Source: Bilabrum cf. latius
Taxonomy: Eukaryota
Direction: 5' to 3'
NCBI GenBank assembly: GCA_965178125.1
Contig: OZ237748.1
Coordinates: 744,001 to 808,000 of the forward strand
Length of the DNA stretch: 64,000 nucleotides
Shown: one piece after another, positions 1 through 64,000 of the stretch
Layout: every line of letters starts with the position of its first letter
Position numbering within the stretch: the first letter of the stretch is position 1
Notes under the pieces: model-generated
Told to the model about the DNA's origin: nothing
The model's database searches: none
What the model saw: the letters and a program-made list of their open reading frames with translations, nothing else
Made by a program: the position numbers and the translations under genes

Positions 1-1
1 A

Positions 2-94
2 GATACTTTTGGAAACTTATACGAAATACCCTTTACTTTTGGACAAGGACTTAATATAAAAGCTCTATTTAAAAGTAAAAAGTTAATAACTTAA
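2..94 (+). CDS. 3' end of probable virophage minor capsid (penton) protein
   Basis: Frame from base 2 reads DTFGNLYEIPFTFGQGLNIKALFKSKKLIT-TAA, resembling the virophage penton C-terminus. It lies directly upstream of the MCP, the usual virophage gene order. Confidence 0.65.
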   Translation, partial: DTFGNLYEIPFTFGQGLNIKALFKSKKLIT

Positions 95-136
95 AGTAAA
101 AAATAAATAAATATCTTTAGTCTTAATATATTTATA

Positions 137-2023
137 ATGTCTGATATGGATAATGTACCTGTAGCAGCACAAAGCAAAGTCGTAGATGACGTCTCAGAAC
201 TACCAGTAACTCAAATAGCTGACGAAAAACTCAACTTTGTGGGTGATAGTCAAGCTATTACTCTAGGAACTACCCTTGGATACTCTTCCAAGTTCCAAAA
301 CCACTATGAACCAGATGGTGGTAACTCTAGCGCAACTAATGCATTTAGAAGTAATTACACTTTTGTCGTGCCATCAAATCAAGGAATGACTGACAGTAAT
401 CCCCGTCTAAGAGTTTCATTTGACGTATACATCTATGATAGTTAGAACAATGGAGCAGTAGCTCAAACTGATATCGTCAATAAGGTAGCCCCTTCTACAT
501 TTATGGTAAATTCAATGATCACAAGTTCCACAGTTAAAATGGGAGACTTATCTCGTAGTTCATCACCTTATCAATTAGTCAATTTAATAGCTAGAAGTCT
601 TGACCGTGCCACTCTAGCACAAATAAGTCCTGTCTTTTAGGCTGATAACACTTGGGAATTTAATACTGCCGCAAATGGTCTTGCTAAGTCTGTCCTTCAA
701 TGGGGTGTAAATGATGATAGTATTATGGAAGCTCGCGGTCCTGGTAAGAATTACCGCGCAACACTTGAAAAAGTGGATGCTAATACTCCAATACCTAATA
801 ATAATGTAACACCAACTCAAGACTATGTCAAATTACATATTGAAATCTCTGAAGCACTTCTTGCACGTCCTTTCCAATATATGATGGGTGGTAATGCTAG
901 ACCTTTTGTTGATCATCCACAATTAAATGTTAATTTACAAATGAGAAATAACTTAATTGATAAGATGTTTAATACTTCAAGTGATTGGAATGGAGACTAT
1001 GCTTTTGCTTTATCCGATTGCTAGATCCATTTTGATGTCTTTACTTATAATACTCATCTTAACTTCTTGAAGAAAGTACCTAAACAAATATTCTACAACT
1101 CTGTTGACTTTGAACTACATGAAGAGCCTAAACTTGATAATCCTATCACTACTAAAGGTGTCCATACTTTTAATAATTATCAACTTTAGACTTGCCCTTC
1201 TTGGTTTGCTGTGTGCTTAGTTGATTCTCAATATGGAGAAGCTAGTGGTACACCTCATAGAACACTTGCCATTAACAATATTAAAGTACAACTTAGGTCT
1301 TAGGGTTCTATTTTAGGAGAACTTACACAAGACGATATCTTTAGACTTAGTGAAAGAAATGGATCAAATAGTGAGTATGCTTCTTTTACTAACTTAGATG
1401 TAACTGTAGGAGGTGCTTCTAAAGTATACGGATCTAATGGCTGGCTCTTATTTAGACTTAGTGATTTAAATACTCCTGAAACTATTCAAAGCAACAGTGC
1501 TGACCCTATTAGTATTCGTGTTCAAGTAGCCTATGACGAACCCCCAACCGCTGCTATGTCTCAAGGATATAAAGCTCAATTATTCTGTGCCTATGACAAG
1601 ATTATCGTGAATACTAGAGGTGCCGCTATTGAATGGCGTGAAGATAGTGCTTCTGTTGACCCTGAGAAAGTGGCTAAACCTTCTAATTATACATTTTCTA
1701 ATATGAACTACTCTAAGAACGTATTAGGTGGAAGACGTCGTAAAGTGATGCAATTCTTTAAGAGAGCCTTTAACAAAGCTAAAGACTTAGGACGTAAAGT
1801 GGTAGACTTTGGAAAGAAAGCTAAAGCTAAATTTGATAAAGTGAAACCAGCTCTTCGTAAAGCAAGACAAGCAGTAAGTGAATACTTACCCGATGAAGTG
1901 AATGACCTAGCTGAACGTGTTGGAGCAGGTCTTTTAACTAGTGGTGGAAGTCTTTTGACCAGTGGAGGTAAGAAATTAACTAAGGCTCAACTTATGAAAC
2001 TTAGAAAGTAGCTCAATATGTGA
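137..2023 (+). CDS. Virophage major capsid protein (mavirus-like, 628 aa with TAG read as sense)
   Basis: ORFs 137, 725 and 1556 are in one frame, interrupted only by TAG (443, 638, 1022, 1187, 1301, 2009), and end at TGA 2021-2023. Motifs PRLRVSF, ARGPGKNY, PSWFAV, VLGG and GGKKLTKAQLMKLR match my recollection of mavirus MCP. Confidence 0.9.
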
Positions 2024-2074
2024 GTCGTAAATTATTAATTAATATTTAAAAGTTATAAATATTGACTAAATTTA

Positions 2075-2210
2075 AAAACTCAATACGGGTACGCGCCCAG
2101 AATTGCGAAAATATATCTTGAATAGCTATAATATTACCGCAATTTGGGGCGGTCATACCTTAAGACTAGTTTAAATATTACGCCAAAAAATATCCACTAT
2201 ATATATAGTT
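2075..2210 (+). repeat. Virophage ~135-bp hairpin/promoter repeat, full copy 1
   Basis: Core CGCCCAGAATTGCG...CCGCAATTTGGGGCG at 2094-2151, followed by ACTATATATATAGT just before ATG 2211. Confidence 0.9.
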
Positions 2211-2633
2211 ATGGCAGCAGTATCACCGTGTGAAGACTTACTTTATATGGAGTATTCATTCTTATTCTTACCACATAGAGAAGACCCAACACTTAAATCT
2301 CAAAAGGTTTACTTAGATGATGAACTTGAAGGAGATCCTGAAGACATTGTAATAGATAAAGATTAGATACAAGTAAATAATAGAGGTCATATAAAGACAT
2401 ATGTAAGTGAAGGAGGCTTTACAAAGTTAAAGGTAGGATAGATAATTGAAGAGATGGAGCAAGAGGTGCGTAATTAGAATGGTATTCATTATGATTGTAT
2501 TTTTTATCATAAAGTTGAACACGACACGAGCACAGATATTTATAAAGTAGTATGGGGGTGGTATCCAGCAGACTTTCCAACAAATGGATGCGACCCTGCT
2601 ATCTTGTATAAGAAACCCCCTAATATGGATTAA
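2211..2633 (+). CDS. Hypothetical virophage protein, 140 aa (3 in-frame TAG)
   Basis: MAAVSPCEDLLYMEY...KKPPNMD-TAA. Absent from the ORF track because of the TAGs. Exactly fills the space between repeat copies 1 and 2. Confidence 0.8.
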
Positions 2634-2638
2634 TTATT

Positions 2639-2775
2639 AAAAACTCAATACGGGTACGCGCCCAGAATTGCGGAAATATATCTTAAATAGCTATAATATT
2701 ACCGCAATTTCGGGCGGTCATATCTTAAGACTAGTTTAAATATTACGCCAAAAAATATTTACTATATATATAGTA
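2639..2775 (+). repeat. Virophage ~135-bp hairpin/promoter repeat, full copy 2
   Basis: Near-identical to 2075-2210; core 2659-2716; abuts ATG 2776. Confidence 0.9.
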
Positions 2776-3165
2776 ATGTCAGATAAAGTAGATTTAAAAA
2801 TATCGTTTTCTCAAAGTCTTGTATCAAGTGTAAACCTTGATTGGGATGGAATAGGTAAGATGTTATGTGGAAAAATCACAAGTAAGATAGAAGGAAATGA
2901 GATAGTGTTAAGACAAATAGGTCAACCGACTCCAAAAGATGGAATGATGGAGTTCTCATACACGACCGACTATAAAGCAAATCAAGTTTTTGAATTACTT
3001 AAAGACTTAACTGATGAAAGACAAGACGCGATTATGGGATACGTTCATTGTAAGTTAAGTGATAGCAACAGGAAAAGAAGACCATTAACTGAAGAAGATC
3101 ACAGACAAATGATTCTGGATGCTATGGATAGGAGTGTTAAAGAATATAAAAAACATATGTCATAA
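2776..3165 (+). CDS. Hypothetical virophage protein, 129 aa
   Basis: Clean ORF ending TAA. N-terminus MSDKVDLKISFSQ resembles MSDKEDIKIELSQ of 3719-4069. Confidence 0.8.
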   Translation: MSDKVDLKISFSQSLVSSVNLDWDGIGKMLCGKITSKIEGNEIVLRQIGQPTPKDGMMEFSYTTDYKANQVFELLKDLTDERQDAIMGYVHCKLSDSNRKRRPLTEEDHRQMILDAMDRSVKEYKKHMS

Positions 3166-3185
3166 TTAAGTCTTAATAATAAAGT

Positions 3186-3212
3186 CTTAATATTAAAGTT
3201 ATTAATATTAAG
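3186..3212 (+). terminator. Perfect AT-rich hairpin just after a stop codon (putative 3'-end signal)
   Basis: CTTAATATTAA-agtta-TTAATATTAAG, an 11-bp stem, 20 nt after TAA 3165. Confidence 0.45.
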
Positions 3213-3468
3213 TCATATCTATGTAATAAAAAAAAATTTCTTTGAGCTAGTAATTATACCGATGGTTTGACTACTTGGCGAAGTCATTCGTAAGTCATTG
3301 TTGTAGCGGAGATGCGAATGTCAACCATGGACCGCTATCCCTATTAAGTCTTACGACTAAGTCTGCTACAACCACTTACGACTACTTCTACAGTATCCAA
3401 ACTCCCTTCAAAGACTTGCAAGACGTGTGCTTTGTCATGAAAATGACTTACAGAACGACTTACGGCGA

Positions 3469-3540
3469 TGTCAGTGGTGGGAATCGAACCCACGACCTTG
3501 ACTTTGTGAAACAATCACGATATCACTAGACCAAGACCAC
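3469..3540 (-). ncRNA. tRNA-like element with A/B-box motifs; not a canonical tRNA
   Basis: The minus strand has A-box-like TGGTCTAGTG, variable loop AGGTC and a perfect T-arm GTGGG-TTCGATT-CCCAC. Acceptor and D stems pair poorly and the anticodon is ambiguous. Confidence 0.55.
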
Positions 3541-3582
3541 AACGCACCAAGAGGTAAAAAATATTATATTCAAATAAATTTA

Positions 3583-3718
3583 AAAATTCAATACACCTAC
3601 GCGCCCAGAATTGCGGAAATATATCTTAAATAGCTATAATATTACCGCAATTTCGGGCGGTCATATCTTAAGACTAGTTTATTACTTTCGCCAAAAAATA
3701 TCCACTATATATATAGTA
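3583..3718 (+). repeat. Virophage ~135-bp hairpin/promoter repeat, full copy 3
   Basis: Core 3602-3659; ends ACTATATATATAGTA before ATG 3719. Confidence 0.9.
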
Positions 3719-4069
3719 ATGTCAGATAAAGAAGATATCAAAATTGAACTATCTCAAAATTTTATAGATGAATGTCTTGTTAAAGGTGTAGGTGTCGATG
3801 ATGTAGTCAGTAGTATAGGTAAAAGTATTGAGAATCACTTTGATAAATATGTATGGATGAAACCAAAAGACAAAGGTGATGGTTATCGTTAGAATGTCTT
3901 TAGTTTTAAATTCGACAATATTATCAAGAAACTCGAAAGTACATTGGAACAGTTAGAATATGAAGAGCAAGTGAAACACGTCTAGGAGCTGATGTATCGT
4001 GTTGAAAGAAGTGAATGTGAAAGGAAGAAGAGAGAAGAAAAAATTAAAAAGACAAAAAGAGACCACTAA
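3719..4069 (+). CDS. Hypothetical virophage protein, 116 aa (2 in-frame TAG), likely paralog of 2776-3165
   Basis: ATG 3719, TAG at 3890 and 3983, TAA 4067-4069. Confidence 0.8.
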
Positions 4070-4131
4070 GTCATTTTATATAAGGTATGTATTATTAAGT
4101 CTTATTAAGTTTTTTATTAATAAGTCATAAT

Positions 4132-6930
4132 TTAATTTTGTTGTTCTAGTGGATCATTATCCTCATCAACAAATAAAGCGGGGTCCAAGTCAACCTCTAT
4201 CTCTTCATCGGGTAATTGAACCTCTTCATCATCAACAAATATATCTACTTCACGAGTCTTTTTCTTGTTAGACCAGATATATTCCATCTCATCGATAATA
4301 TCCTAGTTAAATTCTACATCGTAATTAATTTTCTTTTTCTTACAAGTCATAAATATGTCTTTCCCAAACATTGATTTATATACTTTAAGTATTTCGTAAT
4401 AAAGACCTTTATCAGTGGATAAGTCAACTTTACTTCTTCTTTGGCAGTCATACACTGTCCTATATTCATCTGTTAAGTCTTGGTCTAATACTTTCTTTTT
4501 GATATTATAATCAAGATTAGTTCTTTTAAGACCTAAAGTATCAATCATCTTATTAAGTAAGACTAATTTTCTAGAACTAGACTTAGCATTGATAATATCA
4601 AACTCGCCTTTATTAATTGCTTTCACAAGTAAGTGTTTATCATCTTGTCTAAAGAATTTATTGAAATTAAATAAATTAGATAACTTACCTTTATTAATAA
4701 AGTACTCTTTGTATTTGTCAATATCACCTTCATCTAAGTCTAAATATTTATTAATCTTCTTGACATTAAGACAATTAATATCAAAATTTTCAAGTTGTTT
4801 TTCTTTAATGGTATCTTTGATTTCTTTATCCTTACATCTGGTGATCTTAACAGATAAATCATAAGACACGTCATAACCGGTATCAATTAACTACTTGATC
4901 ATATGTAATTTAGGGTTTGTCTTATAACAATCTACCTTGTAAAGATAATTACGATATAGTTTCTTGAATATGATTTTAACTTTGCTCATTTCTTCTTCTA
5001 CTTTGTCTTCTACTTCTACCTCGTTGAAGTCGGGATATGTATCACTGACAAATTTAACTAATTCTTCGTAGTCTTTTAAAGAGGTAGCCATAAAAGATTT
5101 AACTTGTGAAAGACTTTCATATGTGCTAGATCGTCCTTTCTAGTAATCAAAAAATATAGTGATATGTGATGGGTTTCTACATCTGTTAAGCTATTGAACC
5201 ATTTGGGGAGGTGTGATAGTATGACCTTTGAAATAACCAAAGACTGGTCTAGTCATAGTGCTATCTATCCCGTAAATGACTTTAGGTGAGAAGATAATGA
5301 TATCAAACATATCCATATCATAGTCTTTGTCTTCGCTTTCTGCTGTAAGTATTAAGATTTTATTTAATTTCTTATCTTTCTCGTTATCTATAATTTTAAG
5401 ACTAATTAACTCATTGATTATATCAGCTTTTGTCTTACTATCACTAGCAAGCATAAATTTCTTGTGTTTCATTAACTCATCTCTAAAAGTCTGTTCGTCA
5501 TTAACAAATACAGTTTTGGTGCCCTTGAACCTGTTTCTGTCATTCCTAATATATTGATAATCTAATTTTAATAATTCTAAGAAATATAGAGCATCTTGAG
5601 ATAAGTCAGCATCTGCTACTATGAACTACTTACAAGTGGTAAGAGCACGAATAAGAGTAATGAAACTCATTGGTCGCCTACCATATAAAGTCGTAGAACT
5701 TAAACAGTGTTCTAAGATACTATTAAACTCATCTAAAAAGACAATATAATCCTTAAAGTTATAATTGCTAAGACTAACAATACTTTCAGGAGTAATAACA
5801 ATACTATCACCCTATTTGTATTTATGGTCTTGATAGAATTTAGTTGATTTTGGAAGACTACGCATCTATTGCTTACCTAATAAAATACGACTAACAACTG
5901 ATAAAAAGCTGTCATCTACTCTATTAAATAAATCATTAGCAGCAGTTGTCTTTCCAGAACCAGCCCCCGACTTAACGGCATAGTTGATACCTTTCTTAAA
6001 GAATTTAATATAACGACCTTTGTCGTCAGCAGTCAAATATCTACGGTCAATCTTCTAATTGACTTTCTTGACTACTTTATTCTTGAATATCTTGTATCGA
6101 TAATATAGGCTAAGTCGTTTCTTTTCACTATCTAACTAATTAAAGAACCATTCAACACATTGAAAAGTGGAATTTTCTAATAATCGAGTAAAAATTATCT
6201 TGTTCTTAGTCGACTAATAGCTTTCTACGTCTTGTTTGCTCCATTCATCAAATATATCATATACCTTATTACCATCTACTGGATTTAAGTATTTAGCGAT
6301 ATAACTTGTAGCTCTACAAACTAGATGCCAGTTATATGAATTAGAATAATACTCTTTACCTAATTGATATAAGTATTGTTTGTATTCTTCGGGTTTAATC
6401 ATATAACGGTAGTCTTCAGCTGTAAGTTGTGGTGAATAGATATTTTGTAGTATGAACATCTTGACGTCAGTTGGTATTCTTTTCACGGATGTCTTTTGTA
6501 TTAGTTCGTATTTCTTACCGTTGATAGAGCTAGGAGGACACATGATAAAGCTATCATTTGTGATCACATCTATATGTTCTTTTCTATTTACTGACCTCTT
6601 ACTAAACTCTTCTTCATACTTAAAATACAAATGATATCCATTGGGAGACTTGACAGTGTAAGTATTCATCTCTTGAATAAACTTATCAACACTACCATAT
6701 TCCGCAATAAACTTACCATTTTGAAATTCAGTTTTATTTTTCTCTTTTTCACAATCTAAGTCAAGGACAAAGAAACCTGCACGTCTTCCAGTAAGTAATC
6801 CAACATTAAGATTTGACTTTCTGGTGATAAGTTTAGTAGATTCCAAATTCTACCAAGACTTAATAAGTGGTTGTTTAGAGTTGTGAGCTATTGAGAAATA
6901 AACAGGGTTAGATATGTGTTCGGTCGTCAT
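4132..6930 (-). CDS. Prim-Pol primase fused to a UL9/origin-binding-like SF2 helicase, 932 aa
   Basis: One frame with 11 TAG and no TAA/TGA until 4132. Prim-Pol motifs KQPLIKSW, NVGLLTG..GFFVLDLD and KSPNGYHLYF. Helicase motifs KSGAGSGKTT, FLDEFNS, ADADLS, FSPKVIYGID and QMVQxLNRCR. Acidic tail. Confidence 0.88.
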
Positions 6931-6960
6931 TCTAGTATATACTATACTAAAGATAATTTT

Positions 6961-7173
6961 TTAAGTCATTTTCTAGACGCACTATTTTGGCTTAAAGGAT
7001 TGAGATGGATTTTCGCGCACAACTAGAGTATTTTTAAATTTTTCAATTTCTGCTGGGGATTTCCCGATTAGTAAATAACTTATAGTCTCTTGAAACTCTA
7101 TTGGTAAGTCTTGTAATTGATGTATTGGTTTATTGATAACTTGATTATTTGATTTGGTATCTATTAAATCCAT
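6961..7173 (-). CDS. Small hypothetical virophage protein, ~70 aa
   Basis: ORF 7173-6982 extends through two TAG to TAA at 6961. AT-rich leader containing TCTA. Confidence 0.55.
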
Positions 7174-7205
7174 TATTAATAATACTATAATAATAGAATA
7201 TATTT

Positions 7206-7415
7206 TTAAGTCTTATTTAATCCTTCTGTATCTGGTTCATCCTTAACCTGTTTTCTCTTCTAATAGTACCCCTTCCATTTCTCTTGATTCTTTTGGTAAT
7301 ATTTCTATTTAGCTTTTTTAATAGCTTCTTTCTTTTTGGTCTCCTATTCCTTGAGTCTTTGATAATCTTCCATAATGTCTTGAACCTATTTTAATACATC
7401 TTTAATATCTGGCAT
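7206..7415 (-). CDS. Small basic helical virophage protein, 69 aa (4 in-frame TAG)
   Basis: MPDIKDVLKxVQDIMEDYQRLKExETKKKEAIKKAKxKYYQKNQEKWKGYYxKRKQ...-TAA; leader contains TATCTAG. Confidence 0.7.
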
Positions 7416-7504
7416 TACTATAGTAATATACTAGATAAATCTTTAAGTTTTTAAAACTAGAAAATGACTTAAAATAAGTGGTATGAGTTAGTGAATATGT
7501 AAAA

Positions 7505-8690
7505 TTGAATACGGGTGAGCGCCCAGAATTGCAAACATAATTTTCTTGATACTTATATATTTCCGCAATTTGGGGCGGTCATATCTGGAGATACAATTTG
7601 GGGCGGTCATATTTATTATTAGTTATTTTAAAATATCTCGTCAAGTGGTTAAGTCTTTTTGTGATATCCCGTTAAGTGGTCAATAAAATGAACGGTAAGT
7701 CAAAAAAATTAATCAAAATAAAGAAGTAGTTGATTATTAATTATTGAAGACACCTACGCGCCCAGAATTGCGACAATATCTCTTAATATCCTAATATATT
7801 TCCGCAATTTCGGGCCGTCATTTCTGGACATTTAATATAGCACATACTAGAAATATCTTTATTACAAAATTACACCTCTATAAGATAACTATGTCAAAAT
7901 TAACAAAATATAAAACTCAATACACCTACGCGCCCAGAATTGCGACAATATATCTTAATATCCTAATATATTACCGCAATTTCGGGCGCTAGTATTATAC
8001 TATACCATATTTTATTATCCTATATTTTCCATTTAATCTAGTGATTAATCATTTCAAAGTAATACACTTGACATAAACCAGTTCATTGAGTCATTTTAAA
8101 GTCATCGTCAAAACATTTATCATTTTTAAGTTATCCCGCTTTGTATTCCTTTATATCATATACTCAAACAAAGGACTTTAACATATTTAAAGAATTATGA
8201 AAAATAAAAATCAATACACCTACGCGCCCAGAATTGCAGAAATATATCTTGAATAGCTATAATATTACCGCAATTTCGGGCGATAGATAAAAGAATGTAT
8301 TTTTAAGGGGATACCCTTATATTTGAAGTTTTGAAGAGATGACATATAAAAGACTTTATAAAGTGATTAATATCTCCTTCTAGTTATATTTAAATATTCA
8401 ATTATTTAAGTATAGATTGACAAGTAATAAAAAAAGAGATAAATTAAGTTGATATATTAGTTTAGTTTTATTTATTAATTTAAATTTTTCATTGGAAGTA
8501 TTAAAAAGACTTTAATACTTCTGTCAATCTCTTTAAGTATTTATTTAGTTATTTTCTAAAGTGGTAAATGTCAATTGATACTTAAAACCAAATCATAATA
8601 TAAAACTCAATACACCTACGCGCCCAGAATTGCGAACATATATTCTTAAATGACTATATATTTCCGCAATTTCGGGCGGGCATATCCTAA
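7505..8690 (+). repeat. Five further copies of the 58-bp hairpin core in the non-coding terminal arm (probable TIR region)
   Basis: Cores start at ~7520, 7759, 7931, 8225 and 8621, all in the same orientation, separated by unique AT-rich DNA. Confidence 0.88.
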
Positions 8691-8878
8691 GACTTAGGCT
8701 AGGGATTCACTCAACAGATTAAGTAAAGTAAAGGTCTAACAGATAGACATTAACGGCGCGAAGGTATTAAATTAGGTAGATATATGAATAAATAGCTATT
8801 AAATTATTATGTTCAAGTGAAGGACATTATGAAGGACTACGGCTTAAGATGTTGTGAAGTGGTTAATATTGACCTCTT

Positions 8879-8981
8879 ATGTTATCCGCCAAAATGTGTG
8901 TAGTTTTTATATAAGTAAACTCTATTTCTACTATATAGTAGAAATAGAGTTATCATAACTCCACATTTTGGCGGATAACAT
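8879..8981. repeat. Terminal nested palindrome at the virus/host junction
   Basis: Perfect 20-bp arms at 8879-8898 and 8962-8981 enclose a perfect 34-bp palindrome at 8918-8951. Confidence 0.9.
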
Positions 8982-9261
8982 GGGTGGAATGCAGAATCTC
9001 GCCTCTCTGGAGCTTGTCGCCCTCTGCCGGCTTTTTCCTCGCTACCAAGGCGCTGACGTCGCAGGAGTATTTGTGAATTTTGTCATAGTTGAGGTCGATT
9101 CCATCGCCGCTACTAGCGTGCCTGCTGCTGGCGTGGACCGAGGACGACGACGAGATAGAGCCAGCGCTGCGAAGGTGCTGCTGGCCTGTTGCTCGTCGCC
9201 CGTGCACACTGAGCGCCAAACATGCGGCAAGAGCCACCTGCACAGAAATGTATGATCGCAT
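8982..9261 (-). CDS. 5' part of a possible secreted host protein that runs into the virophage end
   Basis: MRSYISVQVALAACLALSVHG resembles a signal peptide. The ORF stops only inside viral DNA. Confidence 0.4.
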
Positions 9262-9848
9262 TCCTACAGATCTGAGGTTGATGCGACCGTAGTATCACTT
9301 CGCGATGCTGCAGTGCGCCGGCGAGGAGACACAGGCCTCGCGATGGGGCCCCGGAGGGGTAGGCGGGGGGGGTAAGGGGCTATACGGAGCAGTGTGGATC
9401 CTACGAGCGCGAGACCCCATATTATTTAGATGCTTTTGGCGATATTTATGACTAATAAGGTTGGATTCGTTGTTGTTGAAAGGACAGTCACAATTATGTG
9501 GGACCTGTGATACTCGAGGTACATTTTTGGCAAGTCGGTCAAAATGGGGTACAGGATTGGCATACAAACGACCAGGAGATAATTCAATTAACGATAAAGC
9601 GGATAGTACGAGCCAGGAGGTGTCTAATGGTGCTGCAGATCAACCTGGAGCGGGCAGTGGCGCTGGTCTAGCAATTTGAGGTAGCAACGATTTGCAGCCG
9701 AAACTCAGATTTTCTGGGCATTGCAAACATATTACAGCAGTATTTGAAATCAAGTAAATGGTACGAATCTGTAGAATTATTGTTGAATGGATGCATACTG
9801 GGCGAAAACAGAGGGGGGGTCGCTCTTGAGCCGCCCACCCCCGGGACT

Positions 9849-12156
9849 ATGTCAGACCAAGACGACATCGGTGGCACTGCTGGCAGCAGCGATCTCGAGG
9901 GCATCCCGGCCGCCGGTGGAGTGGGGGGCATGGACGAGGAGGAGATGAACGGCCACCTGGATGTGGGGGCGCTATCGCCCGAGGAGCCTGATACTGGGCT
10001 CATAACTTATGTCATTAGTATGCGAGGTCGAGTGATAGAGGCAGGGCCGGCCAAGCGGCGCCCCGGCCGCGCGTCTGTCTTTGCTGCCGGCCAGCTGCCC
10101 GACTCTGCCTCGATGGCCGCAATCGAGGCCGGGCGTATCCCTCCACTGAATCTGCCAGCGGGCAAGCAGGGGACACTGCAAGGGGTAAACGGATTCGTGT
10201 TCGCGGTAAACTTCGCACCGCAAGATTCCGCTGGACCCCTCGGCGAGTACGTTGGGTCTGTCAGTGAGTATCGCAGCGATCCTTACGGCGATTCGTACGG
10301 TGGCTCTTACAGAAGGTCTCGCGGACTAATACGGACTGAGTCTGCGGGGACATCTATTGACCAATCGCCGGTGCCGCTGGCGCTAAAAGGGTTGCTTCCG
10401 TTTGTACAGGGCAACTCGTACTACACGAACCGTTTGTTCGAGTAGCACCGTGAGGAGTGGAGGGTGCCTCAGGTGGTGGGCGGGCACAGGAACATCGTGC
10501 CCGTTAGACACGCATTCTTCGGGTCATCCATGCTGTTGCTGCCTTGGGTGCCCACAGTATTTGTGCAGGAAGGCCAGATCGGAAGGCGCACCACCTGGCT
10601 TGCCATGCCCCTGTACCCCACGAGCCTGCGATCGGCTGCAGGGGACGTGCCTTGCACGGGGCCCAGGGAGGCGGCGCTGTGGCTGCTGCAGGCACTCGAG
10701 GCGATCCAGCACATGCAGACGAGGGGGGCGGTGCACCGGGACATCAAGTCAGACAATTTGTTCCTGGCTGGGGGTGGTCGGCTGGTGCTTGGCGATTTTG
10801 GGGCGGGCTGTCTGCTCTTCCACGGGGGCAGGGCAGCTGACCTGGAGGTGGAGTTCCAGGAGAGGCAGCGGCAGCAGGCGCAGGAGCATGCGGCCGCCAC
10901 AGGTGCAGGTGCAGGTGCAGCTGACCCTGAGATGGGAGCAGCAAATGCAGCAGCAGGGGGCAATGAGGAAGAGGAAGAGGAAGAGGAAGAGGAAGAGGAA
11001 GAGGAAGAGGAAGAGGAAGAGGAAGAGGAAGAGGAAGAGGAAGAGGAAGAGGAAGAGGAAGAGGAAGAGGAAGAGGAAGAGGAAGAGGAAGAGGAAGAGG
11101 AAGAGGAAGAGGAAGAGGAAGAGGAAGAGGAAGAGGAAGAGGAAGAGGAAGAAGAGGAGTGAAATGAAGAAGACGAAGAGGAAGAGGAAGAAGAGTAGGA
11201 AGAGGGAGAAGAAGTGGAGGAAGAAGAGTAGGAAGCTGGCGAGATGCAGATCGTGCCCGGGGAGGCATTCGAGCAGGCAAGGGAGGGATCCAAACACGAA
11301 CCATTCAAAATTGCGTCAGTACACCAAGGTGGTACAGACGATAGCCGATCCCCCGAACTTGATGCTATGGCTAGGAAGAAGGTCACAAAGGACTCGAGAG
11401 GCACGCCGCTCGAGACACTAGCCCAGGCCTACGAGATGTCCGATGCGTGGGCCGCGGCCAAGACCGTGTGGGAGCTGGTTGCGCAAGGGAATGCAGCTGC
11501 GTCTGCCCTCCCCGGCAACGACAGGCTGTACAAGGACTCTGCCATCCCGAGGCTTCCCCAGGCCGGCCGGGAGCTGGAGGCGATCCTGAGAGGGCTGCTG
11601 CAGTCATTGCCCAGCAAGCGGCTGCGGCCCGAGAGTGCCATTGCCGCCCTGCGAGCCCTGTTGTACGGGCCCGGGAGCTGGGAGCAGGTGCAGCGGGCGG
11701 CTGGGGAGGGTGAGGCTGCGAGCGGTGGGATGATGGGCGGGTCCAGCGGTGGCAGTGCTGGAGCTGCTTCGGGGGCTGGGGCGGGGAATGCTGCGTCAGC
11801 GACAGCTGCAGGTGCTGGTGGATCTGGTCTGGTGGAGCTGGTCCGGGGGCAGCTGTGGGAGTGCGCGGCTGTAGACACGGGGCGCAGGGGGGTTGGAGGG
11901 CGTGCCTGCCGCCGGTCTATCTTGGGGCCTGGCCGGGCCTGCTCCCATGGTGCGGCTGCCGATCGGGGAGGAGGCGTATGGGGCGTTCGGGTGGGGTGAG
12001 CGGCGGTGTGTCCCAGGAGAGGCGAGCCTGTGGGACCGGTTTCTGCGGCGAGAGGTGCTGCTGCGGGGGGACGGGGCGGATGGATCTGTGGCTTGCATGA
12101 CCAAGGACTGCGGGGAGCTGGTGGAGGCGTTGAGGAGGTTTGGGCAAGGGGATTGA
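9849..12156 (+). pseudogene. PINK1-like Ser/Thr kinase with poly-Glu insert; disrupted by an in-frame TGA at 11160 and a +1 frameshift at ~11893 (or assembly errors)
   Basis: LALK, HRNIV, HRDIKSDN, GDFG, RSPEL and SDAWA motifs. TAG 10443 links ORFs 9744 and 10464 in frame. The frameshift is seen against the paralog at ~15305. Confidence 0.7.
10965..11159 (+). repeat. (GAGGAA)n coding microsatellite (poly-Glu)
   Basis: About 195 bp of nearly pure GAGGAA. Confidence 0.95.
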
Positions 12157-13211
12157 TCATAGAGTTTTCCATTCAGTGAATCTTTGCGATGCTGCTCACC
12201 CAGTGCACCATCACTCGTTTCGCCATCGCCTTCATCCTTCTCTCCCGTCATGACCGGCATATACGACTATACTCGTATTTGAGGGGCTAGGTTGCCAAAG
12301 GCTTAGGCGCTTTGTACCCTACATCCGTGGGGGGATATATCCTGGATGCTGCTGTTGCGCTGCTGCTGCGTGCGTGCATGCGTCCAAAAATCACAATTTC
12401 CTGCCCCCCCGCGGACCCACTCGGCTTCACCCCGAACGACTGTTTCTTTAACGGTCCACCTGAATGCGGTATTCCTCTGACACTACGAATGTTCTCACTA
12501 CTTTCCCAATGCCCGCGATTGGCCTCGTCGCCACATGGCTTCCTGTTCCTGTTCCCCGCCCTAGGGACTGTGTGCTTTGCTCCCTGTATTGCCACCTTGT
12601 CCCTATCCTTTCAGCTTGCATGCGCCGGTCATGGCAGACCTGCTGTTGGCCCTCTGCGCGCTGCTGGCCATGCATCCAGCTGCCACTCGCGTCTCCCTCG
12701 TGTCTTGCACCTAAAGCCCCATTCCTCCCGTTATGTTCTCCCTGTTGACACCACACTATCGTCGCCTGTGCCGGTGTTCCCTCTGTTCCTCTCCACCTCC
12801 TGTCCTCCTGCGCCCGCCTCGTCTTCCGGCTCACCTCTGCTCCCCGTCGCTTCGATCCTGATGTCCGAGTACAAATGACAAAATCGGATGGTACTTGTCA
12901 CACCACCACGAATTGGCCACCTTGGATCTTGCACATTAAGGTACATTTCGCTTCAAGCGAAGTCTCTCAGGTGAGTTTATGTACAAGTGATGATATCTTT
13001 GCAGCACTAAGCCGCTTTATTGCCCGATTGCCCGACAGCGCCACCCCGTCCATGGACATGCCTGCACAGTGTACACTGCTGTGCACAGTGTGCGATTTCA
13101 AGAATGTATAGGTGCGTGGATTCATTACTGTTACCCGACTAGTTAAAGATTGTAACTGTGCATTGCCGGGGCAAGATGATACAATGAGCGATTCGCCAGT
13201 CTGCTGAGCCA

Positions 13212-15569
13212 ATGCTCTGTTTCTCCTGCGGCTCAGGGAATTACCATTTTGCTCCCTATTTCTTCTGCAGAATAGCAGGAATGCATCACGATGATAGATT
13301 CGCTGAAATTGAAGGCGCTACTTGGCCTGCTGTCGGGAAAACTCGAACTCGTTTAGGCAAGATCGTGTGCTGGCGGAGGGCAGCGGCGGCCAAGAGGGAC
13401 GCCGCGATGGTGTTCCAGGCAGCTGCAGAAGGCAGGCCCATGGAGCTTGCAAAGCGATTGAGACTGGGCAAGCTGGCGGGCGCGACGGAAACCAAGGGTG
13501 CGGTGAGCCTACCAGAAGGGCGCAGCTCCATGTGCTCACCATTGGAGGCAGCCCGATTGGGAGGGCATGACGAGTGCGTGAATCTGATGGAGGAGGCCGT
13601 GGCATACGTGCAGCTGGCCCAGAGCACGGGCCGACACCGGGCTGCTCTTCGGGACAGTGAGCTGGATGCATTGTCGGGTGGTGACTGGTTCCGGCATCTG
13701 CGCGGGCGAATGCAATTTGCTGCGGATAGAAGCGGCCGACTCGATATTAGTACGGTGCTGCCGCCCGAGGAGCTGGAGACTGGGCTGAATGGAAGTCAGG
13801 CCCGTGTGATCCAATTCGGGCCTGCCAAGAGGCGCCCCGGCCGCGCGTCTGTCTTGCCTCCCGGCCAGCTGCCTGACTCTGCCTCGATGGCCGCGATCGA
13901 GGCCGGGCGCATCCCTCCGCTGAACCTGCCAGCGGGCAAGCAATGGGAGGGGCAGGGAATCAACAGCTTTGTATTCGCGGTGGAGATGGCGCGGCGCGGG
14001 GTGCGGGGTGCTGGCGGGGCAGGAGCAGAGGGAGGCGCTGGGTCTGGGGATCGATCGCCTATGCGGCTTGCCCTGAAAGGGCTGCTTCCATTCACCGAAG
14101 GGTACTCGCGCTTCAACTTCCAAAGGATATTATTACAGAGGTAGGCGTGGTCTGTCCCGCAGGTGGTGGGCGGGCACAGGAACATCGTGCCACTGCGGCA
14201 TGAGTTCTTTGGGTCCTCCATGCTTGTGCTGCCGTGGCTGGATCCCTCCTTGATGGAATCAGGCTGGGTTGCGAGGAATACAACCTGGCTTGCCATGCCG
14301 CTGTACCCTACAACCCTTAAATCATCATCCAAAGCTATCGCTTGCTCGGGCCCCAGGGAGGCGGCGCTGTGGCTGCTGCAGGCACTCGAGGCGATCCAGC
14401 ACATGCAGACGAGGGGGGTGGTGCACCGTGACATCAAGTCAGACAACTTCTTAATGGCTGGAGATGGGCGACTGGTGCTGACCGAGTTCGAGTCGAGCTG
14501 TTTGCTATTTTACGGGGGCATGACAGAACCGCTAGATCGGCAGTTCCATAGAAGGCACTTGCAGCGGGAGCATGAGCTTGCGGCCGCCAGAGACGGTACG
14601 ACATACGATGGCGAAGATGAAGGCGAAGATGATGACGAAGGATACGAGGACGATGACGAGAAAGAAAATCCCCAGGAGGCATTCGAGCATGCACAAAAGG
14701 GATCGAATCAGTCACCCTTTATGATTCAGGCTATTCAAGGGGGCGGCTCGCTCTTCAGCCGAGCCCCGGAGCTGTCGGCAATGCTTTATCAGAACTTATC
14801 CAAGGACTCGAGAGGCAAGCCGCTCGAGACACTGGCCCAAGCCTACGAGATGTCCGATGCGTGGGCCGCGGCCAAGACCGTGTGGGGGCTGCTGGCGCAA
14901 GGGGATGCAGCTGCGTCTGCCCTCCCCGGCAACGACAGGCTGTACAAGGACTCTGCCATCCCGAGGCTGCCCTACGCTGGCAGGGAGCTGGAGGCGATCC
15001 TGAGGGGGCTGCTGCAGTCGCTGCCCAGCAAGCGGCTGCGGCCCGAGAGAGCCATTGCCGCCCTGCGAGCCCTGCTGTACGGGCCCGGGAGCTGGGAGCA
15101 GGTGCAGCGGGCGGCTGGGGAGGGTGAGGCTGCGAGCGGTGGGATGATGGGCGGGTCCAGTGGTGGAGGCGCTGGGGCTGCTTCGGGGGCGGGGGCGGGG
15201 AATGCTGCGTCAGCGACAGCTGCAGGTGCTGGTGGATCTGGTCTGGTGGAGCTGGTCCGGGGGCAGCTGTGGGAGTGCGCAGCTGTAGACACGGGGCGCA
15301 GGGGGGTGGAGGGCGTGCCTGCCGCCGGTCTATCTTGGGGCCTGGCGGGGCCTGCTCCCATGGTGCGGCTGCCGATCGGGGAGGAGGCGTATGGGGCGTT
15401 CGGGTGGGGTGAGCGGCGGTGTGTCCCAGGAGAGGCGAGCCTGTGGGACCGGTTTCTGCGGCGGGAGGTGCTGCTGCGGGGGGACGGGCCGGATCAGTCT
15501 GCGGCTTGCATGGCCAAGGACTGCGGGGAGCTGGTGGAGGCGTTGAGGAGGTTTGGGCAAGGGGAGTGA
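13212..15569 (+). CDS. Family module fused to a PINK1-like (pseudo)kinase; 5' end uncertain
   Basis: ORFs 13212 and 14163 are joined by TAG 14142. WRRA..AKRDA...GGHDECV module at the N-terminus. HRDIKSDN is present but the DFG region reads TEFE. Confidence 0.78.
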
Positions 15570-15965
15570 GACGGAATGATGATTTATATGCGGCAGTTTG
15601 CTCGCAGCGTGAGGCTGCTGGAGGATGTGAATTCGTGCACCCGGCAGGAGAGTTACAGCGGTTGCATATTCGGGACAAGGCCGAGGAGCTGGCACAGTAA
15701 GGGTAAACGGTCTTGGTATACAGTGCTTCAATTTGCACCTTGGACTGTAGCTTTTGTGTGACACATTTGACTCGGACCCTGCCACCGCCCGGAGAGCCAA
15801 GCACACTAAATTGTTGCAAGAACTGTTAAATTTAGCAATCAAAAGAATCCTAGGTTTCAAAGCAATCGCTTAGTGTTGTATTTGCATCCTAGATCTATTG
15901 TGCCTCTGCACCCCCAAAGTTGTAAAACACCCCCACTCACTATGCAGTGAGATCACACAAAGAAA

Positions 15966-16390
15966 ACTGGCGAACGCTGCCCCTCAGCGCCCGAATAGCA
16001 CGCGGCTTGATTGCCGCTCGAGTCTAATTGTGACCTCTCAACTTCCACATCCGCATGTGGTCGGTGATCCGATCCCCCTGATCCGAGTCACTCGTCACAC
16101 ATGCCCAACCCACACCTGCCCGGCCTGTGCCTCCCCCTTCCTATCCGCCTCATCAACCCAATGACCCCACCGATCATCTTCTCTTCCACCATTTCCTCCC
16201 CCGTTCCGGTGAACCGTCGTCCCCCCCTCCCTTTGCTCTACCCTCCCCCCCTTAGCTGCCCTCTCTCTCTCTCTCTCTCTCTCTCTCGCACTCCTCCGCA
16301 TCGCTACGTCGCATCTGAGCCTGCTCCTCGAGCGGGTCCTGCGCCCACCGAGCGACCTCAATCTCAGAGACCTTGCTGGCCTCACCAACC
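15966..16390 (+). repeat. Dispersed non-coding upstream repeat, copy 1
   Basis: Reverse-complement match to 22041-22579 and partially to 53726-53860; contains a (CT)n tract. Confidence 0.8.
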
Positions 16391-16509
16391 AAGCAAGGGG
16401 GTCGCCGCCTGTGCTACTACCATCTTGTAGGCAGAGGCCCGCACAGAGGTCAAGAAAAACTTGAGTACCTACTCAGTGCATCGGCCCAGGGTCTGCCCCT
16501 CTCTCCCTT

Positions 16510-16908
16510 AGCTGCGAAGGAGTACATCCCCAACCTGCTGGGCCCGCTGGTCGAAGCCGATAAACATTGTAGCCGTTCATTTGGACTATTACTGCGGCGG
16601 CGAAGCCGAAAGTAGCACGTCCGATCCGGTTTGTTTCCCTTAGCATGTTCAAGGACTTACAGGTGGTTCGGTTCAGGCACGCCCACGATTCCCGCAGAGA
16701 TGCTTCGGTGATATTCAAGGCTGCTGCTGAGGGGCGGCCGCTTGAGCTGGCCAAGCGCACCCGGCTGGGCAAGATGGCAGGTGGGCTGCAGAGGAGAGGG
16801 GTAGTCTTGGACGAGGACGGGAGGCGGCGCACCGTCACCGCGCTGGAGGCAGCAAGGCTTGGTGGGCACGCCGAGTGCGTCAGGGTGCTCGAGGAGGCAT
16901 TGTCGTGA
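16510..16908 (+). pseudogene. Truncated duplicate of the last exon of the 17250-19992 gene
   Basis: Near-identical to ~19595-19992 including the 3' flank; frame break around 16600-16645. Confidence 0.65.
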
Positions 16909-17249
16909 ATTGGTGCAGCGAGTGAGTGCACCGGGGCGGTGCCCGAGGAAACACCAAGCCAATCATGAGTGCATGCGACGAGTATTCAGCATCGTCCAAA
17001 CTGCTAGTCGGCGGAAAATGTCGAGTAGCCGGTGATTCTTCAAGCGAACCAATAGTGAACCACGACGAACCCTTAGTGACCGAGGATCGCAAAATTGGCA
17101 AGAACACCCGTAGTTGTACTTCCAGTAGTCAATTGTTATAAATTTATTCTCAGATATTCAATAGTGAAGCTGTGAATCGTTGCTTAAGCACCTCACGTCT
17201 CTAGAAGCACACATAGGATACAGAAGTACGGCCCGGCTGAGCTTTTTCC

Positions 17250-19992
17250 ATGAAGAAGGCTATAAGGGATGTATTTGCCCTGGCCAGATCTGGAGAAAGT
17301 GAAAAACTTAGCGAATTACTAGCATTCCACCCCATTGGAACTCGCAAACAAGTAGTAAAGTCAAGGCAGAAGCTGCCATTGCATTGGCTACGTGGATCCG
17401 AATCTGCGGTAAGATGCCGGCAGCGCACCCCATGGTCCTAGTATTAATTGGCAAAGATATTCTTTACTAAACTTTATAACGGCGGTGCAGTCCATGTCAA
17501 CTCCGCTTCACGCTGCGGCTGCGGGCGGGTTTTCGGCGGCCTGCTAGCTGCTGCTTGAGAACGGCGCGAATCCATCCGCCAAGAACAGAGTGAGGCTGCC
17601 ATTCAGGCATTCGCGGGAGGCAAATCGTTTAGCAAAGTGGTTTGTAAGGTATCTTTGTATTCTAAACTGTGCGGTGTAGGTGACGCTTTCACGACGGCAG
17701 TACATGCGCGAGGTTCACCTGTAGTCATACTCCGCAGAGATACGACATGCCGCTGCACTACGCCGCTCGTGCAGGGAATGAGGCAGTAAAGGTCATTGAA
17801 ATGCTCCTAATGGCAGATGCAGACCACATCAATGACCCCAACATCGTAAGACTGTTGGTTCAATGAGCGGTGCCAGCCATGCAGTGCGCTGCACACTATG
17901 TCCCATCTCGCAACAACACTACGGTTGTCACAGAATCAGCTTTCATGCATTGTAGGAAGGTATTCCTCCTATCTGCATGGCGGCCTCGGTGAACTCCGAT
18001 GCCTGCATCGCGCTGCTCAGGCACGGTGCCTCGCCGAATCCCCCTACTCTTCTCGGCACGGTGAGAGCCAATTGGTCGTTGCTATACCGGGTTGCCTGCA
18101 TGGTTGCATAGTCTAGCAAGCGTTGTCATCTTGTGAGCAAGCTGTGCAAATAACGATTGGTGTCGGTGCTCGCTTTGCAGCATGTACCGCCCCTGGTAGC
18201 GGCAGCGCGTAGGAGGGACATTAGGCTAATGCAGGCGCTGCTCGACCACGGAGCCGACCCCAATGCTGTCGTACAGGTGAGCAATGGATGCAGAAAGTGC
18301 GGCCCAATGCTGCACAGTAGTCGCTATAGGTTATCCCTTGTGATTGAACAAAGATCATTCGAATCCTGTCAACTGCATCTTGTATTTGCAGTTGTCCCAT
18401 GCATTCCTGCCTGGCAAGACTGCCCGGAAAGCGATCCGAGAGGCATCTGCACACGTGCTTGCCAGACTGGGATGTGTTCGGGGACTTGAAATATTAGTTG
18501 AGGCGAAGGCTAACTTGGACATACAATCGATGGTGAGTGCGCGCGGCCCACGAGTACGGCGCCGCGACCTCGTGAACTGGACACCCGTAACCACGCGTCG
18601 TATTAAACTTGCGTGCATCTTCCAGTAGATGAAACGTAGCGCCGGCTTCTTCATATTGATTCTTGCTCTATTGTGCAGGCGCGAAAAACTCCATTGCACC
18701 TAGCTGCTGCGGAGGGTCACAGCCAGTGCGTCAAGCTGCTAGCTCAAAGCGGTGCCAATTTGGAGCTGAGAGACTGTGTGAGATTTTGATATGAATCTGG
18801 TGGATCTGTGTTCTGATTCTAGCCAGGCCTCTTTTCTTATCCTGGCCTTGGACGCACATATTTGTGCCCGATACGTCTGAATCATACTTGCCCTGGTGCA
18901 CACCAGCCTTGGTCGAGGGCGACTCGATTAAGCATCGATGCTTAACGATGCTTTCGGCCATTAGATCGATGTGTTTTGTCAGCGTGATGCGCTATTCGAA
19001 TGGTATTTTCGGTGGTGGCTCTTGCTCGTCCATTTTCTGTCGCAGTTCGGCCACACACCTCTTGGAATAGCTGCAGTGAAGAAGAGGGCACAAATGTGTG
19101 CGGGCCTGTTGAGTGCTGGTTCCAGCATCGATGCTTGTCGCCACCGCTACCGGGTGAGCACGGGTATGCCGGGCCCATACGGATCTGGGGAAATGACCTA
19201 GGTCCGGATCGCAAGCTGGTCGCAGCGCGAGAGATCTCACAGCGGACGCCATCAATCTGGGATACGTGCACACCAATTTCGTTGTACGATTGTTACGGTA
19301 TGCTCACTTCCCTATTTTGCAGTAGTACACCCGAGTTCTAGTCGGAGGATAGCTTCTGCGCCGGGACAACCTTGCAGTCGCTGCTGTTCTCCGCAACGTG
19401 CAAGACAACTTTGACCCGGACTCAGAGGTGAGATGTTTGTGAAATATATTGACCTGCTCCACAGAAAGCGCCAAGAGTCGCGGATTGTCTACATTTCCTA
19501 GTGTTTGCTCACGTCACACCATTCCGTCACATAGATTCCCTGTCTCCATCTGCCTCTCTTTCTTGGGCACAGGACAACTAGGCAATGCTGCTTGCTGCAA
19601 AAGAGAACATACCCGACCTGCTGGACCCGCTGGTTGAAGCCGCAGGCCGCCGCATCCCAACCATCTTGGCGTTCGCATCGTGTGCGGAACCAGCGGTGGC
19701 AGGCGAGATACACCAGTTGCTTCCCCACATATTCCGAAGCGTGCAGGTGGTTCGGTTCAGGCACGCCCACGATTCCCGCAGAGATGCTTCGATGATATTC
19801 AAGGCTGCTGCTGAGGGGCGGCCGCTTGAGCTGGGCAAGCGCGTCCGGCTGGGCAAGATGGCAGGTGGGCTGCAGAGGAGAGGGGTAGTCTTGGATGAGG
19901 ACGGGAAGCGGCGCACCGTCACCGCGCTGGAGGCAGCCAGGCTTGGTGGGCACCCCGAGTGCGTCAGGGTGCTCGAGGAGGCATTGTCGTGA
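17250..19992 (+). CDS. Multi-exon ankyrin-repeat protein with conserved C-terminal module
   Basis: GT-AG-bounded ankyrin exons, e.g. 17491-17589 (STPLHAAAAGG...LLENGANP, with an in-frame TAG). Last exon RFRHA..RRDA...GGHPECV-TGA. Confidence 0.8.
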
Positions 19993-20175
19993 ATTGGTGC
20001 AGCGAGTGAGTGCACCGGGGCGGTGCCCGAGGAGGGCTTGCGTGTAGATTTGCGACAGGCATGCAAGTGGAGCAATAACAAGCAAAAAAAAAAATGTTTT
20101 AATCGTTAAGCGTGGCGGTTACAGGTAGTTGTTTGCTGCATGTACAGGAAGATGGATAGACTTCTGAGAGTATGC

Positions 20176-21737
20176 TTACCTGGCTGCATCCTCAAGCAAT
20201 CTCACGCAGTCATCGTGGCCACCCAACACTGCGGCATCAATGGGGCTCCGCATTACACCATTGCGCATACGGGAGCGCATGGTGAGGCAGCCTGCTCTCT
20301 TGCCCAGCCTGAGCCTCCTGGCCAGCTCCAGTGGCCTGCCCTCAGCGGCTGCCAAAAACACAAGTGCCGCATCACGACGCGCTTCGTATGCCATCCGAAA
20401 ACGAAGGATTGGGAGTCTCATGACTCGGCACCTCTTCCATTGCTCTAGAAATTCGACACACTTGTCAATGTCTTCAAATGCTCCGCCAAACTCGATCCCT
20501 GACGGCGACTTTGCAACATCCAGCGGAGTGCGCCCGGTCTGCGTTGTCCGGATAGCAGCAGTTAAGCAAAATATGAAAGGCGACGCTGGCAGTATCGATC
20601 ACTGGAACCGCAAGTTTGCAGTGCAACTTTCAACCGTCTGACATCATAACCTGTATCTAGCTGTGCTCCTGCCCTGCTCAGCACTCTCAAGCAGTCGTAC
20701 CTAGCGTAGTCCGCGGCGCAGTGGGCAAGGGTGTAACCTGACTGCGACACAGTTTAGTGGAACATCAAACTAGAGGCGCTACCGTGTGTTTGGACTTAAG
20801 GCATGCGGTATTTTCATGATGACTGAGTCTGCCATTACAACCATCACATACAGCATGTCTCCCGCAGGGATCGACGCCCCAATCTAGGAGGAACTATAAT
20901 GCCTTGTCGTAGCCCTGGGTAGCCGCCAGCATCGCTGCAGTGGTACCTCTCTGCGGATCCAGCGCAGGAAAACACCAAAACCACACGAATTGACAAAATT
21001 GCTGCGCAAAGTGCAAGGATACTAACTTAGCTATGATTTAAGTAGGTACAGTACCTACGTCAAGCAGCCTCACGTTGCTCGTCCGATTCAAATCCACCCC
21101 ATGGTCTGCCAAAGACTTGAGGCAAGCTACACTACCTGTTCGAGCTGCGAGGTGTACCGCAAGCAAGCCTTCCTGCGTGTATGGAACACAAGTCTACACA
21201 GGTTATCGACAGCATGTAGCAGTAGTTCTAGACGATTCAGCCAGTGTTTGTCCCTCATTTGCGCAATTAAGCTTTTAAAACCCAGCAAACGCATGCAAAC
21301 ATCGATTTATTTTCGTGGCAAACTACGGTATGCTCCATCCTGGAGAGCTCACCCTGTCAGTTGCTTCTGCATCAGCGCCCTCGCGAAGAAGCACGTTCAA
21401 GCATAGCGACCTGCCGTGGATTGCCGCGAGCAGCAGAGGTGTACGTCCTTCCTGTACTTTTAAAATATATAAAAAGTGTGTGTAGCTGGGTAGACGGAGC
21501 ATCCATAGCAAAATAATACTAGTTTACACGCCGAAGCAAGATGCGGCAAGCCATTCGTGTGGTGCAGTCAAAGTTGGACAGACTCAGTAGTCAAGTCCTC
21601 CTTGTAAACTTCATCAAAAACTTTGGAAGATCCTTTTTACTTACCAAGTCGTGTTCTTCCATATCAAGGCCATCCCGAATTCCCTAAATAAGACTTTTAG
21701 TCTTGCCCCTCCTAACATACTTGCATAGCTCCCTCAT
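20176..21737 (-). CDS. Multi-exon ankyrin-repeat protein with conserved C-terminal module
   Basis: Exons MRELCKYVRRGK.., EGRTPLLLAAIHG.., GTTAAMLAATQG.., GYTLAHCAA..; module ends in TAA. Confidence 0.78.
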
Positions 21738-22040
21738 TGAAACAAAAAATCAATTATCTGTCAGCTTAGGATAGGAGTACCAAAACATGTATTGGGTATA
21801 CAAGTGAGATTATCAGGCGAATAAAGTTCAACTAACAAACGAACGAGCGAATTCAACGTCTGTGTTGCTGGCGTACAGTGCGCTGCAGTTGCAGAATCTA
21901 GATCTACACATTTTGCTGCCTTGCCCCCACCCACCTCGAGGCATGCCTGCTGTCTTACTATATGTATATCTATGATAATGGAAGTACATCTTTACTTGGT
22001 AAAGCAAACCCAACCAATGCTAGTCGTATTGGCCATATAT

Positions 22041-22579
22041 GTTGGCGAGGCCAGCAAGGTCTCTAAGATTGAGGTCGCTCGGTAGGTGCAGGAATCGCTC
22101 GAGTTGCTGGAGCAGGTGCGACGTAGCGATTCGGAGGAGAGAGAGAGATATTGGCTAGTGATGCAGACCAGGAGCGGCGGCAATTCGGGGTGGGCGACGG
22201 ATGGAAACTGTGGTGGTGTGGGTGGAGCAGAGGGACAGGGCGAGGGGTGGGGGGGTCGGGGTGGGGGCTGAGCAGAGAGAGAAGGCGATAGATGGGCGGG
22301 GGGCAAATCAGAGGGGAGGGGGCGGCGGTTCACCAAGTGGGGAGGAAGTAGTGGAGGAGAAGATGAGTGGTGGGGTCATCGGGTTGATACGGCGGATTGG
22401 AAGGGGGAGGCATAGGCCGGGTAGGTGGGGGTTTGGGCATATGTGTGACGAGTGACTTGGATCGGGGGGGATCGGATCACCCAACCACATGCGGATGTGG
22501 AATTTGAGAGGTCACAATTAGACTCGAGCGGCAATCAAGCCGCGTGCTATTCGGGCGCTGAGGGGCAGCGCTCGCCAGT
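22041..22579 (-). repeat. Dispersed non-coding upstream repeat, copy 2
   Basis: Inverted copy of 15966-16390. Confidence 0.8.
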
Positions 22580-22731
22580 CTTTCGCACGTGTCCTCCTGT
22601 GCGGACCTGAGGCCGTCACTGTCTTCCCCCGAACACTAACTCGTACTGGCACCCGATATAGTTTTGTCAACCGTGATTTCCCCCGAGCTAGCATGACAAT
22701 GCACTGCACACCAATCCAAAGTAGACCCCGC

Positions 22732-25559
22732 TCATTTCTCCATGGCCTCCAGAAGCAGCTTTACACACTCGTCATGCCCTCCGAGCCTAGCTGCTTCGAG
22801 TGGACCCACCAGTCTAGTTCCGCCAACTCTGTCCTCAAAATTGCGTTTTATATCGAGCCCACCCGCCAGTTTTCCCAAGTTGAGTCGCTTTGAAAGTTCC
22901 ATGGGCCGGCCTTCGCTGGCTGCCTTGAACAACATGCCAGCGTCCCGTTTGGCCTCAGCTGCCCTCTTCCAACACATGACTCTTAGGCCTTTGGTTGAGA
23001 TGAAGGACCGGATGGTACCAGCTACTTCTGTTTTGCCTGCAGACTCTGCCATATCGGCGGGTGTTTGAAGGTTCTACGTGGGCAGGGGGGTACACAAAAT
23101 AAACTTAGAACGCATGATAGATGGGTCCAGATGCAAAATAAATGTGGATATTAATGTTGTTTTGTTTGCTCTCACTCTGTTCTTTATGCTTCTGCTGGCA
23201 CCAGCTTCCATAAGGATTGCGGCGCATGCAATATGGCCGAAGTGTGCAGCAATATGAAGGCCAGAGTTTCCATCCTGCGTCGAATCAAAGACCGTGAGAC
23301 TAGAAGTAGGACATGATGCGCATTGACCACAGCGATCGGCAAAGTATTGTCACGATTAATCCAGAGCTTGCATTCAAACTTCGTCGCAGTGTGTATTTGT
23401 AAAGGTTGATCTCATGCTCTTCGAACGGCCTAGACCTTCGTGACGAACGCCTATGTAGGTCTAGATCTTACTGCACTGGCTACCGCATTCACATCACCGC
23501 CGTTGTCAATAATCGTCTTCAAGCACTTTGCGCGACCCTTTCCGGCTGCATAGTGCGCTGGTGTGCGCCCAAACTGCAATGTAGTAAGTATAGGGTTAAT
23601 ATGGGCTGTGCTGGCCTGGGGTATGCTCCAGGGCGTGCTATACAGATCAACATCGAGCCGTAATGTAGGGACATCGAGCCACGGCTCTCATCCGACTGCG
23701 CTTCAATGCATAGGGCGCCAATCGGCAACCAATTTGCATGCACAAGGTTCACTGCACACCTCATCCCAGCACACACGGGTACAAATGTGTTCGTTTCCCT
23801 CACCTTGTCCAGCCCATTCACGTTCCCGCCATTGCTAAGTATCAGCTATAGGCGCTCCGGGTGGCCCATCTGGGTCGATTCATGCGCAGGTGTGCGGCCC
23901 TACTGCAGTGGAAGTGCAAGAGTAGTCAACTGCACGATGCGGATGTCTGCAAAGTTGCTTGTGTGTGACTGAAGTGAGTGGTCATGGATTCATCCCTGCG
24001 TCAGTAAGCATACTGGTGCACAGTTCTCGTCTGGCCAACTAGCCAACCTCGCTTTGCATATCGTCCCTCGGAGTGGTTGTTCAAGCCGGATAGACATCGT
24101 GTTAGTCATATTTCTCTCACCAGCTTTTCCATCTCATTCACGTCGCCACCGTGATCGATAAGCAGGGCTAAACACTCGGCGTGTCCACTGACGGCGGCAA
24201 GAAAAGTCGGTGAATAGCCATACTGCAATGAAGATCAAATGGCGATTGGAGGCAGTAGTGCTGCTTTGGGGTGCAGCTATGTATTTGTTGGTTTTGCAAG
24301 CGCTGCTGTAGCGAATGTGGCATGCATGTGGCTAAATCTAGAGAGGTTCACGCCGCAAAGCCTTGCAACCTATGAGACGACCAAACCGTTCCAAAAGCTA
24401 CATATGCTTGAGTCCGAAAGCCAGTGTTCCGGCTTGGGACGAGTGCTCTTCGGCCATACACAGCCCATCCGATACTTGAAAACTCAGACGCACTATGATA
24501 TTTCCCTTACATCGTCCGGCGTATGCACGTCTCCGTCGTGCTTGATGATTTCCTTCAGACACTCGACATGGCCATGCTTAGCTGCACACGACGCAGGTGT
24601 GCTTCCGTTCTGTGAACTAGATAAGAAAGGTAGACACAACATAAGATGCTTGGGGTTTGCTATTGAGCATATACTTCAGTCAGTAACAGAAGGGCTTAGC
24701 CATGCCTACCCTCATCCAAATCAGAACAGTTGATGCCAATTTGTTGTAAGTGGTCCTTTCCTGCCGGCAGTGCCAAAGGACGTAACGAGCCACTGGTACC
24801 CAAAACAACTGTTGACATTCGCACTCATCGCTGACTTGCTCGCAAGCCCACTTCCGTCGTGCTGTTGCAAGACAGGGCATGGCAGCACCCACCTCGAATG
24901 GGCTGACTCCCGGTGCAGCCCATGATTGCAGTCCATCCAGGAATGTGCTCTAAATGCTAACATATTTGACGCTTTCTCACGGTACTAGCGATGCTTAGGT
25001 TGGCGCCCCTCTGAATTAGCAGCTTCAGGCAGTCAGTTTGGCCTCGACTTGCTGCAAAAAACGAAGCTGTCTACTTGAACTGCGAAGAATAAGCCAGACT
25101 CCGTGAAATGAATTACACGCTGCTTGGAAATCCGGACGTTCATGCCAAGATGTGACCGCAGTCGCACGAGCGTGTGGGCGAGCAGTGTCAGCTGTCCGAT
25201 CGCGAACGGTAAGATGATACTGGCGTGATCAGCATCTTGAGTCACTCCAGCGCCTCCGGATAAGCCATAGCAAAATGCTACTGGCTGAGGCTGCTTCTGT
25301 ACTTGATTTGTCAGTAGCATCAGTCGCATCGTGATTCACCACCGATCACCATGCCATAGGTTTATGATCGACTGCTGATCGACGGCTCTATTGAGCGACA
25401 TTTCTAATACTTCGATCGTGCTACCAATAAAGAAAACTTTTCAATAATAAGCGATCTCACCTCATCTGTGGAATCGACGTTCGTTCCTGCATCCAGGCAG
25501 GCCCTTAGGTCATCCACCTTGCCATTCTTGGCAGCACATAGAAGCGGATTTTCTTGCAT
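22732..25559 (-). CDS. Multi-exon ankyrin-repeat protein with conserved C-terminal module
   Basis: Exons NPLLCAAKNGKVDDL.., GSTPASCAAKHGHVECL.., DGNSGLHIAAHFGH..; module 22732-~22990. Confidence 0.78.
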
Positions 25560-25643
25560 ACTGCACGATCTAATACATAAGGCAGGCTCGGGCGGATTAA
25601 AACGACCGAGAGACCTCATGGCTAAAACTGCATTTAGCAGCAC

Positions 25644-26211
25644 TGACATCGTGACTTCCATGAAAGCTTCTTTTACAGACTCAACCACCCAAATACAACC
25701 AGACATGGCATCGAACACAGAGCCGTCGCCATGTGCCTGAATCCACCGATGGATTTGTCCACCAGCGGAGACACACAACGAATTCTCCGGGCCCGGGCGG
25801 GTGGGAAAAGAATTCAAGACGATCTGTCAGTCCTGAGCTCTTCCACCCCGAATGGAGGCGATTGACTGGAGAAATGCCAACCTCCACTCTTCGTGGCCTG
25901 CCTCTTCCGTTAATCAGATTACGATGTCTAACGCTACAATTCCTCTTCCCACCTACGGACAAGGTGTTGCGGCGTTCTCCTTCTTCGCAGAGCCATCCTC
26001 ATCGCACAGACGCTTATCATCTCATTTGACGTCAACAACGAATCAGACTCTGTCTCCTTAATACCATGACATCGTGACTTCCATGAAAGCTTCTTTTACA
26101 GACTCAACCACCCAAATACAACCAGACATGGCATCGAACACAGAGCCGTCGCCATGTGCCTGAATCCACCGATGGATTTGTCCACCAGCGGAGACACACA
26201 ACGAATTCTCC
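25644..26211 (-). repeat. Outer element 3' repeat block B1-A2-B2
   Basis: 25644-25788 matches 26067-26211; 25806-26066 matches 41811-42071. Confidence 0.93.
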
Positions 26212-26294
26212 ATGTCTTACCATATCTTCCTTACGGGAGGTTGCAGAGGGTGGTCTCGTTGAAGCAAAGCAAAGTGTCTCCAAGTTAGTTGGGA

Positions 26295-27544
26295 TTAGTC
26301 GGACGCCCGAGCTTGTGCCACCGCCTCGAGCAGCGCCGCCTGTGGTGCTCGCTGCAGCTCAAGGTGCGTCCAACCAATATCGATCGCTGGCAGCCCGTCG
26401 GCCTCCTGCCGGATGTAGGTGTTCATGCTCTTGGTGGAAGCCCACCGTCCAAGACGCTGCACAATGCCGTGCTCGATGCCCAGTCGCACCATTGTGGTGG
26501 TGCTGGTGATGCGGAAACTGTGCCCATGCCACCCACTCGCATCATCGTGGTGGCTTGCACAGCTCCGCACCAGGCGTACGACATCGGCTGCGACGATGTG
26601 CCCGTCTTACGGCGACCTGGCGATGCGATCTCCGGGAACAACAACACCTGACTGTTCTGGCAGGCGTTGTGCAGGTGGTGGGGCGAGGTGACCGGGATTC
26701 CCGCCGAGGTCAACCTTGTCACGACGTGCCGGACGAGAAGGTAAACAGGGCAGCATGTGCTGCCCTGTACCCCGCCTTTGTCCACCTACACAGGGGATCG
26801 GGCTGCAATAGCCACCGTGGCTGGTCCACCCGCCTTGGTGAACCGCAGGTGCAGGGAGCAGCTGATCACCTGATTGTCCTCGATTGCCCAGGATACATGC
26901 CTGAGGCGATGCGGGTCAGAGGCAGCCCGTGCCTCTCCGGTGGCCTCGCCCAGGCGCATGGTCCCCCCAAAGGCCAGTGCACCCGCCAACTGGGCCGCAC
27001 TTTCGCCGGGGGTGGATGGCTGGAACTCAAAGAAGCGCCGCACTGCCGACAACGGGATGGGCGTGCGGTGCAGACTCGCAAGGGTTGGCTTGGCTGCCGT
27101 GTAGTGCCTGGCCACTGCATGGCCAAAGTCACCGAGTCCTTTCACTGCGACTCCTCCTAGTCGTTTGTACAAGGACGCCACTTGCGCTGCGTACTGGCTT
27201 GCGGAGGCGCCGCTGATGCCCGGCTCGGCCGCCGCCACGTACGTGATGAATCTGCCGAGTTCCACTTCGAAGGCCTCGTTGCGTGCCGGACCGATGGAGC
27301 CAAAGGCCGGTGGCGCCAGGTCGAGGCCGTATCTGCGGCCGTACGCTGCCCAGTGCCGAAGTGCCGTGGTGCCATTCGCCTCGATGCTCGAGGCGGCCTT
27401 GATGGCCGCAAGTTCGACCAAGTCCTCGTAGGCGTCGGGAGCTCCCTCACCGATTCCCAGTGCGGCGGCAAGTTTGTCGGGTGACCTTCCCTGGACAAGC
27501 GGTCGGCCCAGGTGTTCTCTAACCCTGGTATGTGCCGGCTCCAA
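26295..27544 (-). CDS. Tyrosine recombinase of the retrotransposon (in-frame TAG 26786; frameshift ~26605)
   Basis: Catalytic motifs TMRLGE, FTKAG, CPV, GHSFR, GRW and TYIR; the last three lie in a shifted frame. Confidence 0.88.
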
Positions 27545-27608
27545 ACCTACACGTCGTGGGAGCAGAGGGTGGTGAACAGGTCAGCGAGGATGCGAGCCAT
27601 GCGGACAC
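27480..27608 (-). CDS. C-terminal piece of the retrotransposon RNase H
   Basis: VRMARILADLFTTLCSHDVxVWSRHIPGLENTWADRLSR (HIPG..N..AD.LSR motif). Joins 37154 in frame once the insert is removed. Confidence 0.85.
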
Positions 27609-27862
27609 CGTCAGTTGTGTGCCGTAGGTACGGAGGCACGTTACGAAGTGATTTAGATCGGAGAGATTGTGTAGTATTGGTCGCAAGTCCGAGCGCAGAT
27701 GTGAGGCTCTCACTTGTTCGGAATTTCGGTGGCACCTGTGTTCTACAGCTGTGCCCCGATATTCTCAGTAATAATTGTCATTATGTGGCAATACACACTG
27801 GGAAGACAGGCAGGGGCAGCTCCAGAGGAGGTGATTCCCACTGCTTGTTGTTTTGAACAGAG

Positions 27863-30485
27863 CTGATTTGCACAGCCGGTTTCCGTTCGCATGCCCGCTT
27901 AGGGAGCCCGTTCGGACCAGCTGCACAGATTGCATAGATTTGGTACATATTGCATTCGATTGTCATTGGAGCCTGCTTCGTCAGGACGCCATGACGCCTG
28001 ATCGTGCTCTTGGCCCCGTGGCTACTGCCGATCATGGATTCGATGCCGAGACTAGCAGCATGCCATTTTGGCGCCCGGCCTGTCCTGATGTCCGCTTTGC
28101 ATGAGTGATTTTGCATTTCTATGGGTATGATTAGCTGGTCTCGCTCGTCGAGCCAGCATTTGCCCGTGTGTTGGTGAACACCGCTTTTGCATTGATTTGC
28201 ACAGCTGGATTCCGTTCGCATGCCCGCTTAGGGAGCCCGTTCGGACCAGCTGCACAGATTGCATAGATTTGGTACATATTGCATTGGATTGTCATTGGAG
28301 CCTGCTTCGTCAGGACGCCATGACGCCTGATCGTGCTCTTGGCCCCGTGGCTACTGCCGATCATGGATTCGATGCCGAGACTAGCAGCATGCCATTTTGG
28401 CGCCCTGCCTGTCCTGATGTCCGCTTTGCATGAGTGATTTTGCATTTCTATGGGTATGATTAGCGGGTCTCGCTCGTCGAGCCAGCATTTGCCCGTGTGT
28501 TTGTGAACACCGCTTTTGCATTGATTTGCACAGCTGGATTCCGTTCGCATGCCCGCTTAGGGAGCCCGTTCGGACCAGCTGCACAGATTGCATAGATTTG
28601 GTACATATTGCATTGGATTGTCATTGGAGCCTGCTTCGTCAGGACGCCATGACGCCTGATCGTGCTCTTGGCCCCGTGGCTACTGCCGATCATGGATTCG
28701 ATGCCGAGACTAGCAGCATGCCATTTTGGCGCCCTGCCTGTCCTGATGTCCGCTTTGCATGAGTGATTTTGCATTTCTATGGGTATGATTAGCTGGTCTC
28801 GCTCTTCGAGCCAGCATTTGCCCGTGTGTTTGTGAACACCGCTTTTGCATTGATTTGCACAGCTGGATTCCGTTCGCATGCCCGCTTAGGGAGCCCGTTC
28901 GGACCAGCTGCACAGATTGCATAGATTTGGTACATATTGCATTGGATTGTCATTGGAGCCTGCTTCGTCAGGACGCCATGACGCCTGATCGTGCTCTTGG
29001 CCCCGTGGCTACTGCCGATCATGGATTCGATGCCGAGACTAGCAGCATGCCATTTTGGCGCCCTGCCTGTCCTGATGTCCGCTTTGCATGAGTGATTTTG
29101 CATTTCTATGGGTATGATTAGCTGGTCTCGCTCGTCGAGCCAGCATTTGCCCGTGTGTTTGTGAACACCGCTTTTGCATTGATTTGCACAGCTGGATTCC
29201 GTTCGCATGCCCGCTTAGGGAGCCCGTTCGGACCAGCTGCACAGATTGCATAGATTTGGTACATATTGCATTCGATTGTCATTGGAGCCTGCTTCGTCAG
29301 GACGCCATGACGCCTGATCGTGCTCTTGGCCCCGTGGCTACTGCCGATCATGGATTCGATGCCGAGACTAGCAGCATGCCATTTTGGCGCCCTGCCTGTC
29401 CTGATGTCCGCTTTGCATGAGTGATTTTGCACTTCTATGGGTATGACTAGCTGGTCTCGCTCGTCGAGCCAGCATTTGCCCGTGTGTTTGTGAACACCGC
29501 TTTTGCATTGATTTGCACAGCTGGATTCCGTTCGCATGCCCGCCTAGGGAGCCCGTTCGGACCAGCTGCACAGATTGCATAGATTTGGTACATATTCCAT
29601 TGGATTGTCATTGGAGCCTGCTTCGTCAGGACGCCATGACGCCTGATCGTGCTCTTGGCCCCGTGGCTACTGCCGATCATGGATTCGATGCCGAGACTAG
29701 CAGCATGCCATTTTGGCGCCCTGCCTGTCCTGATGTCCGCTTTGCATGAGTGATTTTGCATTTCTATGGGTATGACTAGCTGGTCTCGCTCGTCGAGCCA
29801 GCATTTGCCCGTGTGTTTGTGAACACCGCTTTTGCATTGATTTGCACAGCTGGATTCCGTTCGCATGCCCGCTTAGGGAGCCCGTTCGGACCAGCTGCAC
29901 AGATTGCATAGATTTGGTACATATTGCATTGGATTGTCATTGGAGCCTGCTTCGTCAGGACGCCATGACGCCTGATCGTGCTCTTGGCCCCGTGGCTACT
30001 GCCGATCATGGATTCGATGCCGAGACTAGCAGCATGCCATTTTGGCGCCCGGCCTGTCCTGATGTCCGCTTTGCATGAGTGATTTTGCATTTCTATGGGT
30101 ATGATTAGCGGGTCTCGCTCGTCGAGCCAGCATTTGCCCGTGTGTTTGTGAACACCGCTTTTGCATTGATTTGCACAGCTGGATTCCGTTCGCATGCCCG
30201 CTTAGGGAGCCCGTTCGGACCAGCTGCACAGGTTGCATAGCTTTGGTACATATTGCATTGGATTGTCATTGGAGCCTGCTTCGTCAGACGCCATGGCACG
30301 TGATCTTGTAGTTGGCCCCGTGGCCTCCTACTGCCGATCATGGATTCGATGCCAGGAGGTGGTCGCATGCCATTTTGGCGCCCTGCCAGTCCTGATGTCC
30401 GCTGTGCATGAGTGATTTTGCATTTCTATGGGTATGATTAGCTGGTCTCGCTCGTCGAGCCAGTCTCTGCCTGTGTGTTGGTGGA
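27863..30485. repeat. Tandem array of a 329-bp unit, ~8 copies
   Basis: Identical short ORFs recur at 28197, 28526, 28855, 29184, 29513 and 29842; the last copy is degenerate. Confidence 0.95.
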
Positions 30486-31289
30486 AACTGCACCGTTTGA
30501 TCGGCACAGCTCCTTTGGGACCCCGGTTCCAAGGGATCATGGTCTTGGCAGCACTGCCTGTTATGATTGACGGTGCTATTTCCGTTTCTTTGAATGAGCT
30601 CATACCAGCCTGTCTCAAGTACCGTTCAACCGGCCAAACTTTTCAGCCCAGAGCTGCTGTCTATTTTTGCGGCTTCCAGTTTGCCTAGCCGTACTCCACG
30701 AGACACCATTTCCTAGCCACCGACGGTTCTGGCTATTATCATGATTCCCTGAGGGCTTGTAGGGCCTCAACCCTGACACCGAGAGACGATTCTGGTCCTC
30801 GTGTGCAGCTGCGGGTCGCTTCCGCCTCAGGCGTACACAATCCTACATGTGGTTCACTTCCACAGTCAGCTATACTAGCTCTCATTGGCTAGACTGATAA
30901 ATCCGTGCTTGCCGCCGTCTTCCTATCTCGGCGACAACAGGGGCACTTCGAATTTGCCCACCTCTTGCGCGTTCTGCCCTCATCAGAGCCTGCACAATTC
31001 GACAGCGTGAGCTGCTGGGGAGGTTCATCTAGACATTTTGTCTATTACTAATGGCCTCACAACACGCTTTAGGGAGCTGTGCCCTATTTACATCGATGTG
31101 CTGCCGCCGCCGCCAGGTAGCGCCGTACATCGCACAGTCCGCCATATCACGGCGGCTTGACCTGTTCGCATCTTGCGACAATAGCAGGCATGTTCTATAA
31201 ATGTGTACCTTTTTCCGTAGCCTCCATCTAGTGTTTGCAGCTGCCTTCGCATTCAAATTGCTCCAGTTCGTCCAGGCTTCGCTACAGGT

Positions 31290-34200
31290 TGCCATGGTCG
31301 CATTTGCCCGACCAGCTCATTGCCCAGGCTTCGGATATGCAGTTGCTCGTGGCAGCGACGTCCCTGGTATGCCTGGCCTCTTGCTCTGGGCCGCCATCGC
31401 GCCGTCGGCCTTGACATGGTCGCATCTGCCCGAGCTGCTCCTTGCCCATGAATGGGCTTCGGATATGCAGTTGCTCGTGGCAGCGACGTCCCTGGTGTGC
31501 CTGGCCTCTTGCTCTGGGCCGCCATCGCGCCGTCGGCCTGGACATGGTCGCACTTGCCCGAGCTGCTCCTTGCCCATGAATGGGCTTCGGATATGCAGTT
31601 GCTCGTGGCAGCGACGTCCGTGGTGTGCCTGGCCTCTTGCTCTGGGCCGCCATCGCGCCGTCGGCCTTGACATGGTCGCAATTGCCCGAGCTGCTCCTTG
31701 CCCATAAATGGGCTTCGGATATGCAGTTGCTCGTGGCAGCGACGTCCCTGGTGTGCCTGGCCTCTTGCTCTGGGCCGCCATCGCGCCGTCGGCCTTGACA
31801 TGGTCGCACTTGCCCGAGCTGCACCTTGCCCATGAATGGGCTTCGGATATGCAGTTGCACGTGGCAGCGACGTCCCTGGTGGGCTTCGCCACTGGCTGAG
31901 GGCCGCCATCGGTTACTCGGCCTTGACATGGTCGCAATCGCCCGAGCTGCTCCTTGCCCATGAATGGGCTTCGGATATGCAGTTGCTCGTGGCAGCGACG
32001 TCCCTGGTGTGCCTGGCCTCTTGCTCTGGGCCGCCATCGCGCCGTCGGCCTTGACATGGTCGCAATTGCCCGAGCTGCTCCTTGCCCATGAATGGGCTTC
32101 GGATATGCAGTTGCTCGTGGCAGCGACGTCCCTGGTGTGCCTGGCCTCTTGCTCTGGGCCGCCATCGCGCCGTCGGCCTGGACATGGTCGCAATCGCCCG
32201 AGCTGCTCCTTGCCCATGAATGGGCTTCGGATATGCAGTTGCTCGTGGCAGCGACGTCCCTGGTGTGCCTGGCCTCTTGCTCTGGGCCGCCATCGCCCCG
32301 TCGGCCTTGACATGGTCGCATCTGCCCGAGCTGCTCCTTGCCCATGAATGGGCTTCGGATATGCAATTGCTCGTGGCAGCGACGTGCCTGGTGTGCCTGG
32401 CCTCTTGCTCTGGGCCGCCATCGGTCATTCTGATTGGACATAGTCGCACTTGCCCGAGCTGCACCTTGCCCATGAATGGGCTTCGGATATGCAGTTGCTC
32501 GTGGCAGCGACGTCCGTGGTGTGCTTCGGCACTTGCTCTGGGCCGCCATCGGTCATTCTGATTGGACATGGTCGCACTTGCCCGAGCTGCTCCTTGTCCA
32601 TGAATGGGCTTCGGATATGCAGTTGCTCGTGGCAGCGACGTCCCTGGTGTGCTTCGCCTCCTGCTCGCGGCCGCCATCGCGCCGTCGGCCTTGACATGGT
32701 CGCATCTGCCTGAGCTGCTCCTTGCCCATGAATGGGCTTCGGATATGCAGTTGCTCGTGGCAGCGACGTCCGTGGTGTGCCTGGCCTCTTGCTCTGGGCC
32801 GCCATCGCGCCGTCGGCCTTGACATGGTCGCAATTGCCCGAGCTGCTCCTTGCCCATAAATGGGCTTCGGATATGCAGTTGCTCGTGGCAGCGACGTCCC
32901 TGGTGTGCCTGGCCTCTTGCTCTGGGCCGCCATCGCCCCGTCGGCCTTGACATGGTCGCAATCGCCCGAGCTGCTCCTTGCCCATGAATGGGCTTCGGAT
33001 ATGCAATTGCTCGTGGCAGCGACGTGCCTGGTGTGCCTGGCCTCTTGCTCGCGGCCGCCATCGGTCATTCTGATTGGACATAGTCGCACTTGCCCGAGCT
33101 GCTCCTTGCCCATGAATGGGCTTCGGATATGCAGTTGCTCGTGGCAGCGACGTCCGTGGTGTGCCTGGCCTCTTGCTCTGGGCCGCCATCGCGCCGTCGG
33201 CCTGGACATGGTCGCAATTGCCCGAGCTGCTCCTTGCCCATGAATGGGCTTCGGATATGCAGTTGCTCGTGGCAGCGACGCCCGTGGTGTGCTTCGCCTC
33301 CTGCTCGCGGCCGCCATCGGTCATTCTGATTGGACATGGTCGCAATTGCCCGAGCTGCTCCTTGCCCATGAATGGGCTTCGGATATGCAGTTGCTCGTGG
33401 CAGCGACGTCCGTGGTGTGCCTGGCCTCTTGCTCTGGGCCGCCATCGCGCCGTCGGCCTGGACATGGTCGCAATCGCCCGAGCTGCTCCTTGCCCATGAA
33501 TGGGCTTCGGATATGCAGTTGCTCGTGGCAGCGACGTCCCTGGTGTGCCTGGCCTCTTGCTCTGGGCCGCCATCGCGCCGTCGGCCTTGACATGGTCGCA
33601 TCTGCCCGAGCTGCTCCTTGCCCATGAATGGGCTTCGGATATGCAGTTGCTCGTGGCAGCGACCTCCCTGGTGTGCCTGGCCTCTTGCTCTGGGCCGCCA
33701 TCGCCCCGTCGGCCTTGACATGGTCGCATCTGCCCGAGCTGCTCCTTGCCCATGAATGGGCTTCGGATATGCAGTTGCTCGTGGCAGCGACGCCCGTGGT
33801 GTGCTTCGCCTCCTGCTCGCGGCCGCCATCGGTCATTCTGATTGGACATGGTCGCAATTGCCCGAGCTGCTCCTTGCCCATGAATGGGCTTCGGATATGC
33901 AGTTGCTCGTGGCAGCGACGTCCCTGGTGTGCCTGGCCTCTTGCTCTGGGCCGCCATCGCGCCGTCGGCCTTGACATGGTCGCATCTGCCCGAGCTGCTC
34001 CTTGCCCACGTCTGGGCTTCGGATATGCAGTTGCTCGTGGCAGCGACGCCCGTGGTGTGCTTCGGCACTTGCTCGCGCCGCCATCGGTCATTCTGATTGG
34101 ACATGGTCGCACTTGCCCGAGCTGCTCCTTGTCCATGAATGGGCTTCGGATATGCAGTTGCTCGTGGCAGCGACGTCCCTGGTGTGCCTGGCCTCTTGCT

Positions 34201-35765
34201 CTGGGCCGCCATCGCGCCGTCGGCCTTGACATGGTCGCATCTGCCCGAGCTGCTCCTTGCCCACGTCTGGGCTTCGGATATGCAGTTGCTCGTGGCAGCG
34301 ACGCCCGTGGTGTGCTTCGGCACTTGCTCGCGCCGCCATCGGTCATTCTGATTGAACATGGTCGCATCTGCCCGAGCTGCTCCTTGCCCATGAATGGGCT
34401 TCGGATATACAGCTGCTCGTGGCAGCGCCTTTCGTGGTGTGCTTATCCACTTGCTATTTGCCGTCATGGTTCAATTAGCTTGGGCATGATCGCATCTGCC
34501 CGAGCTGAATCCTGCCCACGTAAGGGCTTCGGATTTGCAGTTGATCGCGGCAGCGCCGTTCGTGGTGTGCTTCGGCACTTGCTCTGGGCTGCCATAGCTC
34601 AGTTGGCCTGAACATTGTTGCATCTGCCTGAGCTGCTCCCTGCCCACGTCTGGGCTTCGGATATGCAGTTGCTCGTGGCAGCGCCTTTCGTGGTGTGCTT
34701 CGGCACTTGCTCTTTGCCGCCATGGCTCAGTTGGCCTGGACATGCTCGCACTTGCTCGAGCTGCTCCCTGCCCACGTAAGGGCTTCGGATTTGCAGTTGA
34801 TCGCGGCAGCGCCGTCCGTGGTGTGCTTCGGCACTTGCTCTTGGCCGTCATCGCTCAGTTGGCCTGGACATGGTCGCATTAGCCCGAGCGGCTCCCTGCC
34901 CACGTAAGGGCTTCGGATATACAGTTGCTCGTGGCAGCGATGTCCGTGGTGTGCTTATCCACTTGTTCTTGGCCGTCATGGCTCAATTAGCTTGGGCATG
35001 ATCGAAATTGCTCAAGCCGATTCCTGTCCACGTACGGGCTTCAGATATGCAGTTACTCGTGGCAGCGCCTTTCGTGGTGTGCTTATCCACTTGCTCTTGG
35101 CCGCCATGGCTCAGTTGGCCTGGACATGCTCGCACTTGCTCGAGCTGCTCCCTGCCCACGTAAGGGCTTCGGATATACAGCTGCTCGTGGCAGCGATGTC
35201 CGTGGTGTGCTTATCCACTTGCTCTTGGCCGTCATGGCTCAATTAGCTTGGGCATGATCGCATCTGCCCGAGCTGAATCCTGCCCACGTAAGGGCTTCGG
35301 ATTTGCAGTTGATCGCGGCAGCGCCGTCCGTGGTGTGCTTCGGCACTTGCTCTGGGCTGCTATAGCTCAGTTGGCCTGAACATGGTCGCATTAGCCCGAG
35401 CTGCTCCCTGCCCACGTCTGGGCTTCGGATATACAGTTGCTCGTGGCAGCGATGTTCGTGGTGTGCTTCGGCACTTGCTCTGGGCCGCCCTCTGTGAGTT
35501 GGCCCGGTCGTGCTCGCACTTGCTCGAGCTGCTCCCTGCCCGCATATGGGCTACGGATAAGTAGTTGTTTGTGGCAGCGATGTCCGTGGTGTGCTTAACC
35601 GCTTCCTCTTGTCCGCCATCGCTCAATTGGCCTGGGCATGATCGCATCTGCCCAATCTGATTCCTGCCCACGTAAGGGCTTCGGATTTGCAGTTGATCGC
35701 GGCAGCGACGTCCGTGGTGTGCTTCGGCACTTGCTCTGGGCTGCCATAGCTCAGTTGGCCCTGGC
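31290..35765. repeat. Tandem array of a 128-bp unit, ~35 copies
   Basis: ATGGGCTTCGGATATGCAGTTGCTCGTGGCAGCG recurs every 128 bp (31452, 31580, 31708...); copies diverge after ~34400. Confidence 0.95.
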
Positions 35766-37153
35766 ATTGTGGCATTGGCCAAGATCTGCAATTGGCGTTG
35801 ACCATCTGGTCTTTGTTATTATGGGAGTTTGGTTGGTTAGTGTCTATAGTTTAATGGACATTTCGTAGTAATACAGGTTTTGCAATAGTCTATGCCATCC
35901 TAGACGATTGTGGGAGATTCATATTGGGAGTTTGAATGAGAAGTTCTTCTAGGTTTGAGTGCAATCGTTTTGGGAGTTTGAGTGCAATCGTTTTGGATGG
36001 AGGGAAGAAGTAGCATTTCGGAATACAGCTTGGGATTTCGTGACACAACTTTGCATCGGTTTACCTACCAATGCATTGAGTGGCCGTGCACAGCACTGGG
36101 AGTTCACTTTGATACCTGGCCATACACACGCTTTCGACGTGGCATTACATACGGCAAAGGGCAATACCACGTCAGTGCAATACCCCACATGTGGGTAACG
36201 GCGGGGCAAGCACTGACTGGCAGTGAATCGATACAGGGCTGTTGCTCCGCGCTGTTAGCGGTTGTAACCGCTTCGCCAAGACAATCCAAGTCTTGGCAGA
36301 GCCGTGAGGCATGGTGACTCGGCAACCCATACCAGGGCTGCCCGACCACTAGCACATGACCTGGAGATAGAGCCAGGTCGGTCACTAGACACACGCGTGT
36401 CTACAAAGGTGGCAATACGCCACCGCCCTGAGAGCCAAGCATCGTAGCGAGGACTGTAGACCAAGACGAAACAATCTCGCAGTGATAGATCCCGTCAGTT
36501 GTGTGCCGTAGGTACGGAGGCACGTTACGAAGTGATTTAGATCGGAGAGATTGTGTAGTATTGGTCGCAAGTCCGAGCGCAGATGTGAGGCTCTCACTTG
36601 TTCGGAATTTCGGTGGCACCTGTGTTCTACAGCTGTGCCCCGATATTCTCAGTAATAATTGTCATTATGTGGCAATACACACTGGGAAGACAGGCAGGGG
36701 CAGCTCCAGAGGAGGTGATTCCCACTGCTTGTTGTTTTGAACCCACCCACCATCCCCGCAGTTACTACCACTGCAGCGCTACTTCAGCAGTGCCTACTAT
36801 CGCATCCCATCGCCAGTCTTTTCATTCGTAACTCATCACATTTTACCCGCCCACCTTCCCCCTTGGGCAAGCACTGACTGGCAGTGAATCGATACAGGGC
36901 TGTTGCTCCGCGCTGTTAGCGGTTGTAACCGCTTCGCCAAGACAATCCAAGTCTTGGCAGAGCCGTGAGGCATGGTGACTCGGCAACCCATACCAGGGCT
37001 GCCCGACCACTAGCACATGACCTGGAGATAGAGCCAGGTCGGTCACTAGACACACGCGTGTCTACAAAGGTGGCAATACGCCACCGCCCTGAGAGCCAAG
37101 CATCGTAGCGAGGACTGTAGACCAAGACGAAACAATCTCGCAGTGATAGATCC

Positions 37154-38936
37154 TACGACAAAACCCACGACGCAAACAATGCACAGAGGCGGAGTTGTCA
37201 CACCGCACAAGCAACACATGTCCCCGCAGTTCGTTCTTCCAATGATCACACAGGATCTCAATGCATCCGAGTTCGAGAGCCGAGATGTCGTTGGACAGTA
37301 GGCAGGTAGAATCCGGCCACGTGCCGTAGATGGCCTACGTGGCACCTGAGGGCCAGACCAAGTAGCCACCCCATCCATGCAGCGATGCGTCCGTGAACAT
37401 CACTGGATCGCGTTCGGGATCGTGCTGTCGCGGGAACGAGCGGCCATCCTGGTGCAGCAGGGCATGTCGCCACCATCGCAGGGTCCTCTGAACCTCGGCT
37501 GGAACGGAGAGTACCGAGGCGTGCTCGTTGGCATGCAGCCACGAGAACAGAGGTCTGCAGCGCGGTTTGGCAGGCAGGATGGCTTCTGCCACGTAGCACA
37601 GCAGGCCCACCAGCGATTCTCCCGTTGACCGACGGATCCCAGCCTGGGTGGCCCCCAAGATGCCGTCAATGAGCCCGACCGCCTTCGTGACCTTGGACGG
37701 CTGCACGTACACCTTGAACTCATCCAGCGCTACCGTGTACCCTAGGAAATCGAACCGAGGCCCCGGGGTGCCCACTTCCAGTGCTTTCGACTCGCTGACT
37801 TGGAGGCCCACTCGCGCAGCATCATGCACGAACTACATGGCCAAGTGATCAATCCGCGCCAACGGTGCCACTAAACCAAAATCATCCACGAAGGTCGACG
37901 TTGCAGTCGTGGGCCGCACAGGATCGAAATTCCAGCGCTCCTCAAAGGCGTCACCGAAGCAAGTCGTCGCCGTGGTGACGTGACCAGGGCTGCTCTTGTT
38001 GCCCATGCCGAGGCGCGTGCCGAGCAGCACCATGTCGCCGATGCGCAATTGCTGATACGGAATGTCACCAACAGCCAGCGGGAACTGCCAGAAGGCCTTG
38101 CTGAGGTCAATTGTCAGGCCCGCCAGGGGCTCGGAGGTGTGCTGCGAGATGCGCACGGCCTTGCGCATCAGCTCGCCGATCGATGCCATCGGGGCACTCG
38201 TCCAGCGCTCGTATTCGACTGCCACGTTGGCCCCCAACAGGGTGCCCGCCCGCTTGTCCGATGCATCCACCAAGAGCCGATAGTCGCCAACCTTCTTCTT
38301 AGGGATCGCAACCACCGCGCTTACCGGGGTGCTCGGTGCAGATGACGCTGCGATGGCCAACCTACGCGACTCACGCAGGCTGGCTCCCAGCTCGCAGTGC
38401 ACTGCAGCCGCAGCCTCAGTCGGGATGGAGTTTGTCGGCAGCTTGACCTGCTGCTGGACAGCTGCTGTGCGGCCCATCGGGAAACCGTGGGCAAATCCAC
38501 ACAGCGTCCGCTCAGCCGGTGACATGGCCTTCCAGTCCTTGGCTCGGAAGGTACGAGGCGGGCACGCTGCACGCAGGTACGTAGCCCACTGCACCTGCTT
38601 CGCTCTGGTGGCGCGTGCTGCTTCGGGGTCGCCCGTGAGCACCATGGGGTCCGCTGTCAGGTGGGCCACCAGTCGCTGGTGCTGTCTACCAAGCGCTGGC
38701 GGTGCCTCTTTGGCACGACTGCGCCCCTCCGCATCCTGCAGGGATCGCATCCAGGCTGCCCACGTTTGCGATGGCGCAGCTGAGTCATCCCAACTGCTAG
38801 GAACCCACGGTTCCACTGGCACGACAGACGAGGCGGATAGCCATTCGGCCCAGTCAGAAGTGCCCCACGTATTTCCTTGGCTTGAGCCCAGCAGCTCGTC
38901 CTCCTCCGATGGAGAACTGCTCAGATCTGAACTCAC
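37154..38936 (-). CDS. Reverse transcriptase plus N-terminal part of RNase H (5' limit uncertain)
   Basis: YRLLVD, IDLSKAFWQ, LGMGNKSSP, FVDDF, FTDAS, ISALEL and VRCDNS motifs in one frame across TAG 37833 and 37335. Confidence 0.92.
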
Positions 38937-39668
38937 GCCCTACCTCTCCGAGCTCCAGGCTCGGAGGACCCAACCACTGCCCCCGGCAGTGGGATCCACC
39001 AAGGCGTGGGATTGATTGTTCCCGATGCCTCGATGTAGCACCTGACACGCTGCGAAGGACAGCAGGGGCCGCTTACGGTCCACTACTGGCTTGCAGAGCT
39101 GCCAGTCAGGGTCACCTTGGCCCTGGTCGCGCACCCGTGGCGTAGGGGTGCGTGGCCGAAGCCTCGGTAACGCTGCTGACGTAGTCGATGCTGCAGGGTA
39201 GCTGACACGGATCTCCTGGGCCGCATGCACTGCTGCTGCACCCTCCGCTGGTACTTCCCCGCTGACTTGACGATGACGTCGTGGCTACTGTAACCACCGC
39301 TGCCCAATTGCATTAGTGACCACGTCCTGCCGTCCGAAACTGCCGTCGTATACGTTCCGCTCCTCATTCAGCTGTTGAGTGTTCCCCGACCCAACTGTCC
39401 GTTGCTGAAGCCATCCCGAGAAGCCGGCCACCGAAGCGACCGGCGCACAATCCTACCCACGGAAGGACAGGTCCTGTTGTACCAGAGGTGAGAGAAGTCC
39501 TCTGGCACGGCCCCGCCTCCATTCCCGAACACAGCGTTTGAGCCCCTGCTCCAGGCGCCGTGCATGTAGTCGCCGGAGGCGGCGCCTCTCCTGCGTGTAG
39601 AGGCGCCGCCGTCTCCTTGAAGGCCTGCCCGGCCGCCACCTGCTGTGGCGGCACGGGCGTGCTGGCCT

Positions 39669-41798
39669 TCATGAGGAGCCCTGGGCGAGCTCGATGGTCT
39701 TCTCCAGTTGGGCCACTGCCGCCGCCGTTCCGAGTGCTTGGCCCTGTGGCGTGCTGCTCAGCAGTGCTGGTCCGATGCCGTGCGGGCCCTCTGGGCACAA
39801 GCACGCACGGATGACCTGCACTACGCGGCCAGGCTCCACGCCTTCGAGCGGGTCAGAGTCCTCAAGGTCATCGCCCTTGAGGTACGCCGTGATCAGCGTG
39901 TGCACCTGGTCCCTCGCCGCCATCATATCGGCCTGACTGTTGGTGCGAATCGCTGGCACTGCGATTCCCATCTTGCCCTGCGCGGTCAGCACGATGGCAG
40001 TGAACACGTCCTTCGCTGCTGCACGAGACGTCTGGAGCCCTGTGCCGAAGCTGCCGCCTGCAGTGCGCGCCAGAAGCTGCAGCTTCCACAGCTGCCTGCC
40101 CCAGGACGCCAGGGACTGCGTGATTGCTGTCGCACCGGCATGAAACTCCTCAACATCCGCCTCAGGCCTGTACGGCGACATCGACTGGGCCGGTGGGGTC
40201 GGCCAGGCAGGTCCTGACGTGGCGTACGTTTCCACCACTGCTGTAACCGCCCGTGCATATGCCCGCACCAGTGCGTAGGTGAACAGCGCGAACGGCCGAG
40301 GGTGCACCAAGTCCTCATGTCTGGGCACCGCGAGATCAGGAAATAGCGGATCATCGCTCTTGAGCTGGAGCAGGTCTGCCCAGCTCTTCTTGATGCGCTC
40401 GTCATCCCCGGTGATTGCCGAGGCCAAGATGCCTGCCGCCTTCGTAAGGTACTTGGAGGTAGCTGCCAACGACATCCGCGGGGGGCAGTCGCTGCTCGCC
40501 TGCAGTGCTGCAATCAGCTCCGCCTTCGCGATCTGAACGAACATCCCCCGGAACTCGGTGGCTTTGATTTGGCCTGGCCCGTGATCACGGAGTAACGAAG
40601 CGGGGACAAACGCAGACTACACCACATCAGACTACACCACACCACGCACCAAGGACTCACCCGGGTCAGCTGCACCCGCACCCGTGGCCGCCGGTAGCTT
40701 CCGCTCCTTGGCATGGCGCCTGACGAGTGCGACCACCTGGTGGAGAGCCGGCATCTCCAAGCCTGTTTCAGCTGCTCGCTGCTGCTCATGCGTCACCCGT
40801 TCGAGGAACGCGATCGCCAATATAATGGCGTGCTCTTGGCTCTGTGGTGCATGCTGCATGCGCCGTCCCAGCGCCCGCAGCTGCTTCGTCATGGCCCCAT
40901 CGAGGGCGCGGAGAGTGGAGTCCGCCTCCGGCCATCCGCCCGCTGCCAACAACGCAGCCTCTACGGCCATCGACAGACGCATCTGTTCGTCCTCGGTCTC
41001 CTTCAGGGCCTACTGCCGCTCAGCCGTCCAGGGATGCAGCCACGCTCGCACCGCAGCGCTCCACTCGCTGGGCACCGCCGCCAGGCCGCCAAGGCTCGCT
41101 GCAGGCCCGGGGCCACTGCCTGGAGCGTGTGCAAGGGATTGATCGCGGGGAATTGACCCCAGCGGCTGCCGGGCCGGTGCTCGGCCTGCCTGCCGCGGCC
41201 GGCTGCCGGCACGAGGCCCGGCACCGGCACCTGCTGGAGCTCCACCCACAGCTCCACCCGCAGCCCCTGCTGCCGGGGCGCTTGAGGTCGACACCGCGCT
41301 CCCGGCGTGCGCATGTGCGTAGGCATCCTCCGCCTTGCGAGACAGTACGAAGGTGTCCGAGTCCTGCGCCGTTGCGGTCGGCTCAGGAAGTTCAAGCCAG
41401 GATGCGAAGGACGGGAAGGAGTCAGGCAGAACCGTGGAATAGGGTTGTCCATGCACGCCCTTCATGGTGACCACCGCTGTCAACAAGTATCGAATCATTG
41501 ATTCAATTATCTGTGCGCGCTTCGGAGACCCACGCCGTACGCCTTTGATGGCCTCGTTCCACTGCGCCTCTAGCGCGAGGAGCCGCTCTGCGGTAAACCC
41601 ACACACTCCGGTCACCGATGCCCATTGCATTGGATCAGACAAGGCCCCAAAGCATGCCTCAAAAAGGAAAATAGCACGTTGAAAACCGGGTTCTTTCAAG
41701 GCCAATGTCGTGAAAATGCCACGCCAAAACTGCTGAAGCCGCGCCATCACGCCCTAGCGCTCCGGCTGAACTGTATCTGCACCCGCACCCGAAGACAT
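39669..41798 (-). CDS. Retrotransposon ORF1 (gag-like), ~709 aa with 4 in-frame TAG
   Basis: ATG 41798 lies just after repeat A1. ORFs 41750, 40982 and 40544 share one frame, linked by TAG 41754, 41010, 40632 and 40617, ending TGA 39669. Confidence 0.72.
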
Positions 41799-41810
41799 GA
41801 GACCACAACA

Positions 41811-42071
41811 AAAAGAATTCAAGACGATCTGTCAGTCCTGAGCTCTTCCACCCCGAATGGAGGCGATTGACTGGAGAAATGCCAACCTCCACTCTTCGTG
41901 GCCTGCCTCTTCCGTTAATCAGATTACGATGTCTAACGCTACAATTCCTCTTCCCACCTACGGACAAGGTGTTGCGGCGTTCTCCTTCTTCGCAGAGCCA
42001 TCCTCATCGCACAGACGCTTATCATCTCATTTGACGTCAACAACGAATCAGACTCTGTCTCCTTAATACCA
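41811..42071 (-). repeat. Outer element 5' repeat A1
   Basis: Matches 25806-26066. Confidence 0.93.
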
Positions 42072-42077
42072 GAAAGA

Positions 42078-43917
42078 GTGGAGGTCACACCGCCAGCCCA
42101 AGCACCCTATCCTGGCAGCAAAGCACTCTTGGTAAGATGCAACATAAAATGCATATTCTCAACGACTGTATGGGGTCTATTAAAGCTCTTCAATGACCTT
42201 TTTTGCGACTTTTCTAAATCGAAGGAGGGCAAGAACGCATTAATGCGCATCGTTCTTACAAATGATCTAGACATACTCAAGAAGACTTTCCACCTGGATG
42301 CCTCGCGTGATCAAATTGATGCGAGAGATGCTGTGAGGATATTGTGCTGCGAATAGATGCTTGAACTGGCGATTACCACCAGCGGCTGTGAATCACCCCT
42401 CAGTGCTGATCTTCAATGCACGCAGCATGGTAACACTGCACTTCATTATGCAGCTCAGATAGGAAATGATAGAATAATTTCGATGCTTATACGCCGCTCT
42501 TCTGACCTACGGCCACAAAATAATGTGAGCGGGGTTAGAGAGGCATGTACAATCGAGTGGTATTCACGCAGTCCTTTGAAGCCTATCTTTCAAATTCCGA
42601 TTTATTTGTTTGAACAGCCATTAAGTTGCGATTGTTTCCAGGATGCAGGCCGGGAAGCTGCCCTCTGACCTGTGGACGCCGCGAAGTCCGGACGAAATAA
42701 GCTACTCGGGCATCGAGGCAGCTGCATCGACCGTGCCGATGATGGGCCGCTGGGTACACGCAGCAAAACCGCCGGGCAAGCTGAAATTGCTGTTCTCGTA
42801 GGGTGACAGCATTGTTCCAGCTGATGATGAAACGTCAGAGGCCGTGGGCGATATCGCGTAGATTCTAGAGCTAAGCAAAATTGTCGCTGACAACTCTCCT
42901 GAGCTGCATGGCTTGTACAGCAACTTGCGATGCGCTATACATGTCATGGCATCCTTCTTTCGATACGCCCTACGTTGCAAAACCGTCCAAGACGCAGCGG
43001 GAGCAATTCATCAGGCCGCCAAGCTCGCGTCTGCTACCCTCCACCTGGACAAGAACATTAACTCCCGCTAGATGCTTGCGTCGAAGAATTTTGGACTATT
43101 GAGCGGAAGCTTTGAGTCCAGTTTATACCTGGGTCCAATGACGTCTTTGCCAGGGTAGGATGTTAGCAAGTTCTACGTAGGTCTGATCACTGATTCTACC
43201 AAACTTGGAATTCAAGACAAGTTGGCACTGCTCATGTCCATGGCGCGAGATGGTCCTACTACTATCTCCATTCAGGTTGTACGAGATCTGTATAGTTTGG
43301 TGAAGGCCTTCGTATTTGAGCCTTTTCGAATTTTGGAGCCAGGCACCGGCAGTGCAACGATTGTGTAGACTTGCGCGTACTAGCTTGTTTAGCTTCTCCT
43401 TCGCACGAGGGTACAATCCGGAACCTTCGATGACCATACATTCGCGAGCATGACAGGATTTGCTTTTACGCGTGTTATGGAGGAGGCCAAGTACATGACC
43501 CCCCGAAAAAGGTCGGAAATTCTACATGCCGCAGGTCCTGTCTGGCAAGACGACAAGACCAGCTGGAGTACGTTTCCAGCGAGCGGCGAGCCGTGCATCA
43601 GCTATCACGGAGATGATACGGTGGTTAGTTCCCCGCTTTTAACAGAGCTTCGAGTTCGTGATCGACGCAAGCTGGTTCGCTGGAGGAGGGCAACCGAAGC
43701 AGAACGAGACGCGGGCAGGGTCTTCCGAGCGGCAAGCGAGGGGAGGCCCATGGAGCTGGAGAAGCGGCTGAGGCTGGGCAAGCTGGCCGGCGGGTTGCAG
43801 ATCAAGGGTTCGGTAGCAGAGAAGGGCGGGGCCAAGCGAATGATGCTCCCCCTCGATGCAGCCCGCCTTGGAGAGCATGACGAGTGCGTGAAGCTGCTGG
43901 AGGAGGCTCTGGCATGA
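42078..43917 (+). CDS. Ankyrin + central unknown domain + C-terminal module protein (5' end uncertain)
   Basis: Ankyrin exon 42426-42524 (GNTALHYAA); long last exon with several TAG; module ends TGA 43917. Confidence 0.78.
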
Positions 43918-44144
43918 CAAGTGCGACACGCCAGTTAATGGCCCTTCTTTGGACAACAGTTATTTTCTGACCGACAACGTGTATTTTTATTCACTCTGGT
44001 TCGTGGGCAGGTCGTTTTGCTGCTGGCAATGGCAAATCACAGTGGGGCGAGCGCAGCTTTTCAAGATGAAGACGCAAAACTTGAGATGTTCCAGTAGCAC
44101 TAGGACATTGGGATTCGCCGAGGCAATTTACTCTCCAAGGAGCC

Positions 44145-46209
44145 ATGATCCAGTCATGTCTGGCTTGCTTAGGATTTACAGATCAATCGTAGTCCCCAAG
44201 AACAGTATCAGTACTTGAGAATGACACTGGGCCACCATAGGCGGAGCGCACTGGGAGCGAAGCTGAACAGATACTGCACGCCCAGCTGGCCAATAATATG
44301 CTCCACAGCAAGCACTATTGGAAAGTAGGAGACAGTGTGAGGTATATTGTCAAGCTTTTGCTTCTTGCACATATCCACTATGCTATTCTGTTTGACACTT
44401 AAATTTACTCCAAAATTGCTATAATGCACCTGCAGCAAGGAAAGAATGCGCTGATGCATGCCGTGCTCGCTGGGGATTTAGATTTGTTTGAAATTAGTTT
44501 ATTCAGATGCGTTGCTGCTGGGCAGCAAGATGCCAAAGACAATGTGAGAGATGTGCTGATTCTGGTTCAACACTAGGACGAAGCAAACTACATCTACTCC
44601 AGAGGGAAAGTGACAGTTTAGCCCAGTTTGCACACGATCCATGCGACCTTGCAGAGTGGGAACACCGCGTTGCATTACGCAGCTAAGATGGGGCGGCACG
44701 ACATGGTTGCTATGCTGCTTCGCAATTGTACCGAACCGAGGCCATTAAATCACGTAAGTGATGGCTTTTTTTTTTTTTAGCGAGGACCGCGCAAAGCCTT
44801 ACAATTATTGCTCTAATAAACTCTGCGAAAGCCATATTATGTTTGCATGCCGCTAGTGAGTGCAGGAGGGCAAGAAGCCTATTGACCTGTGGCCAAGCAG
44901 GGGAGGGGGCGTGGGCCTCCGGTACAGCTTAATCGAGGCAGCGGCATCCAAAAAGCCTTGCGTTGGGCCAGTCGATCGTATCGTGTGTGGAGTGACAATT
45001 CCCATGAAACTTAGACTGCTCTATTGGCAAGGAGACAGCGTGAGTCCTCGGGAGGTCCTTGCATCGGGCGTGATCGGCGGAATCAAAGAGATGCTAGAAT
45101 ACAGCAAGACTCTTCCTGACAACTCGATGAAACATGTTGGGATTTACAGCGCACTGCGTTGCGGGTTGCACGTCGTCGCGGCTCTCCTACGACTCAGCTG
45201 CGCTACAAAATGCCAGCGTGAAGCCACCGATGGAATCCGGTCGGCTGCTAAGCTGGCCAGTGCGATTCTCCACCTGCCTGACAATAAGGACTCAAAACAG
45301 CTGCTAGTTAGGTAGAAGCACGGTATATTTAGTGCGAACAAAGAAGCAGTGCTATACACCGGGCCTACTACCAGGTTTCCGCCTTCTGGTGCTGGCAAGT
45401 TTGTCGTTGGTCTCCTCACCGATTCTGCAGAGCTTGGCATCTAGGACCTCGTGTCGGCACTCACGTCGAGGGTATTGACAAATAGACCATACGTTCCTCT
45501 CCAAGTTGTGCAGGGCCTGTTTCGGCTTACGGCGGCATTTGTGCTTGTTCCGTTCCGAATCGTCACCTGCACTCCAGGGTTGCACACGCCGGTGCAGACC
45601 AGCGCCAGGCAGATCATGCAGCTTCTGCTGACCACTCGCGTGCAGTGCGTGCCTAACGATGAGCAAGTGATAATTAACATGGGCAGGATGTGTATTGATG
45701 CAGTGGTAAAGGAATCGCGAGACTTTTGGTACGCAAAGACCGAGGATATTCTCCACCCCGTACCTTGCGAGGATTCAACGCCTATCTTCATTAACCCGCT
45801 TAGCGGTAAGCCCTGCTGCTACAACTATCCGGATGGTTAGTCAAAACATTTGCGCTCGTCTTGGGAAAATGAAGCTTCACGTCGAGATCGAATGAAACTA
45901 GCTCGATGGAGACGAGCAGTAGAGGCCAGGCGAGACGCAGGGAGAGTATTCCGCGCAGCTGCTGAGGGCAGGCCGCTTGAGCTGGGCAAGCGACTGAGAC
46001 TGGGCAGGCTGGCAGGTGGGTTGGAGATCAAGGGGAAAGTAGACGGTACTACTGCCTCTGTGGGACCGCTGTAGGCGGCAAGGCTTGGGGGGCATGCCGA
46101 GTGCGTGCGGGTGCTGGAGGAGGCTATTGCGGAACTGAAGGCCAATCACACACACACAGCCCTTCCGATGGTCACCAGAGGCCTACATGTAGTCTACCCC
46201 CACGCGTGA
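44145..46209 (+). CDS. Ankyrin + central unknown domain + C-terminal module protein
   Basis: Exons QGKNALMHAV.. and GNTALHYAAKMG... ORFs 44860, 45451 and 45850 are joined by TAGs; TGA 46207-46209. Confidence 0.78.
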
Positions 46210-46706
46210 AACTCGCGAGGACTAATGATATTCAGTATTGATGCCGGAGATGGATGTCTAGTTTCTGCTCCGGGTTGAGGTCCTCTGTGTTGGGCCATTG
46301 TAGCTTTGAGGAGGCTGGAACGGACTACCTGGTCGGCGGGAGTACATTGATGACAATCATGTCGATACTTATCCTCTGCTAAGTTAATCGAATTATTTTC
46401 GGCATGCAGAGACGACTATCTCCAGTTAAATCTATAGTTTCGGAAGATGAAGATTAAATTAACTAGACTAGAGTCTAGCCCGGGCTAGGCAGACTTCTGT
46501 ACGGTGCCTGGCCTGGTTTATAGAGACATGTTGACAGGCAGTTACAAGCAAAGTACTTCTATAAGGCACTGGTTACAACTGAGCTGGCATCAAACTTCTG
46601 GAGTTCCGTGTAGAACGTTCTATCTTCGCGAACCTTCGCTTCGAATTCCCCACCCAGATCTGTCCCCACCCCTTCCATTTATACTCCCACTATTAGGTTC
46701 TAAGTT

Positions 46707-48784
46707 ATGGATTCAACCATTCGATTAGGGCTCGCAGTATCTATTGATACGCGAAACTTACTACCAGACACAATTGATGATCTTAAAGGCGTCCATTGGA
46801 GGATGGTACGGCATCGTTCTAACGCAGTGGCGGTCGTCGACCTAACACAGTTTGTACAAAATTGTGGTGGGGCGAATATACCGCTGAATGGAGTAAGTAG
46901 ATTTCGCAATTATTCACTGCTTCGCAATGACTTTTTCCGGCAAGAAGGACTGAGGCGCTAGCGATGCGTCGGGTTTGTCCGGTTGGACAATATCTACTTG
47001 GTTGGTTTACTTGCATGCATCACGCAGGCCGGCCACAGCCTACCTATGATTGCCATTATTTGCAAGGATGTAGGAGTCTTGCTAGACATGATCGAACGTG
47101 GAATCAAGGTGGATGAAGCCGCTCGTGATTGTGTAAGCACATGTTACCCCGACCAAACTCTTTCATGGTGCCGCGTTGCTGTGTCTCTGCTCAGCTTATG
47201 CAACGCATTCATTTTATTTTATTTGTTCTTGTAGTTGATGAACAATGTTCTCCACCACGCGGCCTTGTCAGGAGATGAAGCCATCCTGGGGACGGTGTTG
47301 CGACTATGCAACGACATTGCGCCACTGAACGCGGTGAGTAGTACACGCAGAGTGCTGCCTATGTGTAGATGCAGTACGACCAAATGCAGATAATATTAAG
47401 CTGCGCGGCCATCATTTCGGAGCATGAATGCCATCGATCACCATCGGCCACCATCCAGAGCTAGACTAAAGAGTGCCCGTGTGCAACTGCCTCGCAGAAC
47501 GCGAAAACGCCAAGGGACCTGTGGCCCAGTTCTCAGCAAAGTTTCGATAGGGTCCTTGCCGAGACTGCCTCTTACCCTACACCAGCCATGTGCAAAGTAC
47601 CAGTCGCTCGGTAGTCGCACATCACACTCATGATGAAAATGACGAGAACGATGGAGGCGATGGACGTTAACCGGATCCGAATCATCAAAGAGCTTTTCTT
47701 GGTGCAGGACTTACTCGGCGCCATTCGCAACCGGTCTCATTCCATGACGCCCAGCGATGAAATCGTCCTGTACAGCATGTGCCGGTGCACTCTGCACGTC
47801 GTCTTCCGTCTGCTTGTCAATTGCATGGCCTCGCGAACGACTTGGGAAGCATGCGACAACCTACACTACGCTTGTCTTCTGTTAAAATGTGTGCTGCCGC
47901 GCCATGATGACCGCATGAAGCACCTTTGCAGAGTTCCGGAGCTGTGCTGCACAGCACGTCAGCCAGACCAGAACATCGGGTGGTATACTTGCACTGCCAT
48001 TCGCATACCAGATCACGAACCGGCCAATAAGTACCACCTGGGTCTTTTAACAGATTGCTTGAAGCTCAACATCCATGCAGCCACAGCGGAGGCCATATAG
48101 TCGGTGCATGCGCGGCATAGAAGTGATCCGTTTGTGCCGTCCGTAGTGTGTCAGGACGGTTGCAGTGCCATGGAACGTCTCGTGTTTGAGCCAGTCGCAC
48201 TGTTTCGAAATGCCGATCTTTTGCGTGCAGCTCGCCCCATGTTGTCTGCATTGGGAAGCCTATGTATGCAAACGAGAACAGCATCAGCGGAGCAGGTGAG
48301 CACGATTCTTACGCGCATGGTGCTGTTCGAGGCAGCCCAGATGTTTGTCCCGCGTATCGAGAGATCTGCTCTTCCTGGGCAACTTGACCAGACGAACTCA
48401 GAAGCAGCAATGGACGGACCCGAAGTGCCGTACTGTGCGACTCTTGATGAGCCACTGAGGCAGCCCACGCGAGAGTCGTTCATCAGCCAGTTAGACAGTC
48501 GCTTGGAAGAGATTAAGAAGAATGACAGAAGGACTATTGTGCGATGGCGAAGAGCCGCAGATGCTGAGCGTGACGCTAGGCTGGTGTTCAATGCTGCCAA
48601 AGATGGGAGACCCATGGAGCTAGAAAGACGGCTGAGGCTTGGCAAGCTGGCCGGTGGGCACGAGCGCCTTGGAATGATGGACCAGAATGGCAATCAAGAG
48701 GCATCATGGGCATGTCCCTTGGCGGCTGCTGTGCTTGGTGGGCACACAGAATGTATCCAGCTTCTGCAGCAAGTATTAGGCTAA
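46707..48784 (+). CDS. Ankyrin + central unknown domain + C-terminal module protein
   Basis: Exons at 46707, ~47028 and ~47235. ORFs 47630 and 48104 are joined by TAG; ends TAA. Confidence 0.72.
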
Positions 48785-48931
48785 ATTTTATTCGAACTCC
48801 AAAAAATACATGGTGAATCTTCACACAAGGTTCGGTCTGGATTGGCGAACGTTCTTCAGGTATTTCTGGTGAAGACTCACCGTGAAGAACGTCAAGTCCG
48901 GCCAGACTGCACAAAACTTGCAACGTTGGCA

Positions 48932-50944
48932 ATGGAAGACAGTAAAAGTGGCGCTATCAAGCTTTTTGTGTCTGACAAGACCGCGATTTGCATCAGTGAT
49001 TGCAGGGATGGATTGCAGGAAGGCTTGGCAACGCTCGCACAAAATTAGACACCAGAGACAAACGTGACTAGAGAATTGATCGACCTCATTGGTTCCATTA
49101 ATTCCAAAATAGATAGAGTGAGCTATATTCTAGTGCGAGCATGCCAATATCATCCAACATGAATCACTATATGAGCCGATCTTGTCATTTCCATTTCTAG
49201 GCACGCATCCTAGCTCATTCCCACAGAAGGAGCGAACAATCATAATGATAGCACTAGCTAGCAAAGATATAGAGCTTAGCAAACAACTGTTTGCGTTGGG
49301 TGCGAGCAGCAGCAAGAAGCACAAGGACATCGTGAGGCGTGGATTGGCGGCTTGAGGCCGTTGCATATCATCATGTTCTTACATTACCTCACCACCGCAT
49401 TGATCAGATGTATGTATATTCCTGCGAAACAAACTAGTTATGTTGCGCAGATGGGCAGCACCGCGCTGCACTACGCGGCAGCTTCCGGCGACCCGTCCCT
49501 TCTAGCGATGACAATGCGGCACTGCGACGATCCGGCCCCAACAAACGACGTGAGTGCTAATGCACGCGTGCAATTGGTGGCACGTAGTACGAACCATGCT
49601 TTCCTAAGATGGAGCTGCAGGCACGATCGGTTATTTTGTTTTGTTTGGGTCGCCACACACGGCCTACTAGTAGAGCATCCTCGCCTCACCTCCTCCTATT
49701 CTTCCGCAGTACGGCAGCACACCAGAGCACCTTTGGCCAGGGGAGGCAAGCAAATTCCACGCAGTCGCTGCTGCTACTTCGCCCAGGCCATTTCCGCACT
49801 CTACAGTCTCCAATCGCTCCAAGTTCACGGGCTACCTCGCGGTCGAGCTGGAGCGGTTGATGGGAGTGCTGAACGACAAGCCGAGGCCAGCGAAAGTGCT
49901 TGCACTTGTGGACGATTCGAGGATCTGCGAGGCATTTAGCCATGTGCTGAACAGAGAAGGGGACATATCGCCCGAGAAAGAGACTACGCTGTACTCTTAC
50001 TGCCGGTGCGGTCTTGGTCTCGTGGTGCCTCTGATGCAAGGCGCCCTGGAGCTGAAGGATGACACGGACCGACTGGAGTGCTTGGAAGTGGCGACTTAGC
50101 TGATCGACAAAATAACCAACACAAGCCCGGACGTTGGAAATCGGTTGCTGTACCAGAAGAACTTCGGCCGGTTCGGAACTGCACCAGATACGGGGCTATA
50201 CGTCGGTGAACACACGCAATTCCCTCCCTCCGGTGCTGGCAAGTACACTGTGGGGCTGATCACGGATTGCGTGCAGCTAGGGCTCTACGACATGCTAAAA
50301 TAGGTTCTCGAGTACACCAGGGCTACTAACCAAGCAGCCGTTTGCGTGCACTCCTCAGCCCGGTCGGCCTTTTGCTTTGGCCTCGTCCATATACTGCTGC
50401 TGGCCCCTCACAGGATCTTCCACAAAGAGTGGTTCGCTGATAGGGCGACAGGGATGATTAGCAGTGCCATCATGCGATTCATGGACACGCGTGTGTCCCC
50501 TGTCGATGATGAGGCGTTGATCACAGAAGTCGATCGGATTGTGCGATGGGAGCAGAGCTTCGTGTCGAGGGATATCCTTCCCGACGGCTGGTGCCACTCA
50601 TTCGCTCAGCCCAAGAGGGCAGACGGACCTGAGGAGGTCGACCGGCAGTATAAGGAATGGAAGGGAGATTTCCGTATCCGTGACAGAACTAAGCTGGCGA
50701 ACTGGAGGAGGGCAGTGGAGGCCAAGAGGGACGCTACGATGGTGTTCTAGGCAGCGAGTGAGGGCAGGCCACTGGAGCTGGCCAAACGACTCAAATTGGG
50801 AAAACGTGCGGGCGGGCTAGAGATGAAAGGACACCTTGCGCCTGCGGGTGCAGGCGAAGCGCCTCGGAGTGTGGTACCGATCATGCTGCCAGGTTGGGTG
50901 GTCACGACGAATGCGTTGAGCTGCTGGCCTAGGCCATGGGCTGA
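48932..50944 (+). CDS. Ankyrin + central unknown domain + C-terminal module protein (1-nt frameshift ~50882)
   Basis: Ankyrin exon 49451-49549; FPPSGAGKYTVGLITDC; the module's AARLGGHDECV lies in a shifted frame. Confidence 0.72.
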
Positions 50945-51356
50945 AGTCATGCCTGGAAATCTGGGAATTGTTGTAGAGTTTATAGATTGTAGCAAATGAA
51001 GTAAAAGATCCGATCCGGGATGCGGACCTACCCAGGCCACATCCTAGGCCACATCGGATGTGCTATTTAATTTTGGCAGGCACGCACCGAACCGAAACAC
51101 GATTTCTACATTTGTTGTAATCCGGATCAAGCACAATCAGCTCCGAACACTTGGCAGGGCGCCCCAGGATCATGCGCCGCTATTGAGCACTAGTCCGGCA
51201 TTCCAAACTTCATGTAACTAGCTGCAGCGGCCAACTGGGCAACGCGATCGCCACCACATTGAGGAGGCCACGAAGGGTGAAGCTGTGCAAGCTGACGGGC
51301 CGGCGGCATGTTCCGACATGATTGAACTGCTCTCCTGCGGCCAATTCAATCGTCCT

Positions 51357-53426
51357 TCACATTGCTGACTTGCCTGCAGTGTGCAGAACTTCCACGCACT
51401 TGTCATGCCCGCCAACTCGGGCAGCTTCGATTGGCAACACTAGTCTACAGGCTGCGCCATCAGCCCCTGCCTCGCTGACCCTGCCCTTTATCTCCAGTCC
51501 ACCAGCCAACTTGCCAAGCTTCAGCCTCTTTGCGAGCTCCATTGGTCGGCCGTCCCGAGCCGCCTTGAAGACCATGGCAGCGTCCCGCTTGGCCTCCACT
51601 GCCCTCCGCCAGCTCACGAGCTTTCGACGATCTCTCACCTTGAACTCTTTCTTCCACTCCAAATAGGACGCATCCGGGTCTAGATCGGGGTCCGTGACTT
51701 TATTGAATAGAAAGCTATCTAACATATGAAGCACTCCATTCTAACGCAGCAGTGCCTCAAACTCAACCAAACGGTCCACTATACGTATTGCCAACGTGTC
51801 ATTGCGGTCTGATCGGCGAGTCTCCAATAGTCTCACTGCGATTACTTCAAGCATGATACCAGATCCGGATGCGGTACAGTGCCAGCGTGGTTGAAAAACC
51901 CGGAATGGCACAACTACTAGACGCTACAAAAGCTTAGAGCGGCGGTATGTACTATGCAGCACACCGTTTCTATGCGTTTTTGCGACATTTGTGTCCATAT
52001 CCAGCAGCAGCTTGGCAAGCGAGTCAAAGGCTCCAAGTTGCATGCAATCTGTGACCAGCCCGACGAGGTATCTGCCAGCTCCAGATGGTGGGAATCGCGT
52101 GAGGGCACACGTATACATCCATGCACCATTCGCGTCGCCATACATGCCGAATCGAGGGTGATTCAGGAGCTTGTTGCTTTCTCCAGGCTCTACGTTGATG
52201 ACGACGTCAAGTATCGACATCACCGCAAGCAGGCAATCTTCTCGAGACCTATACGTATCTGCCTTCACCGCCCTTTGCAGCAGTGCTGCCACGATACGAA
52301 TGCACGTCCGGCACATGGAGTATAGCGTCGTCTCCAACTCCGGGGAGATGCTATCTTGCCGGACAAGCACTTGAGTGAGAGATTCAACAAGCCCAGAGCG
52401 TCGTACACGGGCAATTGTCTTATCAATTCCGTGATTTCCGTCAATGTACTCAATCAACCTGTTCAACTCTACGTGTAGGTATCCAACGTGGTTAGAGAGG
52501 TCCGGTGCCGTACTGAGGGGTAGAGGGCACGGCGCGGCGATAGCGGCAACCTCATCAAATTCGCCGACGCCACCCGACCATAGCTATCTGGGTTTGCTAC
52601 CATACTGCAAGTGTGTATTCAAGATATACATATATATATATATATATATGGTTATATAACCCTAAGATATATACCAGTAGTAGCGAGGGGTGGCTTAGCA
52701 GGTACTGTCACGATACACTTCGCGATGCATCACAAGTCTGACTGCCCATATCAGCAGTATCGGCCCTTTGACAATGACCAATCGCTAATAAACTTATTTC
52801 ACAGCGGACTTGGACAGTGCTTGCCCTCACCTCGTTCGTTGGAGTGGGGTCGCCGCACTCGCGAAAAATGAGGGCGAGCAGCTCGGCGTTACCAGACGCT
52901 GCAGCGTAATGCAGGGATGTGCTACCCATCTGTAGCCGTGAAAAACTATTGAAATGTTGAGCGTGATGCGTGTTCAATCCTAGAATGGTTGGGACGGTAC
53001 TGGCAGCCGAAGAGCGGCATCGCGGCCGGGTTTCAATACGTGCTCACCAAGTCACGGTACTCTTTTCCTGAACTTGCACTAAGTTTAATAAGATTGCGGC
53101 ATAAATCTATATCGTTGGACTGAAGGGCAAGCATCAGAAGTGTGCGCCCTTTCTGCGAAAATGTGCAGGTGTCCCCAACAGCGTGAAATATATCGCTATA
53201 GCCACTCCATATCGAATCTAGGCGACTAAATATTACTCACAGTATCAATACGAACGTTCGGATCATTAAAATAGGCAACAACATCATCTACTTGTGCTGC
53301 TAGAGGTATGTAGCCTTTGCATACGTGGCCCACGAGCCCCTCCCGTACGTGGGGAAGACATTCACTGATTTGTAGCTTAGTCTTTCTTGATATTTGTACG
53401 AATTTATGTTTTTCTTGTACTGCCAT
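51357..53426 (-). CDS. Ankyrin + central unknown domain + C-terminal module protein
   Basis: First exon is homologous to that of the 48932 gene; GSTSLHYAAASG; FPPSGAGRYLVGLVTDC; module ends TGA. Confidence 0.76.
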
Positions 53427-53937
53427 GGAGTATGGAGGTTTCCCTTTCGATCTAGACAAGGAAAGGTTTGATTGTCCCACTTTGCAAGGAATGTTCGTGG
53501 CCAGTCGAAACCTCCTGACCTGTGTGCCAGCACCCCTACGTTCCAGCTTGCGAGAACCATTCAACGATTGCATAAATTGAGCTCCCGCGCCGATTCACTA
53601 CGGTTTGGTAAGGGTGGAGAGAGTTTAACTGCTACGTTCAAAGTTTACAATGCGTCAGCCGTTCCACCATCCCGAGAATGACAAGTTTTATTCTTTAAAA
53701 TCTCGGGGAATTAGGGCACCCATGATTGGTGAGGCCGGCAAGGTGCCTGAGACTGAGGTCGCGCGGTGGGTGCAGGACCCGCTCGAGGTGCAGGCTCAGA
53801 TGTGACGTGGCGATGCGGAGGAGTGAGATGGAGAGAGCGGCTAGGGAGTGAGACAGAGGGCGGCTCCGGACGATACCAAGCAGAGATTGAAGACTGACTG
53901 GGCGTGATATGGCTCTGGTATTCACAACAGGTCGCTC

Positions 53938-56035
53938 TCATGGCTTCCGCCAGCACTCTCGCCACGGCTATGCGCTCGAGGCCTTTGCACCTGCAGACTC
54001 TGCGAGAGTCTCCAGCAGCACCTCCACGCACTCGTCATGCGCTCCTAGCCGGGCGGCATCCAGGGGAAGCATCATTCGTTTGGTCCCGTCCTTCTCTGCT
54101 ACCGAACCCTTGATTTTCAATCCACCGGCCAGCTTGCCCAGCCTCAGCCTCTTTGCCAGCTCCATGGGCCGACCGTATGCAGCAGCGTTGAAGACCAGGG
54201 CAGCGTCCCTCTTGGCCTCTATCGCTCTTCGCCACACCAAAGCTCGACTGACCCGCAGCGGCAAGAACAACCGGATGGCTTTAGCAGTCTCGGTCTTCAA
54301 CTGCATTGCTGCCAAGTCTGCAGCGGTCCTCTAGTTCTGCACGGCGTGAAAGACACAATTTTAATATCGAACAGAAGTACGCACAAAGTAGCTGCCGGAT
54401 ACGATGAAAATTGAGATAGGTCTATGGCATATGGTTTCTAGTATATATTGTGCGGACGACAGCAACTAACCGTATTCTTAATGTCTTTGCAAGCTCCTTT
54501 ATTCAAGAGGATAGTAGCGCAGGCTAGGTTTCCCATATACGCTGCATAGTGCAAAGGAGTCTGTCCATTCTGCGTACAATATGGTACAATGTGTAGAAAA
54601 TAATATGCTCCTGAGATACGCCAGAGAATGCGTCATATGACGCCAAATCGTAGACGATTAGACTGAATTCCCCGCGTATCAAACTATTGCTCTTCTTCCA
54701 AGCAATGATCCGGGATATGAATCGTACCACACAGCTACAAAAACACCAAGCTCAGCTGCACAAAATATCAGACCTCTTCAGTATGGGATTCTCACGCTTT
54801 CCAGAGCATTTGGATTTGCGCCAGCTTCAAGCAGCACCCTCAGGCTGTCTGCATGCCCTCGCTCCGCCAGGTCATGCACAAGCTGGGAGCCATCCTGCTA
54901 GAATGGAGTCACGTAAAGCACGTGTAGCGAGGTAAAGTTTGGTGAGGTCAAGGATTGTTCAGAGCAATTTTTCTCTGTGGCTTGAACGCCATCTCACCCT
55001 GTTCAGCTTGTCAATAATGCCTCCTGCCCGTATCAGCATTTGCAAACAGCTACTATGGCCATGCAGTCCAGCTACATCGACAGGAGTACTGCCGTCCTGT
55101 TTGATGGGGAGATGACGTAGATTGTTTGCATGATCGAACTGTGGAGACAGTTAAATGAATTGGTCCACTGTCGCACACTATCGCAATCTCACATCATCTG
55201 GGGCATTCACGTCAGCCCCGGCTTCTATCAGCAGCTTCAAGCAGTGACTATAGCCTTGTTGTGCGGATGCATGTACAGGCGTGTAACCGTTCTGAGGTTA
55301 GTCATGGCCATGCAATGTGTACGTGAGCATTGGTGTTTTGCAGTGCACGGAGCTGGCCTTGGGCGCAGTGGGTCGCGCACTAGACCAAGAAGACCCGAAC
55401 ACTACGGTCGCTGCCAACACATGAACTGCAATGGTCATCACAATATACCAAATCCCACATGGGATTGCGGATATTTGGCCTCTCACTCTCGAATTTGCTG
55501 CGTTCACGTTGGCCCCCCTCTCGATGAGCAGCTTTAGGCAGTCCGCCTTGCCATTCAATGCAGCACAGTATGCTGGAGTTCGACCCGACTGGTTAGAATT
55601 AGTTAAAAATAAAGGTAATCACATGCTAATATACAGTGATTGTCGGGCGAGAAAATAGCCCAAAACAAAGGCAAAGCTGCTAAAGCTGCAGCTTGGCGAG
55701 GAAGACGGGGATATAAGCAGTGCACGGTAACAGTACGAATCCCAAACAAAGTCTAATTTGGTTTCAAAACGAAGTGCGCTTGACTCTAAGCACAATAGAT
55801 TCCCCTTAGGATTGTGTGACTGCCACAATGCAGTCTTGGTTGATGGCAAAACCGGCGATACGAACACACATCTGCATCGGCTGCACGCCCAAATAACGAC
55901 TGAAACCATTTACGAGTGATTACCATAATTTTGGGGGCTCACACTGTCGCGGCTCTCGATATCCGTTCCCCAATTGAGGCAAACCATGAGCTCTTCTACG
56001 TTACCACTCTGTGCAGCCCTTCGCATGTCATCTCC
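53938..56035 (-). CDS. Multi-exon ankyrin-repeat protein with conserved C-terminal module (5' end uncertain)
   Basis: Exons MRRAAQSGNVEEL.., GRTPAYCAALNGKADCL.., GYTPVHASAQQG.., GSTPVDVAGLHGH..; module ~54000-54240. Confidence 0.76.
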
Positions 56036-56577
56036 CCTGCGACCGTAATAAAATAAACTGTTAACCTTTCTAATACCATACTATCTGTATTTTCACGAGC
56101 CCATGTAACTATCAATCGGCACCAACTTGAGGTCGAATACCGCTGTTCGCATTGAAGCTTGAATAGTACTCTACAGCATATCAACACTAGCATAACGTAT
56201 TCACGAAGCTGTATTGGCTCACTCACATGCTTATTTTCAGTATTAGCCTCACTGTATCGCACTTGAGGAGCCCTCAACTGATGGATTTTGCCAGTTTCGC
56301 CGCGCATTACGGAACCCAAGCTGTCCGCAAAAGCCATCTGTGCCTCACCAAAGCGGGCAGCAAAGTGGCGCCCATCTGTGCCTCACCAAAGCGGGCAGCA
56401 AAGTGGTGCCCAAGCTGTTAAGAGCTTCTGCTTCGAACACAATGGTTTAGCGTTTACTTGTCTTGGCCGATAAATCATGTAAACTCTTGGTATGTTTGAC
56501 AAAACGGCGACCGCCACACCCCAGCCCCCACGTGCGTCGTGCTGCCCCTCCTCCCACACCCCCTCCACCCCCAAGTC

Positions 56578-59565
56578 TCAACCCTCCGCCAGGATGCCCT
56601 CCCACGCCCCCACGTGCGTCGTGCTGCCCCTCCTCCCCTTGCCGTATTTCAGCCTCTGCCGCTCATAGTAGCTCAGCTCATCTTTCGGATCCCTAGACCG
56701 CAGCTGGTTCCAAAGCATGCGACCCCCCTTGGCCGTGCCCCCATCGTGGGGGGTGGCCTCCTCGCTCCCCTGGGTGTCAAGCCGGAACGATTTGAAGGTG
56801 GCCAGCCGGCGCCTCCACAGCCGCGCACCCTCCACCGTGTCGTCCTCGTCCTCGCTTTCGGCTCCGAGTCCCATGGCCGCCCTGGCCTCGGCGTCCTGCA
56901 CCAGGGCCAGGAGCTTCTTGGCCGGCTCCGGCCCCGCGATCCTCACGATCCGATCCCTGACGTCAGCGACCCTCCTGTCGATCTGCACCATCACCTGCGG
57001 AATCTCGTCACCCTCCTTGATCTCCCTCCCCAGGTGGTATTCCCACCTGTCGTAGGCGGCTTCGTACCTCTCTAGCAGCTCTGCCATCTCCACCACGTTC
57101 AGTCGGGCGGCGTGCTGGGCCCTCACCGGCAGGCTGGCGAGGATGATTTCCGATTCCGAATACCCTGAGGGTGCGGCGGCCAGGGGCCCAGCACTCCCAT
57201 CCGCAGCATCGGCGCCGGCCCCCCCCTCCTGGTGCTTCTTCTGCTGCTGCTGCTGTTGTTCCTTGGCCGCGTGCTTGAGGAGGTGCCGCGCTGATTTTCC
57301 GCTCCGGATCCCGCCCAGCAGAGCCGTTGAGTCCGCGGCCTCGAACCCCTTGGAAGAGGCCGCCGTGGCGCCGGTCATGACCGAGTGCGCGGCGCCGCCA
57401 CCTGCGGAACCAACTCCTGGCGGGGTCGCGTGCGGGCTGAAGCTCTTGCCCTTGGCACCGAACACACTCCCATGCCCGATGAAGATGCTGCCCCTGCCCC
57501 TGCCCTGGCTCTGGGCCCGCCGCAGCGCCGCCACCTCGGGTGTGGGTGGACCTGTCGCGGGCGGCAGCAGGAGGGCTCGGTCCGTGTCCGACTCGGAGCC
57601 GGAAGTCCGGCGGGAGCCGGGGCCGGTGACGACTTCCGCCACCGGCTCCAGCCCCCCTGCGGAACCACCCCTGGAATGCGCGGCGCCGGGTCCGGTACCG
57701 GCGGGGCGCAGTCCCCGGCGGCGGCTCGGGGACAGTGCGGAACCATCCACAGTTGCGCGGCGCCGGTTGACCCCCCCGCTCGTGGGTGAAGCGATCCCAC
57801 CACCACCCGACGACAAGAACGATGATCCGATCCCAGTTCCGGTAATTGTGATGGTCCTACCCGGGTCGTCCGTGTCCTTGGGGGACTCGGAGCCGGGCGG
57901 CGGGGGCGCAAGGCCCGGCCTCATGATGCCCTCCGCCGCTTTTCGGGCAGCCACCGCCGCGGCCGTGGACACCTCAGCGTCCGGGTCAGGCGAGCCGGAC
58001 CTCCTCGCCTGGATAGCGGCAACGACAGGGCTGCTCCGATCGGGTGAGGCACCGGGGAGCGGACCGATTCCGCTGCCCGCGCGGCGCCGCGCAGTTCCGC
58101 TGCCGCCTCGGCTGCTCCGGCCCGCCCTATGGTGGTGGTGCTGCTGATGCTGGTGCTGGTGCTGGTGCGGTCGGGAGGAAGAGGATGAGATGGCCGGACC
58201 TGCTGGCCTGACTGCATCGGCGGTTCTGGACGAGGGGGGAGAAGAAGAAGAAGAATAAGAGGACTGGCTCTGCTGGTTCCGTAGGAGCGCATCGGCAGTG
58301 GCCAAAGCCGCAGCTTCGGAGGGATTCAGCTCCGGGTTGTCCTCGTTTTCCTCCTCCTCCTCCTCCTCCTCGTCGATGTCTTCAGCTGGACTGGCCGCGC
58401 CGGCGCCGCGCACTCCCGACGGAACCGACCCCATCGCCGCCGTCGAGCCGATGTCTTCATCCCCGCGGGTCGCGGCCTGAGATTCGGCTCCGAGTCCGTC
58501 GGAAGCCCCGGTTCCGTTGTGCACCAGTGCCTCCGCCTCCATGCGGCGCCGCGCAGCACGGGCCGCTGCACGCTCCAGAGGGCCCATCCCACCACCGTGC
58601 CCTGCACCCGCACCCCCAAGCACCCCATCCTCGTCATCACTCGTCACACCTCCCCCATCGTCCGCCCTCTTGGCGTCGGCGGCCTCCTGCAGCACCGACT
58701 CCCAGGCGCCGGCGAATGCGGTCGACCCTCGCCTGCCCCTTCCGTACCTGACCTGCTGCCGCTGGTAGTAGGAAAACTTCTCCTGGCCCGTCCGAGCGTG
58801 CTGCTCGTCCCACACGGATTTGTTCCCTCGGCGGGTGGGGTGCGAGTGCAGCGCATGGCGGTACGCGGACACCCTCGCCGGCTGCCTCCTGTCGAGCTTC
58901 CGCACCGCCAGGCGTCCCTCCTTCTCGTCCTGCACGAAATCTTCATCTTCGATCGCGGGCATGGCCAGCTTCCCCTACAGGGACGGATCCTCCCTGAGTC
59001 TCTTGAGCAGGACGGGCGCCATGCCTGCCCCCACCGCCCTCTCGATCGCCTTCTTGTTCTCCATCAATGACAGCCGAAGCACGGCCATCACCTCAGGCTC
59101 AACGTCGGCCTCCTCCTCCCCCCCCAGCCGCACCGCGTCCCCCAGCCGCTCCTCCAGTGCCCTCCATCGCGCGGCGAGATCCAGCCTCTCTACACACAGC
59201 TGCCTGGCAGCAAGGGCCTTGGCCTTGGGGAGTCGGGACAGGAGGGTGCCCACCGTCCCTGCGCGGCGCCCGCCGGCGGTTCCGCTGGCACCCGTGGATG
59301 CGGCGGCTTTGGCGCTGGCGGTGAACCGCCCCAGCCTGATGACCTCGTCACTCGTCACATTGGCGCGCTCGCTGATGGCCTGTGAGAAGCTGCGGGAGGC
59401 GATGCTCTGGGCCATCCCGTTGGCCCCGATGAGTCGTCGCATCGAGGGCTGCCTGCCGCCGCGCTGTTCCCTGGATCCTTCTGAGGGGGCGTAACCCCCC
59501 ATGGAGGGGGGTCCAGCCCCCCTGCCCCTGCGCCCGCCGTCCGTCGATGCCACCGACACCGACAT
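56578..59565 (-). CDS. Intronless low-complexity protein (~995 aa) with a twice-repeated domain; function unknown
   Basis: ORFs 59565 and 58962 are in frame via TAG 58975. Repeated motif YY.RQ...YG.GRRGST...GAWE..L.E. Confidence 0.7.
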
Positions 59566-60798
59566 GCCACACCTAAATGCGGCTTGCTACGACTGAGTGC
59601 GCCAATGCAGTCTCAAGCGAGACGCAACTAAGACTGTTCAAGTCTATAAAAAATAAACAGAGCACAAATCGCTGAGTTCCAGCGATCCAACGATGCGCCG
59701 CTTGCCTCGTTCAATGGCCCGACTCGGTCCCTGGGTGAATTCCCAAACCAGAGGGATACTACCGCGTGTGCAGTGCAAAGCCAGCTATACGTAGCAATAT
59801 ACTAATGCCTGCAGGCAGGATTGATTATCTACGCCTGTCCTGTGCGGGGGTCCTGGTCCCGGCCTGTCCTGCGCCGAGCCAAACACGTATCTCAAACCGG
59901 CAAAGAGCAAACGCAGCTGCTGTGGCGCAACTAGATAACACACACCAAGACAACCGGTATTTAAATAGGAGTCAGCCAAATCCTGCCAGTGACTCGCCAG
60001 TTGTCTGCTTGCAATGATACGATACACTTGCTCCCGCTGTTTGCTTGCGACCGAACGGAAACTATACGGAACCGGCGCCGCAAGCGAAGCGAACCTTCGA
60101 TACAGCGTCAAATCGGACCTTGGCAATTCATGCCTATTCGATCACTTTCTAAAGTTTTTGGGAACTTAAACCCTGTAAGAATTGATCAAAAGTTTTTGAG
60201 TTAAGATTTATTGCACTCAATTATGGATTTTCGCCGGATACCTCGAGATTGTAGTGACGTGCTCGGCTACGAAACCTCTCTTTATGAATACAGCTAGCAT
60301 TTACCAGGTCATTGACCGTGAGCTCTCAAATACTGTACATGGTGGCTGTTGTAGTGCTATCATTTGGAAGTATAACCGCGCGCACTGATTGCATGTATGG
60401 TTTTTACCTTTGAATGCAATGTTGCCACGCATACTAACAGAACCCAAGGACAATGTTAACCACAATTATATGCTTCAATAATACAATGAATACATGACTG
60501 TTCGTGTGATTCATCCCTCCGGCGCATGATTTCGCTGTTCTCTAAGGTCTGCTAGGTGGATCCCCCAAATCGAGATGTCATGGAGGCATCCTAGAAGGCC
60601 CAGCACTGACGAGAGAAGCAAAAGTCGTCTTGAGATTAGTATAGACAGCATGAAATGTGATGATCCTGATATAGTAAGAGTGCAACACTTGCACGCATTC
60701 GGATGCTTTGGCTGTGTCAGATTTGTAGAGGTCAACTGTCTCTGTACATGATCCATGTCCAATCTCGATTGATTTTCAACGCCAAATCAAACGTCGCA

Positions 60799-63592
60799 GC
60801 AACAAGCCCTAAAAGCTGCACAAGACCGCATAAAGTGGCCGGGTGGACCTACCCTGGAAGAATCACGCGAGCTTCTATCTCTGTACCTCGCGGGAGGTGG
60901 AGACCCAGCCCGCCGCCACCCAGAATTGATTTATGTTAGCATTTGCGGCGTTTATAGCACCCGAGCAAATGGTCACCGTCCAGTAATGCATGATGTACCT
61001 TGTGGATTTGTGCTGCGTTGCAAGCTTTACCTACATTTCCACGGGCAGTACGGACGCGCGTGTATTCACTTTGCCGTGCTCGAGGGACAGTCATGCTTTG
61101 TGGAAGCATTATTAGAGCTAGAATGCGGGAGCGTACAAGCTGCCATACAGGACAGTAACGGTGTAAGTTTAGCGTATGACGGAGGTTGATTTGGTTTGCT
61201 CCGCTCAAATGTGCATGAAGACTCCAGCGCATTGCTCCCGCCATACTACACACAATTCTTGATATCCCTTGTAGTCAACTGCACTGCACCTGGCGGTGAG
61301 GCAATACCCAAAAGGTGGTGACCTTAGAAATACAGAATTGCTGCTGAGCGCCGGGGCAGATCCATCGGTTCTGGATCACGTGAGGCCAGTGTCATAAGGC
61401 GCCTTCGCACGGGACGCATAATTGTCTCGAAAACGCATGCAACCGTGTCAGCAGCAGCCCGCTATTCAATGTGCAGGGTGGCAGAAGCCCGATTTGGTTC
61501 GCGATTGCCAGCAAACGGACATACATTACTCGGCTGCTCTTAGAAGCATGCCCCGACCCGAACCCAATAGTGTCTGTGAGTAGCTCCCGGACACCTCTAC
61601 ATTCAGTTTGCTTAGACCAGTCGATTGAATTCAGTCTTTCCGGCTAGGATGCAGCATCTTGGTAGAACCATGCAATTGCTAATTTGCCGGACGGGGCTCC
61701 CCATTCGCAGCCGAGCAGTACGGCTCTGCAGCTTGCTGTGATGCATGACGCAGTTAGCGATACTGAGTACATCCTCGCCAACGGTGCTGACCCTGACGGC
61801 AAGTCAGCAGTAAGAGAATAGCCGTACACATATCAAATTATAGCACGATCGATGTTTTGGGAGCAAATGTGTGTCCGGCTCCTGCATCCGGCCCGTGCAC
61901 GCAGGACGGGCAGCCACTCCTGCACACTGCTGTACGCGCCTCCAGCCGGCCGTGCTAGCTGGCTCTTCTCCAAGCAGGCGCAGATCCTGGCCAACTGACT
62001 AAGGCGAGCACTTGTATATGATTGTTCTATTGGAGTTTCGAAACTTCTTCAGCCCTACTGCTGCTCGTATTCATGAAATGATGTGTCGAATTGCACTGTC
62101 GATGCGTATTGCTAGATTCTGCACACTGTGTTGCATGTCACGTATCTTGTTGGTACAAGTACACTGTATCGCAGTCCGGGTGGACGTGCTACGACTCTGC
62201 TCTTGTCATGAGCAAACCAACAATGGCATAGCTCATGTCAGGCTCTGGTGTATATGGTCTGCAGAAAGGCCCTTACGAAGTGAGGTCGTGTGCGTATATT
62301 TCGTTGTCACACAGTCGGCCTGTGCACCATACTTGAAGGATCACTAGCCAGAATAAGACGTCATTGCCTCGCCTCTTTGGATGCAGCTGCCGTCCTCCAT
62401 AGCAAGAATCAAAGCAGCAGCAATCGACTGTCCAGGATAGTGTTTTGACTCATTTGTTGCGTCTGCCAACGGTACGAAGCAAGACGGGGTAAGAACTGAC
62501 AACCATATTGCATCCATTCGTTCTTCTGTATGCCATGCAGACTAGTCTTGCAACGTTACATCAAGTATAACCATTGTCACTTTTCCTCACAGGAATTGCT
62601 TTCGCCAGTCTAGCGTGCTACCATGAGCAAGCACAGCCGCTGCGTCAAGGCGCTTCTGGAGTATGGCGTCCCAGGCGACGAGACGACCGATGTAAGGCAT
62701 GGCTCAACTACTAATCGTTGCCTGTCTGAACCACCGGGGTTGGTGGACATCAAGCACTGTACGTCCTTCAATTTTGGATAGTGGCCCTAACACCAGCTTC
62801 ATAAGTGTCGGGATTTCACCCGTGGCGCTTTCCCCCCGCAGTACGGTCAGAGTTTAGTGCATCTTGCGACTGGGAGTGTCGGTACGATCCAGGAGCTCAT
62901 CAAGGCTGGATGTTCAGTGCATGGGAATGACAGGGTATGGCATGGTCAATGTGCAAGACGAGTTATGCTAGATGTGCGCACACTAGATTTCTCGTATATG
63001 TTAGCTGCTTTTCCATTGTGGTGCAGGGCGGGAGCACACCTCTCCATGATGCAGCCGGCAAGGGCTGCATGGCATCATGTGCTCTACTAGTAGAGGCAGG
63101 ATGCGATCGATGCGCGACAGACAACGTGAGCACAATATGTGCAAGAGTTCCAGTGATTTCGGGACAGCAAGTCGTATGCATTGCATTGCTCGATACCGTG
63201 TGCCCATAGCAATGTGAACGGTTGTAGCCATTGCGAACATTCTGCATTTGCAGGACGGTCTACGGCCTGACCAGATAGCATCGAGGCGGGGATACCACTT
63301 TGTGGCACGTCGTATTTGGACCGTCCCCTCGCCGAGGTAGGTGGCCGTCATGCGGTGGAAAGTGGCGCAGCAGGCCAAGGTCGATTCCAAGCTCTTGTTC
63401 ATTTCGGCAGCATATGGAAGACCCATGGAGCTGCGCAAGAGGATGCACCACGGCAAGCTGGCCGGTGGGCTGACTGCTCGTCGGCCACTCTAGACAGGGG
63501 AAGGTGTGAGGATGGTAACTCCGTTGGAGGCAGCCAGACTTGGAGGGCATGACGAGTGTGTGAAACTGCTAGAGGATGCAATGGGGCGGTGA
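60799..63592 (+). CDS. Multi-exon ankyrin-repeat protein with conserved C-terminal module (5' end uncertain)
   Basis: Ankyrin exons such as 63027-63125 (GSTPLHDAAGKG). The last exon holds the module with two in-frame TAG and ends TGA 63590-63592. Confidence 0.75.
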
Positions 63593-64000
63593 TCGGCTAA
63601 AGCCTAGGATAGGCGGGGCTGCTGGAGAATGTCAAGGTTATATATCCTGGAATATTGACTATTGTGGCAACTTGTAATAGATTTACGTTAAATCGGATCC
63701 TATAGGCTGTATAGCCACTATGGATATCCTTAGTACGCGACTGCGCCACTTGAGTGAAATGCCCAATACTTACGGGTTACAGACAGGCGTAGATTCTACG
63801 GGGGGGGGGGTAGCTACCCTGTGCGTCGGCGACCAAAGCAGCGATCCGACTATAAATATCACCTATTGGCATGAAAAGCCATCGCCAGTATTTCCACACA
63901 CCTCCCGTGACCGTTGATGAATGCAGCCTCCATCGGGTAAATTGGCGTCTTGCTCCCAGGAAGCGTGTCCAGCCTTCGCAGGCCGCCTGCCAACCGGCCT

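Follow-up and report, generated by a model that had tools for sequence, protein, structure and literature searches.

A summary of the locus is given in Table 1. The window, i.e. the whole stretch of 64 kb of DNA that was analysed, begins with an AT-rich element (30-36% GC) which carries seven ORFs, and continues as a flank with a GC content of about 50-65%. TAG is treated as a sense codon in all translations listed.

Table 1. Predicted genes and other features of the window. Positions are those of the whole stretch; the number of in-frame TAG codons is given where counted.
Feature	Position	Strand	Details
Major capsid protein (MCP), predicted	137-2023	+	628 aa, 6 TAG, stop TGA
Intergenic hairpin unit, ~100 nt, first of 8 copies	2053-2160		invariant GC-rich inverted arms
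Small ORF	2211-2633	+	140 aa, 3 TAG, stop TAA; no known family (Pfam, PHROGs)
Small ORF	2776-3165	+	129 aa, 0 TAG, stop TAA
Small ORF	3719-4069	+	116 aa, 2 TAG, stop TAA
Prim-Pol primase + UL9/CyRepA1-like SF2 helicase fusion, predicted	4132-6930	-	932 aa, 11 TAG, stop TAA
Small ORF	6961-7173	-	70 aa, 2 TAG, stop TAA
Small lysine-rich ORF	7206-7415	-	69 aa, 4 TAG, stop TAA
AT-rich terminal region	7416-8981		no convincing ORF; five hairpin units
Seven further hairpin units	starts 2618, 3561, 7479, 7718, 7890, 8184, 8580		from alignment
GC-rich flank, probably cellular	8982-64000		TAG as sense; from ORFs and GC
Kinase-like ORFs in flank	9480-11159; 13188-15566		TAG read through
Reverse transcriptase ORF in flank	36846-39668	-	RT/RNase H-like retroelement
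ORF beside reverse transcriptase ORF	39672-41831	-	TAG read through
Tandem paralogs in flank	42625-43914; 44860-46206; 47279-48781; 49608-50996; 51360-52694 (-)		paralog array

The first ORF is predicted to encode a virophage-type double jelly-roll MCP. Its translation, in which TAG occupies residues 103, 168, 296, 351, 389 and 625, matches the solved mavirus MCP 6g45/6g43 (phmmer E 1.2e-15 for 6g45, residues 68-533) and scores above the threshold of the Pfam family PF22031 MCP_V20_C (30.4 bits, cut-off 27), which bears out the virophage genes that the initial annotation had placed at 137-7415. A word-index search for relatives of the protein returned two only, P0003 and P0004, with 88% and 86% identity. 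On the DNA level nothing related to the MCP was found in viral contigs, and of 171 pattern matches in metagenome contigs 0 were confirmed.

The long ORF on the opposite strand carries TAG at residues 27, 239, 265, 292, 355, 373, 435, 580, 597, 680 and 876. It matches PF09250 (8.9e-14) and phrog_4913 and, among structure entries, the herpesvirus origin-binding protein 9hgj (1e-10) and pRN1 ORF904. A match to CyRepA1 (2e-33) has a score below the family cut-off. When the MCP was compared by tblastn with 80 loci carrying helicase relatives, 1/80 gave a weak match (L005, 20% identity, E 5e-05). Hence the capsid is not placed by the relatives of the helicase. Among the small genes, the start of ORF 2776 and the DNA upstream of it are duplicated ahead of ORF 3719, and the N-termini of both are paralogous.

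No Pfam or PHROGs match to a penton, a packaging ATPase (FtsK/HerA-type) or an adenain-like cysteine protease was obtained for the seven ORFs of 137-7415. Genes for these proteins are likewise absent from the 64-kb window, as is an integrase gene. Penton, ATPase and protease are expected upstream of the MCP, where the element is truncated by the start of the window; a contig of run X1 reaches 900 nt beyond this point. The virophage label of the element derives from the MCP gene only.

ORFs 2211, 2776 and 3719 each start 56 nt after the end of one of the first three hairpin units. Folded as DNA, the units are predicted to reach -13.9 to -16.3 kcal/mol, with z-scores between -3.7 and -4.8. The element closes with an imperfect palindrome with perfect 20-nt arms (8879-8898 / 8962-8981) and the GC content rises sharply at ~8982, directly after this palindrome. 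Only the right end lies within the window.

Ankyrin and kinase paralogs abound in the flank, which also contains two arrays of satellite DNA (2.6 and 4.5 kb). A sequence repeat is located at 10965-11152.

The join at ~8982 deserves a closer look. None of the listed contigs bridges 8626-9183 as one piece, and therefore it is the assembly of the window itself that joins element and flank. One contig end is loose at 8981, and one contig runs past 8981 as a mirror of the palindrome and not into the flank. Moreover the contig depth of the element exceeds that of the flank ~19x in run X1 and ~4x in run X3. The join might hence be an assembly artefact, or the flank a GC-rich giant-virus genome, in which ankyrin and kinase paralogs are found as well; in either case the element would not be chromosomal. 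However, the retroelement and the two satellites fit a cellular chromosome, and flank and element occur together in runs of two studies. We consider an artefact or a giant-virus flank unlikely. TAG is a sense codon in both element and flank, whether or not the join is real.

The distribution of stop codons within the seven element ORFs is strongly biased. Over 2084 codons there are 28 in-frame TAG, 0 TAA and 0 TGA, while the genes themselves terminate in TAA (six) or TGA (one) and never in TAG. The initial annotation had counted 28 TAG by hand over six genes (6 in the MCP, 11 in the primase-helicase and 3+2+2+4 in small ORFs) with no internal TAA or TGA, and our recount is identical. From the out-of-frame rate of the same genes, one would predict ~181 TAA and TGA over this length (log10 P(none) = -82). 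With stop types sampled according to the trinucleotide frequencies of the element, the probability of 28/28 being TAG would be ~1e-17. Chance does not account for this pattern. TAG accounts for 1.3% of the element codons, and the Gln-type codons are made up of 69 CAA, 28 TAG and 3 CAG.

As a control set we used the first 40 of 80 helicase relatives from IMG/VR, which have a GC content of 23-41%. No in-frame stop is present in 39 of them, a single TAA is present in one, and TAG in none. The share of CAG among CAA and CAG is 19.5% in the IMG/VR helicase relatives versus 3/72 in the element.

The same bias is found outside the element. Nine flank ORFs with 5761 codons together hold 38 in-frame TAG but 0 TAA and 0 TGA, with 20-37 out-of-frame TGA in each of the nine. 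All 12 flank ORF ends examined are TGA or TAA (TAG 0/12). The assumption that the element shares the code of the host DNA is thus corroborated by read-through of TAG only in the flank ORFs.

UAG could be ambiguous, being read as Gln in some contexts and as a terminator elsewhere, as in some ciliates. The small sample of terminal stops (seven genes of the element, 12 ORFs of the flank) leaves some room for this, but 0/19 of these ORFs end in TAG and the codon is as frequent as an ordinary sense codon, with a share of 15-28% of the Gln-type codons in element and flank ORFs. An ambiguous UAG is therefore quite improbable. Even less credible is a recoding confined to the virus by means of its own suppressor tRNA in a host with the standard code, as in code-15 crAss-like phages. 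The left part of the element outside the window could carry a tRNA, and an ochre suppressor tRNA is described for some virophages (PMC6905037). Nevertheless the TAG-only pattern extends to the flank ORFs, among them those of a retrotransposon and of a family of cellular genes. Moreover no tRNA of any kind is present in the 64-kb window, nor is any Rfam family.

We then ask whether the genes are intact. The initial annotation regarded TAG positions that differ among reads or copies as fatal to its reading, and none varied in the listed contigs: the dominant contigs of runs X1 and X6 retain 28/28 TAGs unchanged, and the listed pieces of X3 retain 25/28 (two studies). The MCP region (1-2101) is covered by contigs with 4-7 differences, 0 of which lie inside a TAG, and an X1 contig spans 2125-2666, including ORF 2211-2633, with 0 differences. 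Run X7 gave matches of 19-36 nt only. Of the coding differences between element and contigs 16/17 are synonymous, comprising 7/7 in the MCP and 8/8 in the helicase. These synonymous differences reach as far as helicase codon 915, past up to 10 TAGs. Under neutrality, no more than 0.34 of the changes should be synonymous. The read-through frames downstream of the TAGs are under purifying selection.

This bears on the view that the element is a dead insertion whose TAGs are nonsense mutations, e.g. CAG-to-TAG changes by cytosine deamination at CWG sites. CAG and CTG are indeed modestly depleted in the element (observed/expected 0.72), and three TAGs occupy ancestral Gln positions. TAG is however not enriched overall (observed/expected 0.92), and no TAA, TGA or frameshift has accumulated in the 2084 codons. 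The 15/15 synonymous differences in MCP and helicase and the TAG-only pattern of the flank ORFs speak against decay as well. CAG occurs 3 times in frame but 32 and 13 times in the two alternative frames of the element; it is scarce in the reading frame only, and thus a mutational sweep from CAG to TAG is not the cause; CAG-to-TAG hypermutation was rejected on these counts. Overall a dead insertion is very improbable.

The amino acid assigned to TAG was evaluated with an alignment of the helicase to 92 homologs, taken from 150 listed of 948 matches. The residues tabulated at the TAG columns show Gln in 84/92, 59/92 and 89/92 of these aligned homologs at residues 355, 435 and 580. Ten TAG columns contain at least 20 letters (91 sequences), and the log-odds summed across them amount to +7.8 bits for Gln, followed by Lys at -9.1. 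No other residue reaches a positive sum. The remaining 8/11 columns are variable and speak neither for nor against Gln; the column of residue 680 shows Leu or Ile in 83/92 homologs. In IMG/VR relatives with the motif M[VIL]QQ..R.R, the position at which the element has TAG is occupied by CAA or CAG in 39/39 cases.

The clues that had suggested Gln in the initial annotation fared differently. The helicase motif MVQ(TAG)LNRCR is present with its TAG facing a conserved Gln in homologs, and ORF 7206-7415 does contain the internal pair YYQK (CAA) and YY(TAG)K. In contrast, the TAG following W in the Prim-Pol domain (residue 27) gives no such hint, as the homologs mostly have K (32), S (18) or T (9) in this column and Q is outside the top eight. 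P0003 and P0004 (MCP) as well as P0005 (helicase) show Gln at many TAG columns, possibly produced by the code of the gene caller.

A sense codon for another residue, e.g. Lys, Glu or Leu, could be read from several variable helicase columns, in which K, D/N or L/I are the commonest residues, and from some columns of the flank paralogs in which TAG is paired with E, K or S. Yet in the closest flank paralog pair TAG is opposite Gln in 6 columns, and the conserved helicase columns and the negative sums of all other residues make a meaning other than Gln highly implausible. Judged by these alignments, TAG in the element genes most probably stands for Gln.

Taken together our data make it very likely that the window holds the right part of a virophage of the mavirus type together with adjoining cellular DNA, that both are written in a code with UAG = Gln and with UAA and UGA as the sole stops, and that the genes are intact. 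The part up to ~8981 would be endogenous or recently integrated and truncated by the start of the window. The translation system of the host would decode UAG by a tRNA-Gln with the anticodon CUA, and its eRF1 would no longer recognise UAG. Since the adjoining cellular DNA uses the same code, decoding of UAG at the level of the host is the simplest mechanism. The virophage lineage, reliant on host ribosomes, may have evolved for long under the code of its host. In such a code CAG-to-TAG changes under AT mutation pressure would be synonymous, which fits the preponderance of CAA and TAG over CAG among the Gln-type codons of the element.

As virus and neighbouring DNA both read TAG as Gln, the virus appears to be bound to a host whose code is rare. 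We infer that the virophage is restricted to hosts with UAG = Gln and depends on a giant virus that copes with this code. Whether protist, virophage and giant virus form a living three-partner system that works wholly on the UAG = Gln code is more speculative, and we regard it as possible but rather doubtful. If so, the GC-rich protist may represent an undescribed lineage with UAG-only reassignment. The virophage would still replicate or be present in several copies, in keeping with the depth of ~19x/~4x and the copies differing synonymously, and the unseen giant virus would avoid TAG as terminator or use it for Gln itself. Both viruses would then be confined to the host lineage by the barrier of the variant code.

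Variant nuclear codes have been proposed as barriers against viruses. Because of the 28 sense TAGs in its genes, the capsid and replication proteins of this virophage could not be made in a cell with the standard code, so that the element offers a natural test of how virus and host co-adapt when the code changes. A further prediction is a giant virus with adaptation to UAG = Gln, for which a search is feasible. The GC-rich flank may moreover mark an additional lineage with the rare UAG-only Gln reassignment. Gene callers using the standard code would fragment such elements, which would then be called degraded.

Nuclear UAG = Gln with UAA as stop is described for Iotanema spirale, Hartmannula sinica, Trochilia petrani and Protocruzia tuzeti (PMC11687900; PMC5304391). 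Reassignment of UAG only to Gln is rare in eukaryotes; three ciliates and one fornicate are named in the accessible text of PMC11687900. These organisms have the same codon table as flank and element, the DNA of the flank having 50-65% GC. Viruses are not mentioned there ('virus' has 0 occurrences in the accessible text). Code-15 bacteriophages, e.g. crAss-like phages, read TAG as Gln too (PMC9523058), whereas here the code is common to virus and host.

Hints at hosts of giant viruses or virophages with reassigned stops, as proposed here, come from GVMAGs V2, where some giant-virus MAGs annotate better under alternative codes (PMC13524828), and from the virophage with the ochre suppressor tRNA (PMC6905037). 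The former are predictions from gene-calling scores and the latter is a single tRNA; as far as the accessible parts of these sources go, neither comes with tabulated sense TAGs or a host flank. The Halocafeteria virophage preprint makes no mention of genetic code, stop codon, TAG or UAG. In the literature on virophages and variant codes, as far as accessible, no earlier report of a virophage-type capsid in a TAG-only code was found; the supplements of PMC10120064 and PMC6905037 might list recoded capsids.

The closest precedent is provided by endogenous Polinton-like viruses of Streblomastix strix, which use the TAA/TAG = Gln code of their host (Bellas et al. 2023, PMC10120064). As would be the case here, small DNA viruses are integrated in a protist and written in its non-standard code, and the authors take the use of the host table as a sign of long association. 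The novelty of our finding is somewhat lowered by this precedent. The Streblomastix elements nevertheless differ as far as described: both TAA and TAG stand for Gln and the capsids belong to the Metamonada PLV group, whereas in our case the reassignment is limited to TAG, most genes stop at TAA and the capsid is of the virophage type.

With respect to gene content and setting, mavirus and the EMALEs of Cafeteria burkhardae are the systems to compare. The MCP is homologous (E about 1e-15, residues 68-533), and in both cases an AT-rich element lies beside far more GC-rich cellular DNA with a retroelement nearby. In mavirus itself, the polymerase is protein-primed and the integrase is of the rve type. 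In contrast, the replication gene of our element, of which only the right part is in view, joins a Prim-Pol to a UL9-like SF2 helicase, and its genes, unlike those of mavirus and the EMALEs, use TAG for Gln.

In the standard genetic code the initial 9 kb of the window contain short ORFs only. Taking TAG as a residue instead yields seven ORFs within 137-7415, which are listed in the table below together with further features. Their 2084 codons contain 28 in-frame TAG but neither TAA nor TGA, and the terminal stops are TAA (6/7) or TGA (1/7). This recount agrees in all points with the initial annotation, which had described 28 in-frame TAG, no internal TAA or TGA and gene ends in TAA or TGA. Judged by the stop frequency in the other frames of these genes, ~181 TAA and TGA would be expected in 2084 codons, and if the stop type were drawn at random the probability of 28/28 being TAG is ~1e-17. 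The sense-TAG frames are confirmed and lie far outside chance.

Features of the virophage element and its flank (window positions)
Feature	Position	Strand	In-frame TAG	Remarks
628-aa protein (capsid gene)	137-2023	+	6	
Small ORF	2211-2633	+	3	
ORF without TAG	2776-3165	+	0	
Small ORF	3719-4069	+	2	
932-aa protein (helicase gene)	4132-6930	-	11	
Small ORF	6961-7173	-	2	
Small ORF	7206-7415	-	4	
~100-nt unit	2053-2160, 2618-2725, 3561-3668, 7479-7586, 7718-7825, 7890-7997, 8184-8291, 8580-8687			eight copies
Terminal imperfect palindrome	8879-8981			perfect 20-nt arms; inner perfect palindrome near 8921-8950
Satellite array	27864-30483			329-nt unit, 8 copies, 97% matches
Satellite array	31293-35780			128-nt unit, 35 copies, 87% matches
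Retroelement	36846-41831	-		two adjoining ORFs
Five tandem paralogs (430-500 aa)	42625-52694			without Pfam family

Over residues 68-533 the 628-aa protein resembles the major capsid protein of mavirus, whose structure is solved (6g45, E 1.2e-15), and scores 30.4 against Pfam MCP_V20_C (gathering score 27). The 932-aa protein carries a Prim-Pol domain (PF09250, 8.9e-14) at its N-terminus and a helicase with likeness to the herpesvirus origin-binding protein and CyRepA1; it has 948 homologs with E up to 0.001 in a representative library. The five small ORFs gave no convincing family match in Pfam or PHROGs. A 187-nt repeat of 80-88% identity (2072-2258, 2637-2823 and 3580-3766) extends from the upstream region into the first codons at each of three consecutive small ORFs and looks like a tandem cassette duplication. 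ORFs 2776 and 3719 have the N-terminus MSDK.D.KI..SQ in common.

Six public sequencing runs from two studies carry the stretch, and contigs of four of the seven listed runs were compared with the window. TAG positions varying among copies, named in the initial annotation as evidence against recoding, are not observed in these contigs: the dominant contigs of runs X1 and X6, covering all seven genes, keep 28/28 TAG. The listed pieces of run X3 span 25/28. The long pieces show 4-8 differences each, as many as are listed for their ranges, hence none are hidden for these pieces; another 39 rows, on other contigs, stand outside this listing. In the read-through frames 16/17 listed genic differences are synonymous, comprising 7/7 in the capsid gene and 8/8 in the helicase gene, some of them downstream of five and ten TAGs, respectively. 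The chance expectation is no more than 34% synonymous among single changes, and thus the full-length read-through frames are under purifying selection. There are 11 synonymous sites at which the window carries a variant that dominates in none of the runs. A mutational sweep from CAG to TAG is excluded, since CAG is scarce in frame alone (3 versus 32 and 13 in the other two frames) and the element as a whole shows no enrichment of TAG.

The meaning of TAG was evaluated using a helicase alignment of 92 out of 150 listed homologs, mostly single-long-stretch matches. Gln is strongly conserved at three of the 11 helicase TAG columns (residue 355, 84/92; 435, 59/92; 580, 89/92) with a background frequency of 2.9%. 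The other eight are variable, being richest in K, D/N, K/E, N/E, K, L/I and K/E, with one nearly all gaps. Codetta-style log-odds were summed over ten TAG columns with enough letters, leaving out the query and its 87% relative. In this tally, of the kind proposed in the initial annotation, Gln (+7.8 bits) is the only residue with a positive sum, Lys following at -9.1. The helicase motif formerly put forward as a clue for Gln holds as well: M[VIL]QQ..R.R occurs in 39/39 IMG/VR relatives with CAA or CAG at both Gln codons, the second of which is TAG in the window. Likewise, the pair YYQK and YY(TAG)K is present in ORF 7206-7415. The Prim-Pol clue (TAG at residue 27) has to be dropped, as this column is uninformative in the helicase alignment. 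Gln-type codons of the element amount to CAA 69, TAG 28 and CAG 3, compared to a CAG share of 19.5% in 39 standard-code relatives, which is consistent with a replacement of CAG by TAG under AT pressure.

Of 80 IMG/VR helicase relatives the first 40 were examined (contigs of ~9-26 kb, 23-41% GC): in-frame TAG is found in 0/40, 39 are free of any in-frame stop and one has a TAA. Close relatives exist in protein libraries as proteins without DNA (capsid 88% and 86% identity, helicase 87%). The Gln that they show at many TAG columns could stem from the gene caller and does not count as independent evidence.

Base composition changes from 30-36% GC in the element to 50-65% GC from ~8982 onward. Nine long ORFs of this flank hold 38 in-frame TAG, 0 TAA and 0 TGA in 5761 codons, each having 20-37 TGA in the other two frames, and terminal stops are TGA or TAA in 12/12 flank ORFs checked. 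The nine include a kinase-like ORF (Pfam Pkinase), a reverse transcriptase ORF (RVT_1) and the five tandem paralogs at 42.6-52.7 kb, whose closest pair places TAG opposite Gln in six columns. The paralogs share a conserved C-terminal block (WRRA.EA.RDA..VF.AA..GRP.EL.KRL.LGK.AGG ... AARLGGH.EC), which also follows an ankyrin repeat at 22735-23349(-) and opens the kinase-like ORF 13188-15566 (at 13188-13600). The 941-aa ORF of the retroelement matches RVT_1 below the gathering score (3.8e-05), shows an RNase H-like stretch by eye and has 6 in-frame TAG; the upstream adjoining ORF (720 aa, 4 TAG) has no family match. Retroelement and satellite arrays argue for a cellular chromosome. A strong AT skew is seen at the 128-nt-unit array. 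At 10874-11281 repeats with a period of 9-12 nt form a long run, which is read as poly-Glu within the kinase-like ORF 9480-11159.

In the reading best supported by these data, UAG is decoded as Gln in the host, and the lineage of the virophage, which uses host ribosomes, has evolved for long under that code. The flank supports the earlier proposal of a virophage written in the variant code of its host. By analogy to other UAG-reassigned eukaryotes, a tRNA-Gln(CUA) and eRF1 would presumably form the basis; no tRNA was found within the 64-kb window. If UAG is Gln in the virophage genes, capsid and replication proteins could not be made in a standard-code cell, and any helper giant virus would have to cope with UAG read-through.

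The ATGs of ORFs 2211, 2776 and 3719 each follow exactly 56 nt after the end of one copy of the ~100-nt unit; the remaining five copies are found in the terminal region at the right end of the element, which is poor in ORFs. The unit has GC-rich inverted arms around a variable AT-rich spacer, and as the arms do not differ among copies they offer no covariation. The predicted DNA hairpin has -13.9 to -16.3 kcal/mol (z -3.7 to -4.8). The unit could represent a promoter, terminator, protein-binding or origin element. In three runs a joint that leaves out 7578-8218 between two hairpin units is as deep as the element itself, but one of its sides comprises only 20 letters.

The terminal palindrome sits exactly at the change from AT-rich to GC-rich DNA, which follows directly. 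One X1 contig passes 8981 with 10 letters mirroring 8869-8878; the inverted end may extend further, or other copies may be joined head to head. None of the listed public contigs bridges 8626-9183, and the junction rests on the window's own assembly. Contig depth, which is not copy number, hints at many copies or free viral DNA: it is ~1225-1296 for the element versus ~65 for flank contigs (9183-10473) in X1 (~19 times), and ~19 versus 4.9 in X3 (~4 times).

An ochre-suppressor tRNA was described in a virophage, and hosts with reassigned stops were suggested (Paez-Espino et al. 2019, PMC6905037). In a 2026 catalogue giant-virus MAGs annotate better under alternative codes (PMC13524828). Reassignment of UAG only to Gln was reported for three ciliates and Iotanema (PMC11687900). 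Our literature search, with supplements outside its reach, found no virophage-type element with TAG-only recoding. In Streblomastix strix, endogenous viruses were reported to follow the host table with TAA and TAG as Gln (Bellas et al. 2023, PMC10120064), whereas in the element described here TAG alone is recoded and TAA and TGA serve as stops.

Follow-up and report, generated by a model that had tools for sequence, protein, structure and literature searches.

Analysis of the 64-kb window (the whole stretch of DNA studied here) indicates that cytoplasmic translation in its host very probably reads UAG as an amino-acid codon, Gln being the likeliest residue, with UAA and UGA terminating, and that a virophage-like element located beside the host genes is adapted to the same code. 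That TAG is sense and that TAA and TGA are stops had been proposed in the first-pass annotation; four lines of evidence from the window support it, namely the persistence of TAG in spliced transcripts, its exclusive use among in-frame stop codons, homologous C-termini that end at TAA or TGA, and the virophage-like element. The host is a eukaryote, as judged by its GT..AG introns, its retroelement, and its ankyrin and kinase gene families; the host DNA has 50-65% GC, GT..AG introns of 88-226 nt and ankyrin exons of ~100 nt, and the 64-kb piece also carries the retroelement and kilobase tandem repeats. An assignment of UAG to Gln with UAA and UGA as stops would correspond to NCBI table 15, that of Iotanema spirale.

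The host evidence comes chiefly from five tandem ankyrin-family paralogs, designated g1 to g5, which together comprise 2,545 codons and contain 20 in-frame TAG codons, no TAA and no TGA (three of the five being read via RNA-defined exons). The +1 and +2 frames of the same DNA contain 41 TAA, 134 TGA and 65 TAG (65 of 240 stops), and measured against these out-of-frame stops the probability that all 20 in-frame stops would be TAG by chance is P = 4.5e-12. Four of the paralogs lie on the + strand. The last-exon ORF of g1 (42652..43917) has TAG at 42799, 42859, 43069, 43156, 43366, 43381 and 43390 and ends at TGA; g2 (44860..46209) has TAG at 45313, 45442, 45838 and 46072 and also ends at TGA. 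The g3 transcript (46697..48823; exons 46697-46892, 47028-47132, 47235-47332 and 47497-48823) is open for 559 codons once spliced, TAG occurring at 47612 and 48098 and TAA at 48782-48784 closing the frame, and g4 (48906..50999; exons 48906-49117, 49227-49331, 49451-49549 and 49710 onward) is likewise open for 567 codons, its TAGs standing at 49046, 50097, 50301 and 50748 and its TGA at 50997; the final ~25 codons of g4 are seemingly frame-shifted with respect to the other paralogs. On the - strand, g5 (51357..53438; exons 51576-52604, 52831-52929, 53048-53152 and 53241-53438) splices to an ORF of 549 codons that ends at TGA and includes TAG at 52584, 51924 and 51741; here exon 51576-52604 was extended to the stop at 51357, and the 53438 end was inferred from the extent of a contig from run X5.

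Raw stop-to-stop frames overcount in-frame TAG: the g3 frame at 47279-48784 contains five, two of which are in the spliced coding sequence and three of which are intronic. A filtered all-against-all six-frame BLAST, which serves only as a control of sense versus antisense frames, shows TAG as the only stop in sense-frame paralog HSPs, apart from one TGA located one codon beyond an ORF edge, while the antisense-frame HSPs at the g1 to g5 loci include all three kinds of stop. ORF lengthening in host DNA does not discriminate among the codons, because in GC-rich DNA the release of TGA lengthens ORFs even more than that of TAG. A homolog search with g2 returned two partial matches, both confined to the C-terminal module.

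Transcripts carry the same codons. In three sequencing runs from two studies (X5, X6 and X7) contigs join exons of g3, g4 and g5 across GT..AG introns; the joints are seen for g3 in X5 and X7, for g4 in all three runs and for g5, which is on the - strand, likewise in all three as CT..AC, and the introns that they leave out are not skipped in DNA run X1. It is these spliced joints that argue for X5 to X7 being RNA, the automatic label being a guess that calls X5 'probably DNA' and none of the three being recorded as RNA. The spliced ORFs contain two, four and three TAG codons in g3, g4 and g5 respectively, with neither TAA nor TGA, so that nine in-frame UAG codons lie inside spliced coding sequences. 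Contigs listed from the runs cover 11 TAGs with no differing letter, and four runs agree; among them, an X5 contig at 44905-46016 spans three TAGs of g2, again without a differing letter. There is therefore no sign of RNA editing at the 11 codons covered.

Gene ends complement this picture. A C-terminal module is present in 10 host copies, eight of which terminate within a few to ~30 codons, and these eight homologous C-termini end at TGA six times, at TAA twice and never at TAG. Both TAA terminators cited in the first-pass annotation are real (48782-48784 on the + strand and 20178-20176 on the - strand), and both fall a few codons past the conserved 'LEEA'-type end of the module; the latter terminates an ankyrin-module gene, where 'LEDAAR' is followed by the stop (20176..20178, - strand). 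Taken with six ends in the virophage-like element, no TAG terminator occurs among 14 gene ends and TAA occurs at seven (two host modules and five virophage ORFs), a small sample that is still compatible with an occasional or context-dependent TAG stop; no TAA is found in frame.

The virophage-like element (positions 1-9000) is low in GC (30%) and adjoins the host genes, beside which it is presumably integrated, with a putative junction near 9000. It encodes a virophage-type major capsid protein (MCP) of 628 codons (137..2023, + strand; Pfam MCP_V20_C, E 3.2e-07), with in-frame TAG at 443, 638, 1022, 1187, 1301 and 2009 and a TGA terminator, and a virophage primase-helicase of 932 codons (4132..6930, - strand; Pfam Prim-Pol, E 8.6e-14), with 11 in-frame TAG codons and a TAA terminator at 4132-4134. 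Its six ORFs together contain 65 CAA, two CAG and 24 TAG codons with no in-frame TAA, and five end at TAA and one at TGA. When TAG is freed, frames of 942 and 638 codons open, as against no more than 254 codons when TAA is freed and no more than 282 when TGA is freed. On this reading the element depends on the translation system of its host and is adapted to the host's code: in its AT-rich genes TAG has all but taken the place of CAG among Gln codons ending in G.

The identity of the amino acid is clearest in the helicase. Among its homologs (149 tabulated among the 150 matches listed, at ~30-37% identity), Gln occupies TAG columns 355, 435 and 580 in 132/147, 80/148 and 145/149 sequences respectively, and no Glu is recorded at the first and last of these columns. 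Over all 11 TAG columns Gln is the sole residue with positive log-odds (+4.2), the next residue standing at -12.2, and on the virophage TAG columns Ser and Leu score -16.4 and -18.6. Columns 265 and 680 are hydrophobic (I/L) in the homologs, possibly reflecting a one-column misalignment. Two relatives of the MCP (P0002 and P0003; 86-88%) have Q at 8 of 12 TAG cells, and these were not counted as evidence, because the window's own protein already appears in that database as a TAG = Q translation and the entries for the relatives may have been produced in the same way; a search of a viral contig collection for MCP relatives found none.

In the host paralogs the same assignment is favored less strongly. 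The TAGs reported at 42799, 43069, 46072 and 50748 are present in the letters of the window, and alignment of the paralogs reproduces the pairings on which the Gln assignment had been based, namely LLFS(TAG)G with LLYWQG, NSR(TAG)ML with DSKQLL, and MVF(TAG)AA with MVFQAA. Compared with the nearest paralog, 18 host TAG columns face Q six times, K four, S three, E and H twice each and D once; true Gln codons find Q in the nearest paralog at 9 of 40 positions. Between g1 and g2 alone, TAG columns face Q six times and E once. The BLOSUM likelihood over host TAG columns is 19.9 bits for Q, 12.7 for E and 12.0 for K, so that paralog sequences on their own provide a moderate indication, of ~7 bits, that Gln is to be preferred to Glu. 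Q opposite TAG is, moreover, also expected in paralogs from fresh nonsense mutations, because CAG and TAG are separated by a single transition. If TAG is counted as Gln, it makes up 20 of the 79 Gln codons in the five genes, next to 27 CAA and 32 CAG, with no in-frame TAA. The Gln reading is decisive in the virophage helicase and moderate in the host paralogs, with UAG found at conserved Gln positions in the one and Gln favored by likelihood in the other. The sites said to resemble Glu are real, including PL(TAG)AAR at 46072, which aligns to PLEAAR or PLDAAR and whose column is E or D in 7 of 8 alignable copies of the module; they are few, and Gln remains the best-supported residue.

The remaining contents of the window are less regular. 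A host kinase gene with a PINK1-like domain (kin1; 9627..12100, + strand; Pfam) has TAG at 9669, 10443, 11196 and 11229, the last two lying, as originally described, inside a GAGGAA run that encodes Glu. It also has an in-frame TGA at 11160-11162, beyond which homology to a second kinase gene continues; an intron excising this TGA was rejected because the candidate GT..AG spans of 40 and 73 nt are not multiples of three. The second gene (kin2; 13188..15569, + strand; kinase domain by Pfam) has one TAG, at 14142, and carries an N-terminal ankyrin-like module (MVFQAA, PLEAARLGG) in addition to the kinase domain. The kinases were considered as Giardia-type NEKs, which would point to Fornicata, and this was rejected, their best solved relatives being PINK1; a search of a protein atlas with the standard-code kinase ORF returned only generic kinase clusters. 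The retroelement (36843..41831, - strand; Pfam RVT_1, E 3.8e-05, under the gathering score) comprises an upstream ORF of 720 codons with four TAG and an RT/RNase H ORF of 941 codons with six, both on the - strand and in one frame, split by TGA 39669-39671, the downstream ORF ending at TAA; a homolog search with its RT region gave no matches. Some frames in the window are thus not clean, as TGA 11160 in kin1 and TGA 39669 in the retroelement illustrate. A low-complexity ORF of 1019 codons (56578..59637, - strand), which needs read-through of TAG 59589 and 58977 and matches no Pfam family, is weak evidence because GC-rich DNA yields long ORFs anyway.

Four other explanations were weighed, of which the least improbable, though still unlikely, is that TAG has a dual, context-dependent role, coding inside genes but terminating as well when close to the 3' end of an mRNA. 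Ambiguous codes of this pattern occur in Condylostoma and karyorelict ciliates, and the gene ends number only 14, among which zero TAG would arise in ~2% of cases by chance if TAG were a quarter of stops; however, none of the 14 is TAG, and homologous ends draw on TAA and TGA, both of which remain available. It is more doubtful still that TAG is sense in the host but encodes Glu, or is ambiguous between Gln and Glu. The E or D facing 46072 in seven of eight module copies, the interruption of a GAG/GAA run at 11196 and 11229, and the second-best likelihood of E (12.7 bits) would fit such a code, but the virophage TAG columns where 132/147 and 145/149 homologs have Gln and none is recorded with Glu, the lead of Q over E by ~7 bits in host paralogs, and the sixfold pairing of TAG with Q and single pairing with E between g1 and g2 all favor Gln.

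Very little probability attaches to a code of the NCBI table 6 type, in which TAA and TAG would both be Gln and TAA merely rare. TAA would be scarce in a GC-rich host anyway, and the two codons are usually reassigned jointly, as stated in PMC11687900; yet in the virophage, at 30% GC and with A-ending codons dominant, in-frame TAA is absent while TAG occurs 24 times, five of six ORFs end at TAA, and freeing TAA gives none above 254 codons. Two host modules, moreover, stop at TAA exactly where six others stop at TGA, and the five host genes use CAA, CAG and TAG (27, 32 and 20) with no TAA in frame. UAA was accordingly not found as a Gln codon in either set of genes. Least credible of all is that the in-frame TAGs are artefacts, whether CAG-to-TAG pseudogenes, unspliced introns or assembly errors. 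The paralogs are tandem and fast-evolving, the g4 end is seemingly frame-shifted, kin1 has its in-frame TGA, and three of five TAGs of the raw g3 frame are intronic; but every one of the 20 in-frame stops is TAG (P = 4.5e-12), spliced transcripts retain the TAG-bearing exons with the same letters in contigs of four runs, and the virophage genes independently show the same TAG pattern. A pseudogene cluster would be recognized by all three kinds of stop, decay of the frames and a lack of processed transcripts, and the genes do not show this combination; individual defects do occur, at the end of g4 and as the TGA of kin1.

With UAG read as Gln and UAA and UGA as stops, the host would be expected to possess a tRNA-Gln whose anticodon is CUA, together with an eRF1 that has lost recognition of UAG; to our knowledge, all known stop-to-sense reassignments work via such changes in tRNA and eRF1. 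ARAGORN detected no tRNA gene in the 64-kb window, an Rfam scan of it gave nothing, including no rRNA, Pfam searches in six frames of 16000-25999 found ankyrin repeats only and no housekeeping gene, and neither eRF1 nor a housekeeping gene is present in the 64 kb. As the window is without housekeeping gene, tRNA and release factor, we infer both the genome-wide scope of the code and its mechanism.

UAA and UAG both encode Gln (NCBI table 6) in many ciliates, hexamitin diplomonads, some ulvophytes, Streblomastix strix and Amoeboaphelidium. These codes share with the present one the change from stop to Gln, but TAA is not sense here and ends seven of 14 genes. The present GC-rich DNA, with its introns, retroelement and repeats, would be unlike ciliate macronuclear genomes. 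In S. strix the endogenous viral elements follow the variant code of their host (PMC10120064), as the virophage-like element does here. TAG = Gln with a TAA stop is a rare code variant of a kind already known. According to PMC11687900 and Panek et al. 2017 (PMC5304391), uncoupled UAG reassignment is rare, with UAG alone encoding Gln in the fornicate I. spirale (UAA and UGA being stops) and, among ciliates, in Protocruzia tuzeti and a few phyllopharyngeans (two lineages), and with single cases of Leu (rhizarian exLh) and Ser (Scotinosphaera) in which UAG is sense and UAA a stop as here, the amino acid being different. I. spirale resembles the present host in having UAG as Gln, UAA as a stop and no UAG terminators found, and differs in that UAG makes up ~8% of its Gln codons (20 of 79 here, in a small and atypical sample) and that UAA is its primary terminator, whereas TGA ends six of the eight host modules here (for I. 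spirale, PMC5304391). A literature search conducted mostly without subscription journals or supplements listed no paper in which UAG alone encodes Gln in a non-ciliate organism rich in GC, or in one with a virophage.

Tentatively, the host may be neither a fornicate nor a ciliate but a GC-rich, intron-rich protist in which UAG = Gln with a UAA stop arose independently, an origin of its own having also been suggested in the first-pass annotation. Its virophage, and by implication the giant virus on which that virophage is a parasite, may have co-evolved with the variant code, to the extent that TAG supplanted CAG (24 against two). If this is true, host, virophage and giant virus would be three partners locked to one non-standard code. 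Uncoupled UAG reassignment bears on how eRF1 can lose one of two codons that are normally read together. A case in which genomic DNA with introns, transcripts and a virophage residing in the host are all at hand would offer a new system for the study of the tRNA and eRF1 changes, and would reveal how the code of a host is followed by its viruses and virophages. Gene calling with the standard code on this genome would truncate many genes.

The window divides by composition, with a GC content of ~30% over positions 1 to about 9000 and of 50-65% across the remainder. The low-GC part holds a virophage-like element (137-7173) that extends past the left end of the window and encodes a virophage-type major capsid protein (137-2023, plus strand; Pfam MCP_V20_C, E 3.2e-07) and a primase-helicase (4132-6930, minus strand; Pfam Prim-Pol, E 8.6e-14). 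The GC-rich part is nuclear DNA of a eukaryote and carries two PINK1-like kinase genes, a retroelement with RT and RNase H, many ankyrin-repeat genes that share a C-terminal module of ~60 residues (10 copies), and two long tandem arrays, 329 bp x 8 at 27864-30483 (97% matches) and 128 bp x 35 at 31293-35780 (87% matches), the latter giving rise to long spurious ORFs in several frames. Over the C-terminal module at 43313-43783, 50378-50848 and 53675-54145 the word depth of DNA run X1 rises from ~18 to 216-450 and loose ends are numerous, which marks the module as highly repeated genome-wide. No tRNA gene was found in the window by tRNA scan and no Rfam family by Rfam scan, and a six-frame Pfam scan of 16000-25999 found no housekeeping gene in that stretch.

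The first-pass annotation had proposed that TAG is a sense codon in host genes. The TAGs it placed at 42799, 43069, 46072 and 50748 are all present, and MAFFT returned the same paralog alignments. ORF length alone is no proof of in-frame TAG, because in this GC-rich DNA long ORFs are even more numerous with TGA freed than with TAG freed; raw stop-to-stop frames moreover overcount TAG because each is partly intron, as in frame 47279-48784, which has five TAGs raw and two in the spliced gene. The proposal is instead borne out by spliced contigs, in-frame stop counts and a BLAST control, all centered on five tandem ankyrin-family paralogs at 42.6-53.4 kb with 27-46% identity: g1 (42652-43917), g2 (44860-46209), g3 (46697-48823) and g4 (48906-50999) on the plus strand and g5 (51357-53438) on the minus strand. 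In contigs of sequencing runs X5, X6 and X7, which come from two studies, eleven stretches of 88-226 nt that X1 does not skip are left out; each is bounded by GT..AG (CT..AC in minus-strand genes). That X5-X7 are RNA is an automatic guess (X5 is labelled 'probably DNA'), and the case for RNA is the spliced joints themselves. Once the exons are joined, g3, g4 and g5 have ORFs of 559, 567 and 549 codons that contain two, four and three TAGs respectively and neither TAA nor TGA, while all three stops abound in the other two frames. The listed contigs that lie over 11 of the TAGs match the window at every letter, and thus no UAG editing is seen. Across the 2,545 codons of g1-g5 there are 20 in-frame TAGs and no TAA or TGA, against 41 TAA, 134 TGA and 65 TAG out of frame in the same DNA (P = 4.5e-12 for the in-frame counts given the out-of-frame counts). 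When the window was compared with itself by six-frame BLAST, sense-frame matches between paralogs held only TAG, bar one TGA one codon beyond an ORF edge; antisense-frame matches at the same loci held all three stops. The internal exons of g3, g4 and g5 (47028-47332, 49227-49549, 52831-53152) are 98-105 nt long, about one ankyrin repeat apiece, with introns of 88-226 nt.

Host genes had been said to end in TGA or TAA, and 8 of the 10 copies of the C-terminal module do so shortly past a conserved 'LEEA'-type end (TGA 6, TAA 2, TAG 0), the TAA terminators at 48782-48784 and 20178-20176 (minus strand) being confirmed. As for the other two copies, one runs on into a kinase domain and that of g4 appears frame-shifted. 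At the g4 3' end (50890-50999) the conserved 'AARLGGH.EC' is lost in the gene's own frame and readable in another, which ends in TAG, three further codons and a TGA. The pattern suggests a one-base frameshift or an assembly error; the RNA contig, ending at 50731, is no help here. The virophage, being AT-rich with a strong preference for A-ending codons, is the sharper test of TAA as a stop: if TAA were Gln, frequent in-frame TAA would be expected, and none is observed. Of its six ORFs, five terminate with TAA and one with TGA, and freeing TAG gives frames of 942 and 638 codons, where freeing TAA gives at most 254 and TGA at most 282.

Because some host sites look like Glu, and because CAG and TAG lie a single transition apart, so that Q-TAG pairs between paralogs are inflated, the Gln assignment was based chiefly on the virophage, which must rely on the same translation system for its genes. 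The Glu-looking sites are real, comprising 46072 and two TAGs in a GAGGAA run (11196 and 11229). The 18 alignable host TAG columns nonetheless face Q 6, K 4, S 3, E 2, H 2 and D 1 in the nearest paralog, and their likelihoods favor Gln (19.9 bits) over Glu (12.7) and Lys (12.0). A search of the primase-helicase against 1.84 billion representatives gave 948 matches; columns were tabulated from 149 aligned homologs among the best 150 of these, an 87%-identical relative being left out. Three of the 11 TAG columns fall in clean motif blocks, and among these best matches Gln occupies column 355 in 132/147 homologs, column 580 in 145/149 and column 435 in 80/148. Two further columns are hydrophobic (I/L) among the tabulated homologs, perhaps through a one-column slip beside a Leu, and the other six are variable. 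Summed over all 11 columns, again among the best 150 of 948 matches, Gln is the sole residue with positive log-odds (+4.2; Lys is second at -12.2). As a control, true-Gln columns drawn in sets of 11 put Gln in first place in 121 of 200 samples; the method thus has modest power for Gln, yet Gln was picked. Within the window, TAG as sense (Gln) with TAA and TGA as stops is thus well supported.

Among solved relatives, those nearest to the host kinases (14145-15566) are PINK1 (E about 1e-11, the match covering only the N-lobe to catalytic-loop part) rather than NEK. In kin2 (13188-15569, plus strand) the kinase is fused to an ankyrin-like module. In its neighbor kin1 (9627-12100, plus strand) an in-frame TGA lies within a poly-Glu run (11160-11162), and homology to kin2 carries on in the same frame beyond it. 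An intron removing this TGA was rejected, as neither of the candidate GT..AG spans (40 and 73 nt) has a length divisible by three; the TGA may therefore be a truncating mutation, a repeat error or read-through. In the minus-strand retroelement the upstream ORF and the RT/RNase H ORF share a frame with a single TGA between them (39669-39671), a layout that resembles the gag-stop-pol read-through type or may be due to chance.

This kind of code is already known: UAG-only Gln is listed for Iotanema spirale, Protocruzia tuzeti and two phyllopharyngean lineages, besides UAG as Leu in a rhizarian and as Ser in Scotinosphaera (PMC11687900). This code in a GC-rich non-ciliate host, or in a virophage, was not found in the literature searched. 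In I. spirale UAA is the main terminator and UAG accounts for ~8% of Gln codons (PMC5304391), whereas in the host genes here TAG makes up 20 of 79 Gln codons and most ends are TGA. With a gene sample this small and atypical, the contrast does no more than hint at a different organism. For Streblomastix strix, endogenous viral elements are reported to use their host's table-6-type code (PMC10120064), a precedent for the virophage here. TAG is effectively the G-ending Gln codon of this element (24 TAG against 2 CAG, with 65 CAA), and its use in place of CAG suggests long adaptation to the host code.

Follow-up and report, generated by a model that had tools for sequence, protein, structure and literature searches.

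What is the short protein module that recurs in gene after gene along one stretch of protist DNA: a docking domain, an end piece of repeat arrays, or a segment that DNA copying keeps alike? The stretch, hereafter the window, comprises 64,000 nt of contig OZ237748.1 (GCA_965178125.1; positions 744,001 to 808,000, forward strand) from Bilabrum cf. latius. The first-pass annotation had placed the module at 12 sites. A hidden Markov model (HMM), trained on the nine copies that table 11 reads as intact and run across six frames with TAG as Gln, recovers exactly those 12 (matches starting in the N-terminal part; domain E 4e-24 to 2e-43) and no further copy in the window with E < 1. The module is about 85 residues long, and 11 of the 12 copies are full-length (profile positions 2–6 to 87–88). 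Their coordinates are given in Table 1.

Table 1. Module copies, the genes that carry them, and the capsid gene at the left end of the window (positions in the window; TAG read as sense).
Feature	Position	Strand	Details
Capsid gene	137-2023		PDB 6G45_A "Putative major capsid protein", E 1.5e-15, residues 68-540
Module copy 1	13341..13601	+	HMM E 1.7e-41; N-terminal end of 793-codon frame 13188-15566 (open with TAG as sense)
Kinase-like domain downstream of copy 1	frame 13188-15566	+	Pkinase residues 368-440, E 5.8e-8
Module copy 2	16645..16902	+	TGA stop next; within 290-bp tract 97% identical to copy 3
Module copy 3	19729..19986	+	TGA stop next; ankyrin repeats upstream, same strand (17500, 18679)
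Module copy 4	20182..20430	-	TAA stop next; directly after ankyrin-repeat tail
Module copy 5	22741..23001	-	TGA stop next; end of ankyrin-only gene
Ankyrin repeats of copy-5 gene	23077-23349, 23454-23687	-	Pfam Ank; more repeats to ~25050
Last exon frame with copy 6 (43651-43911)	42625..43914	+	Helical central domain; 7 in-frame TAG; TGA stop
Last exon frame with copy 7 (45889-46128)	44860..46206	+	Central domain; 4 in-frame TAG, one in module (46072)
Gene C, copy 8 (48515-48778)	46697..48784	+	TAA stop
Gene C exons	46697-46892, 47028-47132, 47235-47332, 47497-48784	+	Ankyrin exons, then central domain and module
Gene D, copy 9 (50679-50852)	48906..50996	+	TAG at 50748; frame shift near 50880
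Gene D exons	48906-49117, 49227-49331, 49451-49549, 49710 onward	+	Spliced joints
Gene D final ankyrin repeat	50882-50935	+	In a different frame from module copy 9
Gene E, copy 10 (51375-51641)	51360..53420	-	Last exon 51360-52604: central domain and module
Gene E ankyrin exons	52831-52929, 53048-53152, another from 53241 upward	-	Spliced joints
Gene F (ankyrin-only), copy 11 (54004-54258)	53941..55400	-	Last exon to 54569; TGA stop
Gene F upstream exons	54796-55095, from 55192	-	Spliced joints
Module copy 12	63335..63583	+	In-frame TAG 63338 and 63491; TGA stop; ankyrin repeat upstream ~63030

These genes can be read correctly only with TAG as a sense codon, a point that the first-pass annotation missed and that alters both the gene models and the number of broken copies. 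The in-frame "stops" inside three module copies (46072, 50748, and 63491) are all TAG. We rejected the reading of these three copies as broken; only the copy near 50700 is truly damaged, by a frame shift. In three spliced genes, all nine internal in-frame stops are TAG (gene C, 2/2; gene D, 4/4; gene E, 3/3), and RNA-like contigs over those codons have no letters that differ from the window. Among the modules of 78 relatives, in-frame stops comprise 33 TAG, 2 TGA, and 0 TAA; downstream of the module, 46 of them stop first at TGA, 20 at TAA, and 9 at TAG, and 3 have no stop. Eight module-terminal window frames were checked and end in TGA (five), TAA (two), or TAG (one), and a ninth (copy 1) continues into the kinase-like domain. 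A Tfb4 (TFIIH) gene on one metagenome locus (L002) contains six TAG codons, with PDB matches on both sides of them.

The same usage extends to an AT-rich element (~30% G+C) at the left end of the window, embedded in host DNA of 50–65% G+C. Judging from its genes, this element is virophage-like, as the first-pass annotation had suggested: beside the PDB match in Table 1, the capsid gene scores 30.4 bits against Pfam MCP_V20_C (cut-off 27), and it is adjoined by a Prim-Pol protein of 932–942 aa. These two are the only genes recognised in positions 1–9300, with no packaging ATPase, penton, or cysteine protease among them, and the element extends past the window's left end. Its genes have 6 and 11 in-frame TAG codons, and CAG is almost absent. 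The TAG-sense frames contain 0 TAA and 0 TGA, in contrast to 14–79 TAA and 12–58 TGA in the other frames. Peptide-pattern searches of IMG/VR found no close relatives of the element, and the AT-rich DNA ends ~4 kb short of the nearest module. We conclude that TAG is a sense codon in the organism and in its virophage-like element, and that TAA and TGA terminate.

On alignment evidence, TAG most likely codes for glutamine. Column-wise log-odds over 27 TAG codons give Q +21.1 bits (next best, S, −12.7), a signal that is partly mutational because a single transition separates TAG from CAG. Q stands opposite TAG at 6 of 19 positions in paralogue pairs. Further, a database relative (P0006) that is 83% identical to gene F has Q at TAG 53968-53970 and ends at the corresponding residue. 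Searches for tRNA genes (for a tRNA-Gln CUA) found none in the window and none in 60 of 80 loci.

With TAG as sense, the gene frames and Pfam matches show the module as a constant unit on diverse N-terminal parts, namely ankyrin arrays, leucine-rich repeats (LRRs), a Ras-like GTPase, and helical domains. In nearly all cases the module is the C-terminal part: it ends ankyrin-only proteins and proteins with a central domain after their ankyrin repeats, and precedes a kinase-like domain once, the layout originally described. In five window genes, it follows an unnamed helical, non-ankyrin domain of ~300 residues. In ankyrin-only genes, it merely continues the repeat stack; the possibility that it is there a mere conserved C-terminal cap speaks against a docking role. 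Each exon that encodes one ankyrin repeat measures 99 or 105 nt, which preserves the reading phase.

At least four of the window genes (C, D, E, and F) have spliced transcripts, with canonical joints on the correct strand. These joints occur in three runs of two studies and are absent from DNA run X1. Gene C has GT..AG joints in X5 and X7, in contigs identical to the window, and an RNA-like contig ends 39 nt past its stop. The joints of gene D and those of gene E (CT..AC) each appear in X5, X6, and X7. An X5 contig also covers 44905-46016, in the copy-7 frame.

The module had been described as a modified ankyrin pair, and structure prediction agrees. The AF2 model (pLDDT 82) has helices at residues 34–42, 68–74, and 78–88 and a hairpin at 54–66, and predicted residues 17–89 superpose on two ankyrin repeats with rmsd 1.6–2.0. 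The best structural match has Z 9.8 (rmsd 2.0 over 77 residues), and 7roy has Z 9.7 (rmsd 1.6, 69 residues). All listed Foldseek rows are ankyrin-repeat or DARPin-fusion proteins, as are 50 of 50 VIA rows. The family profile matches PDB ankyrin and DARPin chains with E down to 3e-17, in its C-terminal part only (~41–112 of 136). Matches to FEM1 and ASB9/ASB11 were rejected as functional pointers, as they arise from ankyrin repeats alone. A two-repeat ankyrin unit is also small for an independent domain, which weighs against docking.

Within the pair, the canonical pattern PLxxAxxxGHxxCVxxL is present in the last repeat. The first is atypical, and its first helix, of ~29 residues, is basic and N-terminally extended; the extension is predicted to form a long basic amphipathic helix. 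Neither Pfam nor the PDB gave a match to the first-repeat motif, RRAxEAxRDAxxVFxAAxEGRPxELxKRLxLGKLAGG. Pfam searches of nine module frames gave no family above cut-off: six had no family, two had sub-threshold Ank only (PF00023, at best 16.5 bits against a gathering cut-off of 21.1), and one had an unrelated weak match to CCER1. No known housekeeping domain was matched in Pfam, so the initial reading of an unnamed module survives.

Relatives are plentiful outside the window. We find 310 database cluster representatives at E ≤ 1e-3 (107 at E ≤ 1e-10) and 118 metagenome loci in four data sets, and none of the 10 clusters looked up has a name. The module ends within 10 residues of the C-terminus in 34 of 68 full-length database matches, and a median of 3 residues follows it in 78 metagenome copies when TAG is read as sense. 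Ankyrin arrays (P0016, P0051, L030, L076, and L002) or ankyrin exons (L001, L014, L064, L068, and L079) lie upstream. LRR_6 (L067), a Ras/Roc-like GTPase (P0113), and unrecognised domains (P0001 and L006) also precede the module, in gene models drawn from one open frame each of short metagenome contigs or from TAG-shortened table-11 calls. The window's central domain was found in none of 153 database proteins (150 listed of the 310 matches and 3 others).

We propose that the module is the constant docking or adaptor domain of a lineage-specific gene family, and give this reading roughly an even chance (about 0.5). The module would be a self-contained protein-interaction domain of ~85 residues, built of two ankyrin repeats with an extended first helix. 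The variable front parts (ankyrin arrays, LRRs, the helical domain, the Ras/Roc-like GTPase, and the kinase-like domain) may bring binding or signalling, and the module might join them to one common partner, complex, or cell site, or to each other. Helix periodicity suggests that the conserved charged residues are exposed, and the conserved surface would bind a partner. The family may expand and re-sort by duplicating exons and by sometimes copying the module as a DNA cassette; purifying selection maintains the module sequence.

Alternatively, the module might be the C-terminal capping pair of an ankyrin solenoid, kept for folding or solubility and without a partner of its own. We consider this unlikely. 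Its fold is indeed plain ankyrin, ankyrin repeats directly precede it in 6 of the 12 window genes, and ankyrin exons are the commonest upstream content in relatives. However, the module also stands behind LRRs, a Ras-like GTPase, and 300-residue non-ankyrin domains, as well as before a kinase-like domain. Moreover, ordinary terminal repeats of the same genes are much less conserved, and conservation across 86 modules peaks not in the canonical repeat but in the non-canonical N-terminal 40 residues (consensus LRFRRAHEAHRDARLVFRAAAEGRPLELQRRLVLGKLAGG), which take in the charged helix and hold invariant or near-invariant charged residues.

A more specific role, as a degradation or immune-type adaptor, is doubtful. 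Here, the module would link ankyrin or LRR "sensors" to a ubiquitin ligase in the manner of a SOCS box, or, through death-fold-like self-binding, to GTPase or kinase effectors. The predicted ankyrin fold is neither a SOCS box nor a six-helix bundle. The Pfam scans gave none of the SOCS, F-box, death, TIR, and NACHT/NB-ARC families: SOCS_box, F-box, and PRANC were absent from 9 module frames, 36 database relatives, and 11 module-bearing and 27 upstream metagenome frames, and TIR and NACHT/NB-ARC (the latter being the central NTPases of NLR/STAND-type immune receptors) from the scanned frames of the window and relatives, which cover most genes only partly. In addition, no module relatives were found in viral contigs. 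What recommends this role is the partner set (ankyrin, LRR, Ras/Roc GTPase, and kinase), which is also that of SOCS-box and ROCO/DAPK-type proteins, together with the nearly constant C-terminal position, the large, clustered family with fast-diverging variable parts, and the virophage-like element in the same window.

It is more speculative still, and quite improbable, that the module is the shared adaptor of a very large, lineage-only, receptor-like network in which exon-shuffled ankyrin and LRR "sensors" and GTPase or kinase "effectors" meet via the module. If so, a protist that reads UAG as Gln would possess a new kind of innate-immunity or degradation system, and its virophage-like elements would have adopted its code, with TAG in place of CAG.

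The copies might also be alike through DNA-level effects. DNA similarity ends at the module borders. Between copies 2 and 3, identity is 97% along a sharply bounded tract of exactly 290 bp, which runs from the junction between CAG and GTGGTT until 42 nt beyond the stop codon and is flanked by unrelated sequence. A second tract, of 170 bp at 87%, links copies 6 and 11. In the DNA run, contigs break off at the core of the module, a site at which many near-identical words accumulate. Some DNA-level homogenisation is thus present, an observation that sits against docking, and local DNA exchange contributes to the likeness of the copies without explaining their conservation. That gene conversion or a mobile 3' cassette keeps the copies alike with no protein selection is very improbable and largely refuted, as synonymous sites are saturated (median pS 0.70 vs pN 0.35; 55 pairs, 11 copies), pS is low in just 1 of the 55 pairs, and relatives at 41–65% identity in other data sets retain the same invariant residues.

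The remainder of each gene is, moreover, much less conserved than the module, as the first-pass annotation had stated: identity is 60–71% in the module and 20–40% in the central domain (6 valid pairs, 4 genes; the 4 pairs with the gene at 48 kb, which were compared out of frame, were left out), and pS is 0.59–0.84 in both alike. The synonymous and non-synonymous comparison is not that of purely DNA-level conversion. We conclude that the module is conserved at the protein level, by purifying selection.

These results define an unnamed, strongly selected domain family, comprising the 107 clusters and 118 loci above. Occurrence on many architectures within one protist lineage typically marks a hub interaction domain, and the module offers a handle on an unknown pathway. 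Standard gene calling cuts these genes into pieces of 80–250 residues, so the family may have stayed invisible. A virophage-like element in its host's variant code also bears on how viruses track host codes.

Among known systems, ankyrin domains (the Pfam Ank clan, DARPins, and FEM1B/C) share the fold and the canonical last repeat. The module differs in falling below the Pfam Ank cut-off, in its atypical first repeat, and in being one fixed unit rather than a variable-number repeat. ASB/SOCS-box and poxvirus ankyrin/PRANC proteins form large families with a short constant C-terminal domain behind variable ankyrin arrays, and the SOCS box is found, too, at the end of proteins with other binding domains or a small GTPase. 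The module is likewise the constant C-terminal end behind such arrays, but it is itself ankyrin-like and matches no SOCS_box, F-box, or PRANC family.

ROCO/DAPK-type signalling proteins combine ankyrin, LRR, Ras/Roc-like GTPase, and kinase domains. All four occur beside the module, although here on separate proteins that share the module only, and neither COR nor death domains were seen beside it. Death-fold adaptors are six-helix bundles, unlike the predicted ankyrin fold of the module.

The left-end element resembles endogenous virophages of mavirus type in its capsid (6G45 and MCP_V20_C), its adjoining Prim-Pol, and its low G+C relative to the host. It departs from them in its in-frame TAG and scarcity of CAG, and is partial in the window. 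A nuclear code in which UAG is Gln and UAA and UGA are stops is described for Iotanema spirale in a study that calls UAG-sense codes with UAA and UGA stops rare in eukaryotes outside ciliates (PMC5304391). As in that code, UAG here occurs in frame in coding sequence, Gln is its best fit, and UAA and UGA end genes. The present genome is of a different kind, with its 50–65% G+C, many spliceosomal introns, retroelements, and endogenous virophage-like element.

We find the module at all 12 places that the first-pass annotation had named for it, both by a motif search and by a stop-to-stop listing of open frames. An HMM built on A1, an alignment of the nine copies that read without a break in the standard code, recovers exactly these 12 over the six frames of the window (domain E-values from 4e-24 to 2e-43) and no further copy with an E-value below 1, which confirms the annotated count. 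The window is eukaryotic, with ~30% G+C from position 1 to about 8,900 and 50-65% G+C thereafter; open frames in the G+C-rich part are short and broken. Contigs of sequencing runs X5, X6, and X7, from two studies, match the window with 0 differing letters and jump segments of 88-226 nt, bounded by GT..AG for plus-strand genes and CT..AC for minus-strand genes. These runs are typed by an automatic guess ("RNA?", and for X5 "probably DNA"), and we rely instead on the spliced joints, none of which is seen in the DNA run X1. The joints yield exon chains for four module genes (see table). Exons of 99 or 105 nt, which preserve phase, each carry a single ankyrin repeat, while the last exon holds the module together with whatever precedes it.

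Coordinates and supporting observations for features of the window
Feature	Position	Strand	Support or context
Capsid gene	137-2023	+	PDB 6G45, E 1.5e-15 over residues 68-540; Pfam MCP_V20_C
Prim-Pol protein gene	4132-6930	-	N-terminal Prim-Pol domain, E 8.6e-14
Tyrosine-recombinase fragment (Phage_integrase)	26298-26606	-	retroelement remains
Tandem array, 329 bp x 8.0 copies, 97% match	27864-30483		between retroelement parts
Tandem array, 128 bp x 35.1 copies, 87% match	31293-35780		between retroelement parts
Reverse-transcriptase frame, 941 codons, 6 in-frame TAG	36846-39668	-	retroelement remains
720-codon frame	39672-41831	-	retroelement remains
Module gene, exon chain	46697..48784	+	X5 and X7 joints
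Module gene, exon chain	48906..50996	+	X5-X7 joints
Module gene, exon chain	53420..51360	-	X5-X7 joints
Module gene, exon chain	55400..53941	-	spliced joints

All nine internal in-frame stops in three of the spliced genes are TAG, and the terminator of each frame, TAA or TGA, lies a few codons past the module. Three module copies seem to be interrupted by stops, at 46072, 50748, and 63491, and these too are all TAG. Reading TAG through extends last exons to frames of 430-501 codons and the retroelement frame to 941, places the 13.3-kb module and its kinase-like domain in one 793-codon frame, and gives two frames, of 638 and 942 codons, in the AT-rich element. With TAG as sense, eleven of the twelve module copies are therefore intact. 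The only real frame shift lies in the copy near 50.7 kb, where the frame changes near 50880, between ...SVVPI and AARLGGH; the RNA-like contig over this copy ends at 50731, short of the shift, and either the copy is a pseudogene or the assembly is wrong at this point. Contigs of the DNA run X1 break exactly in module cores (43767-43779, 50731-50755, 51576-51600, and 53773-53801), and summed contig depth, which cannot be read as a copy number, rises at the core to 10-100 times the flanking depth. Together, these breaks and depths hint at many near-identical module copies elsewhere in the genome.

The same code is seen in metagenome relatives of the module, of which 118 were found in four data sets and 80 loci (L001-L080) were kept. 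Across 78 modules in these loci there are 33 in-frame TAG codons, 2 TGA, and 0 TAA, and the first stop past the module is TGA in 46, TAA in 20, TAG in 9, and none in 3. A complete gene for Tfb4 (TFIIH) on locus L002 contains 6 TAG codons against 1 CAG and 1 CAA, and solved Tfb4 chains align with its product (E 1.9e-11) before and after the TAG codons. RNA-like contigs keep TAG unchanged, with 0 other letters, which argues against editing. Thus, TAG is a sense codon, and TAA and TGA are terminators, in the window and in L001-L080. For 27 TAG codons that fall in module columns, column-wise log-odds give Gln +21.1 bits and the next residue -12.7, a margin of 34 bits; TAG is one transition from CAG, and part of this signal is mutational. 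TAG is paired with Gln at 6 of 19 positions in the closest paralogues, and P0006, a database protein with 83% identity to the 54-kb gene, has Gln at the window's TAG position and ends where that gene does. These comparisons make Gln the most likely meaning of TAG. A tRNA search returned none in the window, nor in 60 of the 80 metagenome loci. UAG-only reassignment is already known, according to PMC5304391 and PMC11687900.

A virophage-like element of ~30% G+C occupies window positions 1 to ~8900 and is cut by the window's left end. The virophage that the first-pass annotation had placed beside the module genes is borne out in this form, since the capsid protein matches both a solved chain and a Pfam capsid family. 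The solved chain, 6G45, is titled "Putative major capsid protein" and is, we assume, the mavirus capsid. Neither the capsid nor the Prim-Pol frame stays open unless TAG is sense: the former has 6 in-frame TAG, 0 CAG, and 25 CAA codons, the latter 11, 1, and 24, respectively. The element is thus written in its host's code. Searches of IMG/VR by peptide patterns, which distant relatives could escape, found no relatives of either protein, and a literature search for virophages together with UAG reassignment returned nothing relevant. The element adjoins the module genes, and nothing links the two functionally. The code change, with a recoded virophage-like element, may well be a more surprising result than the module itself.

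Retroelement remains cover 26298-41831 on the minus strand. Taken together, the recombinase fragment, the reverse-transcriptase frame, and the 720-codon frame suggest what we take to be a DIRS-like element. A G+C-rich, low-complexity frame of 1019 codons at 56581-59637 (minus strand), with 2 in-frame TAG, matches no Pfam family and may not be a gene. An Rfam scan of the window gave no match.

The module itself matches no Pfam family, the best hit being a sub-threshold Ank match on its last 20 residues. An AlphaFold2 model from A1 (pLDDT 82) has a long helix at residues 3-31, a short helix at 34-42, a hairpin, and then two helices. Foldseek and an independent structure search with this model both returned ankyrin proteins only (best matches Z 9.8, rmsd 2.0 over 77 residues, and Z 9.7, rmsd 1.6 over 69). 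A 43-sequence module profile matches ankyrin and DARPin chains in the PDB (E to 3e-17) in its C-terminal part only, and ESM Atlas neighbors are exclusively ankyrin-like. The initial description of a modified ankyrin pair is therefore right. What is distinctive is the N-terminal half. The best-conserved part of 86 aligned modules is a stretch of 40 residues, LRFRRAHEAHRDARLVFRAAAEGRPLELQRRLVLGKLAGG, which is better conserved than the canonical repeat, and the median net charge of +3 is located in the first 30 columns. The motifs EGRPLEL, EGRPMEL, and LGKLAGG were not printed in the papers searched. The fold of the module is already known; the family, motif, and architectures are absent from Pfam, solved structures, and the papers searched.

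The layout within the window is as first described: the module ends ankyrin-only genes in six cases, comes after an all-helical central domain (~330 residues) in five, and precedes a kinase-like domain in one. This kinase-like domain (Pkinase, E 5.8e-8) retains HRDIKSDN and has TEF replacing DFG; judged by this replacement, the gene at 13188-15566 (+) may encode a pseudokinase. Its paralogue at 9480-11159 (+), 57% identical over 324 residues, has DFG and a long poly-Glu run at its end, and does not carry the module. The central domain matches no Pfam family, has no homologue in a search of proteins 185-592 residues long, and is shared by 0 of 153 database proteins compared. For the complete last exon, central domain plus module, the AF2 model is poor (pLDDT 58), and its fold matches are generic helical ones (Z up to 11.1, below the meaningful level for helical proteins).

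A full-library profile search returned 310 cluster representatives at E<=1e-3, 107 of them at E<=1e-10. Matches of generic ankyrin proteins are confined to profile positions ~58-88. Ten clusters that were looked up all came from Logan or ENA assemblies and had no name. Few residues follow the module: 10 or fewer in 34 of 68 full-length matches and >50 in 9, with a median of 3 in 78 metagenome copies when TAG is read as sense. Its partners are ankyrin arrays (database proteins P0016, P0051, and P0030; metagenome loci L030, L070, L076, and L002; and upstream exons at five more loci), LRR_6 (L067; L069 and L057 look similar on inspection), a Ras/Roc-like GTPase (P0113), and several unrelated regions with no assigned domain. 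Module relatives were not found in IMG/VR viral contigs by peptide patterns, which distant relatives could escape.

We propose, at roughly even odds (about 0.5), that the module is a docking or adaptor domain for variable binding or signaling parts. It would bring its front ends together, or to a shared partner, complex, or location. This reading is suggested by a small, strongly selected domain with a conserved charged helix and a fixed C-terminal position behind many unrelated front ends, in a family of at least about a hundred members. A sharper version, in which the module is specifically an E3 or immune-type adaptor, is doubtful; NACHT, TIR, death, SOCS-box, and F-box domains were found in none of the scanned frames of the window or the relatives. 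It is similarly unlikely that the module, which ends many ankyrin arrays, is a mere structural cap; it also stands behind unrelated front ends.

Very improbable is the alternative that DNA-level homogenization explains module conservation, which Nei-Gojobori counts largely exclude: across 55 pairs of 11 copies, median pS is 0.70 (saturated) against a pN of 0.35. In genes with the central domain (6 valid pairs, with 4 pairs involving the 48-kb gene left out), the module is 60-71% identical (pN 0.21-0.28) and the central domain 20-40% (pN 0.42-0.60), while pS is 0.59-0.84 in both. The module is thus far more conserved than the rest of the gene, as initially claimed, and not through DNA-level conversion alone. 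When modules are compared by BLASTN together with 600-bp flanks, copies resemble each other inside the module only (67-87%), with two exceptions. A sharp-ended 290-bp tract, 97% identical between 16660-16949 and 19744-20033 with unrelated flanks, starts at CAG|GTGGTT, a junction in the first residues of the module, and extends 42 nt beyond the stop. The two genes are otherwise unrelated, and the tract suggests that the module exon was copied as a cassette or underwent gene conversion. The copies at 43.7 and 54.0 kb have a common 170-bp tract, 87% identical. Both tracts reflect real DNA exchange. The RNA-like contig of the 48.8-kb gene ends 39 nt past the stop, a distance comparable to the 3' end of the 290-bp tract. 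The module thus occasionally moves or converts as a cassette, but across the family the pattern is one of purifying selection on the protein.

The docking or adaptor reading invites comparison with two known groups. Because the domains that define SOCS-box and ROCO/DAPK proteins were looked for and not found, the module family is not counted as a member of either. Its resemblance to both lies in the layout, in which ankyrin, LRR, small GTPase, and kinase form the set of partners.

Follow-up and report, generated by a model that had tools for sequence, protein, structure and literature searches.

Structure of the locus

The DNA analysed here is a window of 64,000 nt from Bilabrum cf. latius (GCA_965178125.1, contig OZ237748.1, positions 744,001-808,000, forward strand), and all coordinates below are positions in this window. 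One repeat element lies nested within another (Table 1). The inner element spans 27609-37153 (9545 bp), and self-BLAST resolves it into the order X1-interior-Y1-X2-spacer-Y2, with 100% identity within both repeat pairs (27608-27858 = 36492-36742, 251 bp, for X; 36204-36492 = 36865-37153, 289 bp, for Y). An earlier sequence-only reading of this DNA had given the layout as X1...Y1-X2-Y2. The two perfect pairs bear this out, but X2 and Y2 are not adjacent, as the reading had overlooked the 122-bp spacer between them. The C at 36492 is common to the X and Y alignments, and hence the ends of the element are ambiguous by 1 bp (27608/27609 and 37152/37153). The element starts with CGTCAG... and finishes with ...GATCC, and the internal Y1/X2 junction, GATAGATCC/CGTCAGTT, has the same letters as the two element ends joined together, as had been proposed. 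No other copies of X or Y are found within the window.

Both repeats are predicted to fold strongly. The RNA fold of Y1 reaches -113.7 kcal/mol (z = -4.56), a value equalled by 0 of 200 shuffles, and that of X1 is better than all 200 of its shuffles (z = -2.66), which fits a role of X and Y as RNA or single-stranded cDNA. A search across 35700-37300 gave no Rfam match for Y at E <= 1, while the whole window has no Rfam match at the gathering threshold and no ARAGORN prediction; hence Y does not belong to a known RNA family, nor is it a tRNA-derived module.

Table 1. Features of the inner element and of the outer element that surrounds it (window positions)
Feature	Position	Strand	Remarks
X1, 5' terminal repeat (A1 equivalent)	27609-27858	+	250 bp, 251 with the ambiguous C at 27608; = 36492-36742
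329-bp tandem array, 8 copies	27864-30491	+	Begins 5 bp past X1; Tandem Repeats Finder 27864-30483, last copy extended to 30491 by BLAST
u1, unique interior segment, 797 bp	30492-31288	+	No significant blastn/tblastx match in rest of window
128-bp tandem array, ~35 copies	31289-35780	+	Tandem Repeats Finder 31293-35780, 35.1 copies
u2, unique interior segment, 423 bp	35781-36203	+	Contains 23-bp x 1.9 mini-repeat at 35953-35996
Y1, internal copy of 3' repeat (B1 equivalent), 289 bp	36204-36492	+	= 36865-37153, 100%
X2, internal copy of 5' repeat (A2 equivalent)	36493-36742	+	Y1/X2 junction = joined element ends
X2-Y2 spacer, unique, C-rich, 122 bp	36743-36864	+	43% C, 11% G
Y2, 3' terminal repeat (B2 equivalent)	36865-37153	+	100% = Y1
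Outer A1, 261 bp	41811-42071	-	= 25806-26066, 100%
Outer 5' part: gag-like ORF 39672-41831, TGA 39669-39671, same-frame pol 39668-37155	37154-41810	-	RT and start of presumed RNase H
Outer 3' part: remaining pol 27606-27145; tyrosine recombinase 27580-26426, then shifted frame 26606-26298	26212-27608	-	From translations and Pfam
Outer B1	26067-26211	-	Part of 25644-26211 block
Outer A2	25806-26066	-	100% = A1
Outer A2-B2 spacer, 17 bp, C-rich	25789-25805	-	
Outer B2	25644-25788	-	Pairs with B1

The outer element and the insertion site

The outer element (25644-42071, minus strand) has the order A1-interior-B1-A2-17 bp-B2. Besides these split direct repeats it carries signatures of a reverse transcriptase and a tyrosine recombinase, both below the Pfam cut-offs. 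With TAG read through, the RVT_1 profile aligns over its full length (positions 1-205 of 205; E = 4.2e-5; 23.8 bits, under the cut-off of 29.6), and the C-terminal part of Phage_integrase is also recognised (E = 1.3e-5; 25.5 bits, under the cut-off of 27.1). With the RT frame as query, a word-index protein search gave no match and a full HMMER scan gave 9 remote ones. There is no room for a methyltransferase in the outer element, the YR frame overlapping the end of pol.

The inner element sits in the outer pol frame, in the orientation opposite to that of the outer element. When the minus-strand flanks are joined across 37154/27608 they read RGFCR-S-VRMARIL in frame, and 0 bases are duplicated or lost. 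The sequence-only reading was thus right about the orientation and about the restoration of the frame without duplication on removal of 27609-37153, apart from the 1-bp ambiguity. That two repeats, of 251 and 289 bp, should be perfect and have outer limits exactly at the in-frame break of a host ORF is far beyond chance. The same reading had placed the insertion in the RNase H of another Ngaro. We do find the pol frame of a YR retroelement here, but its RNase H gains no support from Pfam on the pol fragments, from phmmer against PDB, which returned two chance-level listings for the outer pol (E = 0.26 and 0.82, neither of them an RNase H), or from an AlphaFold model of the N-terminal part, whose confidence is too low (mean pLDDT 37). 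One Atlas lead for the outer pol assigns RT_RNaseH to 10% of one cluster (score 0.92), and the TDAS..GWG stretch recurs in the relatives P0003 and P0004. An RNase H is presumably encoded at this place, judging from its position and a sequence motif.

The ends of the two elements are unrelated, as had been suggested before: in 12 of 12 comparisons, local alignment of X and Y with the repeats A and B of the outer element gives scores inside the range of 100 shuffles. With such ends the outer element was rejected as a helper for the inner one. Both elements have a C-rich spacer before the last repeat (17 bp in the outer, 122 bp in the inner), and the 8-mer ACCCGCCC is common to the two spacers, just upstream of the last repeat. 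This is weak evidence of a shared feature: the window contains the 8-mer 5 times where 2.0 occurrences are expected, and a count of 5 was attained by 5 of 100 shuffles.

Tandem arrays

Two tandem arrays (2.6 kb and 4.5 kb) make up 7108 of the 9545 bp, or ~74% of the inner element, in agreement with an earlier estimate of ~7 kb. In the first array, Tandem Repeats Finder reports 97% matches for 8.0 copies of 329 bp; copies 1-7 are mutually 97.6-99.7% alike and the last copy is ~88% alike. The second array consists of 35.1 copies of 128 bp (87% matches), and its monomers are 72-99% identical to one another (matrix of 34). The left two thirds of this array are homogenised and contain two monomer subtypes, identity within a subtype being 95-99%, while the right third is diverged and shows a 6-monomer periodicity (lag-6 identity 0.889). 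Satellite DNA forms long head-to-tail arrays of a high-copy unit, as a rule at more than one locus; the lengths of the two arrays, their subtypes and their higher order are the features that bear on this term, and they are seen at one locus in the window. No copy of the 329- or the 128-bp unit is present in the other 54 kb, and so both units, whose confinement to the X-Y interval had been raised as a question, are found solely inside the inner element as far as the window extends.

Coding content of the inner element

No enzyme domain was found in the inner element when Pfam was scanned with 62 frames in the standard code and with 18 frames in which TAG is read as sense. At E <= 0.1, 4 of the 62 frames gave listings, none with a stretch resembling a known enzyme; of the 18 TAG-as-sense frames, 1 gave a listing. 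The unique segment u1 has no credible Pfam domain in either code, its single match being at chance level (E 0.03-0.05). Moreover, tblastx of the inner element against the rest of the window, including the outer element, yielded a best E of 0.058 and revealed no pol remnant. These searches uphold the absence of enzyme genes noted before. The long minus-strand frames across the 128-bp array were rejected as genes: the unit length is not divisible by three, and the plus strand has only 12% A. LonB_AAA-LID, the sole Pfam score over its cut-off, was likewise rejected for these frames, its 24.2 bits being summed over repeats with no single stretch that passes. Since neither RT/RNase H nor a tyrosine recombinase is encoded, the inner element can be a non-autonomous derivative only.

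Classification and comparison with known elements

Ngaro elements begin with A1 and finish with the block B1-A2-B2, the two A copies being equal and likewise the two B copies (PMC9210276, PMC8547959). The inner element shows the same split direct repeats (X1 = X2 and Y1 = Y2, plus the 122-bp spacer). It also lacks a target site duplication, in line with the DIRS order, for which the Ectocarpus transposon table gives a duplication length of 0 in all complete families (PMC12477816). The layout is accordingly Ngaro-like. However, the PAT-like families described for Ectocarpus are also A-int-BAB (PMC12477816), Ngaro is distinguished from PAT-like elements by the lack of a methyltransferase domain and by RT and YR phylogeny, and split repeats are reported to be homoplasious, having arisen more than once (PMC4157794). 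Ngaro, PAT-like or a further split-repeat lineage would each fit an element without genes; the anatomy behind the earlier name 'Ngaro' is confirmed, but the name itself is overstated.

Other classes were considered and rejected. The left and right ends differ (X and Y) and there is no target duplication, which speaks against an LTR transposon. The region 25000-40000 contains 0 inverted repeat pairs of at least 30 bp, which leaves no basis for a TIR or foldback transposon. Helitrons are recognised by terminal motifs and insertion site, and the inner element does not belong among them.

Elements of this kind are already known, as the Ectocarpus library lists Ngaro-N1 and PAT-N1, which share the layout and also contain tandem repeats in their interior (PMC12477816). 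Ngaro-N1_Ec32, a non-autonomous element, resembles the inner element in A-int-BAB, internal tandem repeats and the lack of a target duplication. By its description, its B repeat resembles the B repeat of an autonomous Ngaro to ~90%, and a similarity of roughly 80-90% is given for the repeats of Ngaro-N1 and Ngaro-3 (PMC12477816). For X and Y no such partner is known. PAT-N1_Ec32 is also A-int-BAB, non-autonomous and rich in tandem repeats, and its length is close to that of the inner element (9475 vs 9545 bp). It is described as retaining a PAT-like pol fragment, however (PMC12477816), and no pol remnant is detected here. Autonomous Ngaros, for instance those of Cafeteria burkhardae, share the A1-[ORFs]-B1A2B2 order and are reported to nest in other mobile elements and in each other; they encode Gag, RT + RNase H and a tyrosine recombinase within ~6 kb (PMC8547959), whereas the inner element is gene-less and three quarters of it are arrays. 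The terms 'non-autonomous' and 'tandem repeat' have 0 occurrences in the main text of that study. Internal tandem repeats are also described in LTR retrotransposons (PMC7004042), the foldback element Tetris (PMC4079207) and tandem-repeat MITEs (PMC3879986), all proposed as sources or carriers of satellites, but the transposition chemistry and the ends given for these elements are unlike those of the inner element.

Origin of the inner element and alternative explanations

Judging from its structure, the inner element is probably a gene-less, non-autonomous derivative of a DIRS-order split-direct-repeat retrotransposon that is mobilised in trans. Its transcript would run from within X1 to within Y2 and would be copied by the reverse transcriptase of an autonomous relative outside the window, given that no autonomous partner with X- or Y-like ends is present within it. 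The internal Y1/X2 junction would be the template for restoring the ends and joining them, a role for which the internal complementary region of DIRS-1 is essential. The tyrosine recombinase of the relative would then insert the product by conservative recombination, leaving no duplication. Integration of circular cDNA, which had been called established, is a model only, as the cDNA of DIRS-1 is described as mostly linear and single-stranded (PMC7192593). The arrays would travel as cargo, the divergence of their monomers long preceding the insertion of this copy, and template switching or unequal exchange probably alters their length from copy to copy. We infer an RNA intermediate for the element, and its mobility is likewise deduced from one insertion, the single copy visible in the window.

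Alternatively, the element may have contained hardly any tandem repeat, or none, when it inserted, and the arrays may have expanded in place afterwards or come by recombination with a satellite locus. Unequal exchange can enlarge arrays fast, the high similarity within the 329-bp array and within the subtypes of the left 128-bp array would agree with recent growth, and the Ectocarpus annotators describe such internal repeats as 'variable length' (PMC12477816). However, the 128-bp monomers differ by up to 27%, fall into subtypes and have a 6-monomer higher order that is itself diverged, while the X and Y pairs (540 bp) and the older outer A and B pairs (406 bp) each show 0 differences. Unless it was imported, point divergence on this scale must predate the insertion, and neither unit is found elsewhere in the window. 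Because the repeat pairs are identical while the monomers are this different, the arrays were most likely carried in with the element, and growth after insertion appears unlikely. Gene conversion or assembly polishing could also be a source of the identity of the repeat pairs.

Still less probable, in our view, is a DNA unit that never passed through RNA, such as a satellite-bearing circle integrated by a tyrosine recombinase and retroelement-like in layout alone. No sequence feature demands reverse transcription, the interior is without retroelement remnant, and any tyrosine recombinase inserts without duplication. Against this, A1...B1-A2-B2 is described in PMC13465315 and PMC4157794 for reverse-transcribing YR elements only (Ngaro, PAT-like and VIPER), Cryptons are described there with short flanking direct repeats of 4-6 bp, and the surrounding coding element has the same layout, including the C-rich spacer. 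Finally, assemblers err at long arrays and perfectly identical repeats, and satellite reads might have been joined to fragments of a split-repeat element. Such an artefact is highly improbable, as both outer limits lie exactly where a 4.6-kb open pol frame breaks and resumes in phase, and the layout is self-consistent to the base.

Possible implications for satellite dispersal

Under the preferred reading of a trans-mobilised split-repeat derivative, the inner element would be a base-resolved example of a split-repeat retroelement cut down to its ends and cargo, indicating that such elements can carry arrays of kilobase size. The parts needed in cis are probably X, Y, the Y/X junction and the C-rich spacer. 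A bolder and so far doubtful extension is that it represents a young gene-less split-repeat family, made up mostly of satellite-type arrays, which spreads these arrays via tyrosine recombinase in a eukaryote with UAG = glutamine and whose array size is remodelled in each reverse-transcription cycle. If this is true, DIRS-order elements would disperse and found satellites by a route not reviewed so far; the terms DIRS, Ngaro and tyrosine recombinase have 0 occurrences in the text of a 2025 review on satellites that derive from transposons (PMC12628747). The element provides a concrete family for testing satellite dispersal by YR retroelements, and its value is that of a test case and not of a discovery, the kind being already listed in one curated library (PMC12477816).

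Genetic code and other features of the window

We also considered the outer element as a decayed copy, in view of the in-frame stops in its coding part. In 41753-37155, 8 of the 9 in-frame stops are TAG, compared with 12 of the 87 stops in the two alternative frames, and TAG stands for Gln elsewhere in the window; hence the outer element is not regarded as decayed. The genome appears to read TAG (UAG) as glutamine. Ectocarpus uses the standard code, in which TAG is not sense, and the inner element and Ngaro-N1_Ec32 therefore probably belong to different hosts and families. A virophage-like insert occupies positions 1 to ~9000 of the window.

Repeat layout of the inner element

Self-comparison of the window recovers two perfect direct repeats in the inner, gene-less element (27609-37153, 9545 bp), namely X (27608-27858 = 36492-36742, 251 bp) and Y (36204-36492 = 36865-37153, 289 bp). 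Because a single C (27608, 36492, 37153) can be assigned to either repeat, each end of the element carries a one-base ambiguity; otherwise the repeat limits agree with the coordinates proposed from a sequence-only reading. The repeat order X1...Y1-X2-Y2 proposed there also stands, but a 122-bp spacer between X2 and Y2 had been overlooked. Y1 and X2 are in contact without a gap (...GATAGATCC/CGTCAGTT...), and this junction has the sequence that joining both element ends would produce, as had been claimed.

Coordinates of repeats, spacers and paralogues in the window
Feature	Position	Strand	Length	Remark
X1	27609-27858			self-comparison
Interior of inner element	between X1 and Y1		8345 bp	
Y1	36204-36492			self-comparison
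X2	36493-36742			self-comparison
Unique spacer X2/Y2	36743-36864		122 bp	
Y2	36865-37153			self-comparison
Outer A	41811-42071 = 25806-26066	minus	261 bp	100% identical
Outer B	26067-26211 = 25644-25788	minus	145 bp	100% identical
Outer A2/B2 spacer	25789-25805		17 bp	
Five tandem paralogues	42625-43914, 44860-46206, 47279-48781, 49608-50996 (+), 51360-52694 (-)		430-500 aa	

Tandem arrays and coding content

Tandem Repeats Finder delimits a 329-bp unit repeated 8.0 times (27864-30483, 97% matches), starting 5 bp past X1, and a 128-bp unit repeated 35.1 times (31293-35780, 87% matches). Together the arrays occupy 7108 of 9545 bp, in line with the earlier estimate of about 7 kb of tandem repeats, and unique segments of 797 bp and 423 bp lie between them and after the second one, respectively. 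The 329-bp copies are 97.6-99.7% alike, with the exception of the last (about 88%). For the 128-bp array (34 monomers compared), two subtypes are interleaved in the left two thirds, most identities within the commoner subtype being 95-99%, against 84-91% for comparisons across subtypes; monomers of the right third are 72-95% alike, and a lag of six units gives the top identity (0.889). The 329-bp and 128-bp units show no relationship to one another. Among parts of the inner element, the sole cross-match is a weak inverted one between X (positions 55-104) and Y (positions 226-275), with 72% identity across 50 nt (E 0.002). None of these parts matched the remaining 54 kb of the window better than E 0.058.

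The suggested absence of enzyme genes was upheld by Pfam scans of 62 frames and of 18 frames with TAG as sense, and by tblastx. There are 65 stop-to-stop frames of at least 40 aa touching non-array parts; 59 of them and three array frames made up the 62 scanned, and the remaining six are located largely in the outer flanks. Listings at E <= 0.1 were confined to four of the 62, and a single score exceeded a curated cut-off (LonB_AAA-LID on a 680-aa array frame, 24.2 vs 22.4 bits). We rejected it as a real domain, because no individual stretch passed; the score hence accumulates across the repeat units. With TAG as sense, 58 of 116 frames of at least 60 aa contain TAG; the 18 scanned, which included all those in unique parts plus array examples, yielded one listing (E 0.046). 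In tblastx the unique segments found nothing better than E 0.058 in the rest of the window. Long minus-strand frames across the 128-bp array were also rejected as genes and represent a composition effect, since the plus strand contains 12% A and therefore few minus-strand stop triplets, and 128 is not divisible by three.

The outer element and the insertion site

The outer element (25644-42071, minus strand) has the same architecture as the inner one and is 6883 bp long without the insert. Similarity of X and Y to its repeats A and B stayed within the level of shuffles in 12 of 12 comparisons, as expected from their reported dissimilarity. The minus-strand frame running from 41753 to 37155 continues from 27606 past the insert, and removal of 27609-37153 does restore the frame as stated earlier, with AGT as the break codon and RGFCR-S-VRMARIL as the joined peptide.

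This frame is predicted to encode a reverse transcriptase: RVT_1 matches the stop-free frame at E 8e-4 and, with TAG read through, the whole profile is covered at E 4.2e-5, both under the Pfam cut-off. Downstream of the break, a Phage_integrase match (E 1.3e-5, 25.5 vs 27.1 bits cut-off) identifies the putative C-terminus of a tyrosine recombinase. The break is located ahead of the recombinase, about 190 residues past the point where the RT match ends. It had been assigned to the RNase H of another Ngaro; the insertion is indeed inside the pol frame, but RNase H was unconfirmed there by Pfam, PDB and a structure model (pLDDT 37). By position and a known motif, the break region is a candidate RNase H; it shares a TDAS..GWG stretch with two remote relatives, and Atlas gave a weak RNase H lead.

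With TAG read as Gln, the outer element is predicted to be largely intact apart from two breaks: the inner element itself and, near 26600 in the recombinase, one apparent frameshift from frame 27580-26426 to frame 26606-26298. The gag-like ORF shares its phase with pol, with one TGA (39669-39671) between them.

Origin of the arrays

Neither the X and Y pairs (540 bp) nor the outer A and B pairs (406 bp) contain any differences; since the insertion went into the outer element, the pairs there must predate it. Among the 128-bp monomers, differences reach 27%, with subtypes and higher-order organisation. Point mutation since the insertion cannot account for this diversity, and the arrays thus most likely arrived with the inner element. 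The argument could be circumvented if repeat copies had converted one another, if array sequence had been imported from a satellite locus, or if the assembly had been altered by polishing.

Proposed mobilisation and candidate cis signals

The layout A1-[ORFs]-B1A2B2 is described for Ngaro elements (PMC8547959; PMC9210276) as well as for PAT-like families and VIPER (PMC12477816; PMC4157794; PMC13465315). In the split-repeat model the transcript lacks the extreme ends, which are regenerated from a joined copy of both ends inside the element, and the equivalent internal region of DIRS-1 was found to be essential (PMC7192593). Integration of circular cDNA had been regarded as established, but DIRS-1 cDNA is described as mostly linear and single-stranded, the circle being inferred only (PMC7192593). 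By analogy, the inner element would retain exactly the cis needs of such a cycle: X, Y, the Y/X junction and the spacer. It would be transcribed, its transcript reverse transcribed in trans and the product inserted by the recombinase; as all genes were lost, the enzymes must come from a relative.

Near-perfect hairpins follow one another along both copies of Y (-113.7 kcal/mol; z = -4.56, 0/200 shuffles as good), and X also folds better than its shuffles (z = -2.66, 0/200 as good), which fits a cis-acting role as judged from predicted folding. Y matched no Rfam family. A C-rich spacer precedes the last repeat in both elements; in each spacer, ACCCGCCC follows a T run, in sense orientation and at a distance of 13-20 nt from that repeat. 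This spacer with ACCCGCCC may be a common cis signal; the 8-mer has 5 matches in the window vs 2.0 expected, which is weak evidence alone.

Known relatives

Three relevant families are included in the curated Ectocarpus library, and Ngaro-1_Ec32 possesses an internal tandem repeat (PMC12477816). The non-autonomous Ngaro-N1_Ec32 and PAT-N1_Ec32, listed in the supplement, have no occurrence in the main text of that paper and are undiscussed there. The Ectocarpus families are likened to the inner element by their library descriptions (PMC12477816). Since the kind is listed in this library, the inner element is a further member of a kind already in print, its host probably being another. Carriage of tandem repeats is well documented for other transposon classes, i.e. 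LTR retrotransposons (PMC7004042), Tetris (PMC4079207) and MITEs (PMC3879986), and a 2025 review (PMC12628747) never names DIRS, Ngaro or tyrosine recombinase.

Genetic code and other features of the window

TAG accounts for eight of the nine in-frame stops in the outer frame 41753-37155, the ninth being the TGA at the gag/pol boundary, while the other two frames of the outer element contain 12 TAG, 67 TGA and 8 TAA. When TAG is taken as sense, frames open for a 932-aa primase-helicase (4132-6930, minus strand; 11 TAG codons; Prim-Pol E 3e-13) and for a 628-aa protein (137-2023, plus strand) whose MCP_V20_C match (E 3.5e-6, at the cut-off) marks a virophage capsid domain; TAA and TGA still terminate the frames so opened. 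Three of the 11 primase-helicase TAG codons fall in conserved columns, with Q in 10/10 database proteins at each. Five tandem paralogues occupy 42.6-52.7 kb; the closest two have 11 TAG positions, 6 of which are aligned with Q in the partner sequence. As a control, TGA as sense lengthens frames indiscriminately. From the TAG pattern, the Q alignments and this control, the window seems to derive from a nucleus in which only UAG is reassigned (to Gln), a rare code type (PMC5304391, PMC11687900). No tRNA genes were found in the window.

The block from 1 to about 9000, which contains the primase-helicase and capsid-domain frames, is AT-rich (30-41% GC vs 50-65% elsewhere in the window) and resembles a portion of an integrated virophage-like element clipped by the window start. 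Its helicase has a Walker-A motif together with Prim-Pol, and dispersed 70-165-bp repeats are present at 2045-3744 and 7497-8694. The five tandem paralogues gave no Pfam match; they share the C-terminal stretch RDR.KL..WRRA.EA.RDA..VF.AA..GRP.EL.KRL.LGK.AGG, which is also found at the start of the kinase-bearing frame 13188-15566. Segments 10044-12156 and 13818-15569 are duplicates (75-96% identical), each with a partial protein kinase domain, and the former has a long poly-Glu run at its end. Two direct repeats of 290 bp (16660-16949 and 19744-20033; 97%, 3.1 kb apart) are enclosed by a 308-bp inverted pair (15963-16270 and 22274-22582; 86%), and these are probably other nested transposons.
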